A stretch of 64,000 bases of DNA, taken from the NCBI GenBank assembly GCA_946965045.2, contig OX337237.1, forward strand, positions 310,001-374,000. Direction: 5' to 3'. Below are positions 1-64,000 of the stretch, piece by piece. The notes below the pieces were generated by a model. The model did no database searches. It saw only the letters and a list, made by a program, of their open reading frames with translations, and was not told where the DNA came from. This DNA comes from Epithemia pelagica (Eukaryota > Protista > Bacillariophyta). Position numbers and translations under genes: made by a program. Numbering within the stretch: position 1 is the first letter of the stretch; the number at the start of each line of letters is the position of its first letter.

Positions 1-663
1 CTATCCGGGTAGCTTATGCGCAAGCCCGCCATACGACGTGCGCGTAAGATCCTTGGCAGGCGAGTCGGCCTCCATCCTCCTCTCCACAATGGCGCCGTTC
101 TATTTGGAAGGATGTTGCGGGTTTGTCGACGTTGCTTCTTACGCAGTCTGTTGCGGTTTCGCCAAGCACCCTGATGGATCGTGTGTATTGCCGTGAGTGA
201 CGACAACGGACCGAAAAAGTCCCCGTGCGAAATGTGGTTGTTGCGTCGTTTGGTTCCACCGAATCCGACCGGAATCTCCAACAACGAGAGGAGAGGTTCG
301 CAGTAACATGACTCGACGACCATCCTGAATGCTGACTGACTGATATTGGATGAATGAATGTTGTGCGAGTGAACACACCCAACCACCAAGACACATTGTA
401 TTCTATTATACGCTCGCGTCTCGTGCAGCACACACGCGCAAGTTTGGTTCATTCGCGCCACCAAGAGAATTCCAGAGACTCTTTTGTGAGACAGAGTCAA
501 TCTCTCTTGTGTCAGGGAGAACAGCACGAAACCACCAAACAAACGACAGGAGAATTGTACAATTCTTTCTCTCTCTCTCTGTTTGCCACACACAAGTTTA
601 CTCCTTGTCACCAAAAGAATCCACAGCAGCAGCGTCAGTAGCTCTATTGTAAAGGCAGAGAAA

Positions 664-3600
664 ATGACCAAAAAGGGTCTTTTTCTTCGACAAACGTCGC
701 CTTGGAGGAGACGACGCGGGGCTCAGGACAAACGAATCCACTATGAGAAACTAGTAGAGGATTCTCCCACGGAACGCACAGTCGCATCATGGAGTGAAGG
801 GACCAGCGACGACCCACCCACGAAATCCAACAATGGTACGTACAAGACACACTGGATCCGAACTGTCGGCTCCATATTATCCATTGGTGCAATAAACTGT
901 TTGTTTTTGTTGTTGTTCCTCACGGATTCGGACAAACTCTGGTTTCCTTCTGGAAATTTGGGGGCGACTCTTTATTTTGTTCAGTGGATCCACGGCAGAT
1001 CATCCAAACCGTTCCAACCACGGATACCGAAGACAGCGAAAGCCACACGGAAGAGGGGCACGACGACACTCTGGACGCAGGTTCGTCGCCCAAGGAGGCT
1101 CGATTATTGGAAGCGACTCGACAAGACTTGGTACGATCCATTCACCGCCTGGAACGCAAGGTTCCATTCGACAGCCCGTGTCAACAGGCACAGGTGTCTC
1201 GTCGTCTCCACGACGTGCAACAGCAATTGCAGTCGTGTGTCGAGCAGTCGCTGAGGGCTCACACGGCGGCCGCCCCACGGGCACCACCCAAGGAATCCTG
1301 GCAGGCTGATGCCGTGGAAGAGTATCTGGGACCCTTGTTGGCACATGGGTTTGAATTTATCTCATCCAAGGATGCTCATGGATTGTGGACCAGTGGTGAC
1401 GAATTACCACCATTCCAATTCCACACGAATGGTCGACCCGTCTTTGTTGTCAATGTGTCCTTTTTGGTCGACTCGTCGTCGACATGCACCACCACCACCG
1501 TTTCCGAGGCACCACCATGGCCCCTACCGTCTTCCTCGTCGTCGTTGCATGGCCCATTGCAACCCCAACAATTACACGCACGATCCACGCCACGAAAAAA
1601 GCGTTCCTCGATCTATCGTTGGTGGACCAATCTCGAAGTGACACGTCAACTCGAAGCCGCACTCGAGCGAAAATTGGCCAATGACGCAGTCATTTCGATG
1701 CAAGATTGTCACTATTGGATTGTCCCTTTTTCTGCCTCATTGTCGTCGTCGTTGTCCAAAGAAGAAGAGGAAGAGGATGAAACCAATCTCTTGTGGTGCT
1801 GGTACGACCATCAATGGTCTCCCTGGTGTCCTCCCGAACCACCGGAACACGTGACGGCCACAGTGACCACGACCGAACTAGAGTTGGAATGGAGCATGGC
1901 GGACACCAGCAAGAAGAATAGTGTCGCGGTGTCACTCTTTTCCTGCCAGTCGTCGTCGCTGCTCCGAACGGTCACGAGTCAGTTTTCCTCCTGTTCCTGG
2001 ACCCACTTGGAACCTCGTACAGAATATCGAGTGGAACTGCGTGGCATTTCACGGATTCAAGGCGTTAGTACTCGTGCCGTGACCAAGCTTTTTCAAACGC
2101 CCAAAGCCTTGTCCTGGGCTCGACGCATTTATCAGTCCATTCATACCTCACAACAACAACAAGCGCATTCCGCCAAAAATGACATTGCGACCGTATTCGT
2201 GGAACCAGCAGTAGCCCTGGATCCCCATCCAACCGAATCACACCTACCACTCGAAGCAAGCCCGGTCGTACTCCAACTTGCCTGTCGGGTACACCACGTC
2301 GTACAATCCCAAGCATTTCATTTACCAGGCCAACCCATGGTCGATAGTATTCGAATCGTCGATGTGGCTCCGGGATTGGAACCCCACTATGAATTGGGCC
2401 CCATGGAACAGGCCTGGGTGTGTTTGTTGACGGGAGAAATGGGCGCGGGAAAGTCGACACATTTGAATGCCATGGTCAATTGGTTGTTTGGCGTCGAGTG
2501 GGATGACCCCTTTCGATTGCTATTAGTGGACGATTCGGAACAACGCACCGAGTCGGGAATCACGCCACAGAGTACCGTCTATCGCATTCGTCATTTGCCG
2601 GGCATGCCCGTGGACCAGAGCCTCATTCTCATTGATTCCCCGGGCTTTGCGGCTACTCCTCCAAGTCTCCAAACCGATCTGTTTACACGCGAATCGTTTC
2701 GTCAACTCTTTTCATTGCTGACTCATGTGAATTGTGTGGGATGGGTTCTTCCCGCGAACCGCAATCGATTGACCACGAGTTTTCAATACGTGATTCAAAA
2801 AGTACTGGAATTGTTGGATACCACACTCCAGGACAATCTTCTTCCAATTTGTACCTTTGCCGATGCTGGAATTCCTTCCTGTCTGGCCGCATTGGAAGAA
2901 GACACTGTGCCCTTTCGACATTACGTCAAGGTCCAAAATGGACCATTCTCGTGTCGACACATGATGAGGCGACGACACGTTGGACAAGAAGTCGACGGTA
3001 ATACGAATCCATTACACGAAACTCGTTCGTCTCATCAAGAAAAGCTCCATTGGGAGATAGCCTACAATGGCATTGCGTCCATGTTTCGCATTGTCGACCA
3101 TCACATGGTGTTGCGACCGTTGGACAAGAGCCTTGCAGTACTGGAAATTCGCCGAGGATTGCATCAGCAGTTACAAAGCGTGGTCCAAGAGCTTTGGACG
3201 ATCACGAATCAAGTTGTCTCTATTGTGCAAGATCTAGATAGGCTTCTCCAAACGCTTGGACAGTCACCGACCGAACCGATACTCCATAACCAGGGTAACG
3301 AGCTCGAACCGCCTCCAGAACAAGGGATTCAACAATGGAGTACCAACAAGCAGTGCCTAGAAGCGACGATTGCAAACAAACTCTCTGACTTGGACGAAAG
3401 ACAAGGTCGTCTCGTTACGCTATTGAGTGACTGTGTCAAAGTGCAGCAAAGCCTAGAGGGTAAAGGGTTGCGTAACAATCCCCGAGCTGCGGCCAACCAG
3501 TTGGACTCTTTGATCCGTGGCATGCTGGACCAAACCGAGAACAACATGCAAAAGGATTTCATGCTACATGGCTTGTACATGGCCAAACGTGAATTCGACT

Positions 3601-3983
3601 GCAAACTGGACAAGGAGCACAACAGTAATCGACAACGTGATATGCGTCGTTCGAAACAAGCCGCTCTTGTTTGCATTCGGCAGGAGTGGACACGCCGGTC
3701 TCAATTGGGACAGGAAGAACGGTTGCGAGAAGACACGGAACCCAGTGACTTTTACAATCAAGTTTTGTCTCTCCTGCCAAACGAATGCCACTCTCCTCTC
3801 CTACTACCAGCACCCCTTGGTCGGACTCATCTCGTTCGGGCTGAGCCCGAAACCGGCTACGAAGAGCGCAACTTTCCACCCTATCGGGAAAGCTTGATAA
3901 AGACGGCTCAGGCCCTACGACAATTGGTGTCTCGTTGGGATATGCCCCTGGTTGACGGAAACTCCCATCCAACGAACCAATAG
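664..3983 (+). CDS. FN3 + P-loop GTPase (AIG1/septin-like) + coiled-coil protein, paralog A; join(664..835,985..3983)
   Basis: ATG at 664; phase-1 intron 836-984 (G|GTACGT...TCAG) joins in frame to the 999-aa ORF. FN3-like segment (LELEWS...WTHLEPRTEYRVELRG), Walker A GEMGAGKS, G3 DSPG, TFAD motif, helical C-terminus. Confidence 0.85.
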
Positions 3984-4690
3984 TTCTACAAGTGAAGCAA
4001 TGCGAATATGAGAATCGTAAAGCTGTTCCCTGAAAGTTCATTCGCAAGCATGTGGCTCCAATAAGGCAAGACTTTGTATACCGGGGTAGCATACGGTTGA
4101 TGATGCCTCTTTGCTTGGATTTATGGTACTTTCATCGAATCCGGAGAGCCGAATAGACTTGTCTCGACTAGAGATGTCACTGAATTTCCCTCCACATCCG
4201 GGTTAGCACGTATTTCTCCACCATGGCGTCGGTCATAGCAGGACTGAAAGTGGGCGATGACGCTACAAGTCTTTCTTGAAAGAAGGACCGTTTACATCCT
4301 TGTGCGTCATCAGCATTCGGTGCAGAGTGTTTGCAATTTGCAATCAATGACGGTACGGAAGTACAAACGTGTTGCACCACGAATACATGCGGCGACTTGC
4401 TGCTGTTTGCGACTGAGAACGGTCCTGCACAGATCCTCGGCTTTTGTGTGAATTGACTCGTATCTCCTGCTTTGTTTGTCTCTAAAAGCTATTGGTTAAA
4501 CGTGTACCTTTGGTTGCGAAGTGCTCGCAAGTACTCTGCGTCACGACCCAGTCGCACACAGACTACGAACGCATGATTGAAACACGACACACCACTGCGG
4601 TGAGGTGATTGTCCTTCCACAACAACTTTCCTCTAATCAAACAAGCATCAGAGTCGAGAGAGCACCCATCACCGTAACAAAATCGCCGTT

Positions 4691-5728
4691 ATGTTTCTGG
4701 TTACATCGACCAACGAGCCCCGATTAAAACGTCGACCGTCCTTTTGGCCCTTTTCCACCAAGGAGACAATCCGAAAACCAGGCAACATGATATTGTCGGA
4801 AAGGAACATGTTATCACGTACAGAGGACCGCGATAAGTTTGTGGAACGGAAGACCACCTTATCTCGAACCTCTTCTTGTTGCTCGAATGGGACTTTTGTG
4901 ACCTCACCGTTACCATCTCGACTTGAAAGCAAGACATTGACGACTTGCCAAAATGAGGCACAGTCCGTATCACGTAGTGGTGATTTGCAATCTAGCACGA
5001 TCACCAATGCCGCCTGTGTCCATGGAAACAACAGCCAGAGCGACTATCAACACCAAAGTTACAGAACTACAAATCGAAGGCACGTACGTTTCCAAGAAGA
5101 CCACAACGTATATTATGATCCACCTGCCAATCACCCTGTGACGGATGGGGACCAGAATACTTGGGAGTTGTTATGGTACAGTCGCGACGAAACCAAACAT
5201 CTCAAGGAAGATGTGATGCAGTCCGTTGCCGTTCGCAGTGCCTTGTATCAAACCTGGCGAAACGAACCAGCCCCTTCCAATTGGAAGCAAAGCAAAAGCA
5301 AACGGCGTGGACGCGGCGTGGCAGGAGGACCAACCAATCAAGCACAAGATCCTTTCGAGCATGTCTACCGCCAGTGTTGCGTCGGAAACACACTAACGTC
5401 TCAGCAGGTCCATGCCTTGAGTAGATTTCTGGACGAGGACAGCACCGGCTTGGAATGCCTCGTCTTAAAACATTCCATTCCCAGCATTGCAAAGGATAAA
5501 GAGGTACGACGACACCTCCTACTAACGACACTCAATCGTAACCGAATAAGATTGGATCGCCTGTCCCACCACTCTCGGGAAAGACGTAACAGTTGGAAGG
5601 AACTCCAATCCTTGGAAATCTCACATCAAATGGCAGACATCACAGAGCCTGATCGATTGTTTGCTTTGGCGATGGGACAAGTATTAGAACGGCAAGTCCA
5701 ACGAGAAGAAGGAGAAATCAAGTGGTGA
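4691..5728 (+). CDS. Uncharacterised diatom-type protein with RVxF motif (RHVRF...WYS...GLE)
   Basis: 345-aa ATG-initiated ORF. RHVRFQEDHNVYY, LLWYSRDE, TGLECL and DRLFALAMG follow the same motif order as the paralogs at 34-41.8 kb. Confidence 0.75.
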   Translation: MFLVTSTNEPRLKRRPSFWPFSTKETIRKPGNMILSERNMLSRTEDRDKFVERKTTLSRTSSCCSNGTFVTSPLPSRLESKTLTTCQNEAQSVSRSGDLQSSTITNAACVHGNNSQSDYQHQSYRTTNRRHVRFQEDHNVYYDPPANHPVTDGDQNTWELLWYSRDETKHLKEDVMQSVAVRSALYQTWRNEPAPSNWKQSKSKRRGRGVAGGPTNQAQDPFEHVYRQCCVGNTLTSQQVHALSRFLDEDSTGLECLVLKHSIPSIAKDKEVRRHLLLTTLNRNRIRLDRLSHHSRERRNSWKELQSLEISHQMADITEPDRLFALAMGQVLERQVQREEGEIKW

Positions 5729-6050
5729 AGGTCGGACTCTGCGGCCTCTGTCGACGAATGAAATTTCGGAAGGATCTGGTGTGTCGGAATGTGGATATGC
5801 CCTACGATATGAGCTATGCCCTACCATATGAGGGGTCGCCTTTGATGCCACAGAACGCTTGGAACAGGATAGTCCTTTCGTCTACAATAGTTTACGCACT
5901 ATTTGGTTTCCAATACCTACCCCTGCTTTGAATATTGTCTGCCGAATCTAGTGAGATTGTGTTTTTGAGACAAATTGTGTTTTTGAGACAAACGTTGTTG
6001 CTTGTGGGGACTCTTGTGAAATATACGCAGAGCAGTCCTCTTACTACGTC

Positions 6051-6752
6051 TTATGATCGCTCCATGACTTGCATGCTTTCCACTTGGTTCTTGATGCGCC
6101 GAGCTACTTGTTGACCTTCATTCTTTTTGAGACGCAAGATTTTGGCTCCTTCGGCTTTGGTCGTAATCACGACATGTTCCTGAGTATCTCCACAACAGCA
6201 TGTTTGCGCAATGCAATTCGGTGGCACCCCCTTGACGTCGGCATCGGTAATCTGCGACAAATCAACCGAGTCGATTTCATACTTGGGTCCACAGCAACAC
6301 GAGCAACAAGCAATGGGCCCAAATCGACAGGGATTGACAGTTTTGATCTCCAAGTGATTTCGTCGCAAGGAATATGTACTGGGATCATTGGGGCAACAGC
6401 CGCATCCAGTGGCACACAAGCGATGGACCCAGGAAAAGTACAAGACCTCTCGACCCTCCCATAGGACTTGTTCTCGTTGTTTCATGGCTTTGGATTGACG
6501 AAGAGTCTGCAAGGTTTCGCGGATACGAATTCGATCGCCGATACTCGATACACCCATTTCCCGGAGGTTTTGGTCCGTCAAATTGGGTGCCACCTCGCCT
6601 GTGATATCATTGGCAATAAACACTTCGCCATAATTTCCCAAACCCTTGCTCTCTAAATACGATGCCAACGCAGTAGAACTCCAATTGGACCAATCACGAG
6701 TTGATTCGGTTGTTGTAATATCGTTGACACTGTTTTTCTTGGTGCGAGTCAT
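6051..6752 (-). CDS. SAM-domain protein with cysteine-rich C-terminal domain
   Basis: 233-aa ORF. WSSTALASYLESKGLGNYGEVFIANDITGEVAPNLTDQNLREMGVSSIGDRIRI fits the SAM consensus; Cys clusters GCGCCP, CCSCCCG and TCCCG follow. Confidence 0.8.
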   Translation of the reverse strand: MTRTKKNSVNDITTTESTRDWSNWSSTALASYLESKGLGNYGEVFIANDITGEVAPNLTDQNLREMGVSSIGDRIRIRETLQTLRQSKAMKQREQVLWEGREVLYFSWVHRLCATGCGCCPNDPSTYSLRRNHLEIKTVNPCRFGPIACCSCCCGPKYEIDSVDLSQITDADVKGVPPNCIAQTCCCGDTQEHVVITTKAEGAKILRLKKNEGQQVARRIKNQVESMQVMERS

Positions 6753-7434
6753 GACTTGCTCGTCGTCTCAGTTGAACTGGATCAGATATTTTGCTTCTCG
6801 TCTGAATTATGTCCTTGATCAGAGGTATCGTGATCAACGCTGGCCTTCGTTTTCTTGACACTTGCAACTTGCACATTGTCTTCCCATTCACATCGAATGA
6901 AGGAACTGTTTCAGTCGTTCCTTGAATCGTGGTGTCCCTCTCGGATTCGGAAGCTGCAGATTGACCCGATTCGTATTGAAGTCTTACACTCTCGAGCGCA
7001 CGCGAAACAATGTAGAAGAATATATCATGGAATGTTATAGGTTCCATCTGATAGGGATTTCAGAATAACGCGAACGCTCTTTATCCTTAACCCTAAATTG
7101 CTAGCTAGCGAAGAGCTATACCTACTGCAACAAATTTCTAGTATCCCAACACTTCTCCAGAAGAGACGACCCGAACCCATTTTACATTGGCTTTTACCAC
7201 AGTAACCGACGTATTATAGATCCTCTCAACTCATAATAAAATCACTTTACACAGGGTCCCTGGGTTGATTCGAATTTGCCATGAGCTGAGAGCCACATGT
7301 TTTGTTCCAGGGTCAGCCTCCCTGTGACTGCTATATTATCCTCGATAGATACCAAAGCAAAAGAAACTATAGGCTCTAGTATAGCAGAACAGAGCATCGG
7401 GTCCCATTCCCTCTTGTCCGTTTGTCCTCCACTA

Positions 7435-9192
7435 CTACCGTTGGAGATTGCAGTCTCGGCTCGCATTGACAAATTCATCGCACCGGACACCCTGTAATTT
7501 CAAGGACGATCTTCCTCCTTGTTGTTGATGCGTTTGCACGAGTTCCAGTCCTTGGACCAACCCATTCACAGTCCCAACCGGCGTTTCGACATAATCTTTG
7601 TAAATGCGATAACACGCTTGTCGCATGCGACAGCGTTGTTCCAGAGAAATGGTGTCCAAATAGGCCAAGGTCGTGCGGCCGGCATCCTTTTCCGGAAGAA
7701 TCACGGCACACTCGGTCCAATTGACCAATTCGGGACGAAAGGGCCAGACCCAATCATCGGCATGCACCACGGGTATAGTACCAGCCGACAAGACTTCGGA
7801 AAAGCGGTACGAAAATTTATTGTCGCCTCGAGCCGCCAAGGCAAAGACGGCACGGGCCATGAATTGGGGATAGGAGTACTGTGACAGGGCGGACCGATTG
7901 AATTCGGCGGCAAGAAAATAGCGCGAGACAAAGATTCGTTGATTGTCATTAAGGTGTTGATAGGATCTTCTCGCTCCACCCCCATGACGACGATGAAAGT
8001 CTGCATTGGCACCGGATCGAAAATTTCCAGCGTAGACAAAGTAAAAGGGCCGATTGGTTTCGGCGGCACAGGTTTGAATGTCATGGACTTGTTGCCGTGT
8101 CAAGTGCGAGGGACGTGGCATGGGTGGGATCAATCCTTGATCACGATCCTCCTTGACATGCGAAATGAGGGAGGAGAGCGTGGCAATGGAAAGGTACGAG
8201 GCATTGGAGAGAGAGCCAGTGGTACGAATCTGCGGATTGCGCCCTCCACCCAAACCGTCTCCAGTACAATCCAACAAAATGGCCGTCGTGGGAAAACTAG
8301 CGAGGCGAAGCTTTTCAAAGGTTGGACTGGACCAGAGAGGATTCATTGGTTGTTCCAAGGGTGTCGTTCCGGTATGTCGAGTTCGGCGGGTGCCTCCTCC
8401 CAACAGTCGTCGACCAAAGGTGACATCCATATTTTGCTCCCCTCCCCCACCGTATATGGGGTAATTGGATTCTCCGCATTGAGGTTGATCCAAAAATATA
8501 TAAATGCGTGTCTGGGGAGGGAGTCTGGTGGTACTGTTGTTGTTGATGGTGGTGGCCAGGAGGGTTCTGTTCGAGCCTGCAGGTTGTTGTTGTTGTTGTT
8601 CTTGTCGTCGTCGTTTTCGTCCTTGTTGTGGTCGTTTCGGATAGACTTGATCCAGTTCGTTCCACAGGGTTGGATGAAACCATGGGTGGTTAATGACACC
8701 GGTCAACAGTTCGGTTTCCCGAATACTGCGAGGAATGGTCAAGGCCCATTGTTGATTGACATGATTCCATCCAAAACTCGTGAGCAAAATTACGGCTGGA
8801 GGAGGTGGTGCATTCGGATCCAACCAGGGACGGTGCACCTTTGGATCCCACTCCAAGGTCTTGTCCTGAACCAAGGAATGGGGCCACCAAACTGTCTTGT
8901 TATTGTTGTTGTTGTTCTTGTGGTAGCTGGTGGTGGTGTCGGAATCGTTGGAACCTGATGTGACTGTCACATTCTCATGAGCACGATGGTCCACCACAAG
9001 AATCGTATTGTTGTTATTGTTGCTGCTGCTGAGGGACGAGGACGACACTGCGGGAAATACATATCGAGACAACTCGACTCCAATTTGAAATTGCCATACC
9101 ACCGTAACACTGGCCAGTGCCAACCCCACAGTAAGAATGGTTCTTCTTCGTGTTCTTCTTCGTTGGAAGCAACAACAACGTCGATTCGTCAT
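7435..9192 (-). CDS. Exostosin-family (GT47) glycosyltransferase, copy 1
   Basis: Type II membrane anchor (RRRTILTVGLALASVTVVWQF). C-terminal FALAARGDNKFSYRFSEVLSAGTIPVVHADDWVWPF is typical of exostosin/GT47. Likely ATG at 9192. Confidence 0.85.
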   Translation of the reverse strand: MTNRRCCCFQRRRTRRRTILTVGLALASVTVVWQFQIGVELSRYVFPAVSSSSLSSSNNNNNTILVVDHRAHENVTVTSGSNDSDTTTSYHKNNNNNNKTVWWPHSLVQDKTLEWDPKVHRPWLDPNAPPPPAVILLTSFGWNHVNQQWALTIPRSIRETELLTGVINHPWFHPTLWNELDQVYPKRPQQGRKRRRQEQQQQQPAGSNRTLLATTINNNSTTRLPPQTRIYIFLDQPQCGESNYPIYGGGGEQNMDVTFGRRLLGGGTRRTRHTGTTPLEQPMNPLWSSPTFEKLRLASFPTTAILLDCTGDGLGGGRNPQIRTTGSLSNASYLSIATLSSLISHVKEDRDQGLIPPMPRPSHLTRQQVHDIQTCAAETNRPFYFVYAGNFRSGANADFHRRHGGGARRSYQHLNDNQRIFVSRYFLAAEFNRSALSQYSYPQFMARAVFALAARGDNKFSYRFSEVLSAGTIPVVHADDWVWPFRPELVNWTECAVILPEKDAGRTTLAYLDTISLEQRCRMRQACYRIYKDYVETPVGTVNGLVQGLELVQTHQQQGGRSSLKLQGVRCDEFVNASRDCNLQR

Positions 9193-9811
9193 TCCATAAT
9201 TTTGTGCTCTCTCTCTACTCCAAATGTCGGCAAACAATACCCTCTATGCAACAAGCAAGACAACAAGCAACAACATGGAACTAAGAAAGCGTTCCCATTG
9301 TCACAGTCACAGCGCCCACAAAAAAGCTATGCCTATATCTATATCAAATAGCTATGATCCTCTATTTGAGGTACTTCTATCCTAATACGACGTCTTTTGC
9401 AAGTGTGTTCTCGTCTCTCTCTCTAGACCTTTGCGAAACTCTCGAATCGAAACCAAAAAGGAAAGGAACATGGTTGTCGGAATAACACCATCCACTATTA
9501 TAATAGAAAGTATAGTGTTCCAAGTTCAGCGTGCCCGTCGTGAACCGTGACTCGTCCCTACCAAAACACCCGGGAGAGAGTCCACAACGAACCTGCATGT
9601 CACAGTGGATTGGATGATGAAACGTTGGACGAGCCGCTGGCTTTCTTGGCACTGCGACTCCTGCTGCTAGTAGGTACAAATACTCGGAAAACACACATCT
9701 TTCCTAGATACCAAAGGAAACGAAACTAGGCAGGCTACTAGTGTAGTAGTGGTACAAAGGTTCCGTTCCCTCGTCTCGTCCTCCTTCTACCGAGTGGTTT
9801 CTCCTCTACAT

Positions 9812-11479
9812 CTACCGTTGGAGATTGCAGTCTCGGCTCGGATTGACAAATTCATCGCACCGGACCCCTTGCAATTTTAATGGCGATCCTCCTTCGTGTC
9901 GTTGCGTTTGCAAGAGTTCCAGTCCTTGGACCAACCCGTGAATGGTTCCGACCGTGGTTTCGACATAGTCTTTGTAAATGCGATAACACGCTTGTCGCAT
10001 GCGACAGCGTTGTTCCACAGAAATCGTGTCCAAATAGGCCACGGTCGTCTTGCCGGCATCTTGTTCGGGACGAATGACGGCACACGCGGTCCAATTCACC
10101 AATTCGGGACGAAACGGCCAGACCCACTCATCGGCATGCACGACGGGAATGGCACCGGCCGACAAGACTTCGGAAAAGCGATAGGAAAATTTATTGTCCC
10201 CTCGCGCCGCCAAGGCAAAGACGGACCGGGCCAGGAATTGGGCATACGAGTACTTGGACAAGGCGGACCGATGGAATTCACTTGCATTGGAATAAGGCGT
10301 GACAAAGATTCGTTGATTGTCGTTCAGGGGTTGATACGAGGACCGTGCGCCACCGCCGTGTTGACGTTCAAAGTCGACATTGTTGCCATTGCGAAAATTG
10401 CCAGCATAGACAAAGAAAAAAGGCCGATTGGTTTCGGCGGCACACGTGGCAATATCGTGCACTTGTTGGTCCGTCAACTGACAAGGGTGGGGCATGGGTG
10501 GAACCAATCCTTGATCCACCTCTTCCTGGACATCTCTAATGAGGGACGACAGTGTCGCAATGGAAAGATAAGAGGCATTGGAGAGAAAGCCACTCACACG
10601 TCGTTGTTGTGGTTCCGGAAAGGCCCCCAACCCGTACCCATTGCAATTGAACAACAGGGCCATTGTGGAAAAGGTTTGGCGCAGCCGTGAAAAGGTCCGA
10701 CTGGTCCAAAGCGGATTGTGAGACGGCACCAAGGGTGTCACGTAGGGCGTGCCTCCTCCCGACGGTCGACCCAACGTGACATCCATGTTGGCTGGTCGGC
10801 CTCCATTGTAAATCGGGTAATTGGATTCCCCGCACTGCGGACGATCCAAAAACACATAGAGGCGTGTCGTCGTGTTGGGGAGCGGGAATCGGGTGGTCCT
10901 ACGGTTGGTGATGGGGCCTGGTGGTCGTCGTCGTCGTTTCTGATAGAGTTGCTCTAGTTCCTCCCATAGCGTGGGATGGAACCAGGGATGGTTGATGATA
11001 CCGGTAAACAATTCCGTTTCCCGAATACTGCGAGGAATGGTCCGGGCCCAAGTTTGATTCCAGTGATTCCATCCAAAACTGGTCAGCACAATCACGGCGG
11101 GAGGAGGTGGTGCATTCGGATCCAACCAGGGACGGTACACCTTTGGATCCCACTCCAAGGTTTGGTCCTGAATCAAGGAATGGGGCCACCAGACTGTCTT
11201 GTTCTTGTTGTGGTTGTTGTTCTTGTGGTTGGCAGGATGCTGGAGTGGGACGGCGGCCAGGGTTGTGGGATTGTGGATGGGATCCAGCCCCGGACGGTCC
11301 AACTCCACCGCAAGAAGGTTGCTGGACAACAACGACGACGACGACGAGGAATCCACCACCGAGAGGGACAATTCCAGTCCCAGTTGGAACTGCCATACCA
11401 ACGCCATGCTGGTAACAAGGGCCACACACACCAAAGTGGTTCGGGTGGTGTGAGAAAACAGTCTTGTGGTCGTCGTCAT
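9812..11479 (-). CDS. Exostosin-family (GT47) glycosyltransferase, copy 2 (tandem duplicate)
   Basis: Same architecture and near-identical C-terminus (FALAARGDNKFSYRFSEVLSAGAIPVVHADEWVWPF...CRMRQACYRIY) as copy 1. Likely ATG at 11479. Confidence 0.85.
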   Translation of the reverse strand: MTTTTRLFSHTTRTTLVCVALVTSMALVWQFQLGLELSLSVVDSSSSSSLLSSNLLAVELDRPGLDPIHNPTTLAAVPLQHPANHKNNNHNKNKTVWWPHSLIQDQTLEWDPKVYRPWLDPNAPPPPAVIVLTSFGWNHWNQTWARTIPRSIRETELFTGIINHPWFHPTLWEELEQLYQKRRRRPPGPITNRRTTRFPLPNTTTRLYVFLDRPQCGESNYPIYNGGRPANMDVTLGRPSGGGTPYVTPLVPSHNPLWTSRTFSRLRQTFSTMALLFNCNGYGLGAFPEPQQRRVSGFLSNASYLSIATLSSLIRDVQEEVDQGLVPPMPHPCQLTDQQVHDIATCAAETNRPFFFVYAGNFRNGNNVDFERQHGGGARSSYQPLNDNQRIFVTPYSNASEFHRSALSKYSYAQFLARSVFALAARGDNKFSYRFSEVLSAGAIPVVHADEWVWPFRPELVNWTACAVIRPEQDAGKTTVAYLDTISVEQRCRMRQACYRIYKDYVETTVGTIHGLVQGLELLQTQRHEGGSPLKLQGVRCDEFVNPSRDCNLQR

Positions 11480-12356
11480 GGTTGGCTGTGGTTGGCGAGA
11501 TTCCAACCATCCACGAGAGGGGATGATGCCTGTTGTTGGCGTTGTCGTGGAGGAACACGCTCGTCGTGTGAGTGTTTCGTTGGCTGTACCACAGAGAGTA
11601 TACGGAGGATCTATAGTAACGGATCAACGCGTCCCCCCAGTGTGCAAATCTGACGCCGCCTTTGTTGCAGAAAAGGAGAGACCAAAACGCAAGGTCGCTC
11701 GGCGCCGTCGCCCGACCAGCGTTCTAAACCAGTCTGAAGTGAGCGATTTCTTAGAGAACCAACCAAGAGCAGTACTTAGCATCGAGTTCCGTTGACTCGT
11801 TCTATAGTTAAGGCGTTTGATCTTGCACAAGATCAAAACTGCTCGATCAACCGTTCACTAAGAAACTCTCTAATAAATAATAATGGTCGCGAGTCGGCAC
11901 GTCGGAACCACGTGTGTGGAAAAACAGGATAACCATCACCCGTCACCAGCACCAGAGGTGAAAAGGCGATGACCATGACGCCGTCCCACCCCCACACAGT
12001 TTGTGTTGACAACGGTGGAACTAATGTCTGTGGTATCATCATCATCAAGCCTGCGGCAGCTAAGGAACCAGCCCCCACCCAAAAGCCCAACGAACATGCT
12101 CCACAAGGACGACCACGAGACGAATACAACGTTGACCAGCAGGAGGATGACACCCGCCATGGCAGCAGCTTGGTACCTCGAGGCGTGATAGAAAGGCATG
12201 GTTGCCTCACGAACGAATGCATGGTATGCAAGTTGTACGTGGCAATCCACGCGGTTCGCAATCGCGTGTCTAGAAAGAGACGATCGGTACAGCTCTTTTG
12301 GTGGCTCACAAATTATGGCCACTCCCAAACTCGCTCCGGACATGTACAGCACATTT

Positions 12357-12357
<1 letters not shown>

Positions 12358-12403
<46 letters not shown>
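12358..12403. repeat. (CT)n microsatellite, about 23 units
   Basis: Uninterrupted CT run visible in the sequence. Confidence 0.95.
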
Positions 12404-12406
<3 letters not shown>

Positions 12407-13248
12407 GGAGATCCGAAAAGCCATGCGTGTGCCGAGGCAAGCCTGTTTGTGGTCGTTCCATCCTCATTGTGGGCAAACGTGCTCCATACATGGGCCAACC
12501 AACCAGAGATCCAATCCACCACCATGGCATCTTAAGATGTAGTGGTGGTGGATTGCATCTCTGGTTTGTTGGCAATGTCCCCAAGATCATTATAATAAGG
12601 ACATATTAGGATGATGAGGGGTGTTGTGTTCACATGGAGAGTCCTCTGGACCGGCACAGCACAACAACATGTACTTTCCGCGTTTCAGGCCCCTCCAAAC
12701 AGTATCACCTGCCCATTTGCTACAGGTTGCCTCTCTTTTTGGAAGGATACCATGGAACAGGCACAACAATCGACGAGGAACAAACAGACAAAGAACCAAT
12801 CAGCCAGACTGTCCGTCACATTCTCTCGGATGGAACACGTAGACAAGAGAACCAAATACGTACACGTTTCCATCCTCTACGCGGCAGTAGACAAGAAAGC
12901 GGTGCAGCCGATCCTATTAGCGTGTCTGTTTCGAACCTTGTCACTCATGTGAGTACTGCAGAGAAAACGGCAGACGTATAGACAGAAACGAGCAAGATGT
13001 CGCTGTGATGGCACCGCAGCAGCAGTGGCGACAGGGCATTCCGAAGGTGGCAAGTATACGCACTGGAGCCGGCGGTTCGGTCGAATGTGCGGAACCACAG
13101 CGCTATATATTCCATGAATGGGTATTCGATCTGTGGTACCAAGCGATTCGTGGAGTATCAAGTCCATCCGCTCCTGTGACCTTTCATCCGTATCTGCTTT
13201 GGCTCATGAAATGGCATTCCCTGCTGCGGAAGCCACCAAAAACGTTTC

Positions 13249-14030
13249 ATGCCGGACAAAAAGAGCCCCCAAAGAGACACGCATAGTATGGAGGCCGTGA
13301 AGCAATGCGTCGGTCATGGGGCGAGGCGGACTCTGGTTGCCTTCCATGTTGGTGGAGTGGGTATTCATCTCAAGTCCACATTGCTCGAGCTATCACTCCA
13401 GTTTATATTTCGAGGTGATAACACGTACCTTGTGTCAGGAATGGAAACCGGCCACGTCCCTGCATGTCGAGCGATCTGGAATCCTCCCCTTGGTTTCGGA
13501 TATCGAAAGGATATTGCTTCTTGTCCGTTTCCTGCCGACAATAATAAGTCTGTACCGATCGGGATGCAGGAGCTGTTCCGACTGGTTTGCGCGGACGACA
13601 AAGTAGTTCTTGGGTTGCACAGTTCTTCGGTGGAGACTCGTCCGCAAATGCCAGCTACCATGTGCACAATCAATCTACGCAGGCACAACGGCTAGAGCTT
13701 CATCATGTCATTGGATATGGAACGCATGGGATTGTGTACAAAGGAACAGAGGAGGAAAATGTAAGAGATAACTTTGTAGTGAAATCCTCCGTCGTTGGGG
13801 AGGTTCGATGCATCGAAAGGGAGCTGAGAGCTCTGAGGGCTCGAAACGAAAGCCATGCCTCCCGCCCACCGTCGATTCCCGTTCTGAAAGACTTGGGAAG
13901 CATCTGCTACAGGATTCGAGGAACAACGATCAACGTCCCTGCCTTCAAGTTCTCACCGAAAGGATCGCTCGTGAATGGCAAGCTTAATAATACGGAGCAA
14001 CTTCAGTGTCTATACAGATTATTTCTTCAA
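13249..14030 (+). pseudogene. Frameshifted, truncated protein kinase relic (possibly extending upstream to about 12630)
   Basis: The 13587 frame has IGYGTHGIVYKG (Gly-loop), FVVKS (VAIK-like) and IERELRAL (alphaC Glu) but no HRD/DFG before the sequence becomes repetitive. The upstream protein-like frame 13249-13695 is out of register. Confidence 0.55.
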
Positions 14031-14128
14031 CAGTCCAGACAACTCTCGTTCCAAGGAAAACTCGTTTGCAGTATCACTGCCTGTCATTCTACTTTTGAAT
14101 GGCAGTGTTTCCCTCTCGCAGCAAAGGA

Positions 14129-14403
14129 AGATCCATTTCACCGGAAAGCCCAGACTCGTGACATCCTTCCTTTCTGAACCTTTCTTTCAAAGATACCATC
14201 TATGACAGAATCAGTACCAAGTCAGGGAACACAACACAGTCGGCAGCTTGCTTCCAAGTCACAGCAGAAGATCCATTTCACCGGAAAGCCCAGAGTCTTT
14301 CACCATCTTTCGCTAGATCCATTTCACCCGAAAACCCAGACTCTTGACAGCCATCTGCATCTTTCGCTAGATCCGTTTCACCCGAAAACCCAGACGCTTG
14401 ACA
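14129..14403. repeat. Four copies of a ~26-bp core AGATCC(A/G)TTTCACC(G/C)GAAA(G/A)CCCAGA; last two within a 54-bp tandem unit
   Basis: Cores start at 14129, 14269, 14315 and 14369. Confidence 0.85.
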
Positions 14404-14629
14404 TGCTGTTCTGTCAGCCTCTCATTTTTGTTCCAAGATACGATCTTTGGCAGAATCAATCCCTGTCATACCAACATGGGAAAAGTGCATATCCGAGCAG
14501 TACGAGAGTTGATTCGTCTCGCTTCAAAGTCGTAGCAGAAGTGAAGCAATCTCCATGTTGTCATAACTTTTTATCCTGGCCAAAGAAAACTTGAACGACG
14601 TACCAATTCCACCCAAGAACCCTAGTGGA

Positions 14630-17600
14630 ATGATACCGCCTGCATCGACGGGCGATGAAGAGAAGAAACACGACTTCACTGTTTTTGCATCTTCTGGTGG
14701 TGAGGATGAGAAACCATGCGACGGTACGTAACGCTCATGGAAACTGGGCTCAGATGGCGCAACGTATCGTGATGCAGTTTTCAAAATGATCGTACAGACC
14801 CTCCTCATCACTTGTCCTTCTATCCTATACATATACAGATCTAGCCGAACAGTTGGTCTCCGAACTCGAGAGTACCTTGCAGGAACTGAAAATGCTACAA
14901 TGCTCCAGAGGTGACGGACAAGGAAATGATACGAGGAAGTTTATTCTGGAGTTTAAGAGTGGGATGGATCGGTTGGTCCATCGTCTTCGTGAGAATCCAG
15001 GCCAGGAAATGAACGCTATTTCGCATGAAGTGGAATACTTTTGTGATAAGGCCAAGTTGTTTTTCCGAAATAAACAAGAAATGAACAAAGATGAATATGA
15101 AGGCTCTAGAGATGGTACGTAAGTATGCGCAACGGGTCGATTGTACCCGTTCAACATCTACTTTCACAATCTTGTACTGACACGCTGTCCCCTTCGATTC
15201 CTATATAGTGTTGGACGAAGAGTTGGTTACGAAACTCACGTTCATCTTGGACGAGTTAAAGAGCCTCCAACTCTCTATCCAGGAGGAACCCACCTATCAC
15301 GCTTTAGGGGAAGGTCTTTTTGAAGATGTGGCCAACTTTGTCCATGAATTTTCAAGTGGCATGGATCGGTTGGTGCAACATCCGCATCAAAGTCAGGAAA
15401 TTGACGATCCGGCTGCTGTTGTAGAACACTATCATGAGGTTGCCAGGTTGTTTCTGGAACACAAACGAAAAAGAATGGGTGCTCTGGATCAATACGTGCG
15501 TCCACTCCTCAAAAACGGATTTCGGTTGATGAAAGGTGACGCTCAAGCTTGTGACGACAAGGAAAGTGAGCAGCGTTCTTCCTCCTTTTATGTGAACTTG
15601 TCCCTTATGTATGACGAAGATAACACTGGCAACGAGCTTACTTCCGTGCTTAAACATCTCCCACACAAGACGAAAAAGAAAAAGAAGAGGAAGACGGTGA
15701 ATGAATCGATTGGCCGTAACATTAAGAAACAATACAAGTGGTGGACTGATGCTGAAGTGACGCATACCTTGGAGGAAGCGTTGACTCGCAAGCTGTGCAA
15801 CGATGGAGCAGATCTGATTGATTTCGAGTACTGGATTGGTCTTCTCTCACCACGCAAACAGGTTGTAGTCACAGATGATGATGATGAAGATGATGAGGAG
15901 GAAGAGGATAACGAAGATGGAGATGACGACAGCACTAACATGGAATTGTTTGAAAAGGAACTTCTCTTGCTGCAGTCCAAGACAGGAGAATGGTCCAAGT
16001 GGGAACCGCCATTGCTTTTTGAAAATGTACGCACTGTCGCTACTCCTAGTACCATTGTAGTCGAATGGGATTCACCATCGTGCTCCATGGATGGTAGTGC
16101 TGATTCGATGGATCAACATATCACTTCGCTGTTTCTCGCGGACGATGGCATCGGCAATCCGATCTTTCTCGACAGAAGTCTCGGCAAAACTGCAGGTTAT
16201 GTATGGACAGGCCTAGAGCATAATACGGAATACATTGTCGAGGTTCATGCATCTTCCGATACCCATGGAGTGAGCACGGAAAGCTCCAAGCTGACAGTCC
16301 GTACCGAAAAGGTGGTGTCCCTGGCCCGAAGAATCCATGGCTGTGTCAAGGATGGTTCCTCTGGCATTGGTACGATGCCGGGAACGGAAACGCTCCATTT
16401 GATTTCGTCTTTTTCGAGTTCCATCAAGTCAAAGGGGATTCACCTTCCCGGGCAAGCAACAGTCGATTGCGTCCGTTTTGTCGACGTGATTCCAGGTTTT
16501 GAACCCCAATACGAGTTTGGCAATATGGAAGATGCCTTGGTGTGCATTTTGACGGGAGAGACCGGTGCGGGGAAATCAACGCATTTGAATGCCATTGTCA
16601 ACTGGCTCTTTGGTGTTGAGCTGGAAGATCCCTTTCGACTTTTGTTGATTGATGATTCACATATGAAGGCCACAAGTTCTGTGACACAGCATATTACTGT
16701 GTATCGCATCCGTCATTTACCTGGAATGCCAATCGACAAGAGCCTCATGCTGATTGACTCTCCAGGCTACGCGGACTCAAGAAACCTCAAGGCTGATGAC
16801 TTTACCACGCATGCCTTCCGTCAATTGTTCAAAGAGATTAGTCACGTCAATTGCGTTGGACTTGTCATGAAGGCGTATAATGAACGACTGACGGCGAGTA
16901 CGAAATATGTGATTGAGAAGATGTTACAGCTGTTTGATACGAGTATCAAAGACAACATTCTTCCCATTTGCACGTTTGCGGACCATGGCGTGCCAACATG
17001 TTTGGAAGGATTGAAGTCGGACAATGTTTCGTTTCAGCATCATGTCAAGGTCCAGAATTCCATGTTCTCTTGTCGATATGTTCGCAGTCAAGGAGAAGCA
17101 GGACCGATGTCCTCGGCCTTGATGCAAGAACGTAAACTCTATTGGCAAATTGCGTATAACGGGATTTCTTCCATGTTTGACATTGTGTCTGACCACATGG
17201 TTCTTCGGCCGCTGGATAAGAGCTCCCGCGTTTTGGACCAGCGCCAGAAGCTTCAAGAAACATTGCAAGCAGTGATCCATGCACTTTCAGAAACAACGGC
17301 CGATGTTGCAAATATACTGCAGCAGCTTAACTTTATGGTTAATGTTTTGGGAAATGTTCCCACCGAAAAGGTCAAGGTGAAGAAATCCGAGAGTGTCAAA
17401 ACTGATCTTCCGACGGGCGTCCATGTTACTTTGTGTTCCAAGTGCAATGTAACATGTCACATGGGATGCCGAATCCCAAATGATCAGGATAAGGCGAGAT
17501 GTTGTGCCATGGACAAGTCTGGGAACTGTCGTGTGTGTCCTGGCAAGTGTTATTGGACGCATCACCACAACGCTGAGTACTACTGGGAGGTGAAGACGAG

Positions 17601-18302
17601 AGTTGAAGAAGTGGTTCCAGAGGAACTTATCAAGAGGTGAGTCATAAGTGTATGTAGATTGGAAAAATGACCATTCCCTCCAATCTTCTTCTTCTGACCG
17701 TACTGCCTTACGCTTGATGATAATCGGAACGGCAAAGGTGGGCTGGAGAGAATGGTTCGCATGAAGCTGCAATCTTGAATGGATTGAAACAGTGGGAGGA
17801 AAAACAGCAACATGTGCTGAATCTTTTGAATCTTTGTGTTTCACTACAAGAAGAGCTTCAAGTCAAGAGCCTTCGGAACAACCCACGTGTAGCTTTGGCC
17901 TATGTCGAGTCGTTGATTGAAATGCAAAAAGACCGGGGAGCAACAGATGATGTGTTACAAGCATTGCATCAAGCCAAGAAACAGCTTCGCCTCCAGGATG
18001 AAAGTAAGCGTCAACGTGATATAAACGCAGCAAACAAGAACGCTTTTGAATGCATTAAAGATGAACTGGACCGTCGATCTAAGTTGCCTCCTCGCCAGAG
18101 GTTGATGGAAGAAAACCAGCCGAGTGACTTCTACAATGAAGTTCTGAATTATGTTCCACGAGAATACCGTCGCGATCTTCCTCCTCCGTTGAAGATTTCC
18201 AATCATTGGATTTGTGGAGCGCAGAGTTACCCCCCGTTTCGTGAAAGTCTGAAAAAGACTGGGCTGGCCTTGAAGACACTTTTAAGCATGGGAGTGTCGT
18301 AG
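14630..18302 (+). CDS. FN3 + P-loop GTPase + Cys/His-rich domain + coiled-coil protein, paralog B; join(14630..14723,14839..15114,15209..17636,17738..18302)
   Basis: Three GT-AG introns (14724-14838, 15115-15208, 17637-17737) each restore the frame. GETGAGKS, DSPG, TFADHG and CSKCNVTCHMGC...CCAMD...CRVCPGKCYWTHHHN are present. Start codon uncertain. Confidence 0.85.
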
Positions 18303-19528
18303 GGGCGGTCATGTGATTTTCCTTTTGTGGTGCTGTCAGCGGAACAGAGAAAAAAAATCGACAGCAATATAGTCTGGAGGCCAATGAAACAAGAATTTAT
18401 CTGTCGTATTTACTTCAGCACTCTATGAGAGTAACTAATATTTTCAAGCGACATGGTGATTTTCCTAGATGGTCGCTCCGTGTTTTGGGCTTTGAGTGTC
18501 CAGTGTCCAGAGAAATGCGGACTCGCACATGCCTTGCAGTTGCATAAAAGGACGACTATGTGGTTTCATAGACTGAGGCTTTTCTCTTGTAACGTCGCCT
18601 TTCCGGGTCAGGACCAGTCATTCATATTGTTTGGCGCCGTAAGTCGAGAGTGTCCCATGGTCTTGGGGCTCTATAGGTAGGCTCTATAGGTAGATGTGTA
18701 GAGCTATCTTCCGGTGCTGGGATACTATGATTTATGATAGTAAGATAGAATATAGGTAGTTCTGATAGTGTCGTAGTTTCCTAGCGTTGCAATATGTACT
18801 GGTTCAATACAACACAAACAATATGTAAGACTATGGACCGTTGGGATTTACAGCCACAAAGGTGCGGATAAAAAGGGTCGACCATCGACCATGAGATGAC
18901 GTTCTCGTAACCCAACGAGAATCGCAGCCTTCTTGTAGAGATGCGGAGCATGTTTGTGCGTTTGGGTATGAATGTTTGTCCAACAATAAGGAGCTGTCCA
19001 AGCGCGATAGACGAATTCGCTGAACGTTTGCCGTGACACGTTTTTTCTGTCGCGCTCGTCGACTATACTTCCAGTACCTCCTGAGAAGGGAACCGAGACA
19101 CGTTTCTCTCGCATGTTCCCCTCAGATTCTCCTCTCGTCGCAACTTGTCTTGTCGCAACTTGTCTTGGAAAGAACTGTTGTTGTGTCTTGATCAAGCGTC
19201 GTCATCGTATTGCCCCGTCCAATCGCACACAAGGAAACTGTGGATTGCTCTGGACGTCCCAAATGGTTTCTCCCATGACGAGAACTGCGGAGATTTCATG
19301 GTCCCGAAAAGGCAGAGAAAAGTGTCCACGACCAAGACACTTTGCGAATTCAAACAAAGGAAACTTCAAACCCGTCGCTAGTTCAGGTTGAATCAGACGG
19401 AACAAGAGATGGTGTGCGATCGAGAAAGAGAGTTGGTGCTCTCCACTCATAAAAAGTAAAGTCGCAGACTGGAATCGATCAAACTTTGCAAGCAATACTT
19501 ACTTTTACACTTTGAACTTTGTTGAACC

Positions 19529-22500
19529 ATGTTGCGTCGCGTCTTAAAACAACACCGTGAGAAACGTCGCCAACGCCGCATGGCGGCCCAACCCCATCCA
19601 ACTGCTGGTAACGTTCCAGCAGATCCTGTATCGAGCAAGGAAAAAGATCCCCTGGATGTGACTCTCAATCCTTCTTCGTCCTCTGATGACGGTGAAATGG
19701 AAGGCCCTCCAGCCGGTACGTAGACACAAACAGAGACACCTTTTGTGAGACGTTCTTCATCATCTTGTACTGACACTTGCAATCACTCTCTTTTTTCTGT
19801 ATCAATTCCTTTTCACAGTAGTATTGGACCAAGAGTTGGTTGCCAAGCTTGAGTTTGTCTGGAACGAGCTCAAGATCCTGCAACGTTCCATCCAAGACGA
19901 ACCCACGTATCGCGCTCTCGGACCAGGCCTCGGTGTCGATGTGGCCAACTTTGTTCTGGAATTTTCCCATGGCATGGACCGATTGATGCAACAACCACCT
20001 CAACAACAACCGGGAATGGACGACCCGACGGTGGTTGTGGAACACTATTGCGATATTGCCAAGTTGTTTCTCAAAAACAAACGCAAAGAAATGAATGCTC
20101 TCGATCAATTCGTGGGTCCACTCCTGGACCATGGATTTCAATTGGTGGACGAAGAAGGCAATCGTCAAGACCAGGAACAGTGCTCTTCCTCCTTTCATGT
20201 GAACTTGTCCCTGTTGTACGATTCAGATAATTTCGGCAACGATCTGGCTTCTCAACTGAACCATCTGCCTACTCAAACGGCCGGACGCAAGAACAAGAAG
20301 CAGTACAAGTGGTGGACCGATGCAGAAGTGACGCATACCTTGGAGGAAGCATTGACTCGCAAGCTGTGCAACGATGAAGCCAATCGGATTGAGTTCCAGT
20401 ACTGGATTGGTCTTCCATCAACGGCGGGGCGACTAGGATGCACGGATGATAACGACGACGACAATGATAACGACGGTGGCGACAAGATCGACACCAACAC
20501 GGACTTGTTTGACGAGGAACTTCTCTTGTTGCGCACCAAGACGGGAAAATGGTCCAGGTGGGAACCGCCGTTGCCTTTTGAAAATGTACGCACTGTCGCA
20601 ACCCCTAGTACTATTGTAGTTGAGTGGGATTCGCCGCCATGCTCCGTGGATGGAAATGTTGGTTCGATGGACCAACATATCATTTCGCTGTTTCTCGCAG
20701 ACGATGGCAGTGGCGATCCAATTTTTCTCGAGAGAAGTGTCGGCAAAACTGCAGGTTGTGTATGGACAGGCCTAGAGCATAATACGGAGTACGTTGTCGA
20801 GGTTCATGCATCTTCCGATACCCATGGAGTGAGCACGGAAAGCTCCAAGCTGACAGTCCGTACCGAAAAGGTGGTGTCCCTGGCCCGAAGAATCCATGGC
20901 TGTGTCAAGGATGGTGCCTCTGGAATTGGTACAATGCCGGGAACGGAAACGCTCCATTTGTTTTCTTCCTTTTCGAGTTCCATCAAGTCAAAGGGGATTC
21001 ACCTTCCGGGACAACCAACGGTCGATTGCGTCCGTTTTGTCGACGTGATTCCCGGTTTTGAACCCCAATACGAGTTTGGCAATATGGAAGATGCCTTGGT
21101 GTGCATTTTGACGGGAGAGACCGGTGCGGGGAAATCAACGCATTTGAATGCCATTGTCAACTGGCTCTTTGGTGTTGAGCTGGAAGATCCATTTCGCCTA
21201 TTGTTGATTGATGATTCACATATGAAGGCCACGAGTTCTGTGACACAGCATATCACCGTGTATCGCATCCGTCATTTACCTGGAATGCCCATCGACAAGA
21301 GCCTCATGCTGATTGACTCTCCAGGCTACGCGGACTCGAGAAACCTCAAGGCTGATGACTTTACCACGCATGCCTTCCGTCAATTGTTCAAAGAGATTAG
21401 TCACGTCAATTGCGTTGGACTTGTCATGAAGGCGTATAATGAACGCCTGACGGCGAGTACGAAATATGTGATTGAGAAGATGTTGCAGTTATTTGATACG
21501 AGTATCAAAGACAACATTCTTCCCATTTGCACCTTTGCGGACCATGGCGTGCCAACATGCTTGGAGGGATTGAAGTCGGACAATGTTTCTTTCCAACATC
21601 ATGTCAAGGTCCAGAATTCAATGTTCTCTTGTCGATATGTTCGCAGTCAAGGAGAAACAGGGCCAATGTCCTCGGCGTTGATGCAAGAGCGCAAGCTATA
21701 CTGGCAAATTGCGTATAACGGAATCTCTTCCATGTTTGACATTGTGTCTAACCACATGGTTCTTCGTCCATTGGATGCCAGTAGCCTCATTTTGGAAAAA
21801 CGGCAGTTGCTTCAAGAAACATTGCAAGCTGTGATACATGCGCTTTCAGAAACAACAGCCGATGTGGCCAACATTATGCAACAGTTGAACTTTTTGGTCA
21901 ATATTCTGGGAGAAGTTCCAACTGACAAGGTTACTGTGACAAAGTCTGAAAGTGTCAAAACTGATCTTCCGACGGGCGTCCATGTTACTTTGTGTTCCAA
22001 GTGCAATGTAACATGTCACATGGGATGCCGAATCCCAAATGATCAGGATAAAGCGAGATGTTGTGCCATGGACAAGTCTGGGAACTGTACTGTGTGTCCT
22101 GGCAAATGTCATTGGACACATCACCACAATGCTACTTACTACTGGGAGGTGAAAACGAGAGTCGAAGAAGTGGTTCCGGAAGAACTGATCAAAAGGTGAG
22201 TCACATGTGTATCGGATCGGAGACGATCTCTCTTGTTCTTCTTACCATAATTCTTTATCTACAAAGGTGGGCTGGAGAGAATGGTTCGCATGAAGCAGCG
22301 ATCTTAAATGGATTGAAACAGTTGGAGGAGAAACAGCAACATGTGGTCGATCTTTTAAATCAATGCGTCTCACTGCAAAAAGAGCTCCAAGTCAAGAGTC
22401 TTCGGAACAATCCTCGTGTAGCGTTGGCCTATGTTGAATCTTTGATTGAAATGCAAAAAGACCGTGGAGCCACAGATGATGTGCTGCAGGCTTTGCATCA

Positions 22501-22831
22501 AGCAAAGAAACAGCTTCGCCTCCAGGACGAGAGTAAGCGTCAACGCGATATCTACAAAGCAAACAAAACGGCGCTTCAATGTATCAAAGCTGAGTTGAGC
22601 CGTCGATCTCAGTTGCCGTATCTCGAGAGATTGATGGAAGAGAACCAGCCGAGCGACTTCTACAATCAAGTTCTCAAACAAGTCCCGCGAGAATATCGTC
22701 GCCAGCTTCCTCCTCCGTTGAAGGCATCCAATCAGTGGTTCTCTGGAGGCCAGAGTTACCCTCCCTTTCGTGAAAGTCTGAAAAAGACTGGACTGGCCTT
22801 GACCACCCTTTTGCGGATGGGAGTGTCGTAA
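19529..22831 (+). CDS. FN3 + P-loop GTPase + Cys/His-rich domain + coiled-coil protein, paralog C; join(19529..19715,19819..22195,22267..22831)
   Basis: Introns 19716-19818 (G|GTACGT...CAG) and 22196-22266 (AG|GTGAGT...AAG) restore the frame. Motifs as in paralog B. Confidence 0.88.
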
Positions 22832-23119
22832 GAGCTGTCGTTTGATTTCGTTTTCGCCGGGTCTCAGCACGTAATAGAAGCGTCCCCGTCAGCCGGCGAT
22901 ATTGTCTGCGAACTTTGCCTCCATATATATTTAAACTACTCTGAACCACTATTACTTCTTATATTTGCTTTTACTGAAGTAGACGTTTATATATTTGGAC
23001 TCAGGAGGTCCTACGGGGGAGCACCATTGATTGGAATGAAATCAACCTCAATTCAAAGGAGCTGCCTTTAAACCTGTCGTGTAGCGCAAAGTGGTGCTGG
23101 GGATCATCTCTCGTGCGTT

Positions 23120-26100
23120 TTACGCACAATACGAGTTGGCCACTTCCATCATGATTTCATGACAGAGCTCGACATTGGTAATTTGTTGCAAACCATTTGT
23201 TCTAGAGACACTGGCAAAGTTGTGAACAACAAAATCCATGCAAATTTCCTTGAGACGATTCTTGGGATCGTCATGATCATTTTCTTCTTCTTCGTCGTCG
23301 TCCTCCAAAAGACCTCCATGATGATCATCCGTGTCCTCCAAGTGATCCAAATCGCCTTCGGATGGTTGGTGTGGATCGGTTCCATTTGGAACATGTCGGT
23401 GGTCACGACGACGCGTACTGGGTGCCGAGGCCGACGAGGTGGTGGCTGCCGCGGCGGCCGCCATTTGCAACAAGAGTGCGGCATTGTCGACACTGATATT
23501 CCGTTCCACCGAGGCACAACAGAGAGATTGCAATTTTTTGAGGCCGTGCATTTCCGCCACTTCCCACAATTCAAAGGCCGCTTCCACGGGTACCGTCACA
23601 ACCGTGTTGGTGTAAATGTATTCGAGAAGGAGCAAGAAGATGGGTTTACGAATATCGGAGGAAATGGAAATGACACGTTCCGTCGATTCCCGCATACCCG
23701 ATCGAAACATGGCCCGGAACAAATGACTCCGTTGAATCAAAATGGCACGATGCGCATACACGCGTTCCACACGGCCACCATGACGACGACGACCAACACC
23801 GTCTTGGTCGTTGTCGCCCTCGTCCACAAATTCATTTCCGTCGTCATCATCATCATCGGCGAGTAATTCAAATTCCACATCGGCAAATTCTTCATTGTTC
23901 ACCATGGATCGTAAGGAGGAAGTAAAGGATACATCATCGGCGGCCAAACTGGAGGGTGACACCAAGGCCCAGGTATACAATCCATCGGCCCCAATGCCTT
24001 CGACATGATAGCCCTTGAGTTTTTCCACCTTGCGCGGAATCAAGTTTTCCAAATACGATCCATGGCCCAATTGACCATTGTATCCATATCCCCTATATAG
24101 ATAGATAAAAAGAGCAGAACAAAAGAGTGAGACGTTTCTGTCGGCGGCTCACATCTCCACACAAATCGCCAACCCAAAGAAGAACGACCTGTATGCCCAT
24201 CGCAATACACACACACAAAGACACGTACCAGGTAAAGACATCGCCTTTTTGGGTCAAGACGGCCGTATGATATTTTCCGCACGCGACTTGGGTAATAAAC
24301 TGGGCCCCCGACGACGACGACTCTTTGCGAGACAAGGCTTTGCCCGTTCTAGTATTGGTAGTAGTGGCATGGGAATAGAGATTGGCGAGACTCTTGCTGC
24401 GGTTGTTGTTGGCTCGACGACGGCCCCGAAAGACAAAGGACGACGACGACGACGAGCCTTGTTGCTGTTGTTGTTGCAGGGATGGTCGACCCGTACTCGT
24501 ACCAGTTGTGGCGGCGGATGGTTCCACGGAAGAACCCAGAAAAAAGGCCACCTTGGTCGGTGTGCATTGTTCTTCCTTGTCACCAGTACCCAATTGACCG
24601 CCTTTATTGTTGCCAAAGGTATAGACATGTCCTTGATCATTGAGGACTGCCATGTGATAGGTTCCACACGAGACTTGGACAATATTGGTGGGCTCCGCAT
24701 TGTTAGTGTTCGTGCCATGGTCGTTGGTGTCATCGTCCCCCGTGTCGTTCTCATCCACCAAGGATTGGACTAGGGTCGGTACCAAACAGGGTCGTTTGTT
24801 GCCATGTCCCAATTGACCATGATTGTCCTTGCCCCAGGTATAGAGCAGGGAACCGGACCGGGTATTCGTAGTACTATTCGTGTCTCCATTGCCACTGCCA
24901 CTCGTCGTATTAGTGGTGGGAGCCGTAATGGCGGCCGAATGCTTGGCACGGGCGGCAATTTGAATCACCACCTTGCCCTCCAAGGCTCCTTGCAACAATC
25001 GGGGTTGCAATTGCAATTCGTGATCCAACAAACTGTGATGGTTGCTGCCATGAGTACTGGCAAAATCCATGTCGTCACCACCAAGATTGTGGTTCACGTC
25101 TTGTTGTTGTTGTTGATCGTGTTGCTGTGGTTGCCCATGATGATGCAAATTGTTGTTGAGACTATTGTAATTGGCTCCATTGTCATGTCCAGCCAATTCG
25201 CGCTTGCCCCAGGAATAGACTTGCCCTTGATTGGTCAAGGCGAGGGTATGGGCATCGCCACAGGCCACTTGCACAATGGGGTGCGGCAGGGGTACCACGT
25301 GAGGTCGCGGCACATCATTGGCCGGATCCATGACGGCGCGACGATGTCGGACGGTACTGCCGCCCTGCGAGGTCAAACTCGGCAGTGTGGTACCCAATTT
25401 GCCATGGGCACAACTGCCCCAGGTATACAAATGACCAGACGCCGTGACGGCGGCATAATGATCCAACCCCGTGGCCAATTGCAAGACGGAAAACGATGAG
25501 GCGGACGACGAAGCTGTCAGAGGCAGCGCTGCGGTGGTGGTTGTGGTGGGGATGAATCCCATTCGGTGGGGCGGAACGATCGAGGGGGACGGTGCCACGG
25601 AAGAAGTGGTTGTCGTAGTAGTGTTTGTCATTGTCGAGGCATGCGCCACGGCCGCTGCGGCAGCGGCCGCTGTAGGTGTGGTACTCACACTGGCTTTGCG
25701 ACGGCCTTGATGCGGCACTTGACTCCAATGCGGTGCGGGTCCCCATTCGTATACCTGACAGTCCTTGGTCAAACAAAAGGCCACGGCGCGTTTGCGAGGA
25801 TCCGTCACGCCCGGATTGTGGTTATTACTGTTCTTGTGGTGATGGTCCTGTTGCAGCAACTGAGAATTTGTCGTGGAAGCTCCCATGGTGGCGGCAGTCG
25901 TTGTATCGTGAGCCGATGGTTGATCCGAAGCAGCAGTGTTGGACGTACTACTCGCAGTACTCGTACTGGCCAAACCGTCCAAGAGGGGTGTGGTAAAGGC
26001 CAATTGGACGACACCGACTCCGCCCAATCCTTCGGCATAGACGGGTTCATTTTCCCCTTCGCGACGTTGAGGACCACCCCAAATAAAGACTTCATAGCCA

Positions 26101-26144
26101 TGTTTGCTGCTGCTGCTAGTGGTGTTTGTGTTGTGGTGGTTCAT
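23120..26144 (-). CDS. RCC1-repeat + BTB/POZ domain protein (RCBTB-like); complement(join(23120..24092,24229..26144))
   Basis: Several RCC1 repeats (VACGDAHTLAL...VYSWG, VSCGTYHMAVL...GQLG). Intron 24093-24228 joins VFTW to GYGYNGQLGHG. C-terminal BTB domain (EEFADVEF...YAHRAIL...FRAMFRSGMRES...FLLLLEYIYT). Confidence 0.9.
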
Positions 26145-27262
26145 GGTAGAAGTCGTTGGAGGAGTGGCGAGACGGTGTATCGATCGTATTCCGTATGGGT
26201 AGCCGCGAAGCGATCCAACCAAGACAAGAATCAAAGACTTTTGTGTGTTCTCGTATAGGATAGGTCTTTCTCTGGCAGTTCTTGGACTAGAACTTTGCGT
26301 ATGTCGAATATATATATATATATAGCGCTGTGGTAGTTCTGCCCCGGTTTTCCTGGTGGGAAATGGAACCAAGAATCGTCCTTGGTCTTTAATAAGAAGT
26401 GGCCACCTTGTTTGGTTTCAACTCGTCTTTTTGTACCCTCGTTTTGGCAAACGATCTCCGAGGCTCACACTCAATCGTTGCTGGTCCTTTTTCTCACTTT
26501 GGAAGAATTTACAGCTGTCACACTGCCCCCCCAAATGTTGCTCGCTCGATCCGGAATGTCTCTCTTTCTTCCTCGACAGGTTGTTGTTCCTTGAGTCTCT
26601 TTCTAGAGTATACCTCTATGGATGTAGCTGGCCGTGACACTGGAGCAACTGGCTTGGGTTGTCTTGCGGATTCCTCTCGTTATTCAAATGACGATTGATG
26701 GAGAGAACAAAACGAGAGGCATCCATCATACACGAATACAGCGACAGGAAAAATGCTTCCTTGCAGCGCCCCCCAAACGACACCCCAAGAAAGTGGGGGG
26801 AAATCTTTGGGTCGGCCACGCGTGCGGACGGACAACCGACCGAAACTGTTTGTCGGTGAACTATTGAAAACTTGATCACTAGGAGTAACATTTTCGGAGT
26901 ATGTAGGTAGAGTTCGCAGGATTTTTCAGTGGGGAGGGGTGCAGTTTCCTCAGGCAGCGATCTGATTGGTGCCTTTTCCCCCCTGTCACTATCCTCCAAC
27001 TGTCAACCAACTGTCGGATCAACACTAATAATTAGTCTAAAAAAATCCAATGGCGATCCAATTAGCTATAAAAAACATCTAAGTAACACTATTCAATATT
27101 TCAAAGTCGGTGGTCCCGGTCGGAAGGAATTCGGAACTTGCCGATTCCCCACCGAGTTCACCAGAAAATGCCAACACGAAAAATTCCCTCCTCAGCTCTC
27201 TAAAAAACGCACAACACACAACTACTCTCATAATTCTAAAAACAAAAACAAAACCCAGAGGG

Positions 27263-29715
27263 ATGGACAAAGAGGATTGTAATATGGGCTTTACTGGCCA
27301 AAAGGGCGTCTCTCCGGAGACGACCCAACGGACGAAGGGCGGCATCAAGTCGACTCTGGATCCTTTCTTCTTCCGCTGCTACGTTGACGCTAACGCAGCA
27401 GCGAGAGCACAGGACCGAATGAACCCAACGGACGAAGCAGAAGACGGTGAAATGGGCACCCAAAGCCAGATGCGCCAAAAAGCCACCACTGCTATCAAAC
27501 GAAAGCAAGAGTACCAATACCGGTGCTACCAGAATAAGGGGCAGAAGAAGATGACTGGCAAAGTCTCTGACAATGCGCTCGACTGTGATGCAAAGGCCTT
27601 CGACCCTTCGAAGGACTGCATTATGTGCTACACCAAACTCAATGGGCTAAAACAGCCGCATCGAGGACACCATGTTCTTTGCCCCCACAATCGAAAGACG
27701 AAGGGGCATAAGAACAAAACCACCGTGAAATCCGAAGAGAACGACAAGAAACTTGCCGCTACGAACAAAAAGCCCTTCACGGGGACTTTTTTTAACATAT
27801 CGACCGCAGAACCGAGCGTACGTGAGTACGCCCAGCAAATGGTGGCTCCTCAGAGAACCAACCATACAAATCTTCACGACGCAGTGCGAGATGCAATGGC
27901 CGACCCAGACTTTGTCTCTTCCTCAACCGAGAAGAAGAATGGGGTTCCCCTACCAATAATGGCAGTCACCCGCCATTTATTGAACCACAAGGAACAGAAT
28001 TGGTTCACACCACAGACACTGGAAATCCAGATTCCGGTCGTCCGTTATGGACAGCCAATTGACCCTCATTCTCATTCGATTGAGGGTCAGAGGATTTACA
28101 ATGTTTGCTGGGAAGACCAATTCCCTGGCATTGTCATCCCCTGTCCAGATTGCGATAATGGGACATTGCGCTGAGACCGCAGCAACTTCTCAAAGAATAA
28201 GAAGTTGTTTCCCATTTTTAACGTCAATGGTCCCCCCGACTGGGCCATTGTTATGTCGTACAAATGTTCCAAATGCCCAATGCGGTATGATGGGAACTCT
28301 GCCAAAGTTCTCATGACCCTTCCGATTCATGTTCGGTCGGCTTATCCGGTCGAACCGAAGTTCGCCGACAATGGCATGATGTTCCATCTTGACCGGGCAT
28401 GTAGTCATGTACTCGAAGAGAACATGCTGACATATGGTAACGCTGACAAATTGTCGCGCTCCATTTATGCTGGCATCACCAACACTCATCTCCGGCTATT
28501 CACAGAATATCTGTCGGAATGGAAGAGTCTCATTGGTGTTAGTGACGCCCCTTTGGGCGTCCCTTTGTATCCGGAGTTAGCGGGCGAATATCTCCCCACC
28601 TTCCCACCATCAGGAGATTTGCTCCATGATTTATTTGACCGTGCTTCGACTTCCACGGCCAACAACTATGGCGTTTCAGACAAAGATCGTTGTATCAGGG
28701 AGATACAATCCGTCACGACCTCCAGTATGTTCGCTCAGGATCATACTATGGAGGTCGCCAAGAATTATAAAAAATCCCTTGGAATCAAGGCCGTTTGGGA
28801 TTCGGCGACAGAGACTGGAGAGATTGCCTCAGCCGTTTGTGTCGAGGACACAAAGACAAAGTCTTTTGCTCATGCCGCTGAATGTTTAGCCCGTCGAAAG
28901 GGTTTCAACCCCATTTCCATGTATAGCGATACATGGCCAAAGAAGTGTGAGTTCTGGAAACTCCTCTTTGGAGATACCTTGGAGGGTCGTCTTGGACTCT
29001 ACCATTTCCAACAGCGCATCATCAAAACAGTGCGCCAGGGACATCGCCATTACCACAAGGCTCTTAATGAGCTCTTGGAATGCGTGTATGGTTTCGAGCC
29101 GGACTCGTACAATGCCATGCTCAAGGCATTAAAGGCGGGTCAAATGGGACGGTCTGGTCCTCTTTCCCCTGCTGAGATATTGGAGATGCAGTCGGGACCG
29201 GAGTTCCGCCGCAAGTACTCCAAGTTCCTTATGAAGCAGATCAATCCTCCGGATGTGATCGCTCATAACTTGCAGAGGTGGATGGACCAGTACAAGGGCG
29301 ATATTGATCCAAGTACTGGTAAGAAGCTGTTCACTGTCGACACGAAGACCGCCGTGACCGAACAGATGAAGAACGCAGTCCACATCCAGGATGCCCTGCC
29401 TTTACACGAAACTTATCGTGTAATCAAACCAACACCTTCCACAAAACACGAGTGCAACGAATATATCTCGTTACGATGTGAGTCCAAGGTCGAGCAGTAC
29501 CACGACCAGTTGGCCCACTTTGCTAATTGCGGAATGAGGGCGGATCTGTGTGATACATTGAATCTGGTGGGCACTGCCCGTTACAACACCAAGATTCGTC
29601 ACAAGATCCGTATGGCGGAGGAGTCGAGTGTTTCTCGCCCCAACGTTCCTTCAGGATGGAAGAACCATCCCGAGTTTTTCAATCATAGTGACTTGACTTT
29701 CGCCAATGAGGTAGT
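27263..29715 (+). mobile_element. DDE DNA-transposase gene (MULE/Mutator-related by inference) with one in-frame TGA at 28172-28174
   Basis: ORFs 27110..28174 and 28205..29866 share a frame. Zn-finger-like CIMC...HHVLC and CPDC...CSKC; candidate catalytic motifs QDHT, YSDTW, LGLYHF and CESKVEQYH. No terminal inverted repeats found. Confidence 0.65.
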
Positions 29716-30085
29716 TGGACAAAGCGAGAGTCTTGTCCTCGAATATAGGACAGTCATCTTTGACTTCATTGTTGTCTTCCTCTTCATCCAACTCATCCTT
29801 TTTCAAGGCGGCCATTTTGGAGGAGTCCCCCTTCTTTTTGGGAGGTTTGTTGATTGGTACGACTGAGTTTTCATCATTGAATTTGTTCTCCTCTTCCTCC
29901 TCCGAATCCGCAGGCGCTTTCGTCCTGGATTTCTTTTTCGGGATAGGAGTCGAGATCGAAAAGTTTTCATCGTCCTCTTGTTCCTGTTTTTTGGGACAAG
30001 ATTCAGATTTCACAGCAGCGGTTGCTGCCGTGGATGTTGTTGAGGCCGCCTTTGGAGGCGCCTTGGGTCGACGGTCCCGGGCCAT
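29651..30085 (-). pseudogene. 5-prime fragment of a Lys/Glu-rich protein gene, convergent with and fused to the transposase 3-prime end
   Basis: ATG at 30085 opens MARDRRPKAPPKAAST...KKKSRTK...DEEEDNNEVKDDCPIFEDKTLALS. Protein-like composition stops near 29715, where the transposase frame also stops looking protein-like. Confidence 0.5.
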
Positions 30086-30109
30086 GGTTAATGGGCGGAC
30101 TTTGGTTTT

Positions 30110-30262
30110 GGGTCCGTAAAAACGGCCTTACTGAAAGAATGAATTCGGGTCCGTTTTGGGAACGGCCTTACTGTTCGATTTGGTTTCGGGTTTTCGGGTC
30201 CGTTTTGGGAACGGCCTTACTGTTCGATTTGGTTTCGGGTCCGTTTTGGGAATGGCCTTACT
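30110..30262. repeat. Four-copy array of GGGTCCGT(TTTGGG/AAA)AACGGCCTTAC
   Basis: Cores start near 30110, 30147, 30196 and 30237. The first three contain an inverted CCGT(T)...(A)ACGG; the fourth has AATGG. Confidence 0.85.
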
Positions 30263-32150
30263 TCACTCCACTTTTCCTGTAAACATGGAAGAAAGCAAAG
30301 GTTAGTTATTGTTGTCATCACATCCATCGGCGAGGGAAACACTTACTTTCTGTGCCGCTGTGGCTTTCGGCTTGTTGTTGTTGTTGGTGACAACGGTATG
30401 ACAACGCAATGGCAACGCTATGGTGGTGGGAACGCTATGGTGGTGGGAACGGATGGAGTGATGATGGTGTTGTGTCTTCGGTGCAATCACTGGTTTTTGT
30501 TACCAAATTATGAGGAATGAAATGTGGATGGTGAGATGTCCACGGTCTTTCGTACTACTGTTTGTGTTATACTGAGAATCAAGCGATTTTCCGGTACAAA
30601 TTTCACGTAGCCAGATACATACGTGATTCCTGTGTAGAAAGCTTGGTACTGAGGATTTGTCTGTTTCTGTCGCTCGTTTTTTTATGGCGAGATTTGATTG
30701 GGTAGGTAGAAAGTTCGAATTATGCCCAGTCCCCCAGCCGCGGGGGATTTGTCATTCCTCATTTAACTCCCTCCACGAAAAATGATCACTATAACAATTA
30801 GTGTACTCAAGATATACCAAGACTAAAAATTGGCGACGGTTATATCGGTTTCCCGTTAGGAAGTGGAATCCCTCATCCTATGGCAAGTCCTTCCTTTCCC
30901 CTTCCCTTTCCCCCTTCGCCTGCCTGGGCCCCCCCCAAAGTCGTGGGTAGCTTTCAGGGAGATTCAGCACCACATTCAGTCCCTTTCTACACCCCCATCG
31001 CGCCTGCCAGAAACATTATTAAAGCCCCAATGGAGCTTTTCGTGTCACGCCCATCAACGGACGAGCATTTCCAGCTTTTGCAACACCAAGCGAAAATTAT
31101 TTGGTGGTCTGGAGACATGCGCCAGCCAGTACTGTTCCTATTGCCCCCATCCCCCAAATAGAGCCCGAGCACCAAAATTTGAGACATGCGAGAAATTTGT
31201 TCCTCCGTCGAGCAAATCCACAGCCACACACATCAAAGACTCTTTCCGTCTCTGGTGAATTTACCTCTAGAGCAGGGATCTTTTTTCCGACTCAGAGGGG
31301 ATTCCGCTACTCATCCCCGCTGGGAGGGAACCTAGCTAGCGGTGGTTGGAGTATTTTGTGCGACCAATCGTCGGTCCCACCTATTGTCCTACGGACCGCA
31401 TGTAGCGACGGCCAGACAGATCGGTCGCGCAATGAGCCTCGGTGCGCGATGTTTGCTTCTCATGTTTCGCGTCGTCCGACCATGTGGAATCCGCGGCCCA
31501 ACGGTGGGCGCTCCCAACGCAAGCACTCGTTTTTTTCTTCTCCTACGGAAACCAGTGATTGAAACCAACGCACCGTAAAGATTCTGGTTCAAGGTAGTAT
31601 TGCATTCCTCCTTTTGCTCCTTTGCTGGACGGACGAGACGGTGATGGCTGCGGCATCGCAAGTTGCTCCTCCGGCGGCCGCTCCCGTTGCCCTCTAGGCG
31701 TCCACAATGATGTGAATGACGCACCAGTCGCGGAATGCCAAACTGTCGTGGTAACTGCGGACGAAACCTGTCAAGGTCAAGCCATTGCCGACGACTTGGC
31801 CGTGTGAAATCTGGGGACCGAATGTGGCGATCCATTGACGTTTACGGTGGATCCTCCACAGGCCTGTCGTACCCGGTTGGAATGTTCCGTGACGGAAAAG
31901 GACGAAAGGGTGGGAGTCGTCGCATCCGTCGTCGTCATCAACGTCGTGCGGCCGCAAGTGGCCAATGCCATTTGTTTGGAACCAAGGGAGTTGAGAGTGC
32001 CACTCAACAGGATGTGCAAACCATTCTGGGTCACGTGCAACATGGCACCAGTTGTTCGGTCTCGACACTCCGTTTTCTCTACCTTTCCTCGTTGTCCGGT
32101 TTGGACCTGGACGGCATGGCACAGAGCGACCTGGAGTGTTTGGTCGAAGA

Positions 32151-32224
32151 TGCACTTGATCCATTTCGCTCGCATCGATCGATTTTGACGGATCGATCGA
32201 TGCGAGCGAAATGGATCAAGTGCA
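32151..32224. other. Perfect inverted repeat/hairpin: 33-bp arms, 8-nt loop
   Basis: 32151-32183 TGCACTTGATCCATTTCGCTCGCATCGATCGAT is the exact reverse complement of 32192-32224; the loop is TTTGACGG. Confidence 0.95.
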
Positions 32225-32369
32225 GCTGCATCGCGAAATGGGAGATTTTCTGTTGGACAATGTCCTGGCGTGTGCATTGTCCAACTTCCAGACGTCCGAC
32301 ACTGTTGTGGAGTTTCTGAATCAGTTCTATGCGGGTACCGAGGTGGTGAGTGCGAACCCAAATCCACGC

Positions 32370-32710
32370 ACTCATACCTCCACCTCGAGTCAAGTGGAAT
32401 TTTTGGCGCACGACGCCGATATGCTTGTTCATTTCGTCGTACATACCATTTTCCGTCCCGGTGGTCCCAGTACGTACTGGCCACTCTTTTACAAACGACA
32501 ATCCAATGCTCCCGATATTGCCAACATGGCGGAACGAGCCAGTGTTGACCGGGTCTTGCTCACTCATTTGATTCCCAGCTTGGGAGCCGAACATTCCTGG
32601 CAATCCCTTGACACCCCAAGATTATTGTCAACCCATCCTGGATGGTGGATATCAAGGCTTGGTGAATGCTGGCAAGGATTTGCTGACGTGCGACAGTGTG
32701 ACAAGGCGTA
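32370..32710 (+). pseudogene. C-terminal relic of an MBL-fold (RNase Z/AtsA-like) metallo-hydrolase
   Basis: VEFLAHDADMLVH...RQSNAPDIANMAERASVDRVLLTHLIPSLG, then after a frameshift near 32590 IPGNPLTPQDY...GGYQGLVNAGKDL. No intact N-terminal HxHxDH found. Confidence 0.5.
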
Positions 32711-34015
32711 ATAACAACCACAGTCGAGGCAGCCCACAATAAGGATTACAAAACTTGGGCAAGCTTGCCAAAACACCAAACCATTCAAAACGAACTGGTC
32801 ATGTTCTTGCTTTTCTGGACGATGGAGGAGGATGGGTCATATTCTTCTCTGGGGGAAACTACGAGTCACGTTCTTCTTCTTCGCTGTCTTGGACGAGAAT
32901 GGATGTTGTCACGAATCGATAGTATCAATATGCATTAATCTGCATTAATCAATTATTTTTAGTTTATCATCTTGAACTAACACAACAACCCGGAACGTAT
33001 GTTGTCAGTTCCAATGTGGATTCCACCCAGGTAAGAAGATGGTCGACCGAAAGTTCGCTCGTCGCTGTCTTCTGTTTGTCCGTAATCGATCGTGTTCCGT
33101 TCCTCTAAAACATGATGGAACTGACAACATAGAATGAAATAAGGAGATGATGATACAACGGTTGGCAAAAGATGTCCCGGAGTGTTGAAAAACACAAAAC
33201 ACCGTTTTCCCGCCCTAAATCGGTTCTTGTGAGAACACGTCCGCATAGCTTGGGTAGTTTTGTTTGTGCCGTTGATCGCTTTGCGATCCATCCCAGAAAC
33301 TTGTAGACTATTATTATTTATTGGTCAACCATCTTCTTGACTTCCTTCGCCCGATAATTCCAGTAATTCCGAATCATATTGGTCGTTTGCAATGAGATCA
33401 GTGCTTGCCAAAAACATTATGGAGTCGTACGACCTTGAATGGAACGGAATGGAGACAATTGCTCGCACCAACCAGCAACTACTTGTTGATTCACTACCAA
33501 CCACGTTGCATGGATGATGTTGGTGCGTTGGGGAAGATGTGTACAGGATCCGCGAGCGGGAGCGGTACCCCCAGTGACCTAGCAAGCGCTAGGTTGTGTT
33601 GGGGATTCGCTCTCTCTGACGGCATGAACAATGACGAGTGGACTTACTCCCCAAGAGACTTCTCGGGCCTTGATTCTGATTCATGAGTTCTTCATCGAAC
33701 CGAAAGACACTGGTTGGGACTTTCACTGCCAGCTGCCACATGCGGTATTGAAGGCGGGCACCAAAGAGCCACACTAACGGCACCCGTACGTGTACGTGTA
33801 CTCGTACTCGTACAATGGAGAGAGGCGCAACGGTCTAAGAAGACTTTGAAGCACGAGTTCGAAAGATAATCGTGGGCAGACACACACACACACACACACA
33901 CACAAGTCCCGACCACAGACACATACACACTTGTCTAGAGCTCTCACAAAATTCAAGTCCCCCCCCCCCCCCCCCCAAACCACACCACCCTTGTCCTCAG
34001 CACCACCACCACATC

Positions 34016-34876
34016 ATGTTGCATCAACCCCTCACCATGACTCCTGACGATTCGGATCACTCGACCGGTTCGACCATGACCACCGCCGTGGCATGTCCAT
34101 GCAACGATAGCCAAAAGTCACTGCTGCTGGTGGCAACCAAAACAAGCAGCAAGAAGGAAACCAAGAACAAGAGGAGCAAATCCAAGAAATCACGCCAGGA
34201 TAAGGACAAGAAGAAACAAGACAAGGACAAACAGCACAAGAAGAAATCCGTCCCAACGAAGAAGCGTGTCCGCTTTAACGAACGACACAACCAATGCTAC
34301 GAGAATCCCACTCGACATGCCGAAGACTGTCACGAAACGTGGTACAATGAAGACGACTATGACGATATGCGAGCCCATACCCGATACGTGTTGACCAATC
34401 TCCAACAAGAACAACAAGACAACAAGGACGAGGACGGCGCCACTCGAGCTGGAATTCTGGTATCACTCGTGCACTTGGTGACTTCCATTCATCATGTGGT
34501 GCACGATGCCACACGCATTCTTCCACCAGTTTTGGCCAAGCAATTGCAAACCTTGTATGGCAATCACGACGATGATTCTGCTTTGGAGTTGATTGGACTG
34601 GAGCTTCATATGGACAAACGCATCAAGGAGGAAGCACGGGCTCGACGAGAATCCATTCAAGATGTTGTGTACGATATTCAAAATGAACACGATCATGGTC
34701 TCTTGGCGGACGATGAAACATGTACGGAATTGCGGGAATGTTGTCTCAATTATTCCCAAGCCTTTTGCCTATTGGCCCAACTGCAAGCCTTGGCACAACT
34801 AGGGGTGTCGACAGAACCATGGAAAACAGTTCCGCATTGCGCAAACACTGGGAATCCTTGTACAAAACCAATATGA
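34016..34876 (+). CDS. RVxF-motif family protein, tandem copy A
   Basis: ATG at 34016. DHSTGSTMTT, KKRVRFNERHNQ, HAEDCHETWY...YDDMR, LELIGLEL, ELRECCLNYSQA...AQLQALAQL. Confidence 0.85.
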   Translation: MLHQPLTMTPDDSDHSTGSTMTTAVACPCNDSQKSLLLVATKTSSKKETKNKRSKSKKSRQDKDKKKQDKDKQHKKKSVPTKKRVRFNERHNQCYENPTRHAEDCHETWYNEDDYDDMRAHTRYVLTNLQQEQQDNKDEDGATRAGILVSLVHLVTSIHHVVHDATRILPPVLAKQLQTLYGNHDDDSALELIGLELHMDKRIKEEARARRESIQDVVYDIQNEHDHGLLADDETCTELRECCLNYSQAFCLLAQLQALAQLGVSTEPWKTVPHCANTGNPCTKPI

Positions 34877-37009
34877 ATAGATTGCAATCATTACAATGTA
34901 GACAAACAAAACGTAACATGCTTCTCCTATGCCAATGAGAGTCGCGGAGTACTCCTAGGAGTATTTATCTAGGAGAAAGCTAGGACATCGGTAAAGTAGG
35001 TAGCTTTCCCTGGTACTGGGGGAGGGTCCGGTCGCGGTTGTTGGATCGAAATTTTCCGCAAAAGTCGGAGAAAACATGAATCCTTTCTCTCAAAATGCCA
35101 CAGGGTCCGGATTGCAGACACAGAACCTTGAATGTCGTTTTTCGTATTAGCCACATTCATTCCGATGGTTGGTTGATTTGACTATCCCGATGGAAGGGCG
35201 ATGGTATTGCTTTGGACGAGCTATTGCTATTATTTCTTTCCAAGACGATGATCTATTCCTCAAGCATGGAAGTGGCGATACATGGTCCATTATGAGAAAC
35301 ATTGGGTTGGCATAGCATAACAACTCGTTGAGGCGCCCCTTTGGTGCCGTGATTGGTGGCAATGCCAGAGCTGATGAGAATGCCACTGTCGTGACGACCA
35401 CCACCAGTAGTCGACGCGGAGTCAAGTCGAACTTTTGGCTCAGCGCAACACCGACATGCTCATTTATTCCGTCGCACATTCCCTATTCCGTCCCTGTGGA
35501 CCCACCGTTGCTTTTTGATCGATAATCCAACAGTGTCGATTGTTTCGCGTCGTTTTGCTCGCCGCATTTGATTTCCCAGTACAACTATGGACAGTTCCCG
35601 CGGTCGCGTCGCTTCTTGCTGGTATAATGATGCCTTGGCATTGGATGATTATTATTGGCAAGTGACTATCAATGGAGGGTTTGATGGTTCATGCGACAGT
35701 GTCACAAGGAGGAATAAACAGCAATCACATCAATCATACTAGTAGCTCTTCTAGGACCACGACGACATTTGCCTCACGATGTTCTCATTTCCGATATGGA
35801 GGAGAATGTAGATAGAAGTAGTCGTTCGTGGCGTGATCCGACCACAATCCGAATTGCTTCTCAACGCACCAGGATGAAGCTTGCTGGAACCTTGGAACCG
35901 CTTTTGGCGCACGACTACGCGTAATCAGAAAGGACCCAAACAGTGACTTGTGGTGATATAAATACTCCTAGAAAGCACGGACCGTCCACAGGTTTCTTAT
36001 GTTTATACCGGATTGGCAGTGGTACCTAGTACGTAGTTGTTCTATCTTCTTAACGCCGTTAAGATATTATGCGATACAAAGTGCCTCTCCACGCAACAAG
36101 ATCATGCAGCAGCAGGTGCGGATGTGTAAACCGGTATTGGTCCAAGATTGGCAGCAGTGGATGCCAACGAGTGAACCAGTTACTACTACGGCAGTTACTG
36201 AAAGCACGTTCGACGTGTTCTTTCTTCTTTCTCACAATTTTGCTCTCTTAGGCAGTGGCATGATCGCAGCGGCTGGCTACCGAGCTCTGGCACGCTCATA
36301 TTCTCAGAGATAGCTCCAAGGCTAAAAGTCATTCCTTATAAACAATACATCTAGGGCTCACTTGACGATTAGGTCTCTAAGAAGCTACAACCTAGTACAT
36401 CATTTTGGACTTGGTCCGCGATCCAGTACAGTTCGTTTTGGTTTCAGCAATTTGCCCGAGATGGATTGATTCTTGATTCTTCGTTTCTCTCACGAACTAC
36501 CATAATATTCTTCTTGTCTCCAGACTTCCTTGGTTCGATTTAGGTTCGACAATCAACTATGAGTGATGCGTGTTGCTAAATAATGGTTCATATTTCAATT
36601 ATTGACGATTGATAATGTAAAACGTACAATGGTGTATGCCCAAATCCCCACAACCCGTAATCAATAATCAATAACCGAAAATAGATTACCCAGCCCAAAA
36701 GAGCATGGACATCCCCCTATCCGATAATTGGCCATAGTCGAGGATGAGTAGCCTTATGTTTGTTTTACTCCTATGTTGGGTAGCCAATAGCTATACTCCT
36801 CCTAGGAGTACCAGTTACTGGTTAGAGCTATATATTATTGGGTTTTCCTGATGAAGGACGAAAACAACAAACAACCCACGGGATTGTAAACAAAAAATAA
36901 TACTCTGTTGTGGTGAAACACAAAAGTTTTCTTGCGACGTATCACGTGCATGCTCATAATTTTTTTTCCTTTTGCGACGACTTCTGTTTTTGAATCAAAC
37001 CACCACACC

Positions 37010-37690
37010 ATGTATATCCAAACAAGTGACGCTTCTCTTCACTCGACAGGTTCTACCATGACAACATCTCTTGTCGGGGCAGAATGTAAGTCGTCATCAC
37101 ACGACTGTACCATTCAAAAACGTGTCCGATTTGACGAACGATACAATCAAATCTTTGTCAACCATGGTCGATATGCCGAAGATTGTCACGAAACTTGGTA
37201 CGATGAGGACGACTATGATGACATGCGAGCATATAACAGATTCGTTATGGCTCACTTTCAACGACAAGAACCAAATGAACGACCACAAGAAGAAGATGCC
37301 AAGAACATGCTTCCAAACCAAGCAACAATTCTGCGTTCACTCTTTTATGTGGTCACATCGATTCGATATGAGGTGGGCGATGTCACCTCCATTCTCTCAC
37401 CTGCCTTGTCCAATCAATTGACTGCCTTGTATACCGGCAGTAGCAATGCGGCTATGGAATTGATTGGATTGGAACTCCATGTTGACAAGAGATTGAAACA
37501 AGAGGCACAGGCTCGAAGAGAAGCCATTCAAGAAGTTGTCTACGATGTCCAAAAGGAATACGACCGTGGTCTCTGGACGGATGAGGAACTTCAACGTGAA
37601 TTGCGAGACTGTTGTCTCAATCATTCTCAAGCATTTGGCCTGTTTGCACAACTTCAAGCCTTGGCTCAACTTGGAGCGATAGACTTCTGA
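37010..37690 (+). CDS. RVxF-motif family protein, tandem copy B
   Basis: ATG at 37010. LHSTGSTMTT, QKRVRFDERYNQ, YAEDCHETWY, MELIGLELHVDKR, ELRDCCLNHSQA. Confidence 0.85.
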   Translation: MYIQTSDASLHSTGSTMTTSLVGAECKSSSHDCTIQKRVRFDERYNQIFVNHGRYAEDCHETWYDEDDYDDMRAYNRFVMAHFQRQEPNERPQEEDAKNMLPNQATILRSLFYVVTSIRYEVGDVTSILSPALSNQLTALYTGSSNAAMELIGLELHVDKRLKQEAQARREAIQEVVYDVQKEYDRGLWTDEELQRELRDCCLNHSQAFGLFAQLQALAQLGAIDF

Positions 37691-38886
37691 ATCCACGAAA
37701 CCATCCTTTTGTAAGGTGCTGGATCCTTGTAACATCAGTAGTAACTCTAGAGTGCGATATATACTTTGTGTAACAGACAGGACTATGGCGGTCCGTCATA
37801 TTAAGACAACTCTGCCTACCAAGCAGAAGTACCAAACAATCGCTGGTAACTGCTGCTCTATGTGAGCATCCGTCAAAGATGAATGCTGCGGTTTTTGACG
37901 ATCGAGGAGAACTGGTCTCACCGCCTTATTCTTTTTCGGAGAATGATGGTACCAGGACTCAGGTATCGAGTGATGTTAGACCACAGAACCCATGACGTTT
38001 TACGAACACCGATATGGAGTACGAGCAGTACCTAGCTAGAGTTGGTCTATCATATTATCATTATCCCAGTTGCCTTCTATCAACCCGCTAAAACCATGGC
38101 AATGATGCCGTCGTAATGAGGAAACCAGTTTTGGTGCGCAAGACTACTATAATAGGACACCCACAAAACGTGATACCATATCATGAGAGATCCTGAGATG
38201 GAAACAACTCAACAAGTGACTGATGGCGGTGTCCCATAACGAAAGTGTGAACATGATTCCCAAAGAGTCGCTCGTTCCCATTATGGATTGTAAAAGTAGT
38301 ACTACCCTGTTATGATGATAGTGATACTAGGTGGTCTATCAGCCCACCACAAGATCACGCAGTGCGGCTGCCTGGTTAACGAAAAACCGGTATCGGCTCA
38401 AGACTAGATAAAACACACAACGGCAGATCTTGAACCGTGAGAGAGCACGGTGTGCCACAAGGACTTTAGGTGTGCCACACCGAACGCAAGGTCGACGTGT
38501 TTCTTTCTGCACACGATAGCGTGCAATGGCTGCCTTCCTATAGTACGACTCTTAACAATAATACACCGAGGGGTTCTCCCTACGAATCGGCCGCTAAACC
38601 GGTTTCGAGAACTGGATGGTTGCTGGTTCACAAGAAAAAACATTCGGATATTGTGTGGTCTAGATTCACATACAATTTTTATCCGAACCATCCCAACAAA
38701 CATATAAATAACGGAGCCCGGATTATCTCCTGTGTTGCGTGGTAGGGAGATGTCCGACCGAGCAAAAAAGCATAGGTATTATGACTTATGACATGTTATC
38801 TGCTAGTATGGTTGGGGCTGCAGGCTGAAAGCATGATGCATGATGGATGATGGCTTCTCTCTTCTCTTGGTTGCACGTGGCACTGG

Positions 38887-38917
38887 CACGTAACACGTAA
38901 CACGTAACACGTAACAC
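38887..38917. repeat. (CACGTAA)4 heptamer array upstream of RVxF copy C
   Basis: Four exact copies at 38887-38914 plus a partial fifth. Confidence 0.9.
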
Positions 38918-39269
38918 TACTATACCTAGCTAGTAGGCACTACGCCAACTTCGTGAACACTGAAATCGGTATTGTGTATTGTGAATAATTAGGGGGGAGT
39001 AATTGTAGTAGTTAGTAGTTGGCTGGTGCTGGCACACGAATCCTACGAATACAGTAGTGGGTTAGAGTCAGAAGAAGTAAGTAAGCGATATATGGAAAAA
39101 TAATATTGCAACGTCGAGATTTTAAACGGGATTGTTGTTGTCATGGCAAATGCCGAACCAACTCTAGTCGTAAAACGTTGTCTCCTTCTCGTTGTTTCTC
39201 GTGTCTCTTTTTCTGGGGTCCTACTCTTCTCATAAATTTCAGTGTGCAATTTGTCCAACAACAGCCATC

Positions 39270-39932
39270 ATGTACGACCTCCAAACAATTGACGATTCGG
39301 TTCACTCGACCGGTTCCACCATTCGGACAACCGCAGCCTCATCTAAGTCTTTTGGTTCGTCGTCCACAAGAACCATTCCAAACAAGAAGCGGGTGCGTTT
39401 TGACGAACGATACAATCAAAGCTTTGCCAACCATGACAGATATGCCGAAGACTGTCATGAAACGTGGTACGATCAGGACGACTACGACGACATGCGAGCC
39501 TATAATCGAATGTTGGTGGCTCGATTGCAACGACAAGAAGAACCACAAGACAAGAATGACGCTATCGAAATTTTACGTTCAACCTTGCATTTGGTCAAAT
39601 CGATTCGACATGTAGTGGACGATGCCACCACCATTCTTACACCTGTCGTGTCCAAACAATTGGCAACCTTGTATACCGGTAGCGATGCGGCTTTGGAGTT
39701 GATTGGATTGGAACTCCATGTGGACAAGCGATTGAAACAAGAGGCACGAATCCGGAGAGAAGCCATTCAAGATGTGGTCTACGATATCCAAACGGAACAC
39801 GACCGTGGTCTCTTTTTGAACAATGAAGAATTGCAATGTGAATTGCGAGACTGTTGTCTCAATTATTCTCAAGCCCTTGGTCTGTTTGCACAATTGCAAG
39901 CGCTGGCACAACTTGCGGCGGGAGACTGCTGA
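39270..39932 (+). CDS. RVxF-motif family protein, tandem copy C
   Basis: ATG at 39270. VHSTGSTIRT, KKRVRFDERYNQ, YAEDCHETWY, LELIGLELHVDKR, ELRDCCLNYSQA. Confidence 0.85.
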   Translation: MYDLQTIDDSVHSTGSTIRTTAASSKSFGSSSTRTIPNKKRVRFDERYNQSFANHDRYAEDCHETWYDQDDYDDMRAYNRMLVARLQRQEEPQDKNDAIEILRSTLHLVKSIRHVVDDATTILTPVVSKQLATLYTGSDAALELIGLELHVDKRLKQEARIRREAIQDVVYDIQTEHDRGLFLNNEELQCELRDCCLNYSQALGLFAQLQALAQLAAGDC

Positions 39933-40928
39933 GTCCAAGAAATTGTGTGTTGGTGTGGACTCTTCTTGAGAAGAAACAAAAGAAGTGTTGTTTCCTCATT
40001 GTAAAACTTGTGTAATACTACCAATCCAATACTAGAGAATGTGATTTATGGACAAGTACATTTTGCAGGGAGTCACTCCTATATTGGGGCGACGGAAACC
40101 AGAAAAGCGCCCGCTATGGACGAGAATCGATTCCACATCTTGACATTGCAAAAGCAGAAACACGACCATGGTTACTGGACAGATCATCTGCATGGAATTG
40201 CGATAGTGTTTTCTTAACTACTAGGCTTGGTGGTGTGGGCACAATTTGCAGGAACCAATGGAATGGAACCATGTACAAAACTTGTCGACAAACTATAGGC
40301 GACAATGATTGGAATACAGCATGTACTGCGACAATCGATCGATCTTCGTTCCTCCGTATCATGGTGTGTAGGATGGGTAGCTACCCATCCGATTGATCTG
40401 AGATTTATGTGGGAGGAATTTGGGGGATGCAGTCGCGGTTTTGATGGATCGAAATTTCCCCGTCTCAACTCTCAACGCATCTCATTGTGTCCCATGAGAG
40501 CGAATCGATGGTTCGTGTCAAGGACTGCACTGTAACTATATGTATCCATTGAATCGGTTGAAGAAACATGTTGATGTACTACGACGCTGGATGATGAGGT
40601 GGTGTGGAAGCGCAAGTGGTCGGTGGTGGTGGTGGCTCTCCAATACTTCTTCATATTTTTGAGTGTGGTGAATGGTTGCAGTTGTGTGTGGTGGACAACG
40701 ATTCTCGGCTTGTTTTTTTTTTTGGTTGTACATTGAATCCGGTTTGGTTTCGTCGCCCTTGTAACGTATACCATGGTCCTGCAACTCTCCGCTGCCAAGG
40801 GGGATATCCTGCGAATAACGTTGGAACACCAGGTGTCGTCGTCGTCTCTACTGGTGTCCACCACCGAATTGTCTTGTACTGATCCGTGTCCTAGAAGTAC
40901 TGGTTCTCCTTGCCCTGCTGCAACAACC

Positions 40929-41771
40929 ATGCCCCATTCGTTAGCCACCCCACCACCATTTCCCACATCAACAAGTCCTTGTGTCCCACGAGGACGACGA
41001 CGGGTTTCCTTTGAGGAAGGGAACAATCAAAGTTATCCACCACCATTCCATGGTCAAGACGACGACACTAGGATCCACAACACGTGGTACACCCTAGAAG
41101 AGTATCAACAAATGCGATGCGACATGAAACGAACCATTCAGCAATTGCAACGCACGACCCGTACCATGACATCACCCAAGCAACAACCACAACCCTCCTC
41201 CTACCACCACAAGCACGAAGAAGAAAAACAAGCCGAACACGATCGTCGTCGTCATCAGTGCTTGTAAGTATCCTTGCCCGAAATTTTGGCATTCATTTTT
41301 GACATGATTGTCATGTCGACCGACTATGGTACTACATTCGACCACGAGGAGGAAGAATACGAAGATGAAGACGAACAAGACCAAGAGGATCTATCTTCCT
41401 GTTTGTTATCCCATGAGATCGACAAAGTCTTTCGTCTCTTGTACAACAACAGCAACAACACATCTCCAGATAATAATGACGATGACGATGACGATGACAC
41501 TTTATTCTTGTACGAATTGATTGGTCTGGAACGTCAAGTTCAACCAGGATTGCGACATGAAGTCAAGGATCGACGAGACCACCTGCACCATGTCGTGTGG
41601 GAGATTCAACACGATTGCCATACCGGATACTTGTCGCCTGACAAAGGTTCGTCGGAATTGCAACGTTCCTGTCGTCTCTGGTCGCGGGCCTTGACACTGT
41701 TTGCCACCAGTCAAGCCAAGGCCGTGGCGGCGGCGAGTACTACGACGCCTACAACTACAACAATGAGATAG
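40929..41771 (+). pseudogene. RVxF-motif family protein, divergent copy D with in-frame TAA at 41265-41267
   Basis: RRRVSFEEGNNQ and TWYTLEEYQQMR lie upstream; YELIGLERQV and ELQRSCRLWSRALTLFA lie downstream in the same frame, separated by one stop. Confidence 0.7.
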
Positions 41772-42194
41772 TAGTGGCTTCTTCATAGTAGAAACAGGGG
41801 ATAAGAGAAGTGAATCGAACATAAGATGACCATAATGTCAACAGGGACGGTGTTTGTGTAGAATGGGATACATTGTTACAACGACCCTGTTTGAAAAGTC
41901 TAAAGACACAGCACGGTCCTCCAACAGGAGGTGTATATTTTCTGTCCTCCGTGCGTAGCGTAATTTTGGCCTCTTGTTTTTTTCCTAGTACAAATGTTTT
42001 TTCCCACCATCGCTCTCTAGTAGAAACATATTCTCAAACGCAAAGCAATATAGTATGATGGTGCAACTCTGTATTTAGATGATGATATAGTTGTAGTTGT
42101 TGTAGAAGTATCTCCCCTCCATTCTTCTTTTGCGTCCCCTGACCTTCCCTCCCCTCCTATTCACACATGTGTGCCCGATTCCTGTTCTTGTTTT

Positions 42195-45100
42195 CTATTG
42201 TGTGCCACCACCACCATTTCCACCCAATTTGGATCCATATTTGGCATCCAACAAGAATTTGGGACCGACCGGGACAGTCACGGACCGACGTCGTGTCGAT
42301 GTGGATCGAAACGTGTTGGTACTGGTGACGGTCGCCGAATCATCGACATCGCCATACACACTATTGGTGCCACTCGCACTACTTCCGGGCGTGATTTTTT
42401 TGCTCCCATACTTGGCATCCAACAAGAATTTGGGACCGACCGGCACGGTCGTGGACCGATGTCGTGTCGACGTGGATCGGAACGTGTTGATGCTGGTGAC
42501 CGTCGCCGAATCATCCACATCGCCATACACACTGGCACCACCACTCACACTACTTCCGGGTGTAATTTTTTTGCTCCCATACTTGGCATCCAACAAAAAT
42601 TTGGGGCCGACGGGCACGGTCGTGGAACGACGGGAGGTGACACTAGCGGCCATGCTGCGTCGACTCGTGACAGTCGCTGTATCATCGTCGAATCCCGAAT
42701 GACTGTGGTGTGGATGAAAGTGATCTCGACTATTGCCGGGGACGGTGGTTTTGACTCCATACTTGGCATCCAATCGGAATTTGGGTGCCACGGCCACCGT
42801 CGTGGTACGACGAGTGCTCCGAGACGGTTTGGGTTGCACCAATTTGGAGGTACTACTTGTTGACTCCATGACGGGAACGGGTTTGGTTCCATATTTGGAT
42901 TCCAACATGAATTTGGGACCCACGGGGACAGTCGGTCCACGAGGTTTGCTCGAGACGCGTTTGGGTTCCACAGTTGCCGTAGTTGCAGTCGTCATGGAGG
43001 CTCGACTTCGTTTCGAAGTGGCAAATTTGGGCGATTGAGGACGAGTCGGAACAAAGTCGGTTCCATATTTGCGCCGGGCCACGGCGGTAGCCGAAGTGCT
43101 CACGGATGTGACCGAAGCACCCGATGGAGATGTTTTACTACCACTTCCACCGTGCGGTTGCATGTACAAATAGCGTTCCGAAAGAGGAATGCGGCGTGGC
43201 GTTTTGATGCTGCTCCGTGGCTTGCCACCACTACTAGTTGCCGTAGTAGTAGTGCTGGTTTTCGGAGGTTTGGCCTTTTTCTTGGACGTTTCCGTCGTCG
43301 TAGTACTGGATGGCGACTTGCCCTCTTGTTGTTTTTGACGACGACGTTGTTGGGACAAGAGTGTGGCGGCCGATATTTTGCGTTGTGGAGGCGCTTTTGT
43401 TGTCGTCGTCGTCGTGGATGACCCGTTCCCAGAAGCAGCAATCAAGGATCGTCCCCGCACATTGGGAGCATTTTCCTTGGTCAACATCACGGGAGAGTGT
43501 TGTTGTTGCTGCTGCTGCTTTTGTTTGAGAGCACGCGAATGCACTCGCGCTCGTGCCCGTGCTTGTCCTTCTTCGGGGGACATCATCATGGTGCGTGAGG
43601 AGGAGGATGAAGCACTGGTGGTTGGTGGGGGCGAGGAAAAGGGCAGGGTACCAGTTCTACTACTCGTAGTAGAAGGGATACCACTGGTGGTTCCTCCTCG
43701 CTTGGTGGCAGCGACAGCAGCACGTTGCATGGTAGGAATCGAACTCGTGCGAGGACCGTTTCGTTGCGTGGTCGATTTGGAAGTGCTGCTGGAGGTAGTG
43801 GCAGTTGATCGTCTCGACGCCGCCGAAATAAATGTCGTTCTTGATGCCGAACGAGAAGGACTATTGCTTGTATTTTTTGACGTAGAAGTTTTGGGTGTTG
43901 TCATCGTAGAAGTAGTGGTTGAACGACGACCTCCCGACACTGGTTTGGATTTCGATGCGTCTGCTGCTGCTGCTGCCACGGGAGACGACAGTGGCGTATT
44001 GTTATTCGGATGGTGATTGGAATGCGACGGTGTCTTGCCCAATTCTTCATTCAAAATGGCATCAAAAAAGTCATCCTCGTCCAACGTATCGTCCAATGGT
44101 GGATTCTTCAAAGCGGATGCAGGCAATGGTTCTGGTTCTGGAATGGATTCATCAATGGGTATTGTTGTTGTTGTTGTTGTTGTATTCGCTTCCTGTTCTG
44201 GTCCACGAGCAGGAGTGACGCTGGTTGCCACAGGCGAGGCTACGACAGTCGAGACACTTGGACTTGCAGCCGCAGATGCTGCCGCATGGACAGGAGTATT
44301 GTTGGCAATGGGCGAGGGAATGGTCGTCACAGAAGGACTACTACTAGTTGCGATTCCACAATCCTCCATTTTCTTTTCCTCTTGTCGTGTCTCCAAATCG
44401 GCTGGTTCGTTGTTGGTATTTTTGTCCTTGTTGGGACTTGTCGTCGTCGTCATAGTAGTAGTAGTTGGCTCTGATTCGGGTTGCTGCTTGGCCAGTGGTT
44501 CGGCCGTTTCACTGCCACCCCCATCTTCATCCTCGCCTTCGGGAACCAAGGTAAGCGTCGCCGCAGCAGGAGTTGATGGAGGAGGTACTGCTTTGGTGGC
44601 TGGAGGCGTACGAACAACCGTGGTGGTGGCTTGCACAAACTCCACAACATTCGTTGGAGCCGAAGTAGGAGCCTCGATAGGTTTGGTCTTTTTGGCATTC
44701 TCTTCTTCTTGCGATGGCGTGGGAGAGGGAGGGAGGGACAAGTTGGAGGGAACCGGTGCGGGGGAGGATTCCTGAATGAGATTCAGGACGGTATGAAGCA
44801 CCGTTTCTTGTTCGGCAAAGAGCGATTCGGGATACTGGGTTTCTTCTTCTTCGTCATTATCCTCATTGTCATGTGCGGATTCCTCCGTTGGTGGTTGGTG
44901 AGAAGGTGGTGGTGGTTCGACCGCCGCGACCGGAGTAGAAGCAGGAGCCGCCATAAGGTGATGGGGCAAGTCTGGTACTTCTTCGTCCAAATCTTGCGAG
45001 GCATTGGTCATCATCATGGCACAGGAGGAGGAGGGACTGGCCATGCTCCAGGGCGGCAGCTGTTGGCCATGGTGATTGGAATACAAGTGCGACTGTTGCT

Positions 45101-45431
45101 TGTTGTGGTTGCTCGTATTGCCCAGGGGAGTGGTCAATTTCATGGCGAGACATTGTTCCAATTGTCGTTCTTGTTCGGCAAAGACCGATTTGGGATATTC
45201 GTGAGGAGCCATGTGTTCCTCATCGTCGTCTTCCGTAGTACTAGTGGGAGGAAGGGAAGAAGATGCATGTTCGTCAACTCCTTCGTCCAAGGAGTTGCCC
45301 TTCAAACCTGGATGCGATTCGTCTTGTTGCAAAGGACTTTGCGTATCAATCACCAACGACGACGATGTCGATGAGACAAGGGAAGAAGGAGACGCCATGG
45401 CAGTATTGGGAGAGGGAATGGTGGTCGCCAT
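42195..45431 (-). CDS. Large low-complexity protein with C-terminal T-V-P-V-G-P-K-F-x-L-x-x-K-Y-G repeats (TPX2-like, putative microtubule-binding)
   Basis: ORF of about 1078 aa from ATG 45431. Acidic/Pro-rich N-terminal half, basic Ser/Thr-rich C-terminal half, five full repeats plus one degenerate PQSPKFATSKR. Confidence 0.75.
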   Translation of the reverse strand: MATTIPSPNTAMASPSSLVSSTSSSLVIDTQSPLQQDESHPGLKGNSLDEGVDEHASSSLPPTSTTEDDDEEHMAPHEYPKSVFAEQERQLEQCLAMKLTTPLGNTSNHNKQQSHLYSNHHGQQLPPWSMASPSSSCAMMMTNASQDLDEEVPDLPHHLMAAPASTPVAAVEPPPPSHQPPTEESAHDNEDNDEEEETQYPESLFAEQETVLHTVLNLIQESSPAPVPSNLSLPPSPTPSQEEENAKKTKPIEAPTSAPTNVVEFVQATTTVVRTPPATKAVPPPSTPAAATLTLVPEGEDEDGGGSETAEPLAKQQPESEPTTTTMTTTTSPNKDKNTNNEPADLETRQEEKKMEDCGIATSSSPSVTTIPSPIANNTPVHAAASAAASPSVSTVVASPVATSVTPARGPEQEANTTTTTTTIPIDESIPEPEPLPASALKNPPLDDTLDEDDFFDAILNEELGKTPSHSNHHPNNNTPLSSPVAAAAADASKSKPVSGGRRSTTTSTMTTPKTSTSKNTSNSPSRSASRTTFISAASRRSTATTSSSTSKSTTQRNGPRTSSIPTMQRAAVAATKRGGTTSGIPSTTSSRTGTLPFSSPPPTTSASSSSSRTMMMSPEEGQARARARVHSRALKQKQQQQQQHSPVMLTKENAPNVRGRSLIAASGNGSSTTTTTTKAPPQRKISAATLLSQQRRRQKQQEGKSPSSTTTTETSKKKAKPPKTSTTTTATSSGGKPRSSIKTPRRIPLSERYLYMQPHGGSGSKTSPSGASVTSVSTSATAVARRKYGTDFVPTRPQSPKFATSKRSRASMTTATTATVEPKRVSSKPRGPTVPVGPKFMLESKYGTKPVPVMESTSSTSKLVQPKPSRSTRRTTTVAVAPKFRLDAKYGVKTTVPGNSRDHFHPHHSHSGFDDDTATVTSRRSMAASVTSRRSTTVPVGPKFLLDAKYGSKKITPGSSVSGGASVYGDVDDSATVTSINTFRSTSTRHRSTTVPVGPKFLLDAKYGSKKITPGSSASGTNSVYGDVDDSATVTSTNTFRSTSTRRRSVTVPVGPKFLLDAKYGSKLGGNGGGGTQ

Positions 45432-46228
45432 GATCACACAACACAAACACACGCCTCAATTTCAATCAATCTGCAATCAATCAATGCAATCAATCCGACG
45501 AAACCAGAGAGAAGGGGGGACTCCAAAAACGACACTGAGAAACACACAAACGTATAGAGCAGATCCTCAAACGAAAAATGCCTCGATATATAATATTGTT
45601 GCGTGATCTGGTATCTCCCTTACGGCCCTTGTTGTTGTTGCGTCTCGGGTACGAGAAGAATCTGGTGTGGTGGTGGTGTGATTCCTTCCTTCCGTCCACC
45701 AGGTTGTCGTTGTCGTTGTCGTTGTCGTTATCGTTGTTGGTCTCGCTGTCGCTGCTGGTTTGCTTCCGCTCTCGCAGAATTGGACAAACGGTAATGTGTC
45801 TTACTCTGTACAAAAGTGTACGACTAACCCTCAAACTGTACGCTGTCACGCTAACGTTCCAGGCGAACGGCTGGCGAGGATCGTCCGGCGTTTTGTCGAT
45901 GGCTGGCGATTCGCGTGACGCCGCACGGACGGACGGAATCTGGCGCCGATGTGACACGACGCACGCACGCCGTGGCTGTTCCCGCGGCGGTGGTGGAGGT
46001 GGAGGTGGTGGAGGAGGTGGAGGTGGTCGCCCAATCAAGATGGTCCATGGACAACGACAACAACGACAACGACGAAGTATACTCCAGTCGTCTTGTTCCT
46101 TTGCGTGGTTTGGTCCTGCTCTGTATTGACTCCCCCGTTCTCTCTCCAAGAAACAATCATCCTCCTACGATCATTACACAGTATCCTTTCTACCACAATC
46201 GACAACAACAACAACAACAACAACAAGC

Positions 46229-47773
46229 ATGAAGGAAAACAATGGCCGAGCGGCCCTGGAACGTCGGTTGCGACTGTGCGGCATGGGCATGACGGCTGTC
46301 GTGGTCGTTTTGTTGGTGACGGTCAGTGTCTCGATTCAATGGTCCCGAACCCAAAAGGAGCAAGAGGACTTGGTCGTTACCCAAAACGACAAGCAGCACG
46401 TGGCGGCCCAGGTTCGACAACGACAACGGCATGCCGCCTTTCGACAAAAACAACACGAAAACAAGCAATCGACGGGGATTTTCGGCAAGGCCATGGCACG
46501 GTTGACGCATCATCAGCCAAACACGGCCGAGGACAAGCAACGGCACATGGAGGCCATTTTGCGAGGGGAATTGCACTTGATGGACATTACCCCGCAGCGA
46601 CGCACTGGCATGACAACACTGGGTGACGACAACCAAAATTATCATGGTTGGTTTCAAGCGACGTTTTGTCGCTTGAATTGGACCGCACACGAACAAGATC
46701 CGTCCCAATCCCCCATGTTTCGCGATGTCGTGGCGCAATCCCAGTGTGATACGGCCGACAATCCCAAGGTGTCGTTGGATTTGTATACCATTGTGCAAGC
46801 CATTCGCGAATACGACACTGGCAATTCGACGACCACCAAAACGACTGTGGCCCAATTGTCGGGCTTTGTCTTTCACGAATCCCGGTGTGGCTCCACCTTG
46901 GTGGCCAATTTGTTGCAATTGCACAGTCCGAGTCAAAATATCGTCTACAGTGAATCGACGCCCCTCATTGCCGTCTTGACCTCGCTCGGTCCCCTCTATC
47001 TCCAAGCCAATCCCTCCCACAAATCGGCCCGACTGCTTGCCATTGTCCGCGACGTGGTCCACGTCATGTCACGAACCAACGTGGCCACGAAACGCCGCGT
47101 CTTTTTCAAGGTGCAATCCATTGGCAGTTGGTACCTGAGTTTGGTGCGGGCCGCGTTCCCCTCCACGCCCTGGATCTATGTCTATCGCGATCCCGTCGAA
47201 GTGATCATGTCCCATCTCAAGGTGGGAGCCCGCGCCAATTGCGTGCGATCGCAATCGCGGGGCAGTGCCATTCCTCACCAAATTCAAGACGTGATTCAAC
47301 GACACCATGTTGCGAGTGCGGATGCCACGAAACAATCCGTCCTCCAAACGGCACAACAATTGTCGCTGCCCCAGTATTGTGCCGCGCATTTGGCCTCCTT
47401 GACCGAATCAGCCGTGACGGAATTGCACCAACCGTCGTCGGAACAGTTGGGTGTCGCGGTGAATTATCGCGACTTGCCCCAGATTTTGTGGGATACCATT
47501 TGGCCCCAGTCTTGGAATTTGACGGTCCATCCCACGCCCGACGACGATCCCGACGTGTGGAATCGCTTGCAGCAGGGCAGTCACTCCTACAGCAAACAGG
47601 GAGCGCGGCAACGCATAGTCCCAAACAAGAACCAACCCTTTGTGCAAGATTCCAGTACCAAACAAGCCCAAGCGTCGCAGGCCGTCCAAGACGCGGCCCG
47701 CCTCTTTTTGCAACCCTCCTATCAGCAATTGCAAGACCTGGCCGAATCGGCCAAGACAACAACAAAACTGTAG
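46229..47773 (+). CDS. Type II membrane sulfotransferase-family protein
   Basis: N-terminal TM (AVVVVLLVTVSVSI). FVFHESRCGSTLVANLL resembles the 5-prime PAPS loop; IYVYRDPVEVIMSH resembles the 3-prime phosphate-binding motif. Confidence 0.8.
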   Translation: MKENNGRAALERRLRLCGMGMTAVVVVLLVTVSVSIQWSRTQKEQEDLVVTQNDKQHVAAQVRQRQRHAAFRQKQHENKQSTGIFGKAMARLTHHQPNTAEDKQRHMEAILRGELHLMDITPQRRTGMTTLGDDNQNYHGWFQATFCRLNWTAHEQDPSQSPMFRDVVAQSQCDTADNPKVSLDLYTIVQAIREYDTGNSTTTKTTVAQLSGFVFHESRCGSTLVANLLQLHSPSQNIVYSESTPLIAVLTSLGPLYLQANPSHKSARLLAIVRDVVHVMSRTNVATKRRVFFKVQSIGSWYLSLVRAAFPSTPWIYVYRDPVEVIMSHLKVGARANCVRSQSRGSAIPHQIQDVIQRHHVASADATKQSVLQTAQQLSLPQYCAAHLASLTESAVTELHQPSSEQLGVAVNYRDLPQILWDTIWPQSWNLTVHPTPDDDPDVWNRLQQGSHSYSKQGARQRIVPNKNQPFVQDSSTKQAQASQAVQDAARLFLQPSYQQLQDLAESAKTTTKL

Positions 47774-48149
47774 AAGCACGCACATACACGAGAGGATGGT
47801 TGCACAAACAACAACAACAACACAACAACAACCACAAACGAGAGGGACTCTCTCTCTCTAGGATGAGTTCGTACGACCCAACCAAAATAAAGATGCCAAT
47901 GGGTAAGAGGGACAGTGTTCCAAATGGACGTGGCTGCTTGGTTTGTTTTTTGCGTTTGAATCCATGGACCGTTTCCAGAGAGGAACTACACACAAGTGCA
48001 AGATGTTAAGGTGTCTTCATCTGTATAGTTCGAACTACCCTAGGTAGAGGCGTTCCATTTTAAAGTGGTGGTATCATTCTTTCAAAGCGGAACCAGGAGT
48101 ATCCGTAACGTCTAGGTAGGTAGGTAGGTAGTCTCTTTGGCCGTTTGTG

Positions 48150-48290
48150 CTAGGATTTCACTTGCAGGTCGTCCATCCAAACACAATATTCGTCCAAGAC
48201 CCGGTATCCAAATCCATCCATTGACATTCATTTCGGCAAAAAACTATTCTGGATGGGTCACTGGCAAAATGACAGCCGCTTGCCAGAAGA
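48150..48290 (-). pseudogene. Degenerate duplicate of the 3-prime end of the adjacent EF-hand gene
   Basis: GGATTTCACTTGCAGGTCGTCCATCCAAACACAATATTCGTC... aligns with GGATTCCACTTGCAATTCGGCCATCCAAAAACAAAATTCGTC... at 48685. It contains a stop and an indel. Confidence 0.75.
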
Positions 48291-48681
48291 ATGGAGGGCA
48301 ATTACTCTAAATGATATTTTTCAATCACGAGAGTGTTTCTATTCAACGATTCGTTTGCACTATTGGTAGAGGGAACTTGTCATTGCGAGTTTTGGAGTAT
48401 CGAAACGATGGAACCTAGGTAGAGTGATATGTCACTGGATTCTACCCAACTACGGATGGTTGCACCTTTTTCTTTTAGAAACTTGTTGTTGTTGTTGTTG
48501 TTGTTGTTATAGGAAAGGAGAGAGGATCGGCACAGTGGAAGACAGAGAATCGTGACACGTTCGTAGCCACATTTATCGTTGTGTGGTTGCATTCGATACT
48601 CGATTTCTGGATGGAACGACGAGTCGTTCCAAGCCCTGTTGTAGGAGAATAGAGTAGACGGCACTATATTAAATGTCGCGT

Positions 48682-49246
48682 TCAGGATTCCACTTGCAAT
48701 TCGGCCATCCAAAAACAAAATTCGTCAAAGACAAGGTATCCCAATCCATTGACATCCATTTCGGTAAAGACTTGTACGGGATTGGTGACTTGTAAAATGG
48801 CTGCCGCTTGCAAGAATTCCGTCTTGGACAAGCGTCGATCGCCATTGGTATCAATCAGGGTAAAGACTTGATACAGATTGTTGTAATACGTGACCAGTCG
48901 CAAAAAGAGGTGAAATTCCTCTTGATCAATGGAATCATTGCCATTGACATCGGCCTTTTGAAAGGCCCGCAACACCACGGCGGGTTTTAAATGGGCACGG
49001 CGACTTTGATCCCGCAATATCGTCGTTTCCACTTCTTGGCGGCTCAATCGTCCATCGTCATTTTGGTCAATTTGGGCAAAGAGCAGTTTCATTTCCTCGT
49101 TCGACGGTGTCTGTGCCAAGGCGGCCTTGAAATGGTCTTCAAATTCTGGACGCGTCAAAGTCACTTCGCGTCAAAGTCACTTTGGTCATTGCCGCCTCAT
49201 CTTGATTGGCGTCGTCCATTTTTTTCTCTTCTAGGGAAGGAGACAT
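48682..49246 (-). pseudogene. Four-EF-hand calcium-binding protein, frameshifted by a 16-bp tandem duplication (49151-49182)
   Basis: Loops DQNDDGRLSRQE, DVNGNDSIDQEE, DTNGDRRLSKTE and DVNGLGYLVFDE. Removing one CGCGTCAAAGTCACTT copy joins ATG 49246 (MSPSLEEKK...TKVTLTR) to PEFEDHF. Confidence 0.8.
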
Positions 49247-49377
49247 GATGCTTGTCTGGAGGATAGATCTTTGTTTGCGTGTGCTATACTTCACTTTGGC
49301 TGTGTTTGGCACACCTGTCAAAAAAATGATCGTCCGAATGGAAACGAGAGATTATGGAGACGACCGTCGCGCAGTTA

Positions 49378-50105
49378 GGCCCTGTGTCCAGGGAATGTGT
49401 TTTCGAGGTCTGAAATCGAGTTTCGAGTTTTGAGGTGGGGCTCTGTCCCTACCTTGAAACAACGATCTGGATTCGAGTTTCGAGTTTTATTTTTCAATAC
49501 TCGTGCACTCCCATGCTTCCCCCCTACCGGCGCATGAACGAGCACAACGGCAATTGACAATGACGACAAACAAATGTCGCTTGAGTACTCCTAATTCCTA
49601 ATATCACATTGCATAACGGGAGAAGGTAGCAGGATGCGGGCTTTGTTCCGTAACCATGTCATCTATAGAGAGATGAGAACTATTTGCTTTTGACCATTGA
49701 CAGTGGTTGTGACCATTACTTCCATGGCAGCGACAGGTTAATAATACTTGCTTATTTTCTAGAGAAGCTCCTACTTATATCACATCAATCATTGTGCTAG
49801 GAGTACTATTGTCTATGATGGACAAGAGAGATTGCCTTGTTGTTGTTGTCGGAGAGATCGAAATGAGAGACAGAGAGCCGGGCGGCTGAAAGGTGGGTTT
49901 TGTAGGAGCGCGTGGGGCTCTTTGCAAACCTCGAAACTCGAAACTCGATTTCAGAATCTTGGTAAGGTCGTTGGGGGATTGCCAAGATTTGGGGGATTCG
50001 AGGTTGTGTTTTCGAGTTTTCAAGGGGACCATAACCTATTGGCTCAACCTCGAAACTCGAAACTCGATTTCAGAACTCAAAAACACATTCCCTGGACACA
50101 GGCCC
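49378..50105. mobile_element. Non-autonomous PIF/Harbinger-type MITE, 728 bp, TTA target-site duplication
   Basis: Imperfect TIRs of about 60 bp (GG(C/G)CCTGTGTCCAGGGAATGTGTTTT...TCTGAAATCGAGTTTCGAGTTT). TTA at 49375-49377 and 50106-50108. No coding capacity. Confidence 0.85.
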
Positions 50106-50108
50106 TTA

Positions 50109-50579
50109 TGGGTCCCAACGCAGTAGAGCCTACGTAATTTTTCCTAGTACATGACGTCACGTTTGGCATCAAGTTTGTCGCGGTGTATCGTGGCTTCACC
50201 ATGGCATGCCTTCCGTCAATCTGTTATGGTCCATAACTATCTTCGTTTTCTTATCCCTCGCAGAGATCCGTTCTATTCGTTCTATTTGTTTGATTGCTAC
50301 GAGGGATAAGAAAAACTCCTTGTCCTTGTGCCACAAAGCCTGATCGTAAAAGGTCCCCTCGTCGTTGCTCTCAGAAGCGCAAGGAGCGCGCAACAACACC
50401 AATCGAGCGAACCGAGTCCCTAGCGCTAGTGAATAACCTAGATCTACCGTTGTAATAGAAATGGAGAGATGAAAATCGTCCAGAAAAATCCGCCATGGTC
50501 AAATTAGTCTGATGGTAACGTTCATTTGCACCAGTGCAATGGTTGAAATTCCACGTGTAAAGCACGGCGTTGGGACCCA
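50109..50579. mobile_element. Second MITE, 471 bp, 16-bp TIRs, TA target-site duplication (Tc1/mariner-like)
   Basis: TGGGTCCCAACGCAGT at 50109-50124 versus ACGGCGTTGGGACCCA at 50564-50579 (15/16 inverted match). TA at 50107-50108 and 50580-50581. Confidence 0.7.
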
Positions 50580-50805
50580 TAGCAGTGGAATGGTTAGTAC
50601 TTTATCTATCTATAGTAGAAAAATGATAGGAGTAGTACACTTTATCGGATTCTGGTTTGGATTGCCCTTTTGTGTTCCTGGAGCGACCAATCTGCCAACA
50701 AAAGAAGCTAGGCCATCTACCTAGGTATGCCTCTATCTACTCCTATTGGGTTCGGACTGTCTTGTCAAGGTGCCACCAGACAACAAGATTGTTGTCGTCG
50801 TATGG

Positions 50806-53800
50806 TTATAGATTGGGCAAACTCGACGAAGTGGACGCCACGGAAGAATATTGGGATCCGTCCAATGTGGACCGATCCAAGGCAATCGGATCCAAATCTT
50901 GAAAGCGTTCTCGGGCCTTGATGGTCGAACGAAAATAGCCACCGCCGCTGCCGTTGTCATTCGAACTGTCACTTTCACCACCCGTCTTGAAGTGTTTGGA
51001 TTCGGACACGCTGTCCAACAAGTTCCCATAGTGCACTTGCATGTGTCGGGCCTTGCCCTTGGCACCCCAGGCATGGTACAAGGTCCAAGCCCGTTGGAGA
51101 TAGGTCATGGACCAATCGGGATCGCCTTGCCGCAAAAAGTAGGCTCCCGCCAATTCATTGCCCAAGGCCTGAATGTTGGTAATGCCCATTCGTGCCGCGG
51201 CGGCAATGCCACGATCGTAGGCCAATCGGACCGTTTCCACTGTCAGTTTGTCGTAGTCGTAATGATGGACAATGGACAATTGTTCGGCCTGCAACAACAA
51301 AATGTAATGGACGACATTGCCACATCCCCGACGAACCATTCCTTCCAGTGTGGCTAATTCTCGAATGGGTGGACATGTTTTGACGTTCTTCTTGTGGGAG
51401 CGGCGTTTCCTCTGGTTATTGTTCTTGTTGCACCGGGCCTTGTGAATGGCAATCAAGCCTTGACAAAACAAAACGAGAAAGACGAGAGTTTTGGGGCCCT
51501 CCTTTTTGAGCGTGGCAGCGTACTTGGACATTTGTTTGGCCAGTGTCATGTCGCCAAAATAAATGGCCAAGAAGAGCTTGACATTGGCCATGAGCTGCAA
51601 GGCGCGATCGTGTTTCCATTCGGTATAGCGTTGACGACTTTGGTCTTCATTCATGAGTTCCCCGGTCAAGACGAGAGGATCCTTACTTCGTCCCATGAGA
51701 TTCATGACAAATTGCACATTGATCCGAAAGGTGGCAGCAAATCGGTCCATTTTCAAATCACAAAACATTTCATGGAGCTTGACAATTTCTCGAGAAAAGG
51801 GCTCCAACGAAAGACCCGACGCAATATACAACATGGAATAACCGGCCACGCAATAAAACAAACTGTGCGTGTTCCCACTCGACAGGCACAATTGTTTGGC
51901 TTGGACGGCCAGGTCGAGACTTTCCGGAAATGGGTTGCGAAGGTGCATGACGAAAATACAGACACCGACCAAGGCAATGGAACTTTTTTCCTTGTCGGTT
52001 TCGGTGCGGGTCAGTTCAATCACAGCTTTGCCAATGCGGTCGGCACACGTGTATCGACCCACTCGCGCCAAGACCATGCCGCAACCCGAAAGAACTACGG
52101 CCGCATGCACAGTATATCAGTGGTCAAAGAGGGTTTGTAGCATGCAAAAGATGGAACATAGTTGGGATTTGACATCGAGACATGCCGTACTCAACTCCAT
52201 AATGGCATGGTACATTTCCATGGCACACAATGCCTTGACATTGGTACACTTGGATAGTTGTAGTACATTTTCTGGAAAGGCTTGTGGGTTCGCCTTGAGA
52301 CGACGGATATTTCGAAGAATATAAGCCATTTTGGCAGGCTTGGATCGGGGGAAGGAGAAACCCAATTTGCGCAACAGCATCACGGCATATTTGGTCGCCT
52401 CGCTGGCTCCTTTGGAATGATGAATCCGCTGAATGACGCAACGGTGCGTTGCCAATCCATCTGGGATGGAGTGTGCATGATCCAAGAGGTCTTGAACGAC
52501 TACGTCAAATTCGTCCATGCGACCACACGAGTGTAGTACCTGAGCTTGCAAATTGCCAATTTGTAGCATTACTTCATAATGGTTGGTCCATCCATCTACC
52601 TTTTCCATGGCCATGAGTTGGGTACAAACCTCCAAAAAACCTGCCGCACGAGAATAGGAAATTTGTCCCACACAAATGCGAGCCGCCGTCAAATTTTGTT
52701 GACACAACCACAAAATGTTTTCGTTCGTCAAGCCATGTTGAACCAAACGATCTTTGCCTCGATTCAAGAGTTCTACGGCCAAGAGAACCAAACTCTCGTC
52801 TTGGACAATATTGTTGTTTCCCTGGTCTTTTTCCGCAATGTTCAGTCAGGCTTGTCCAATGGCCCAATCGAGATGGACATTGTCGTAGTTGGTGGAGAAT
52901 GGGCGGTGGCTATCAGTGGTGGTGGTTGGTCCGTTCCACCTTGCCAAACGTTGGTGGTCTACTGATGCCAATTCACGTGCCGTTTGTCGAATGCGATCGT
53001 GAGAGAATTCAAACCTGGTTTCTGATACGGGTTCCAAAAAGCCACACTCGACGGCCATGTTAGGGTACTGTTTCAAGTTTGTGTCGTTACGATTCTCTCC
53101 CTGATTGTGGTGTTGTGGATGCCGGGTTTGGGGATGACATTCGGGTACAGATACAACACGAGAGATTGGAGGTGCTCCTTGGCATTCACCACCACCACCA
53201 TTCGAAATGCGAGTCAGGACCGCATCCAGAATGCCAGAATGGGCCAATCAAAGTGACACGGTCCCATTCGAGCTGCCACCTTGAGTAGGGCCTGTGCAGC
53301 CCATGGTTGCGATTGCAGTCGTTGCCGCACGGCCCAATCATCGTCTTCGTCGTCGTCTACCTGAAACGGGGGAAACGAATTGCTGTCGTTTGCGGGAGTG
53401 GAGTCTACCCAGACCATGGACGGAACCTTGTCATGGACAGCATTCTTCGAGTCGGGAGACTCACCGTCTTGTAGTAGTTGTTCGTGTTGTGCTTGATAAC
53501 AGTCTTGTTGTTGCTGTTGCCACAAACACAGCGCTTGTCGTACCAAAAAGGGATTGCCCTGGGTCCGAGTCATGATTTGTTCCGCCAATGCTTGTACGGA
53601 TATTTCCTGGCCTCGTGGAGAAACGGCCTTGGTCGTTTCTTGTTGTTGTTGTTGTCGACAAACATCAACAATCCATTGACGGACATGATCATATGTCAAG
53701 GGATGGAGGGCAATACTCTGAGGAACCATATGAATGTCACCAGCAGCACGACGCCCCGTCGTCAGTGTTTGATAGAGTGGAGACGGATTCGAGAGGGGTC

Positions 53801-55201
53801 GATGGGCACCAATCAGGACCAAACGTCCTCCACCATCAGTGCTTTTTGTCGTAGTAGAAGCAGTTTGAGTAGTGGTAGTCAAAGTGGATGGGTACTTGCT
53901 CGAGTGGTGGTTGTAAGAATTTTTGTTGTGGTGATGGTTCTCCGAAAAAGAGTCATCGTGGTCCTCGAAATAACAAGAAGAATCGTCCACCATCACTGTT
54001 GGTGTCGTTCCCACCATCAGTAGGGACTGCAAGGTTTGCAAGGCTTGGTCACTGGCCCATTGCAGATCGTCCTGAATCAAAACGACAATTCGATACTGAC
54101 ACACCATGCGAATCAAGGATTTCAGAGCGAGACGAAATCGTGAGAAGGAGCCTGGTGACAGATTTGGTTGTGGTGGCGACTCTGTGGTTGTTGGAGAAGA
54201 ATGGGTTGGTGTTGTTGTTCTTGTCGATTGTTGTGTTGGTGTTGGTGACAAGAGTTGACTCAAGAGCGGACAAGCCTGGATCAAGAGACCCGTGTCATGG
54301 TGTTGCAACCACTCGTGGGCCTGCCGTTTCCAATCCACCAACGACGACAAGTCTGCATACGTCCTGGTGGTGGTGGTTGTCCTTGCTGTTGCAGTGGCTT
54401 CTTGTTCTTGTTGTTCGTCCACAATCTGTGCCACAATTTGATTCACGGCATCCAACAAGGCTCCCAAGGGTGTGGTGGTCGATGGTGCGAGGATTCTGGT
54501 TCGTATTTGCCCATGCCACACACAATAGTACGACAATTGTTATTGTTACTGGTTGGACGTGAACGTCGTCGACCTCGTCGCGGTCGTTGTTCTTGTGCTT
54601 TTACATGTGGCTGGGAGAAAAATGGTCCGTCTTCTTCTTCTTCTTCTTTTAGGCTGGAGCAAGGACAAGGAGGAAATCGTTTGAGTGCAGCGGTGCTGCT
54701 ATTACTTGGTTCCTCTTGTTTGGCAGAACATGTACGGCTGGGCATCGTATTATTACTTGTTGTTGTCATTGTTGTTGTTCCAGAAAAGGAGGAGATACGT
54801 TGAACAAGCGCTTGCAACAAGGCCGACTTGCCTCCTCCCGACGGCGCTTCGATGAAAATGAGTTGTGGCTGTTGTTGCTGTTCCTCCATTGTTGTTGCGT
54901 GGTGCGTGGTTCGGACCGCAGCCTCGAGTTTCGCCAATTCCTGGGTCCGTCCATACAATCCATGCTGTTGTTCCATAATGGTGTTGTCGTTGTCGTCGTC
55001 CAAATCGATAGCGTGAGTATCGTTCTCAGGATCGTAGTTGTCACTGTGTTCTTTGTCGTCGTCTTTGTTGTTGTTGTTGTTGTTGGACGCACAGTTCCAT
55101 TCATCCTTGTCGTCCTGCTCCTCCACTTGTTTCTTGATCGGGTCCCCATGGTTCTTCTTCTTCTCCTCCTTGTCATCGAGAGAGACTGGTTCCACGTTCA
55201 T
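50806..55201 (-). pseudogene. STAND-class AAA ATPase + TPR-like helical domain (MalT/adenylyl-cyclase-type), disrupted by 2 frameshifts and 2 nonsense codons
   Basis: LYGRTQE, Walker A APSGGGKS, Walker B-like LIQDDLQWA, TQGNPFLV, FEFSHDRIR, ALGNELAG...YLQRAWTLYHAWGAKGK. Lesions at about 54455-54500, 53226-53241, TGA 52846-52848 and TGA 52117-52119. Confidence 0.85.
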
Positions 55202-55621
55202 TCTGGAACACACACAAGTCTCGCCACAAGAACAAACAAAAAGAGACAAACCAGGAAGCAAGAGGAAGATTGCGTTTTGAAAATGCCAACAACGGTGTGT
55301 GTGTGGTTCTGCAAAACACCCAAGCAAACTGCATATCGATTTGGCCCAACCACTATCCGAACGCCAGCCACGCATGTTTCGTCGTCACAATAATAAAAAC
55401 AGTGACTCTTTTTTGCGCTCTGCTGTTCCCTTGACACGCAAACACCACACCTACTACCTTGCTTCGGATACTGCCACTTTCGTCAGACAGACGGACAGAC
55501 AGAAAACGCCCTCGTACGGTGTACACTACTAGTGGGAGAAAAAGGCTCTTTTCTATCTCATCCTTGCTCCCTTTTTCATTTGGCCTCAAAACCAAAAGGT
55601 CTCGCTATGGACAGTTCAAGA

Positions 55622-56723
55622 ATGTCTAGCAATGGTCTGGATTCCAACGATGGTGCTGGAACTGATCCTATCGATGTTGTGATCGAAAAGCTCTTGAGGT
55701 AAGCAGCAACGTATTTGAGAGATTCCACGACAATGGCAAAACGTCTCAATGTTTCCCTCTCATGTGGTATGTTTGCTTCACGACGACAACATTTGGCACT
55801 AAAGGCTCCGTGGGTGCCGACCAGGAAAGCTTGCCGATCTAACGGAAGCCGAGATTAAAATGGTGTGCCTCCGCTCACGAGACATTTTGATTCAGCAACC
55901 CATGATGCTCGAGCTCTTGGCCCCTGTGAAGGTGGTGGGCGACGTCCATGGCCAATTTTATGATATGCTTCGACTGTTCGAGTATGGAGGATTCCCTCCC
56001 GAAGCCAACTATCTGTTTTTGGGAGACTACGTCGACCGAGGAAAACAAAGTATCGAATGCGCGACCCTGGTGCTGGCCTACAAAATCAAGTATCCGGAAA
56101 ACTTTTTTTGCATTCGTGGGAATCATGAATGTGCGTCCATCAATCGTATTTACGGATTTTACGATGAGTGCAAGAGAAGATTTTCCATCAAGCTTTGGAA
56201 GTCTTTCACGGACGTCTTCAACTGTCTTCCAGCGGCTGCCGTAATCGATGAGAAAATCTTTTGTGTCCACGGTGGACTGAGCCCCGAATTGACCAGCTTG
56301 CAACATGTGAACAAGATTGTACGGCCCACGGATGTTCCGGACACGGGACTCTTGTGTGATTTGATTTGGTCCGACCCGGATACGGAAATTGATGGGTGGG
56401 GAGAAAACGATCGCGGAGTTTCCTTTACGTTTGGGGAAGATATTGTGTCACAGTTTTGTGCCAAAAATGATTTGGATCTCATCATCCGAGCTCATCAAGT
56501 GGTGGAAGATGGTTACGAATTCTTTTGCAAAAGGAAACTAGTGACAATTTTCTCGGCTCCAAATTATTGTGGTGAATTTGACAATGCCGCAGCCATGATG
56601 TCCATTGATGAGACTCTCATGTGTTCCTTTCAGATTCTAAAGCCGGCAGATAAGCGCCAACGTCCTATCCGAGACAGATCAAGTACTCCGAGCCAAAATC
56701 ATAATCCTCAAGATAGATATTAG
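55622..56723 (+). CDS. PP1: Serine/threonine protein phosphatase 1 catalytic subunit; join(55622..55698,55805..56723)
   Basis: GDVHG, GDYVDRG, RGNHE, HGGLSP and the PP1-type [12 protein letters not shown]. Intron 55699-55804 (AG|GTAAGC...AAG) joins IEKLL to RLRGCRPGK. Confidence 0.95.
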
Positions 56724-56794
56724 GAGTGTCAGTAATCTAGGATTGGCATGTCTATGGATAATTGTCTATTGTCCCAAAGAATACCTAAACGACC

Positions 56795-58165
56795 ATGAAG
56801 AAGACGATCCAGCGCCGAGCAATCGGCCTCAGCGTTACCATGATCATTGGGATTGGATTGATTACATTTTCCGTTCTCTTTCAAGTCAACTTAGAGGAAC
56901 AGATCGTCTTTGAAGATGCCGTTCAGGCCTTTGTGTTTAGCCGTTCCTCGAATTTCTCGTCCTCCGTGCTGGAAACTGACCAAGACAAGAGAAAACCACA
57001 ACAAGCAGCAGCAACAGTGCAACAGCGTCCCTCTCGGATTCTAATGGGGGTATTCACGACAATTCGTGATCCACTCATTTATCGAGAGAATTATCGACGT
57101 CTCGCAACCTTGTCGGAAGGTGTCATGTGCAGTCTGAACGCATGTCTCCTCGGTTCCGAATTCGTCACTGTTTGTCGCATTATTTATACTTTTGTGGTGG
57201 CTGGACGAGATGAGGGTCCCACAAAATATCTGCAACGAAACAAAGAGGTTACCCTTCCTCGGCCGACATTCGAACTACCAGCGAAACTTTCCGACTTGGA
57301 CACGGCGCAGGATTTCACCGTGTTAAATATCCTGGAGAATATGGAAGATGGAAAGTCAGAAACCTGGCTCAATTTTGCTTCTCAATTGGTGGAAGAAACA
57401 GAAGGAATCGACTACATTGCCAAGACTGATGGAGACACCTTGCTATATCTGGGCAAGTTTGTCCAGTACCTTGACGCCTTCTTGCCCCCCGCCCCCTACA
57501 ACTCTCACGTGATGATGGGCAAAGCTGCAATACGACACCTGTGGGACGACACGCGAAAGCAAAAAGCCCTGTCGGTCTTGAAGAACCATTACGACGGCGG
57601 CGCAGGATATGGACAATTGCAACTGTACTTTCAAGGGCAGTTTTATGGCATGAGTCCCAATGTGGCTCAAGGAATTGTCCATGAGGCAACACTCGATCGA
57701 GCTCAAAAGTACAAGCAGGGGTATGAGGATTCTGATATTGGTAACATGGCTGACAATTTACCTCACAGTCTCAAGTTTCTTTTCGTCAAGGACCCTGACA
57801 TGTTTTGGAGACATCCAGTCAAGCTGGCGGAAAAGGGGTTTTTCCCTTGCTTGGAGCAAAGAATTTCGCCACCTGGCATCATTCAACGCAGCTTCCAACA
57901 AGACCACCGACGTTACCACCACCAAAACAACAACAACAACGACGACGACGACGACGACGACGAGAAGAACGTTCAGTTAAAGAGACTCGAAATTTTTGAA
58001 AGAAAGATTCTTCTCATTGTGAAGGAGTTTTCCGTTCCACCCGATGAGTTGTTCGTAGAATGTCCGAATGAGGCGGCCGTTCCGTTGAGGGAGGTTCCCA
58101 TGGTCATTCGGAGGAGTTCCGGTTTGCAGTCTGTGGATACTGCTAGGGACGAATGTAAATTGTAG
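56795..58165 (+). CDS. Type II membrane glycosyltransferase (GT31/galactosyltransferase-like)
   Basis: N-terminal TM (LSVTMIIGIGLITFSVLF). NMEDGKSETW, IDYIAKTDGDTLLY (KxDxD motif), QGQFYGMS and YEDSDIG follow. Confidence 0.7.
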   Translation: MKKTIQRRAIGLSVTMIIGIGLITFSVLFQVNLEEQIVFEDAVQAFVFSRSSNFSSSVLETDQDKRKPQQAAATVQQRPSRILMGVFTTIRDPLIYRENYRRLATLSEGVMCSLNACLLGSEFVTVCRIIYTFVVAGRDEGPTKYLQRNKEVTLPRPTFELPAKLSDLDTAQDFTVLNILENMEDGKSETWLNFASQLVEETEGIDYIAKTDGDTLLYLGKFVQYLDAFLPPAPYNSHVMMGKAAIRHLWDDTRKQKALSVLKNHYDGGAGYGQLQLYFQGQFYGMSPNVAQGIVHEATLDRAQKYKQGYEDSDIGNMADNLPHSLKFLFVKDPDMFWRHPVKLAEKGFFPCLEQRISPPGIIQRSFQQDHRRYHHQNNNNNDDDDDDDEKNVQLKRLEIFERKILLIVKEFSVPPDELFVECPNEAAVPLREVPMVIRRSSGLQSVDTARDECKL

Positions 58166-58174
58166 TGCAGATTT

Positions 58175-59089
58175 TGTTGCTTCTCAAATTATGGCTAGTT
58201 ACTAAGTTGGGTGTAGTGTGAGATCGATATTTTTGAGTGTGTGTGCTGAAGGGACATGGTGGAGGCGCATGACCGCTGATACTCGCCCTTGATCGAGGGC
58301 TACCAATGTTACAATTCTTTCTGAATCGTAGGGACATTGGTGCTCGGTAGAGCAGACAATCAGGTAGGTCACCAACCGATACAAGCTTCTCAGGGTCAGA
58401 GAAGCAAGCAAGTCGAAGTCTATCAGAAGGATAGTCGGGACACAAAAGAGGATGTGATAAATGGTGATATTGTTAGATTGTGTGTTGATTACTACGATAG
58501 GTCTACGTGAAATGTTCGGTCCTGCCAAGGGTCATGTGTCATAAGTTCTTGGCGGCAACAGGTTTGGAATAGTTGGAGTTGATTCATGTGATGTATATGA
58601 CATGTATATGTGGGCGGATAACATATACAGGGTCAACAGCTCTTGCTTTGGATTGGCATAGTTGTTTTCATGGCGCGCAGCTTGTTGACAATTTGGAGAT
58701 TGTGGGAATGGAAATATGGTCTCGCGTGATCGTGTGTCGTGCTTGGGATACTTAGACCGTTGGGTCGGATAGATGCCGATAGCGCTCGGATGTCGCTTGG
58801 GCGCGCTCGATGATTTCGGGCGCGTACGCTTAGGGCGTTAGTATAATGTCCGAGCAACGGCCAAATTTACGTCCGTTGTAATACCGCACGACCCAGTTTA
58901 GTCTTGAGAGTGAGTTCGTCAATCTATTCTCACTTTTCATGATTTGCGAAGAAATATAGGTCGATATAGCGCGAAGCTAGGAAACATAGCTCGAAGCTAG
59001 AGGGCATGATGCGATAGCACGAGGCTATGTGACATGGGGAATCGATGAGATGTAGAATCTAACCACCATAGACGGTGAGAATTCTAACA
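58175..59089 (-). repeat. Putative 3-prime LTR (about 915 bp) of the Copia element
   Basis: On the minus strand it begins TGTTAGAATTCTCA directly after a GGGGAG purine tract and ends TGAGAAGCAACA, an imperfect inverted match to the start. The 5-prime LTR is outside the window, so the distal boundary is unconfirmed. Confidence 0.55.
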
Positions 59090-62000
59090 CTCCCCACAAC
59101 TCGTCGTTTCAGCCTTGTCATCATTGGATTTGTTGAGATCTTGAACTTCTCCTTTCCAAAACAGCAATGGCTTGAGCATGGGCCAAATAGATACGAAATC
59201 CCAATGTTTGCTAAGGATATCGGCAGGGTTGGTCTTTCCATCTTTCCAGTAGAATGCAACATACTTTGCTGCGATGGCTTCACGAACTCGGTGGTATGAC
59301 AGAAGATGGTGTCTCTTGGATAGTATGGAATGAGGAACGGTTGCATTGAGCACAACGGATCTGTTATCTCCGTACATGTAACTTCGCTCTCGGATAGGTA
59401 CTGCAAGGTAGCGGAGAGAATGTCGTAATTCTGTAATCTGATCTATTGCTGTCCTTGCAGCCACAAACTCGGATCCATAGGTAGCAGTTTCCACCGTGCT
59501 CTGTCTCTTGCTGTACCAGTCAATAGGTGTTCCGTTCAACAAATGTAGAACAGCAGTGACGGATTTACCAGTGACTATGTCATGCATGAGATTGGCATCA
59601 ACATAATGAGTTGTGGTAACATAGCGGCCAAGAGGTGTTGGGCAGTCTTCAGGAATACGTTCACTTGCATTCGAATAGACAGTGCGAGTCCAATCAAATT
59701 CTTGGGTAGGAAGACTTGAATAATCAGGCTCTCCAATCCTAAATATGATTGCGCCTTCTGGGAGATGTGCAAGGTATCCATAGATACGCTTGGCTCTATC
59801 AAGATGTCCTTTCCTCGGAGCAGCGCGAAAGCGTGATAGCGTCATTGTAGCGGTGATGACGTCGAAACGACCAATAGTGATCACCCATTGGAGTTGTCCA
59901 ATCAGAGTTTGGAAATGGCTAGTACCTTCTTCATCAAGGAGCTCAGAATCATCCAATTCAGGATGGTCTCCACCAATAAGAGGTGTTTTGGCTTTCTTGG
60001 GTTTCTCCTTGAAGATTCGTTCGAAAGTGTCCATCATCTTACCAATGTAGCGTCTTGGATCTGCTACTAATGTTCCATCAGAATCCTTGGTGTAACAACA
60101 TCCCAAATGGAAATCAATAGGTCCATCTCCTTTGAGTTTGAAGTTGTATTTCTCCTTCAGGATCTTGCAGATATTCCCAGGATCAGTAGAAATAATGGCT
60201 AAGTCATCAACGTATACGGCAATGTATTCGTAACAGTCTTCTCCAGGTGCTTTCCTCATCCAGATATCCGGATCTGCTTTGCTTGGTGAAAATCCCATGT
60301 CTGTCAAAACATCGAATAAGACATCATGCCAGCGTGCGCCTGATGACTTCAATCCATAAAGTGCCTTGTATATAATCAGGATGTGACCTTCTAATTCCTT
60401 GAATTCAGGTCCTGCGACAATGAAAATTTTCTCCCCTGTCAAGGCTTCCAGATATGCGTTTCCAATATCTGCTCCCCATATTTCCAAGTCATTCAAAGTA
60501 CCCAGGAATAAGGCAATGCGGAGGTTGCGAATGGAAACAACACCTGAATAGATTGTCTCAACAGGTTCTTTTGTGAGATGTCCATCTGCGACAAGTCTTG
60601 CTTTATGTCGTCCATCATGTTTTACGTCAAAGACAAGATGTACACGTATCTTATGATATCCTTCAGGTGCATTGGATACTTTCCCTTTAATGAAGATGGC
60701 TTTCCCAAAATCCTTGAATGTCTTGTAGGACTGGATCTGTGACAATTCTAATTCTGTTGCATCTTGCCACTTTGTGTTGCCATGTTGTTTATCAAGAGCG
60801 ACAGCTTCCTCATCATTGCGTGGTACTTGGAATCCAAACTTATACTTGACGGAATGGTGAACTTGTTTAATTCTTGACTGTTTGGCTGCTCGAATGAGAC
60901 GTTTGCTTGTTTTGACATAACGTTTCAAATGCTTCCATCCAGGTTCGTTGAGTAAATCATGTTTCTTTCCATAAATTGCTACAGTGATCGGATCATCATT
61001 GGCGATGAGTGATAAAGGTTCATAGGTAGTCTCCCCAGTTTCCCAATCAACAAGCAAATTATATTTGCTCCCCTTGTAATCTGGATCAGTTGTGTTCAGT
61101 GGGCCTTGATGGGCAATGACATCCCTGAACCTGAAAAGATTATCTCCAGAGGTTTGAGCTTGGTTATCTCGTTCGATATACTCCATGAGTTGATTATAGG
61201 ATATCATCTCATCAACATCAGAATTTGTCTTTCGGTAGATGTATTTGACACGTTCTTCCTGTTTCGTTGCTTCTTCATTAAGATCAATGACTCGTTTGAT
61301 GACACGTGCACGATGTCGCTCCCCATTTTCTTCTGTGTCGCATAGGAATGTGCGTCCTATCATGTCGTCAAAATCGATCGTGGGCATTGGTTTGGATGGA
61401 TCTTCACTATCACTGCGAATGAAGACAGTGTCAGCTTGCTTATCATTGTCATCCTTCTCAGACGAATCCTCCCCTGAAGGTCGATCCACACGTAGGTTAG
61501 GTGTAGTGGATTCAACACGGCGAACGGCAGAACGGTAGATTATCTGGTTATCTTGGGTGAGAATCTTCCAAGTAAAAGAATCACCAACGTTGTGAGCAAA
61601 ACCAACCCAGTGGCCAAGTTTCTCATCAGAAGAAGATGGATATGAACCAGAATTGGGTTCAGCGGGGTCGACACGGTAGTAAACCTCATCCCAGAAAGGA
61701 AAGAACAAGAGATGAGTAATGTCGGGTGGGCGTCCGGAGAGAGCCTCAAGAGGAGTGCGACCGGAATGGGTGGGTGATGACGTATGGTTCAATAAGTCAC
61801 AGACATACTCAAGGCAAAGAAGCCAGGTGTTGGCAGGGCAACCAGTGGCATTCATGAGAGCGTTGGTCATACGTTTAACGGTCTGGTAACGGTTTTCAGC
61901 CTTATTCTGGTGTTGATGATAAGGTTCAGATCGATACTCCCCAATAAGCAAAGTGCGAAGAATGTCTTTGACCTTTTGAGAGATGAGAGATGAACCACCA

Positions 62001-64000
62001 TCACTGATAAGAGTCTCCATGGCACCACGAAACCGGATGTTATCCTGAAGAGTATTGACAAACTGTTTGGTTGACTTGATCCCATAGATATCAGTAACCA
62101 GAGTATCTCGACCAACAAAGATTTGTGCGACTTTACCACCATGGTCAACAGCAGGGGTGTCGGAGAAAACCGAGTCAGTAGCAACGGGTTCATGACGTCG
62201 AGGTATATTAAGGACCGGATTGCGAGCCTTGAAATGTTTCTTGAGGGTGTCGTGGTCAAAAGTAATGCTACCATTACGTGTAGTGTGCTTGAACGTATCG
62301 GCAATAACATCTTCAGATTGCCAACCAAAGAATGGACGGAACTTCTTCCAGTCATATGCTTCCTGGTAACGACGGTGGACAGAGGCATGAAGTGTAGGAT
62401 CATTACCTTCTGCGTCAGCATAGATAGAAAAGAAGGGTGCGTCGTCGGGTCCATGATCGTATGGGAGATCCAAAAGGAGATTGAGGTTACAAACAACACG
62501 ATCAGTGTACTCCCCATAGTTGTCATATGGATGGTTCGACATACTACCATCAGTCTTGACGTGTTTCCAATCAGGATCATTGTCAGAGGGTGTGGGAGAA
62601 TACGAATGGTCCAGAACACCAGGATCCCATGTGTCGTGTGACGTGAAGATGATCTGAGGTAAGGTATCCATGTCATCGTCGCTGGGGATACCCAAGGAGT
62701 GGATATAGGCTAACCCATCCTTGATGTGAAGGGGTATGGCACGACCATCAAGTGTAGTGATGCGTTGTTTACCATCAACTTTAACAGATCGTTCATCAAC
62801 AGCAAGTCCGAAATGCTCGAATTGACCAGGAGCATGGATAGATAAGCCCTTTCCATAATAAGCATATTCATTGAAGATGCCGACAATAGGTCCGTCATTG
62901 GTCTCAAACTTTGCGGCACATGTGACGACAGGAAGTCCAGTAAGTTCATGGTTATCAATACCCACAATAGTGATATGGCGGCCAGTCTTAGAAAGGATGC
63001 GCATGTCAGAACCAGCAAGTCCTCCATTAGCACCACGGTCAATCAATTGATTTCCTGGTAAAGTAGATTTCCTGGAAAACAGATAGCGTGGAACATGTCC
63101 TGCTTGTTTATGCATGTTGGTTTTGAAAGTAACCTTCTTGCTCGTCTTGGACTTGGCGTTAGAAAGAACACTAGTCAGGTCAGTTGCCGGGTGATTGATA
63201 TCAGTCGTCATGGCTTGGTTGATAAATTGTGTAACCGGATCTGAATCATCTGAATGCTCAGGGACTATGCCAGGTGAGTCGTCATCAGATGCAACTTGGT
63301 TGGGGTCAGGATCAGGTTCCGGATCAATGTCGAGGGCATGTGTTTGCACTGTCCTCGGTGTTGTTGATGAAGGTGCTTGAATCATCTTGTTATACTCAAT
63401 GATCAACTTGCAATCTTCTTCAGAAAGTTTGAACCATAGGTCACGCGGTAGACTAACCTTGGACGAAGAGGATGGAGATTCAGATGTCGCTTTGGTGTTG
63501 TGGACATGATACTCCATATCATCTTGTGAGGTTATGTCAGCATCTGTATCTTGGCCATATAGTGATTCATGTTGTTTGACATGTCGACGGCGACTATGAA
63601 CAGATGACTGGGTTGCTTGATCATGGTCATAAGCTGCGTCTAGAAGGAGACGGAAGTATGATTGATAGCAAAGGGATTTTGCACCGGATTTGGTGTTCAC
63701 CACATTATCCAAGATCTTGACTCGGCGGAGATCAGGTACCTTTTCTACAGCTTGCATGAGGAAGGTCATCCTGGTATGATCAGGGATGCAATCAGACAAT
63801 GTCACTAAATTGTCTAGCAAACGTAGCTGCTCTTGAAAGTGTAGAAGAAATTGACGTGTTGTTCCGCGCCATGTGTCGTCAAGGCGTAGATTGGAAATGT
63901 AGTTGGTTAAGCGGAGGACTTCTCGCTTTGCTAGGTCGGATTCGGTATGCAAAGAGTGTAACTTCTGCAATACGGCACGCGCATCTTCATCATGTTCATG
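59084..64000 (-). CDS. Ty1/Copia gag-pol polyprotein (CoDi-like), open to the window edge, 5-prime partial
   Basis: Single ORF of more than 1630 aa in Copia order: protease IDRGANGGLAG; integrase VATDSV, LISDGG, NKAENRY; RT YIAVYVDDL; RNase H VDANL, YGSEF, YGDNRSV, NPADILSK. Confidence 0.95.
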   Translation of the reverse strand, partial: HEHDEDARAVLQKLHSLHTESDLAKREVLRLTNYISNLRLDDTWRGTTRQFLLHFQEQLRLLDNLVTLSDCIPDHTRMTFLMQAVEKVPDLRRVKILDNVVNTKSGAKSLCYQSYFRLLLDAAYDHDQATQSSVHSRRRHVKQHESLYGQDTDADITSQDDMEYHVHNTKATSESPSSSSKVSLPRDLWFKLSEEDCKLIIEYNKMIQAPSSTTPRTVQTHALDIDPEPDPDPNQVASDDDSPGIVPEHSDDSDPVTQFINQAMTTDINHPATDLTSVLSNAKSKTSKKVTFKTNMHKQAGHVPRYLFSRKSTLPGNQLIDRGANGGLAGSDMRILSKTGRHITIVGIDNHELTGLPVVTCAAKFETNDGPIVGIFNEYAYYGKGLSIHAPGQFEHFGLAVDERSVKVDGKQRITTLDGRAIPLHIKDGLAYIHSLGIPSDDDMDTLPQIIFTSHDTWDPGVLDHSYSPTPSDNDPDWKHVKTDGSMSNHPYDNYGEYTDRVVCNLNLLLDLPYDHGPDDAPFFSIYADAEGNDPTLHASVHRRYQEAYDWKKFRPFFGWQSEDVIADTFKHTTRNGSITFDHDTLKKHFKARNPVLNIPRRHEPVATDSVFSDTPAVDHGGKVAQIFVGRDTLVTDIYGIKSTKQFVNTLQDNIRFRGAMETLISDGGSSLISQKVKDILRTLLIGEYRSEPYHQHQNKAENRYQTVKRMTNALMNATGCPANTWLLCLEYVCDLLNHTSSPTHSGRTPLEALSGRPPDITHLLFFPFWDEVYYRVDPAEPNSGSYPSSSDEKLGHWVGFAHNVGDSFTWKILTQDNQIIYRSAVRRVESTTPNLRVDRPSGEDSSEKDDNDKQADTVFIRSDSEDPSKPMPTIDFDDMIGRTFLCDTEENGERHRARVIKRVIDLNEEATKQEERVKYIYRKTNSDVDEMISYNQLMEYIERDNQAQTSGDNLFRFRDVIAHQGPLNTTDPDYKGSKYNLLVDWETGETTYEPLSLIANDDPITVAIYGKKHDLLNEPGWKHLKRYVKTSKRLIRAAKQSRIKQVHHSVKYKFGFQVPRNDEEAVALDKQHGNTKWQDATELELSQIQSYKTFKDFGKAIFIKGKVSNAPEGYHKIRVHLVFDVKHDGRHKARLVADGHLTKEPVETIYSGVVSIRNLRIALFLGTLNDLEIWGADIGNAYLEALTGEKIFIVAGPEFKELEGHILIIYKALYGLKSSGARWHDVLFDVLTDMGFSPSKADPDIWMRKAPGEDCYEYIAVYVDDLAIISTDPGNICKILKEKYNFKLKGDGPIDFHLGCCYTKDSDGTLVADPRRYIGKMMDTFERIFKEKPKKAKTPLIGGDHPELDDSELLDEEGTSHFQTLIGQLQWVITIGRFDVITATMTLSRFRAAPRKGHLDRAKRIYGYLAHLPEGAIIFRIGEPDYSSLPTQEFDWTRTVYSNASERIPEDCPTPLGRYVTTTHYVDANLMHDIVTGKSVTAVLHLLNGTPIDWYSKRQSTVETATYGSEFVAARTAIDQITELRHSLRYLAVPIRERSYMYGDNRSVVLNATVPHSILSKRHHLLSYHRVREAIAAKYVAFYWKDGKTNPADILSKHWDFVSIWPMLKPLLFWKGEVQDLNKSNDDKAETTSCGEC

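What the first reader, a model, noticed from the sequence alone, without database searches (positions are those of the whole stretch)
664..22831. Cluster of three FN3 + AIG1/septin-like GTPase + Cys/His-finger genes: candidate innate-immunity-like module
Seen: three paralogs with a variable N-terminus, an FN3-like domain, a P-loop GTPase (GExGAGKS, DSPG, TFAD), in two copies a CxxC-x3-CH-x2-C...CC...CxxC-x3-C-x3-H domain, and a helical/coiled-coil tail. All share a phase-1 first intron. Established: AIG1/GIMAP-class GTPases act in cell-autonomous defence in plants and animals and typically occur as fast-evolving tandem clusters. Inference: a lineage-expanded sensor/effector GTPase family in a diatom, with a conserved enzymatic core and a hypervariable N-terminus. 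I know of no functional description of this architecture in diatoms.
Basis: partly seen in the sequence, partly recalled or inferred. Interest (0 to 1): 0.78.

Follow-up and report, generated by a model that had tools for sequence, protein, structure and literature searches.

The report
Headless stonustoxin-like GTPase gene trio
Three neighbouring diatom genes encode large GTP-switch proteins from a widespread, unstudied family that in many other organisms carries a stonefish-toxin-type pore-forming head, which the diatom copies have lost.

Summary
Three intact paralogous genes lie on the + strand: A at 664-3983, B at 14630-18302 and C at 19529-22831. Each has a helical N-terminus, an FN3 domain, a GTPase (GExGAGKS / DSPG / TFAD) and a helical tail. 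B and C also have a Cys/His module. A spliced contig confirms C's phase-1 first intron.

Three things are new.
- The GTPase is closest to GIMAP/AIG1, Toc34 and septins, but it misses Pfam's AIG1 threshold.
- GTPase, stalk, Cys/His module and tail form one conserved unit. It occurs in thousands of uncharacterised proteins from fish, corals, sponges, molluscs and fungi, and apparently in filamentous cyanobacteria.
- The region before FN3 matches the helical and thioredoxin-like domains of stonustoxin. About a third of the top relatives carry a stonustoxin-type MACPF head, including proteins from a red alga, a fungus, an acoel and a sponge. The diatom clade nests among them without a head.

The immunity reading is only partly supported. 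It rests on association, not on tests:
- dN/dS is below 1 in every domain.
- There are only three copies, syntenic in a related assembly.
- B and C are homogenised by gene conversion across the G domain.

I found no paper on this family, and the scan had not noted it before.

The parts
664..835 (+). Gene A exon 1: ATG at 664, 57 codons plus 1 base, a basic N-terminal peptide
   Evidence: Sequence read directly: GTACGT donor at 836, phase 1. No hydrophobic signal peptide.
836..984 (+). Gene A intron 1 (phase 1, GT..AG), predicted
   Evidence: Not checked with reads.
985..3983 (+). Gene A main exon. It holds the helical, a/b, FN3, GTPase, stalk and tail parts. It has no Cys/His module and no 3' intron.
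   Evidence: ORF (protein P0008). Alignment A1. FN3 at about 1839-2057 (Pfam). G1 2433-2456, G3 2634-2651, G4 2850-2864.
14130..14394 (+). Four copies of a 25-nt direct repeat, 240-500 bp upstream of gene B's predicted ATG. This may be a cis-element; its function is unknown.
   Evidence: 4 matches against 0 expected.
14630..14723 (+). Gene B exon 1 (predicted; 31 codons plus 1 base)
   Evidence: GTACGT donor at 14724. Not checked with reads.
14839..15114 (+). Gene B exon 2: an extra copy of the first helical (stonustoxin-helical-like) segment
   Evidence: tblastn of P0001 residues 2-88 gives 37% identity, E 8.6e-9. Open frame, phase 1 on both sides.
15209..17636 (+). Gene B main exon (protein P0001). 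Domains: helical bundle about 15217-15513; thioredoxin-like a/b about 15520-15840; acidic disordered about 15856-15954; FN3 about 15964-16302; G domain about 16483-17127; stalk; Cys/His module 17434-17565.
17637..17737 (+). Gene B 3' intron (phase 2, GTGAGT..AG)
   Evidence: An X3 contig starts exactly at 17738. The junction reads ...ELIKR|WAGENGSH, as in the intronless Epithemia homologue P0004.
17738..18302 (+). Gene B last exon: helical tail
   Evidence: 67% identical to the P0004 tail. Covered by an X3 contig spanning 17738-18614.
19529..19715 (+). Gene C exon 1: 62 codons plus 1 base, basic peptide MLRRVLKQHREKRR..., similar to the start of Epithemia P0004
19716..19818 (+). Gene C intron 1 (phase 1, 103 nt), confirmed as spliced out
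   Evidence: A 1593-nt X3 contig skips exactly this stretch, GT..AG.
19819..22195 (+). Gene C main exon (protein P0002). FN3 at about 20523-20861, G1 21114-21137, G3 21315-21332, G4 21528-21542, Cys/His module 21993-22124.
22196..22266 (+). Gene C 3' intron (phase 2)
   Evidence: An X3 contig joins about 22195 to the start of a last exon. It was placed on B's near-identical exon start, so which gene it comes from is ambiguous.
22267..22831 (+). Gene C last exon: helical tail
16168..17067 (+). Gene-conversion tract in B. It pairs with 20727-21626 in C and covers the end of FN3, the linker and the G domain.
   Evidence: DNA identity is 92-99% here, against 70-78% upstream and about 80-87% downstream. 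dS is 0.19 here, against 0.87-0.89 in the flanking domains.

Best explanation
Identity (well supported). A, B and C encode soluble multidomain GTPases of about 1,000 residues, with no signal peptide and no membrane span. The domain order is:
- a short variable leader;
- a stonustoxin-type helical (FAT-like) domain;
- a stonustoxin-type thioredoxin-like domain;
- FN3;
- a G domain of the GIMAP/AIG1-Toc-septin clade;
- a helical stalk;
- a Cys/His, presumably zinc-binding, module (lost in A);
- a helical tail.

They belong to a widespread, uncharacterised family. Its canonical form starts with a stonustoxin-type MACPF pore-forming head. The diatom clade has lost that head.

Mechanism (inferred). 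GIMAPs, septins and Toc34 dimerise or polymerise through their G domains when GTP is bound. I take this G domain to be the same kind of assembly switch. In the full-length relatives it would gate oligomerisation of the perforin-like heads. In the diatom proteins it would build GTP-dependent homo- or hetero-oligomers, with a B-C pair the obvious candidate. The helical, thioredoxin-like and FN3 part would bind partners, and the Cys/His module and tail would dock to a target. I take the most likely role to be cell-autonomous defence or cell-death signalling, as a scaffold, sensor or regulator rather than an executioner.

Gene conversion keeps the G domains of B and C identical while the N-termini and stalks diverge.
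For: Genes and motifs.

Splicing and transcription of C, and of B's last exon.

G-domain class:
- Pfam MMR_HSR1 scores 22.7 against a threshold of 21.9; AIG1 scores 22.9 against 27.
- Family profile against PDB: septins 1e-7, GIMAP4 7e-7, Toc34 4e-4.
- AF2 model, pLDDT 88.7.
- Foldseek: GIMAP7 4e-8, then GIMAP2 and Toc34.
- VIA-align: Toc33 Z 14.6, GIMAP7 Z 13.8.

Conserved GTPase-to-tail unit:
- 3,700 representatives at E<=1e-3 and 864 at <=1e-30, mostly matching profile positions 460-910.
- The Cys/His motif lies about 295 residues after the P-loop in most of the top 150.
- Whole-unit structural matches in the ESM Atlas, TM 0.62-0.67 over about 430 residues, in chordate, mollusc and basidiomycete clusters.

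Stonustoxin link:
- P0006 against 4wvm, E 3.6e-24.
- P0036 against 4wvm, E 7e-17.
- Profile of the pre-FN3 region against 4wvm_A residues 279-505, E 3.8e-27.
- Diatom-only profile against a profile of distant head-bearing members: hhalign 95.6%, E 1.3e-8. Those members hit Pfam Stonustoxin_helical (15 of 23) and Thioredoxin_11 (11 of 23).
- One relative scores above Pfam thresholds for MACPF_SNTX, Stonustoxin_helical, Thioredoxin_11, fn3, Septin and AIG1 in that order.
- About 50 of the 150 top hits carry the head.

Head loss: the diatom clade (support 97) nests inside head-bearing clades (support 100). There is no MACPF remnant in the window.

Selection and conversion.

No transmembrane segment or signal peptide.

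Established knowledge used: GIMAP GTPase activity is stimulated by dimerisation (PMC8857920). [quoted passage not shown] The stonustoxin domain order is MACPF-FAT-THX-PRYSPRY (PMC10566576).
Against: - No functional data exist for any family member that I could find.
- The defence role rests on association with a perforin-like head that these diatom copies lack.
- dN/dS is below 1 everywhere. The cluster is small and syntenic between two assemblies. That also fits a conserved cellular role.
- AIG1 is below Pfam's threshold.
- GTP binding, oligomerisation and zinc binding are untested.
- The homology of the diatom N-terminus to stonustoxin domains needs profile-profile or transitive evidence. 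The diatom-only profile found nothing in PDB, and it scored only 0.3% against one single sequence.
- The fold of residues 1-215 could not be searched on its own.
- The module model is of the Epithemia homologue, not of a window protein.
Confidence: 0.5

Rival explanations
1. They are simply divergent GIMAP/AIG1 GTPases. They would do what GIMAPs are thought to do, which is organelle or membrane homeostasis, autophagy and survival control. The extra domains would be adaptors, and the perforin connection would have no bearing on function.
For: The best structural neighbours are GIMAP7, GIMAP2 and Toc34. The profile hits GIMAP4 and GIMAP7. AIG1 is the top or near-top Pfam family. Helical segments follow the G domain, as in GIMAPs. 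Selection is purifying.
Against: - AIG1 is below the gathering score in B and C and absent in A.
- The G domain is inseparable from a stalk, Cys/His module and tail that GIMAPs lack.
- The whole-length homologues are stonustoxin-like fusions.
- Septins score as well as GIMAPs by sequence profile.
Confidence: 0.2
2. They are housekeeping septin-like or dynamin-like scaffolds for membrane or cytoskeleton remodelling, for example in division or valve formation. They would have no role in conflict.
For: Septins are the top sequence-profile hits (1e-7). The long helical stalk and tail recall dynamin-like proteins, with a LeoA match in Foldseek, though TM is only 0.19. Gene order is conserved in a related assembly. 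dN/dS is low.
Against: - The distribution is patchy. By word search, only Epithemia and a few unnamed assemblies hold close relatives.
- Copy number differs between species.
- One paralogue has lost the Cys/His module.
- The family is repeatedly fused to a pore-forming head.
- Cyanobacterial relatives sit beside STAND NTPases and dynamin-like genes.
- No Pfam Septin hit occurs in the diatom proteins.
Confidence: 0.12
3. They are decaying remnants of a former perforin-like toxin or effector gene family and no longer do anything.
For: The head is missing. Gene A has also lost the Cys/His module and shows relaxed constraint (dN/dS 0.38 overall, with segments at 0.6-1.0 on few substitutions). The main exon of B's counterpart in the related assembly starts later, without the helical segment in frame.
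Against: - All reading frames are open over 790-1,000 codons.
- The GTPase motifs are intact in all three.
- dN/dS is 0.01-0.08 in the G domains of B and C.
- Headless orthologues persist in Epithemia and two other assemblies.
- Spliced transcript-like contigs exist.
Confidence: 0.05

Closest known systems
GIMAP / AIG1 (IAN) GTPases (Pfam PF04548; human GIMAP2, GIMAP7 structures 2xtp, 3zjc)
   Same: TRAFAC G domain of the GIMAP-septin clade. Best fold matches (Foldseek 4e-8; Z 13.8). G1, G3 and a T-x-x-D type G4. An R-L-T element between G3 and G4 sits where GIMAPs have their conserved box. Helical segments follow the G domain. Genes occur in tandem clusters.
   Different: Below the AIG1 gathering score. 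About 1,000 residues, with stonustoxin-like helical and thioredoxin-like domains and FN3 in front, and an obligatory stalk, Cys/His module and tail behind. No C-terminal membrane anchor.
Stonustoxin / SNTX-like perforin family (PDB 4wvm; MACPF-FAT-THX-PRYSPRY)
   Same: The helical (FAT) and thioredoxin-like domains are homologous and in the same order. Full-length relatives also share the MACPF head (E 1e-17 to 1e-24). No signal peptide.
   Different: The diatom genes have no MACPF head. PRYSPRY is replaced by FN3, GTPase, Cys/His module and tail. There is no evidence of toxicity or pore formation.
Uncharacterised 'Septin-type G / AIG1-type G domain-containing' proteins. Examples: Porphyridium purpureum KAA8494090.1 (named 'Neoverrucotoxin subunit beta'), Xylaria nigripes KAI2624052.1, Convolutriloba macropyga XP_075264058.1, Epithemia clementina KAL7570472.1, and many fish, coral, sponge and mollusc proteins. 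Some Atlas clusters carry Pfam DUF8206.
   Same: Same GTPase-stalk-Cys/His-tail unit (E down to 1e-130 for non-diatom members). Many have the same full spacer of helical, thioredoxin-like and FN3 domains. This is the family the window genes belong to.
   Different: Most of the close clade carry the MACPF head. Others have tandem G domains or other N-terminal parts. The diatom clade is headless, and gene A also lacks the Cys/His module.
Septins and Toc34/Toc33
   Same: Same GTPase clade: septin profile hits at 1e-7, Toc33 at Z 14.6. These are GTPases that act by G-interface dimerisation.
   Different: No Pfam Septin hit in the diatom proteins. The septin unique element was not tested. The proteins are not membrane-anchored translocon receptors.

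Membership tests
GIMAP / AIG1 (PF04548) | AIG1 domain at or above Pfam's gathering score (27 bits) | tested here: not met
   B and C score 22.9 bits and A has no AIG1 hit. Epithemia P0004 scores 24.9. More distant family members do pass, for example 29.3 and 32.4 bits.
GIMAP / AIG1 (PF04548) | G1, G3 and G4 nucleotide-binding motifs intact | tested here: met
   GE(T/M)GAGKS, DSPG and CTFAD are present in all three genes. P-loop G/K, T, DxPG and TF-D are invariant or nearly so across 72 family members.
GIMAP / AIG1 (PF04548) | Helical or coiled-coil segment after the G domain (the traditional definition, PMC8857920) | tested here: met
   The AF2 model of the homologue has long helices at 216-293 and 398-504. 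No coiled-coil predictor was run.
GIMAP / AIG1 (PF04548) | G domain fold closest to solved GIMAPs | tested here: met
   Foldseek ranks GIMAP7 first, 4.2e-8. VIA-align gives GIMAP7 Z 13.8, tied within 1 with Toc33 (14.6) and EngB (13.3).
Stonustoxin-like (SNTX) perforin family | N-terminal MACPF/CDC (MACPF_SNTX) pore-forming domain | tested here: not met
   No diatom protein matches the head in a phmmer search with the head of P0006. tblastn of nine heads against the window gives nothing below E 0.1.
Stonustoxin-like (SNTX) perforin family | Helical (FAT) domain followed by a thioredoxin-like (THX) domain | tested here: met
   hhalign of the diatom-only profile against distant head-bearing members gives 95.6%, E 1.3e-8 over 173 columns. 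Against P0006 it gives 99.35%. The family profile matches 4wvm_A 279-505 at 3.8e-27. Caveat: the diatom-only profile alone does not reach 4wvm.
Stonustoxin-like (SNTX) perforin family | C-terminal PRYSPRY domain | tested here: not met
   No SPRY or PRY hit. FN3 and the GTPase occupy that position.
Septin (PF00735) | Septin domain above the Pfam threshold; septin unique element | tested here: not met
   No Septin hit at E<=1 in A, B or C, although relatives pass. The septin unique element was not examined.
GTPase-stalk-Cys/His-tail family (unnamed; some members carry Pfam DUF8206) | G domain, then the Cys/His motif C-x2-C-x3-CH-x2-C...C-x2-C-x3-C-x-W-x2-H about 295 residues after the P-loop, then a conserved helical tail | tested here: met
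   B and C have a P-loop at 450 and 431 and the motif at 743 and 724. The unit is matched as one stretch in hundreds of proteins and as one fold. Gene A meets all but the Cys/His motif. DUF8206 itself is not in the Pfam copy at hand, so its extent is untested.

The most novel reading that the evidence does not exclude
The GTPase-stalk-Cys/His-tail unit is a nucleotide-gated assembly switch for stonustoxin-type perforin pores, conserved from filamentous cyanobacteria to animals. It would be an unrecognised class of intracellular, GTP-controlled pore-forming immune executioner. The headless diatom trio would then be derived regulators, such as decoys, inhibitors or sensors, that co-assemble through a G interface kept identical by gene conversion.
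Probability: 0.15. Interest if true: 0.85.

Novelty: new variant of a known kind. Interest (0 to 1): 0.6.

Why it matters
Two protein families usually discussed apart are physically joined here: AIG1/GIMAP-like GTPases and stonefish-toxin-type perforins. They occur as one large protein family across eukaryotes, and I found no paper on it.

If the GTPase gates assembly, it would give a testable mechanism for controlling perforin-like pores from inside a cell. It would also give GIMAP-like GTPases, whose mode of action is still unclear, a concrete job.

For diatoms, these genes are candidates for the poorly known cell-autonomous defence or cell-death machinery. The B/C pair is also a clean example of gene conversion preserving one domain while the others diverge.

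Tried and rejected
- Single-sequence search of B's main exon against PDB found only noise.
- NCBIfam found nothing.
- The diatom-only N-terminal profile against PDB gave no stonustoxin hit. Against one single head-bearing sequence it gave 0.3% probability. The link needed profile-profile comparison and the nearest head-bearing relative.
- Fold searches with the 430-residue N-terminal model were filled by FN3 matches.
- Fold searches of the 580-residue module reported only the G domain. I make no claim about the stalk or Cys/His fold being new or known.
- Positive selection was looked for with Nei-Gojobori dN/dS by domain on six sequences. Nothing exceeded 1 except a few-substitution segment of gene A.
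- The prokaryote scan gave ten loci.
  - Two, labelled Nitrospirales and Heliomicrobium MAGs, encode the complete eukaryote-like architecture.
  - The Nitrospirales locus has only four ORFs of at least 100 aa in 11 kb. I suspect mis-binned eukaryotic DNA and draw nothing from either locus.
  - Two cyanobacterial loci look genuine.
- Literature searches for DUF8206, stonustoxin with GTPase, GIMAP with diatom, and AIG1 with MACPF found no description.
- No run on record as RNA holds the locus. Expression evidence is one run's spliced contigs.
- The padloc and phrogs libraries were not searched.
Full report
**1. What is there**

The + strand of window 664-22831 carries three long open frames: 984-3983, 15208-17640 and 19824-22199. 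Two shorter downstream frames encode matching C-terminal tails. tblastn with family members finds exactly these three copies in the 64 kb.

Gene models were read from the sequence.

| Gene | Exons | Introns |
|---|---|---|
| A | 664-835; 985-3983 | 836-984 (phase 1) |
| B | 14630-14723; 14839-15114; 15209-17636; 17738-18302 | 14724-14838 and 15115-15208 (phase 1); 17637-17737 (phase 2) |
| C | 19529-19715; 19819-22195; 22267-22831 | 19716-19818 (phase 1); 22196-22266 (phase 2) |

- B's second exon is an extra, diverged copy of the first helical segment (37% identity, E 8.6e-9).
- All exon frames are open. None has a signal peptide or a membrane span.
- The intervening 10 kb holds unrelated genes on the other strand: a SAM-domain ORF and two GT47 glycosyltransferases. 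A BTB/RCC1-like gene follows C.

**2. Expression**

No run on record as RNA holds the locus. One run (X3, kind not recorded) has three informative contigs:
- a 1,593-nt contig that removes 19716-19818 exactly at GT..AG;
- a contig that begins exactly at 17738;
- a contig that joins about 22195 to the start of a last exon.

So C's first intron and a 3' junction are spliced as predicted, and C and B's last exon are transcribed. The 5' exons of A and B are predictions only.

**3. Domains**

*Pfam.* On the single exons Pfam gives only weak hits:
- fn3, E 5e-4 to 1e-2;
- AIG1, 22.9 bits against a threshold of 27;
- MMR_HSR1, 22.7 bits against 21.9.

*FN3.* Family profiles settle the FN3 question.
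- A profile against PDB matches single FN3 chains down to 7.6e-12.
- An AF2 model of B residues 1-430 has a mean pLDDT of 72.7.
- Its residues 266-369 superpose on fibronectin and DCC FN3 domains at Z 14.0, rmsd 1.5 A.

*G domain.* G1, G3 and G4 are intact in all three genes.
- A 72-sequence profile hits septins (1e-7), GIMAP4 (7e-7) and Toc34 (4e-4).
- I modelled residues 405-984 of the intronless Epithemia clementina homologue P0004 rather than joining window exons. P0004 is 74% identical to B and C over the G domain, stalk and Cys/His module, and 67-72% over the tail.
- That model has pLDDT 88.7 and pTM 0.77.
- Foldseek ranks GIMAP7 first (4.2e-8), then GIMAP2 and Toc34.
- VIA-align gives Toc33 Z 14.6, GIMAP7 13.8, EngB 13.3 and GIMAP4 13.2.

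The G domain therefore belongs to the GIMAP/AIG1-Toc-septin clade, but it does not pass Pfam's AIG1 test.

**4. A conserved GTPase-to-tail unit**

A profile of the eight closest proteins was searched against 1.84 billion representatives.
- It found 3,700 proteins at E<=1e-3 and 864 at <=1e-30.
- Most match profile positions about 460-910, which cover the G domain, the stalk, the Cys/His module and about 85 tail residues.
- The motif C-x2-C-x3-CH-x2-C...C-x2-C-x3-C-x-W-x2-H lies about 295 residues after the P-loop in most of the top 150. Its Cys and His residues are at least 90% conserved in a 72-member alignment.
- Named members are all 'uncharacterized' or 'Septin-type G domain-containing'. 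They come from cichlids and other fish, corals, sponges, a crab and others.
- ESM Atlas clusters with the same whole-unit shape (TM 0.62-0.67 over about 430 residues) come from chordates, molluscs and basidiomycetes. Some clusters carry Pfam DUF8206.
- Gene A lacks about 70 residues exactly at the Cys/His module, as does its orthologue in a related assembly.

**5. The stonustoxin link**

*Relatives with a head.*
- The nearest non-diatom relative, P0006 from a metagenome, has an extra N-terminus. That N-terminus matches stonustoxin alpha residues 5-372 at E 3.6e-24.
- P0036 matches stonustoxin beta at 7e-17.
- About 50 of the top 150 family members carry this MACPF head.
- They include proteins from Porphyridium purpureum (deposited as 'Neoverrucotoxin subunit beta'), Xylaria nigripes, Convolutriloba macropyga and Oscarella pearsei, and a Selenidium transcriptome.

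*The region before FN3.*
- A 30-sequence profile of the region between head and FN3, diatoms included, matches stonustoxin alpha 279-505 at 3.8e-27.
- That range covers stonustoxin's helical (FAT) and thioredoxin-like domains, as those domains are listed in PMC10566576.
- One relative scores above Pfam thresholds for MACPF_SNTX, Stonustoxin_helical, Thioredoxin_11, fn3, Septin and AIG1, in that order.

*The diatom proteins themselves.*
- A diatom-only profile aligns to P0006 at 99.35%.
- It aligns to a profile of 23 distant head-bearing members at 95.6%, E 1.3e-8, over 173 columns.
- Those 23 members hit Stonustoxin_helical (15 of 23) and Thioredoxin_11 (11 of 23).
- The diatom-only profile does not reach 4wvm directly. 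It also fails against one single sequence.
- The AF2 model of B shows a three-helix bundle (4-102) followed by a small a/b domain (105-211). That fits, but the fold was never searched alone.

**6. Loss of the head**

- In a FastTree of the GTPase-to-tail unit, the diatom sequences form a clade with support 97. The clade holds A, B, C, two Epithemia proteins and one from a third assembly.
- That clade sits inside an 11-member clade (support 100) with head-bearing proteins. The 11-member clade sits inside a 22-member head-bearing clade (support 100).
- No diatom protein and no part of the window matches a head.
- The simplest reading is that the diatom lineage lost the head. Short basic leaders replace it in A, C and Epithemia P0004, a repeat array in P0005, and a duplicated helical exon in B.
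- The tree is quick and unrooted, so this is an inference.

**7. Evolution of the trio**

A related assembly (ENA ERZ21939226, contig ctg1233l) has the same order: A, two GT47 genes, B, C, BTB.

Nei-Gojobori estimates by domain are all below 1, except for a few-substitution stretch of gene A:
- N-terminus and FN3: 0.2-0.3.
- G domain: 0.01-0.08 in the B/C-type pairs (0.28 between the two A orthologues).
- Gene A against its orthologue: 0.38 overall.

B against C is a mosaic.

| Region | dS, B vs C |
|---|---|
| N-terminus | 0.87 |
| FN3, linker, G domain | 0.19-0.25 |
| Stalk | 0.89 |
| Cys/His module | 0.28 |

- The G domain is 100% identical in protein between B and C.
- DNA identity jumps to 92-99% over B 16168-17067.
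- B's FN3-to-G part is closer to the other assembly's C than to its B.

This is gene conversion, not hypervariability driven by selection. A is the deepest diatom branch, so the split of A from B/C predates the split from Epithemia.

**8. Bacterial relatives**

A pattern scan of prokaryote genomes gave ten loci.
- Two encode the complete eukaryote-like architecture. One of them sits in sparsely coding DNA, so I set both aside as possibly mis-binned.
- A Pseudanabaena contig has ordinary cyanobacterial neighbours. It encodes a dynamin-N domain plus an AIG1/septin-like GTPase, with eight Cys starting 293 residues after the P-loop, next to a second dynamin-like gene.
- An Oscillatoria contig has a similar GTPase beside an NB-ARC/NACHT ATPase.
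- This fits the AIG-type GTPases reported in conflict systems of multicellular prokaryotes (PMC7159879). I did not pursue it further.

**9. Interpretation**

*Shown:*
- gene structure, in part;
- transcription of C;
- domain identities;
- family membership;
- absence of the head;
- purifying selection;
- gene conversion.

*Inferred:*
- The G domain acts as a GTP-dependent dimerisation or oligomerisation switch, by analogy with GIMAP, septin and Toc34. GIMAP activity is stimulated by dimerisation (PMC8857920).
- In full-length relatives the switch gates assembly of the perforin-like head.
- The headless diatom proteins act as scaffolds, sensors or regulators in cell-autonomous defence or death signalling.

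The defence role is guilt by association. Stonustoxin-like proteins are suspected ancestral defence molecules (PMC12107551), and AIG-type GTPases are immunity-linked. The small, stable, purified cluster argues for caution.

**10. Novelty and limits**

- I found no paper on this family or on DUF8206.
- The scan's own notes hold nothing like it.
- The parts are known kinds: an AIG1-like GTPase, stonustoxin domains and FN3. Their union is in databases but unstudied, and the diatom genes are a headless variant.
- All searches used single exons by reference, and the intronless natural homologue P0004 stood in for the spliced module.

Noticed in passing
window 14130-14394 (+): Four copies of a 25-nt direct repeat (GATCCRTTTCACCSGAAARCCCAGA), spaced 46-140 bp, lie 240-500 bp upstream of gene B's predicted start. 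None occurs elsewhere in the window (0 expected by chance). This may be a cis-regulatory array or a repeat remnant.
   Followed up: partly
window 14839-15114 (+): Gene B carries an extra exon that is a diverged duplicate of the first about 90 residues of its own main exon, the stonustoxin-helical-like segment. It is flanked by phase-1 introns. This is exon duplication in the most variable part of the protein. Its splicing is unverified.
   Followed up: partly
window 16168-17067 paired with 20727-21626: There is a sharp-edged gene-conversion tract between B and C: 92-99% DNA identity against 70-87% outside it. It covers the G domain. B here is closer to the other assembly's C than to its B in this part.
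   Followed up: yes
window 23123-24070 (-) and 24096-26372 (-): A BTB/BACK ORF is directly followed on the same strand by an RCC1-repeat ORF. This is probably one RCC1-BTB (RCBTB-like) gene next to gene C. The BTB neighbour is conserved in the related assembly.
   Followed up: no
window 6054-6752 (-), 7438-9237 (-), 9815-11506 (-): A SAM-domain ORF and two tandem GT47 exostosin-like glycosyltransferase genes separate gene A from B. The two GT47 genes hold the same position in the related assembly.
   Followed up: partly
window 53217-54536 (-) and 59087-63970 (-): There is an ORF with an AAA_16 (STAND-like) ATPase hit, and a 1,628-aa Copia-type (RVT_2) retrotransposon ORF near the window's end.
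   Followed up: no
L007 3381-8893 (Pseudanabaena MAG) and L012 1790-6449 (Oscillatoria princeps MAG): Cyanobacterial proteins have the same G domain plus a Cys cluster about 295 residues after the P-loop. One is fused to a dynamin-N domain and followed by a second dynamin-like gene. The other sits beside an NB-ARC/NACHT ATPase. This suggests a prokaryotic origin or counterpart of the GTPase-Cys/His unit.
   Followed up: partly
L005 2967-6533 ('Nitrospirales' MAG, 1.3-Mb contig) and L009 2841-6737 ('Heliomicrobium' MAG): Complete MACPF_SNTX-helical-thioredoxin-FN3-GTPase-Cys/His proteins are encoded on contigs labelled bacterial. The L005 stretch has only four ORFs of at least 100 aa in 11 kb. 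This could be mis-binned eukaryotic DNA or gene transfer.
   Followed up: partly
L014 6001-9564 (ENA ERZ25042306): The headless homologue P0005 from a third diatom-like assembly has about 250 N-terminal residues of tandem acidic, His-rich repeats where other members have the MACPF head. It sits among RVT_2 retroelement ORFs.
   Followed up: no

Follow-up and report, generated by a model that had tools for sequence, protein, structure and literature searches.

The locus

The window analyzed here is a 64,000-nucleotide stretch of the genome of the diatom Epithemia pelagica. It contains, along with a gene for the catalytic subunit of PP1, five paralogs of a small-protein family, all on the forward strand, with copy A standing alone and copies B, C, D and E forming a tandem array at 34016-41771 (Table 1). 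When the family profile was run against the six-frame translation of the window, only A to E scored and no further ORF was recovered. The first-pass annotation had described an RVxF-like motif in every copy, followed by LWY or TWY, then by GLE and a C-terminal helix; the motif was found in all five at the same coordinates, and the downstream elements are likewise present throughout. In copy A, the family domain occupies residues ~101-329 and matches profile positions 14-208, and its module runs in the order RRHVRF, YY at F+6, LWY and helix start. The start of copy B, earlier placed at a GTG at 33872, is moved to the ATG at 34016, as in the 286-aa gene call, and the protein is distinguished by a lysine-rich insert of ~45 residues immediately N-terminal to the motif. 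Copy D, the reference protein for the structure models, shows KKRVRF (V42, F44), SF (51-52), R57, W66-Y67 and a helix from residue 69. At the protein level, B, C and D are mutually 60-68% identical, E is 33-34% identical to these three and A 25-34% identical to the rest. Of the DNA, only the coding stretches of B, C and D are repeated, at 63-88% identity, and a dN/dS of 0.29-0.39 among these copies shows that they are under selection.

Table 1. Features of the five paralogs and of the PP1 gene, in window coordinates
Feature	Position	Strand	Evidence
Copy A, divergent paralog	4691..5728	+	345-aa ORF; iterated family profile E 8e-13
Copy A N-terminal module	5075..5206	+	pattern scan and translation
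Copy A motif RRHVRF	5075-5092	+	
Copy B	34016..34876	+	ORF, translation, 286-aa gene call; profile 234-318 bits
Copy B module KKRVRF ... TWY ... DYDDMR	34259..34372	+	pattern scan
Copy B motif KKRVRF	34259-34276	+	
Copy C, 226 aa (P0002)	37010..37690	+	
Copy C module QKRVRF ... TWY ... DYDDMR	37115..37228	+	pattern scan
Copy C motif QKRVRF	37115-37132	+	
Copy D, 220 aa (P0001)	39270..39932	+	
Copy D module	39384..39497	+	pattern scan, AlphaFold2 models
Copy D motif KKRVRF	39384-39401	+	
Copy E first half, 164 aa: N-terminus, RRRVSF, TWY helix	40773..41264	+	profile E 2e-16
Copy E motif RRRVSF	40995-41012	+	
Copy E in-frame TAA, within GTAAGT	41265..41267	+	sequence
Copy E second half: C-terminal helical domain	41268..41771	+	profile E 2e-24
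PP1 catalytic subunit gene	55622..56723	+	Metallophos 1.5e-46; PP1-gamma match; splice sites from sequence

Copy E had been taken as a single open frame, which it is not: the TAA splits it into two segments (40773-41264 and 41268-41771) that lie in the same frame. The stop falls within the linker that varies across the family, the second half carries IGLE, RR, VxEIQ and the terminal helix, and with the stop read as X the copy gives one collinear profile match of 122.7 bits. Enumeration of introns found no canonical in-frame intron that spares homologous residues: the only strong donor, the GTAAGT at 41264 paired with the AG at 41452, would remove family-homologous residues, and the remaining in-frame pairings have weak donors. 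Because the in-frame TAA is accompanied by no such sparing intron, copy E may be a nonsense pseudogene.

The PP1 gene proposed for the window is real, with its exon-2 ORF (55860-56720), used as the query, matching human PP1-gamma at E 7e-154, and the residues of the RVxF groove are conserved in this match, as had been suggested by eye. Also by eye, we read its CDS as join(55622..55698, 55805..56723), the two exons being separated by a 106-nt GT-AG intron at 55699-55804. An alternative ATG is present at 55607.

Extent and architecture of the family

The five genes belong to a genuine family, as first supposed, and a large one, with 463 representatives at 50% clustering (E<=1e-3). Each named member is from a diatom, Epithemia or Entomoneis, with MMETSP transcripts included, in keeping with the diatom specificity proposed at the outset, and judging by these sequences the family is apparently restricted to diatoms. 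None of the proteins matched a Pfam family above threshold. The members are small, apparently soluble proteins of ~200-230 aa with a four-part layout: an acidic motif rich in Ser/Thr at the N-terminus, then a variable linker, a conserved module of ~55 residues and an all-helical C-terminal domain. The consensus of the module is [RK][RK]-x-V-x-F-[DN]-E-x2-N-x-[YS]-[YFH] ... (R) ... E-D-C-x2-T-W-Y-x3-D-Y-x2-F-[RK], and in all 150 proteins examined it is paired with one and the same type of helical domain. Queried with nothing but the module (region 36-80), the word index returned only the window's own two proteins, and a search with an alignment of 134 module pieces gave no match. Viral contigs scanned with the family alignment yielded no relatives, and a metagenome scan with the family yielded a single 1-kb contig, which is without context. 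The ESM Atlas rows do contain look-alike small proteins in clusters of marine giant viruses.

Conservation of the motif and of the downstream string

Conservation was counted at the aligned position in ~139 representatives clustered at 50% identity, using a general RVxF pattern, [RK]x0-1[VI]{P}[FW], and a stringent one, the Meiselbach pattern. The motif proves to be conserved well beyond the window: 112 of the 139 representatives (81%) satisfy the general pattern, with 27 failing it, and 84 (60%) satisfy the stringent pattern, as do all five copies in the window. Among the ORFs of the window, the background rate is one match per ~610 residues for the general pattern and one per ~3,650 for the stringent pattern. 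Given the frequency of the general pattern, a lone RVxF match is unremarkable, and the signal lies in positional conservation over the 139 representatives. The RVxF-like columns rank among the best conserved (V 130/140, F 127/142, a basic residue at -2 in 114/139), and the residues at -1 and x are nearly all inside the allowed sets of the stringent pattern. The F is substituted in 15 of 142 members (~10%), by I in 12, V in two and L in one. Several columns other than these anchors are also near-invariant, namely an N (131/144) and an E (116/143), and the ED-C element is likewise conserved.

Downstream, a PhiPhi-like pair, [YS][YFH], occurs at F+6, with an aromatic or aliphatic residue at its second position in 137/139, and a W at F+22 is present in 136/139, the helix starting three residues past this W in both AlphaFold2 models. 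The Arg element (profile position 56) is R or K in 67/139 (48%). On sequence grounds, the order of the module resembles the RVxF-PhiPhi-(R)-W-helix arrangement of known PP1 binders.

Comparison with known PP1 binders

The Pfam family PF10488 (PP1c_bdg) is the PP1-binding region of PPP1R15A/B (GADD34, CReP), HSV ICP34.5 and ASFV DP71L. The diatom module shares with these proteins the basic-V-x-F motif, an aromatic pair about six residues on, a Trp about 20 residues past the F and a helix in which an F and an R are conserved; the spacings of the PPP1R15 string differ from those of the module by 1-3 residues. The C-terminal domain of the diatom family, in contrast, is unrelated. Further, the PF10488 family is found in animals and viruses and its free string is disordered, whereas the diatom module is modelled as ordered. 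In the ESM Atlas, the named clusters closest in features are those of PF10488, at 0.86 with the whole protein as query and 0.88-0.89 with residues 34-95; these scores lie below 0.9, with fewer than 170 features in common, and are graded by the tool as a lead only. The PF10488 HMM itself gave zero matches up to E 10 in 127 full-length members and 134 module pieces, and a profile search of solved structures recovered no PP1 regulator among its matches. The likeness to GADD34 and ICP34.5 drawn in the first-pass annotation is supported by the Atlas features and finds no counterpart in HMM-level similarity.

A comparable string is found in Phactr1, with LIRF at 519-522, PhiPhi at 527-530, R536, W542 and a helix at 545-565, and is held in common with PNUTS, spinophilin and PPP1R15 (PMC7599070). 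The diatom module has the same order of elements as Phactr1, spinophilin, neurabin and PNUTS, followed likewise by an amphipathic helix. The distance from F to W is 20 residues in Phactr1 (F522-W542, PMC7599070) and 22 in copy D (F44-W66), where the helix begins at residue 69. In contrast to Phactr1, spinophilin and PNUTS, the Arg element is basic in just 48% of the diatom members, and these proteins have no sequence homology to the module.

The sole Pfam model matched repeatedly by the module is DUF7564 (PF24445), on the ED-C..WY..DY..F[RK] part. As only four of the 134 pieces match at E<=10, and the best score of 21.2 bits (E 2e-4) is below the gathering cut-off of 32.2 bits, we do not regard the family as a member of DUF7564. 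The literature search returned nothing relevant on DUF7564, on PF10488, on RVxF with diatoms or on diatom PP1 regulators.

A putative PP1-docking string

We tentatively propose, as a reading that falls somewhat short of probable, that the module is a PP1-docking string and that the family represents PP1 regulatory subunits expanded within one lineage. The module would then constitute an RVxF-PhiPhi-(R)-W-helix string of the PPP1R15/Phactr type that docks the PP1 catalytic subunit: the V and F would enter the RVxF pocket of PP1, the aromatic pair would extend a PP1 beta-strand, and the W and the subsequent helix would sit near the hydrophobic groove of PP1, with the C-terminal helical domain providing targeting or substrate choice. 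This proposal draws on the conservation of the V, F and W, the stringent motif in all five copies, the order of PhiPhi and W, the nearness to PF10488 in the ESM Atlas, the docking-groove residues retained by the PP1c of this genome and the dN/dS values that place B, C and D under selection. Against it stand the ordered state of the string in the AlphaFold2 models, the replacement of the F by I, V or L, the representatives that fail the general pattern, the low frequency of a basic residue at the Arg element, the lack of a PF10488 HMM match at E<=10, the standing of the Atlas scores as a lead only and the failure of the profile search to recover a solved PP1 regulator.

Structure predictions and alternative roles for the module

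In their free state, validated RVxF strings are as a rule disordered. The disorder expected of a free PP1-docking string is not seen in the AlphaFold2 models of copy D, in which the string has a pLDDT of 86-91 whether the whole protein or the 55-residue module by itself is modelled. Residues 41-70 of the full protein show block-mean pLDDT values of 88-90, and the module alone has a mean of 92 with every residue at or above 70. The first-pass annotation had held that a motif predicted within a fold would speak against docking, and these models go part of the way in that direction: since they present the string as ordered, unlike free RVxF strings, they suggest that the V and F pack within the module. 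AlphaFold2 nevertheless tends to assign high confidence to conditionally folded segments.

One alternative, which we consider slightly less likely than docking on PP1, is that the string is structural and its RVxF match a coincidence, arising from an extended segment in which polar and hydrophobic residues alternate. The basic-V-x-F, the aromatic pair and the WY, together with the Y/F-bearing face of the helix that follows, would form the small hydrophobic core of a self-contained mini-domain at the N-terminus, or else would latch onto the helical domain. The family would in that case act via its helical domain, for instance as a nuclear or scaffold protein. The high confidence of the models, in context and in isolation, is consistent with this, as are the replacements of F by I, V or L and of V by I or L, which are conservative swaps typical of buried sites, and the conservation of the whole 40 residues, including the N, E and ED-C columns, beyond the anchors of a SLiM. 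The absence of an HMM link to PP1-binding domains and the high background rate of the general RVxF pattern point the same way. Conversely, the segment is very rich in polar and charged residues and has few hydrophobic anchors, a composition typical of a binding string and not of a core; its variable positions obey the allowed-residue sets of the stringent pattern; and PhiPhi, W and helix follow one another in the order, and at the spacing, of known PP1 strings. PF10488 is moreover indicated by language-model features in both the whole-protein and the module searches, and the behavior of AlphaFold2 on conditionally folded segments tempers the argument from model confidence.

The C-terminal domain is predicted from the models to be all-helical and without a known fold. 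Searches with the whole model found generic helices at best (a best E of 0.6 for Foldseek against the PDB, a best Z of 5.8 VIA-wide and TM values up to 0.36 in the Atlas), and for the module Foldseek returned zero rows and the best Z was 3.1. In the PDB profile search, Syn-F4, a de novo four-helix protein, matched at E 1e-6; we set this match aside as an artefact of helical composition.

It is unlikely, in our estimate, that the module docks a partner other than PP1, such as a different phosphatase of the PPP family or a protein peculiar to diatoms, its likeness to RVxF strings being convergent. A composition of conserved anchor residues, the tie to one helical domain in the 150 proteins and the weak but recurrent DUF7564 match on the WY helix, which hints at a broader class of WY-helix motifs, would all suit such a role. 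Yet no result points to a candidate partner, and the PP1-specific consensus is fitted better than a generic hydrophobic string would need.

Returning to docking on PP1 itself, a more far-reaching form of that proposal is that the module is the diatom counterpart of the PPP1R15/ICP34.5/DP71L domain, by homology or by tight convergence, expanded to hundreds of small regulatory subunits of PP1, each with a novel helical specificity domain, and that the look-alikes in marine giant viruses are mimics. In animals, ICP34.5 and DP71L are viral mimics of the host system. We regard this extended version as improbable.

Implications and genomic context

PP1 owes its specificity to regulatory subunits, and to our knowledge almost none of these are known beyond animals, fungi and plants. 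If the family docks PP1, it would supply diatom biology with a large, lineage-specific set of phosphatase-targeting subunits and would carry the PPP1R15-type string past animals and their viruses, with V/F mutants offering a simple experimental handle. If it does not, the family would be a cautionary case in which a conserved, consensus-grade RVxF together with PhiPhi and W can be structural, which would matter for motif-based prediction of the PP1 interactome.

It is very unlikely that the family and PP1 are functionally linked as neighbors in a co-regulated gene cluster: copy E does lie upstream of the PP1 gene, on its strand, and ends 13.85 kb short of its start, but unrelated genes and a 1085-aa ORF intervene, copy A is 50 kb distant, and no PP1 gene lies within 10 kb of five family loci (L001, L002, L005, L006 and L007) from Epithemia clementina and an ENA diatom contig. 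Because it is not conserved within 10 kb at these five loci from other diatoms, the linkage to PP1 is probably coincidental, as the first-pass annotation had allowed. The family is itself spread over at least six different Epithemia contigs.

The five window copies and their family

A family profile, built on the window copies plus the homologs found first, matches all five ORFs (table), so that the first-pass annotation was right to treat them as real paralogs. Copies B, C and D score 234-255 bits, copy A 43 bits (E 8e-13) and the two halves of copy E 53 and 80 bits; beyond A-E, no sixth ORF in the six-frame translation of the window scores with the profile. While the five copies and their motifs stand as first described, the start of copy B and the reading of copy E as one open frame do not. 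Copy E is split by an in-frame TAA at 41265-41267, with both halves in the same frame; with an X at the stop, it aligns collinearly to profile positions 29-215 in one match of 122.7 bits. No canonical in-frame intron was found that removes this stop while sparing the homologous residues; a recent nonsense mutation has probably turned copy E into a pseudogene. The DNA-level repeat among B, C and D is confined to coding sequence (63-88% identity), and their dN/dS is 0.29-0.39, indicating that they are old duplicates retained by purifying selection. Copy B alone has a lysine-rich insert of ~45 residues directly before KKRVRF (window 34130-34260), which looks like a nuclear localization signal. 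A CA/TG microsatellite directly upstream of B (33880-33930) gives rise to HTHTHT and CVCVCV runs in ORF translations.

Features of the window
Feature	Position	Strand	Remark
Copy A	4691-5728	+	profile match
GT47 exostosin-like glycosyltransferase genes (two, tandem)	7435-9237, 9812-11506	-	
Genes with weak AIG1-like GTPase match (two, tandem)	15208-17640, 19824-22199	+	
Copy B	34016-34876	+	profile match
Copy C	37010-37690	+	profile match
Copy D	39270-39932	+	profile match
Copy E	40773-41771	+	profile match in two halves
1085-aa Ser/Thr/Pro-rich ORF	42195-45452	-	no Pfam match
PP1 catalytic subunit CDS	join(55622..55698, 55805..56723)	+	splice sites read from sequence
Ty1/copia-type element, 1628-aa ORF with RVT_2 reverse-transcriptase domain	59084-63970	-	

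Cluster representatives recovered by an exhaustive profile search number 463 at E<=1e-3, of which 180 remain at E<=1e-10; most have 200-250 aa. The sampled members, from Epithemia clementina and Entomoneis species, are all called "hypothetical protein", every homolog with a name is from a diatom, and MMETSP transcripts among the sampled members indicate that relatives are expressed. As these homologs show, the DNA is that of a diatom; it belongs to the 753-kb contig ctg1316l of ENA assembly ERZ21939226, for which there is no curated annotation. Among 127 members, none has a Pfam match at gathering score, and no Pfam family covers this one; the only recurrent match, to DUF7564, is sub-threshold and falls on the WY helix. 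In Epithemia the family occupies at least six contigs. Tandem family genes at two E. clementina loci, L001 and L002 (JBGMNV010000273.1, 165-192 kb), are 100% identical with a 6,135-bp period, as though they had been amplified, or homogenized by gene conversion, very recently in that species. One predicted protein, P0100 (943 aa, from a 3.1 kb Logan contig), contains two module copies (residues 377-429 and 607-658), the result of either a natural tandem fusion or wrong joining of an array.

Protein anatomy

The family protein has four parts: an N-terminal motif, a variable linker (the site of the lysine-rich insert in B), a module of ~55 residues and an all-helical C-terminal domain (column statistics over 164 aligned stretches). 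The N-terminal motif, [SD]-x2-S-x2-S-T-[FIVL]-[TS]-V, lies upstream of the RVxF module at window 39270-39330 (D residues 8-20) and recurs in B, C and homologs, with its S, S and T conserved in 88/100, 78/96 and 75/102; the S/D-x2-S-x2-S spacing resembles that of hierarchical CK1-type phosphorylation sites, which it may represent. In the module, the RVxF columns (basic at -2 in 114/139, V 130/140, F 127/142) are followed directly by a conserved [DN]-E. Further on come an N five residues after F (131/144), two aromatic residues in positions F+7 and F+8, and conserved E-D-C, W (144/146), Y (132/146) and D-Y-x2-F-[RK]. The C-terminal domain is marked by I-G-L-E, R-R, V-x-D-I-Q-x-E, E-L-R-x-S-C and S-Q-x3-L-F-A-Q-x-L-A-x-A-Q.

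Resemblance to an extended PP1-binding string

A single RVxF match means little, given that the window ORFs contain one about every 610 residues by the general pattern and one about every 3,650 by the stringent pattern. The case for RVxF lies instead in its positional conservation: at the aligned position 112/139 representatives (81%) fit [RK]-x(0,1)-[VI]-{P}-[FW], 90/139 the Hendrickx pattern and 84/139 (60%) the stringent Meiselbach pattern, with residues at -1 and x nearly all inside the allowed sets. As first noticed, all five window copies carry the motif, and they fit the stringent pattern. Beyond it, 137/139 representatives have an aromatic or aliphatic residue in the second Phi position and 67/139 a basic one at the "Arg" position, and a W stands 22 residues after F in 136/139, with a helix beginning three residues later. 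This is the element order, RVxF-PhiPhi-(R)-W and then a helix, of the PP1-embracing string of Phactr1, spinophilin, PNUTS and PPP1R15; in Phactr1 it comprises LIRF 519-522, PhiPhi 527-530, R536, W542 and helix 545-565 (PMC7599070). On sequence grounds, the module fits the extended string more closely than expected by chance or from a bare motif of five residues. The proposal of PP1 regulators is supported in part: it stands as to a real, conserved, unnamed diatom family with a string-like module and is weakened by the order that structure prediction assigns to that module; we tentatively regard the module as a candidate PP1 dock.

Predicted structure

Free RVxF strings are normally not ordered. 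The AlphaFold2 model of D (127 homologs; mean pLDDT 85.9, pTM 0.73) has helices over residues 69-219 and a mostly non-helical stretch at 41-70 with block-mean pLDDT of 88-90. The module alone (D residues 37-91, 134 aligned pieces) reaches a mean of 92.1 with no residue below 70, its first ten residues, including RVRF, averaging 88; its confidence is therefore independent of the C-terminal domain. In AlphaFold2's treatment, string and WY helix are predicted to form a self-contained ordered unit. Placement of the motif in a folded core had been named as evidence against docking, and the pLDDT values point towards an ordered module. Moreover, F is swapped for I, V or L in 15/142 members, changes that a core would tolerate and the PP1 pocket would accept poorly, considering the ~650-fold affinity cost of Phactr1 F522A (PMC7599070). 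The order of the string, in full-length protein and isolated module, and these swaps favor a purely structural role for the motif, a serious alternative that we nonetheless hold to be somewhat doubtful. No convincing fold relative of the D model was found by Foldseek and VIA-align against the PDB or by ESM Atlas shape search.

Comparison with GADD34-type regulators

PF10488 (PP1c_bdg) describes the region through which GADD34, ICP34.5 and DP71L bind PP1. In ESM Atlas feature searches, copy D is nearest to unnamed diatom clusters (0.96), and its nearest named cluster is PF10488 (0.86); D residues 34-95 alone reach PF10488 clusters at 0.88 and 0.89, below an unnamed giant-virus cluster (0.91). 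The Atlas search itself grades matches that score under 0.9 and share fewer than 170 features as leads only, and the PF10488 signal is modest support, since it probably reflects the same motif pattern. The earlier comparison with GADD34/ICP34.5 is thus echoed by the Atlas but finds no confirmation by alignment: neither full-length members nor module pieces match the PF10488 HMM at E up to 10, and profile search finds no PP1 regulator among solved structures. Docking of the module to a partner other than PP1 is, in our estimate, rather unlikely.

The neighboring PP1 gene

The PP1 catalytic subunit gene is genuine (ORF 55860-56720 against human PP1-gamma, E 7e-154), and the same alignment bears out the conservation of its RVxF groove, as well as of the I133/Y134 site; a conserved groove is expected in any PP1. 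Copy E ends 13.85 kb before the PP1 start, with unrelated ORFs between. The 10 kb around each of five family loci in E. clementina and another diatom contig contain no PP1; as this span is shorter than the 14 kb gap here, these surroundings are suggestive, not decisive, as a test against linkage. Since the family is also scattered over many contigs, we judge the linkage coincidental, as had been allowed from the outset, and a functional link between family and PP1 through neighborhood is highly improbable.

Other features

The window region is rich in local duplications and also encodes an RCC1 protein. Near its C-terminus, the Ser/Thr/Pro-rich ORF has at least five copies of T-V-P-V-G-P-K-F-[LM]-L-[DE]-[AS]-K-Y-G. 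Around L007, a family locus on another diatom contig, lie RVT_2 and DDE_Tnp_1_7 elements.
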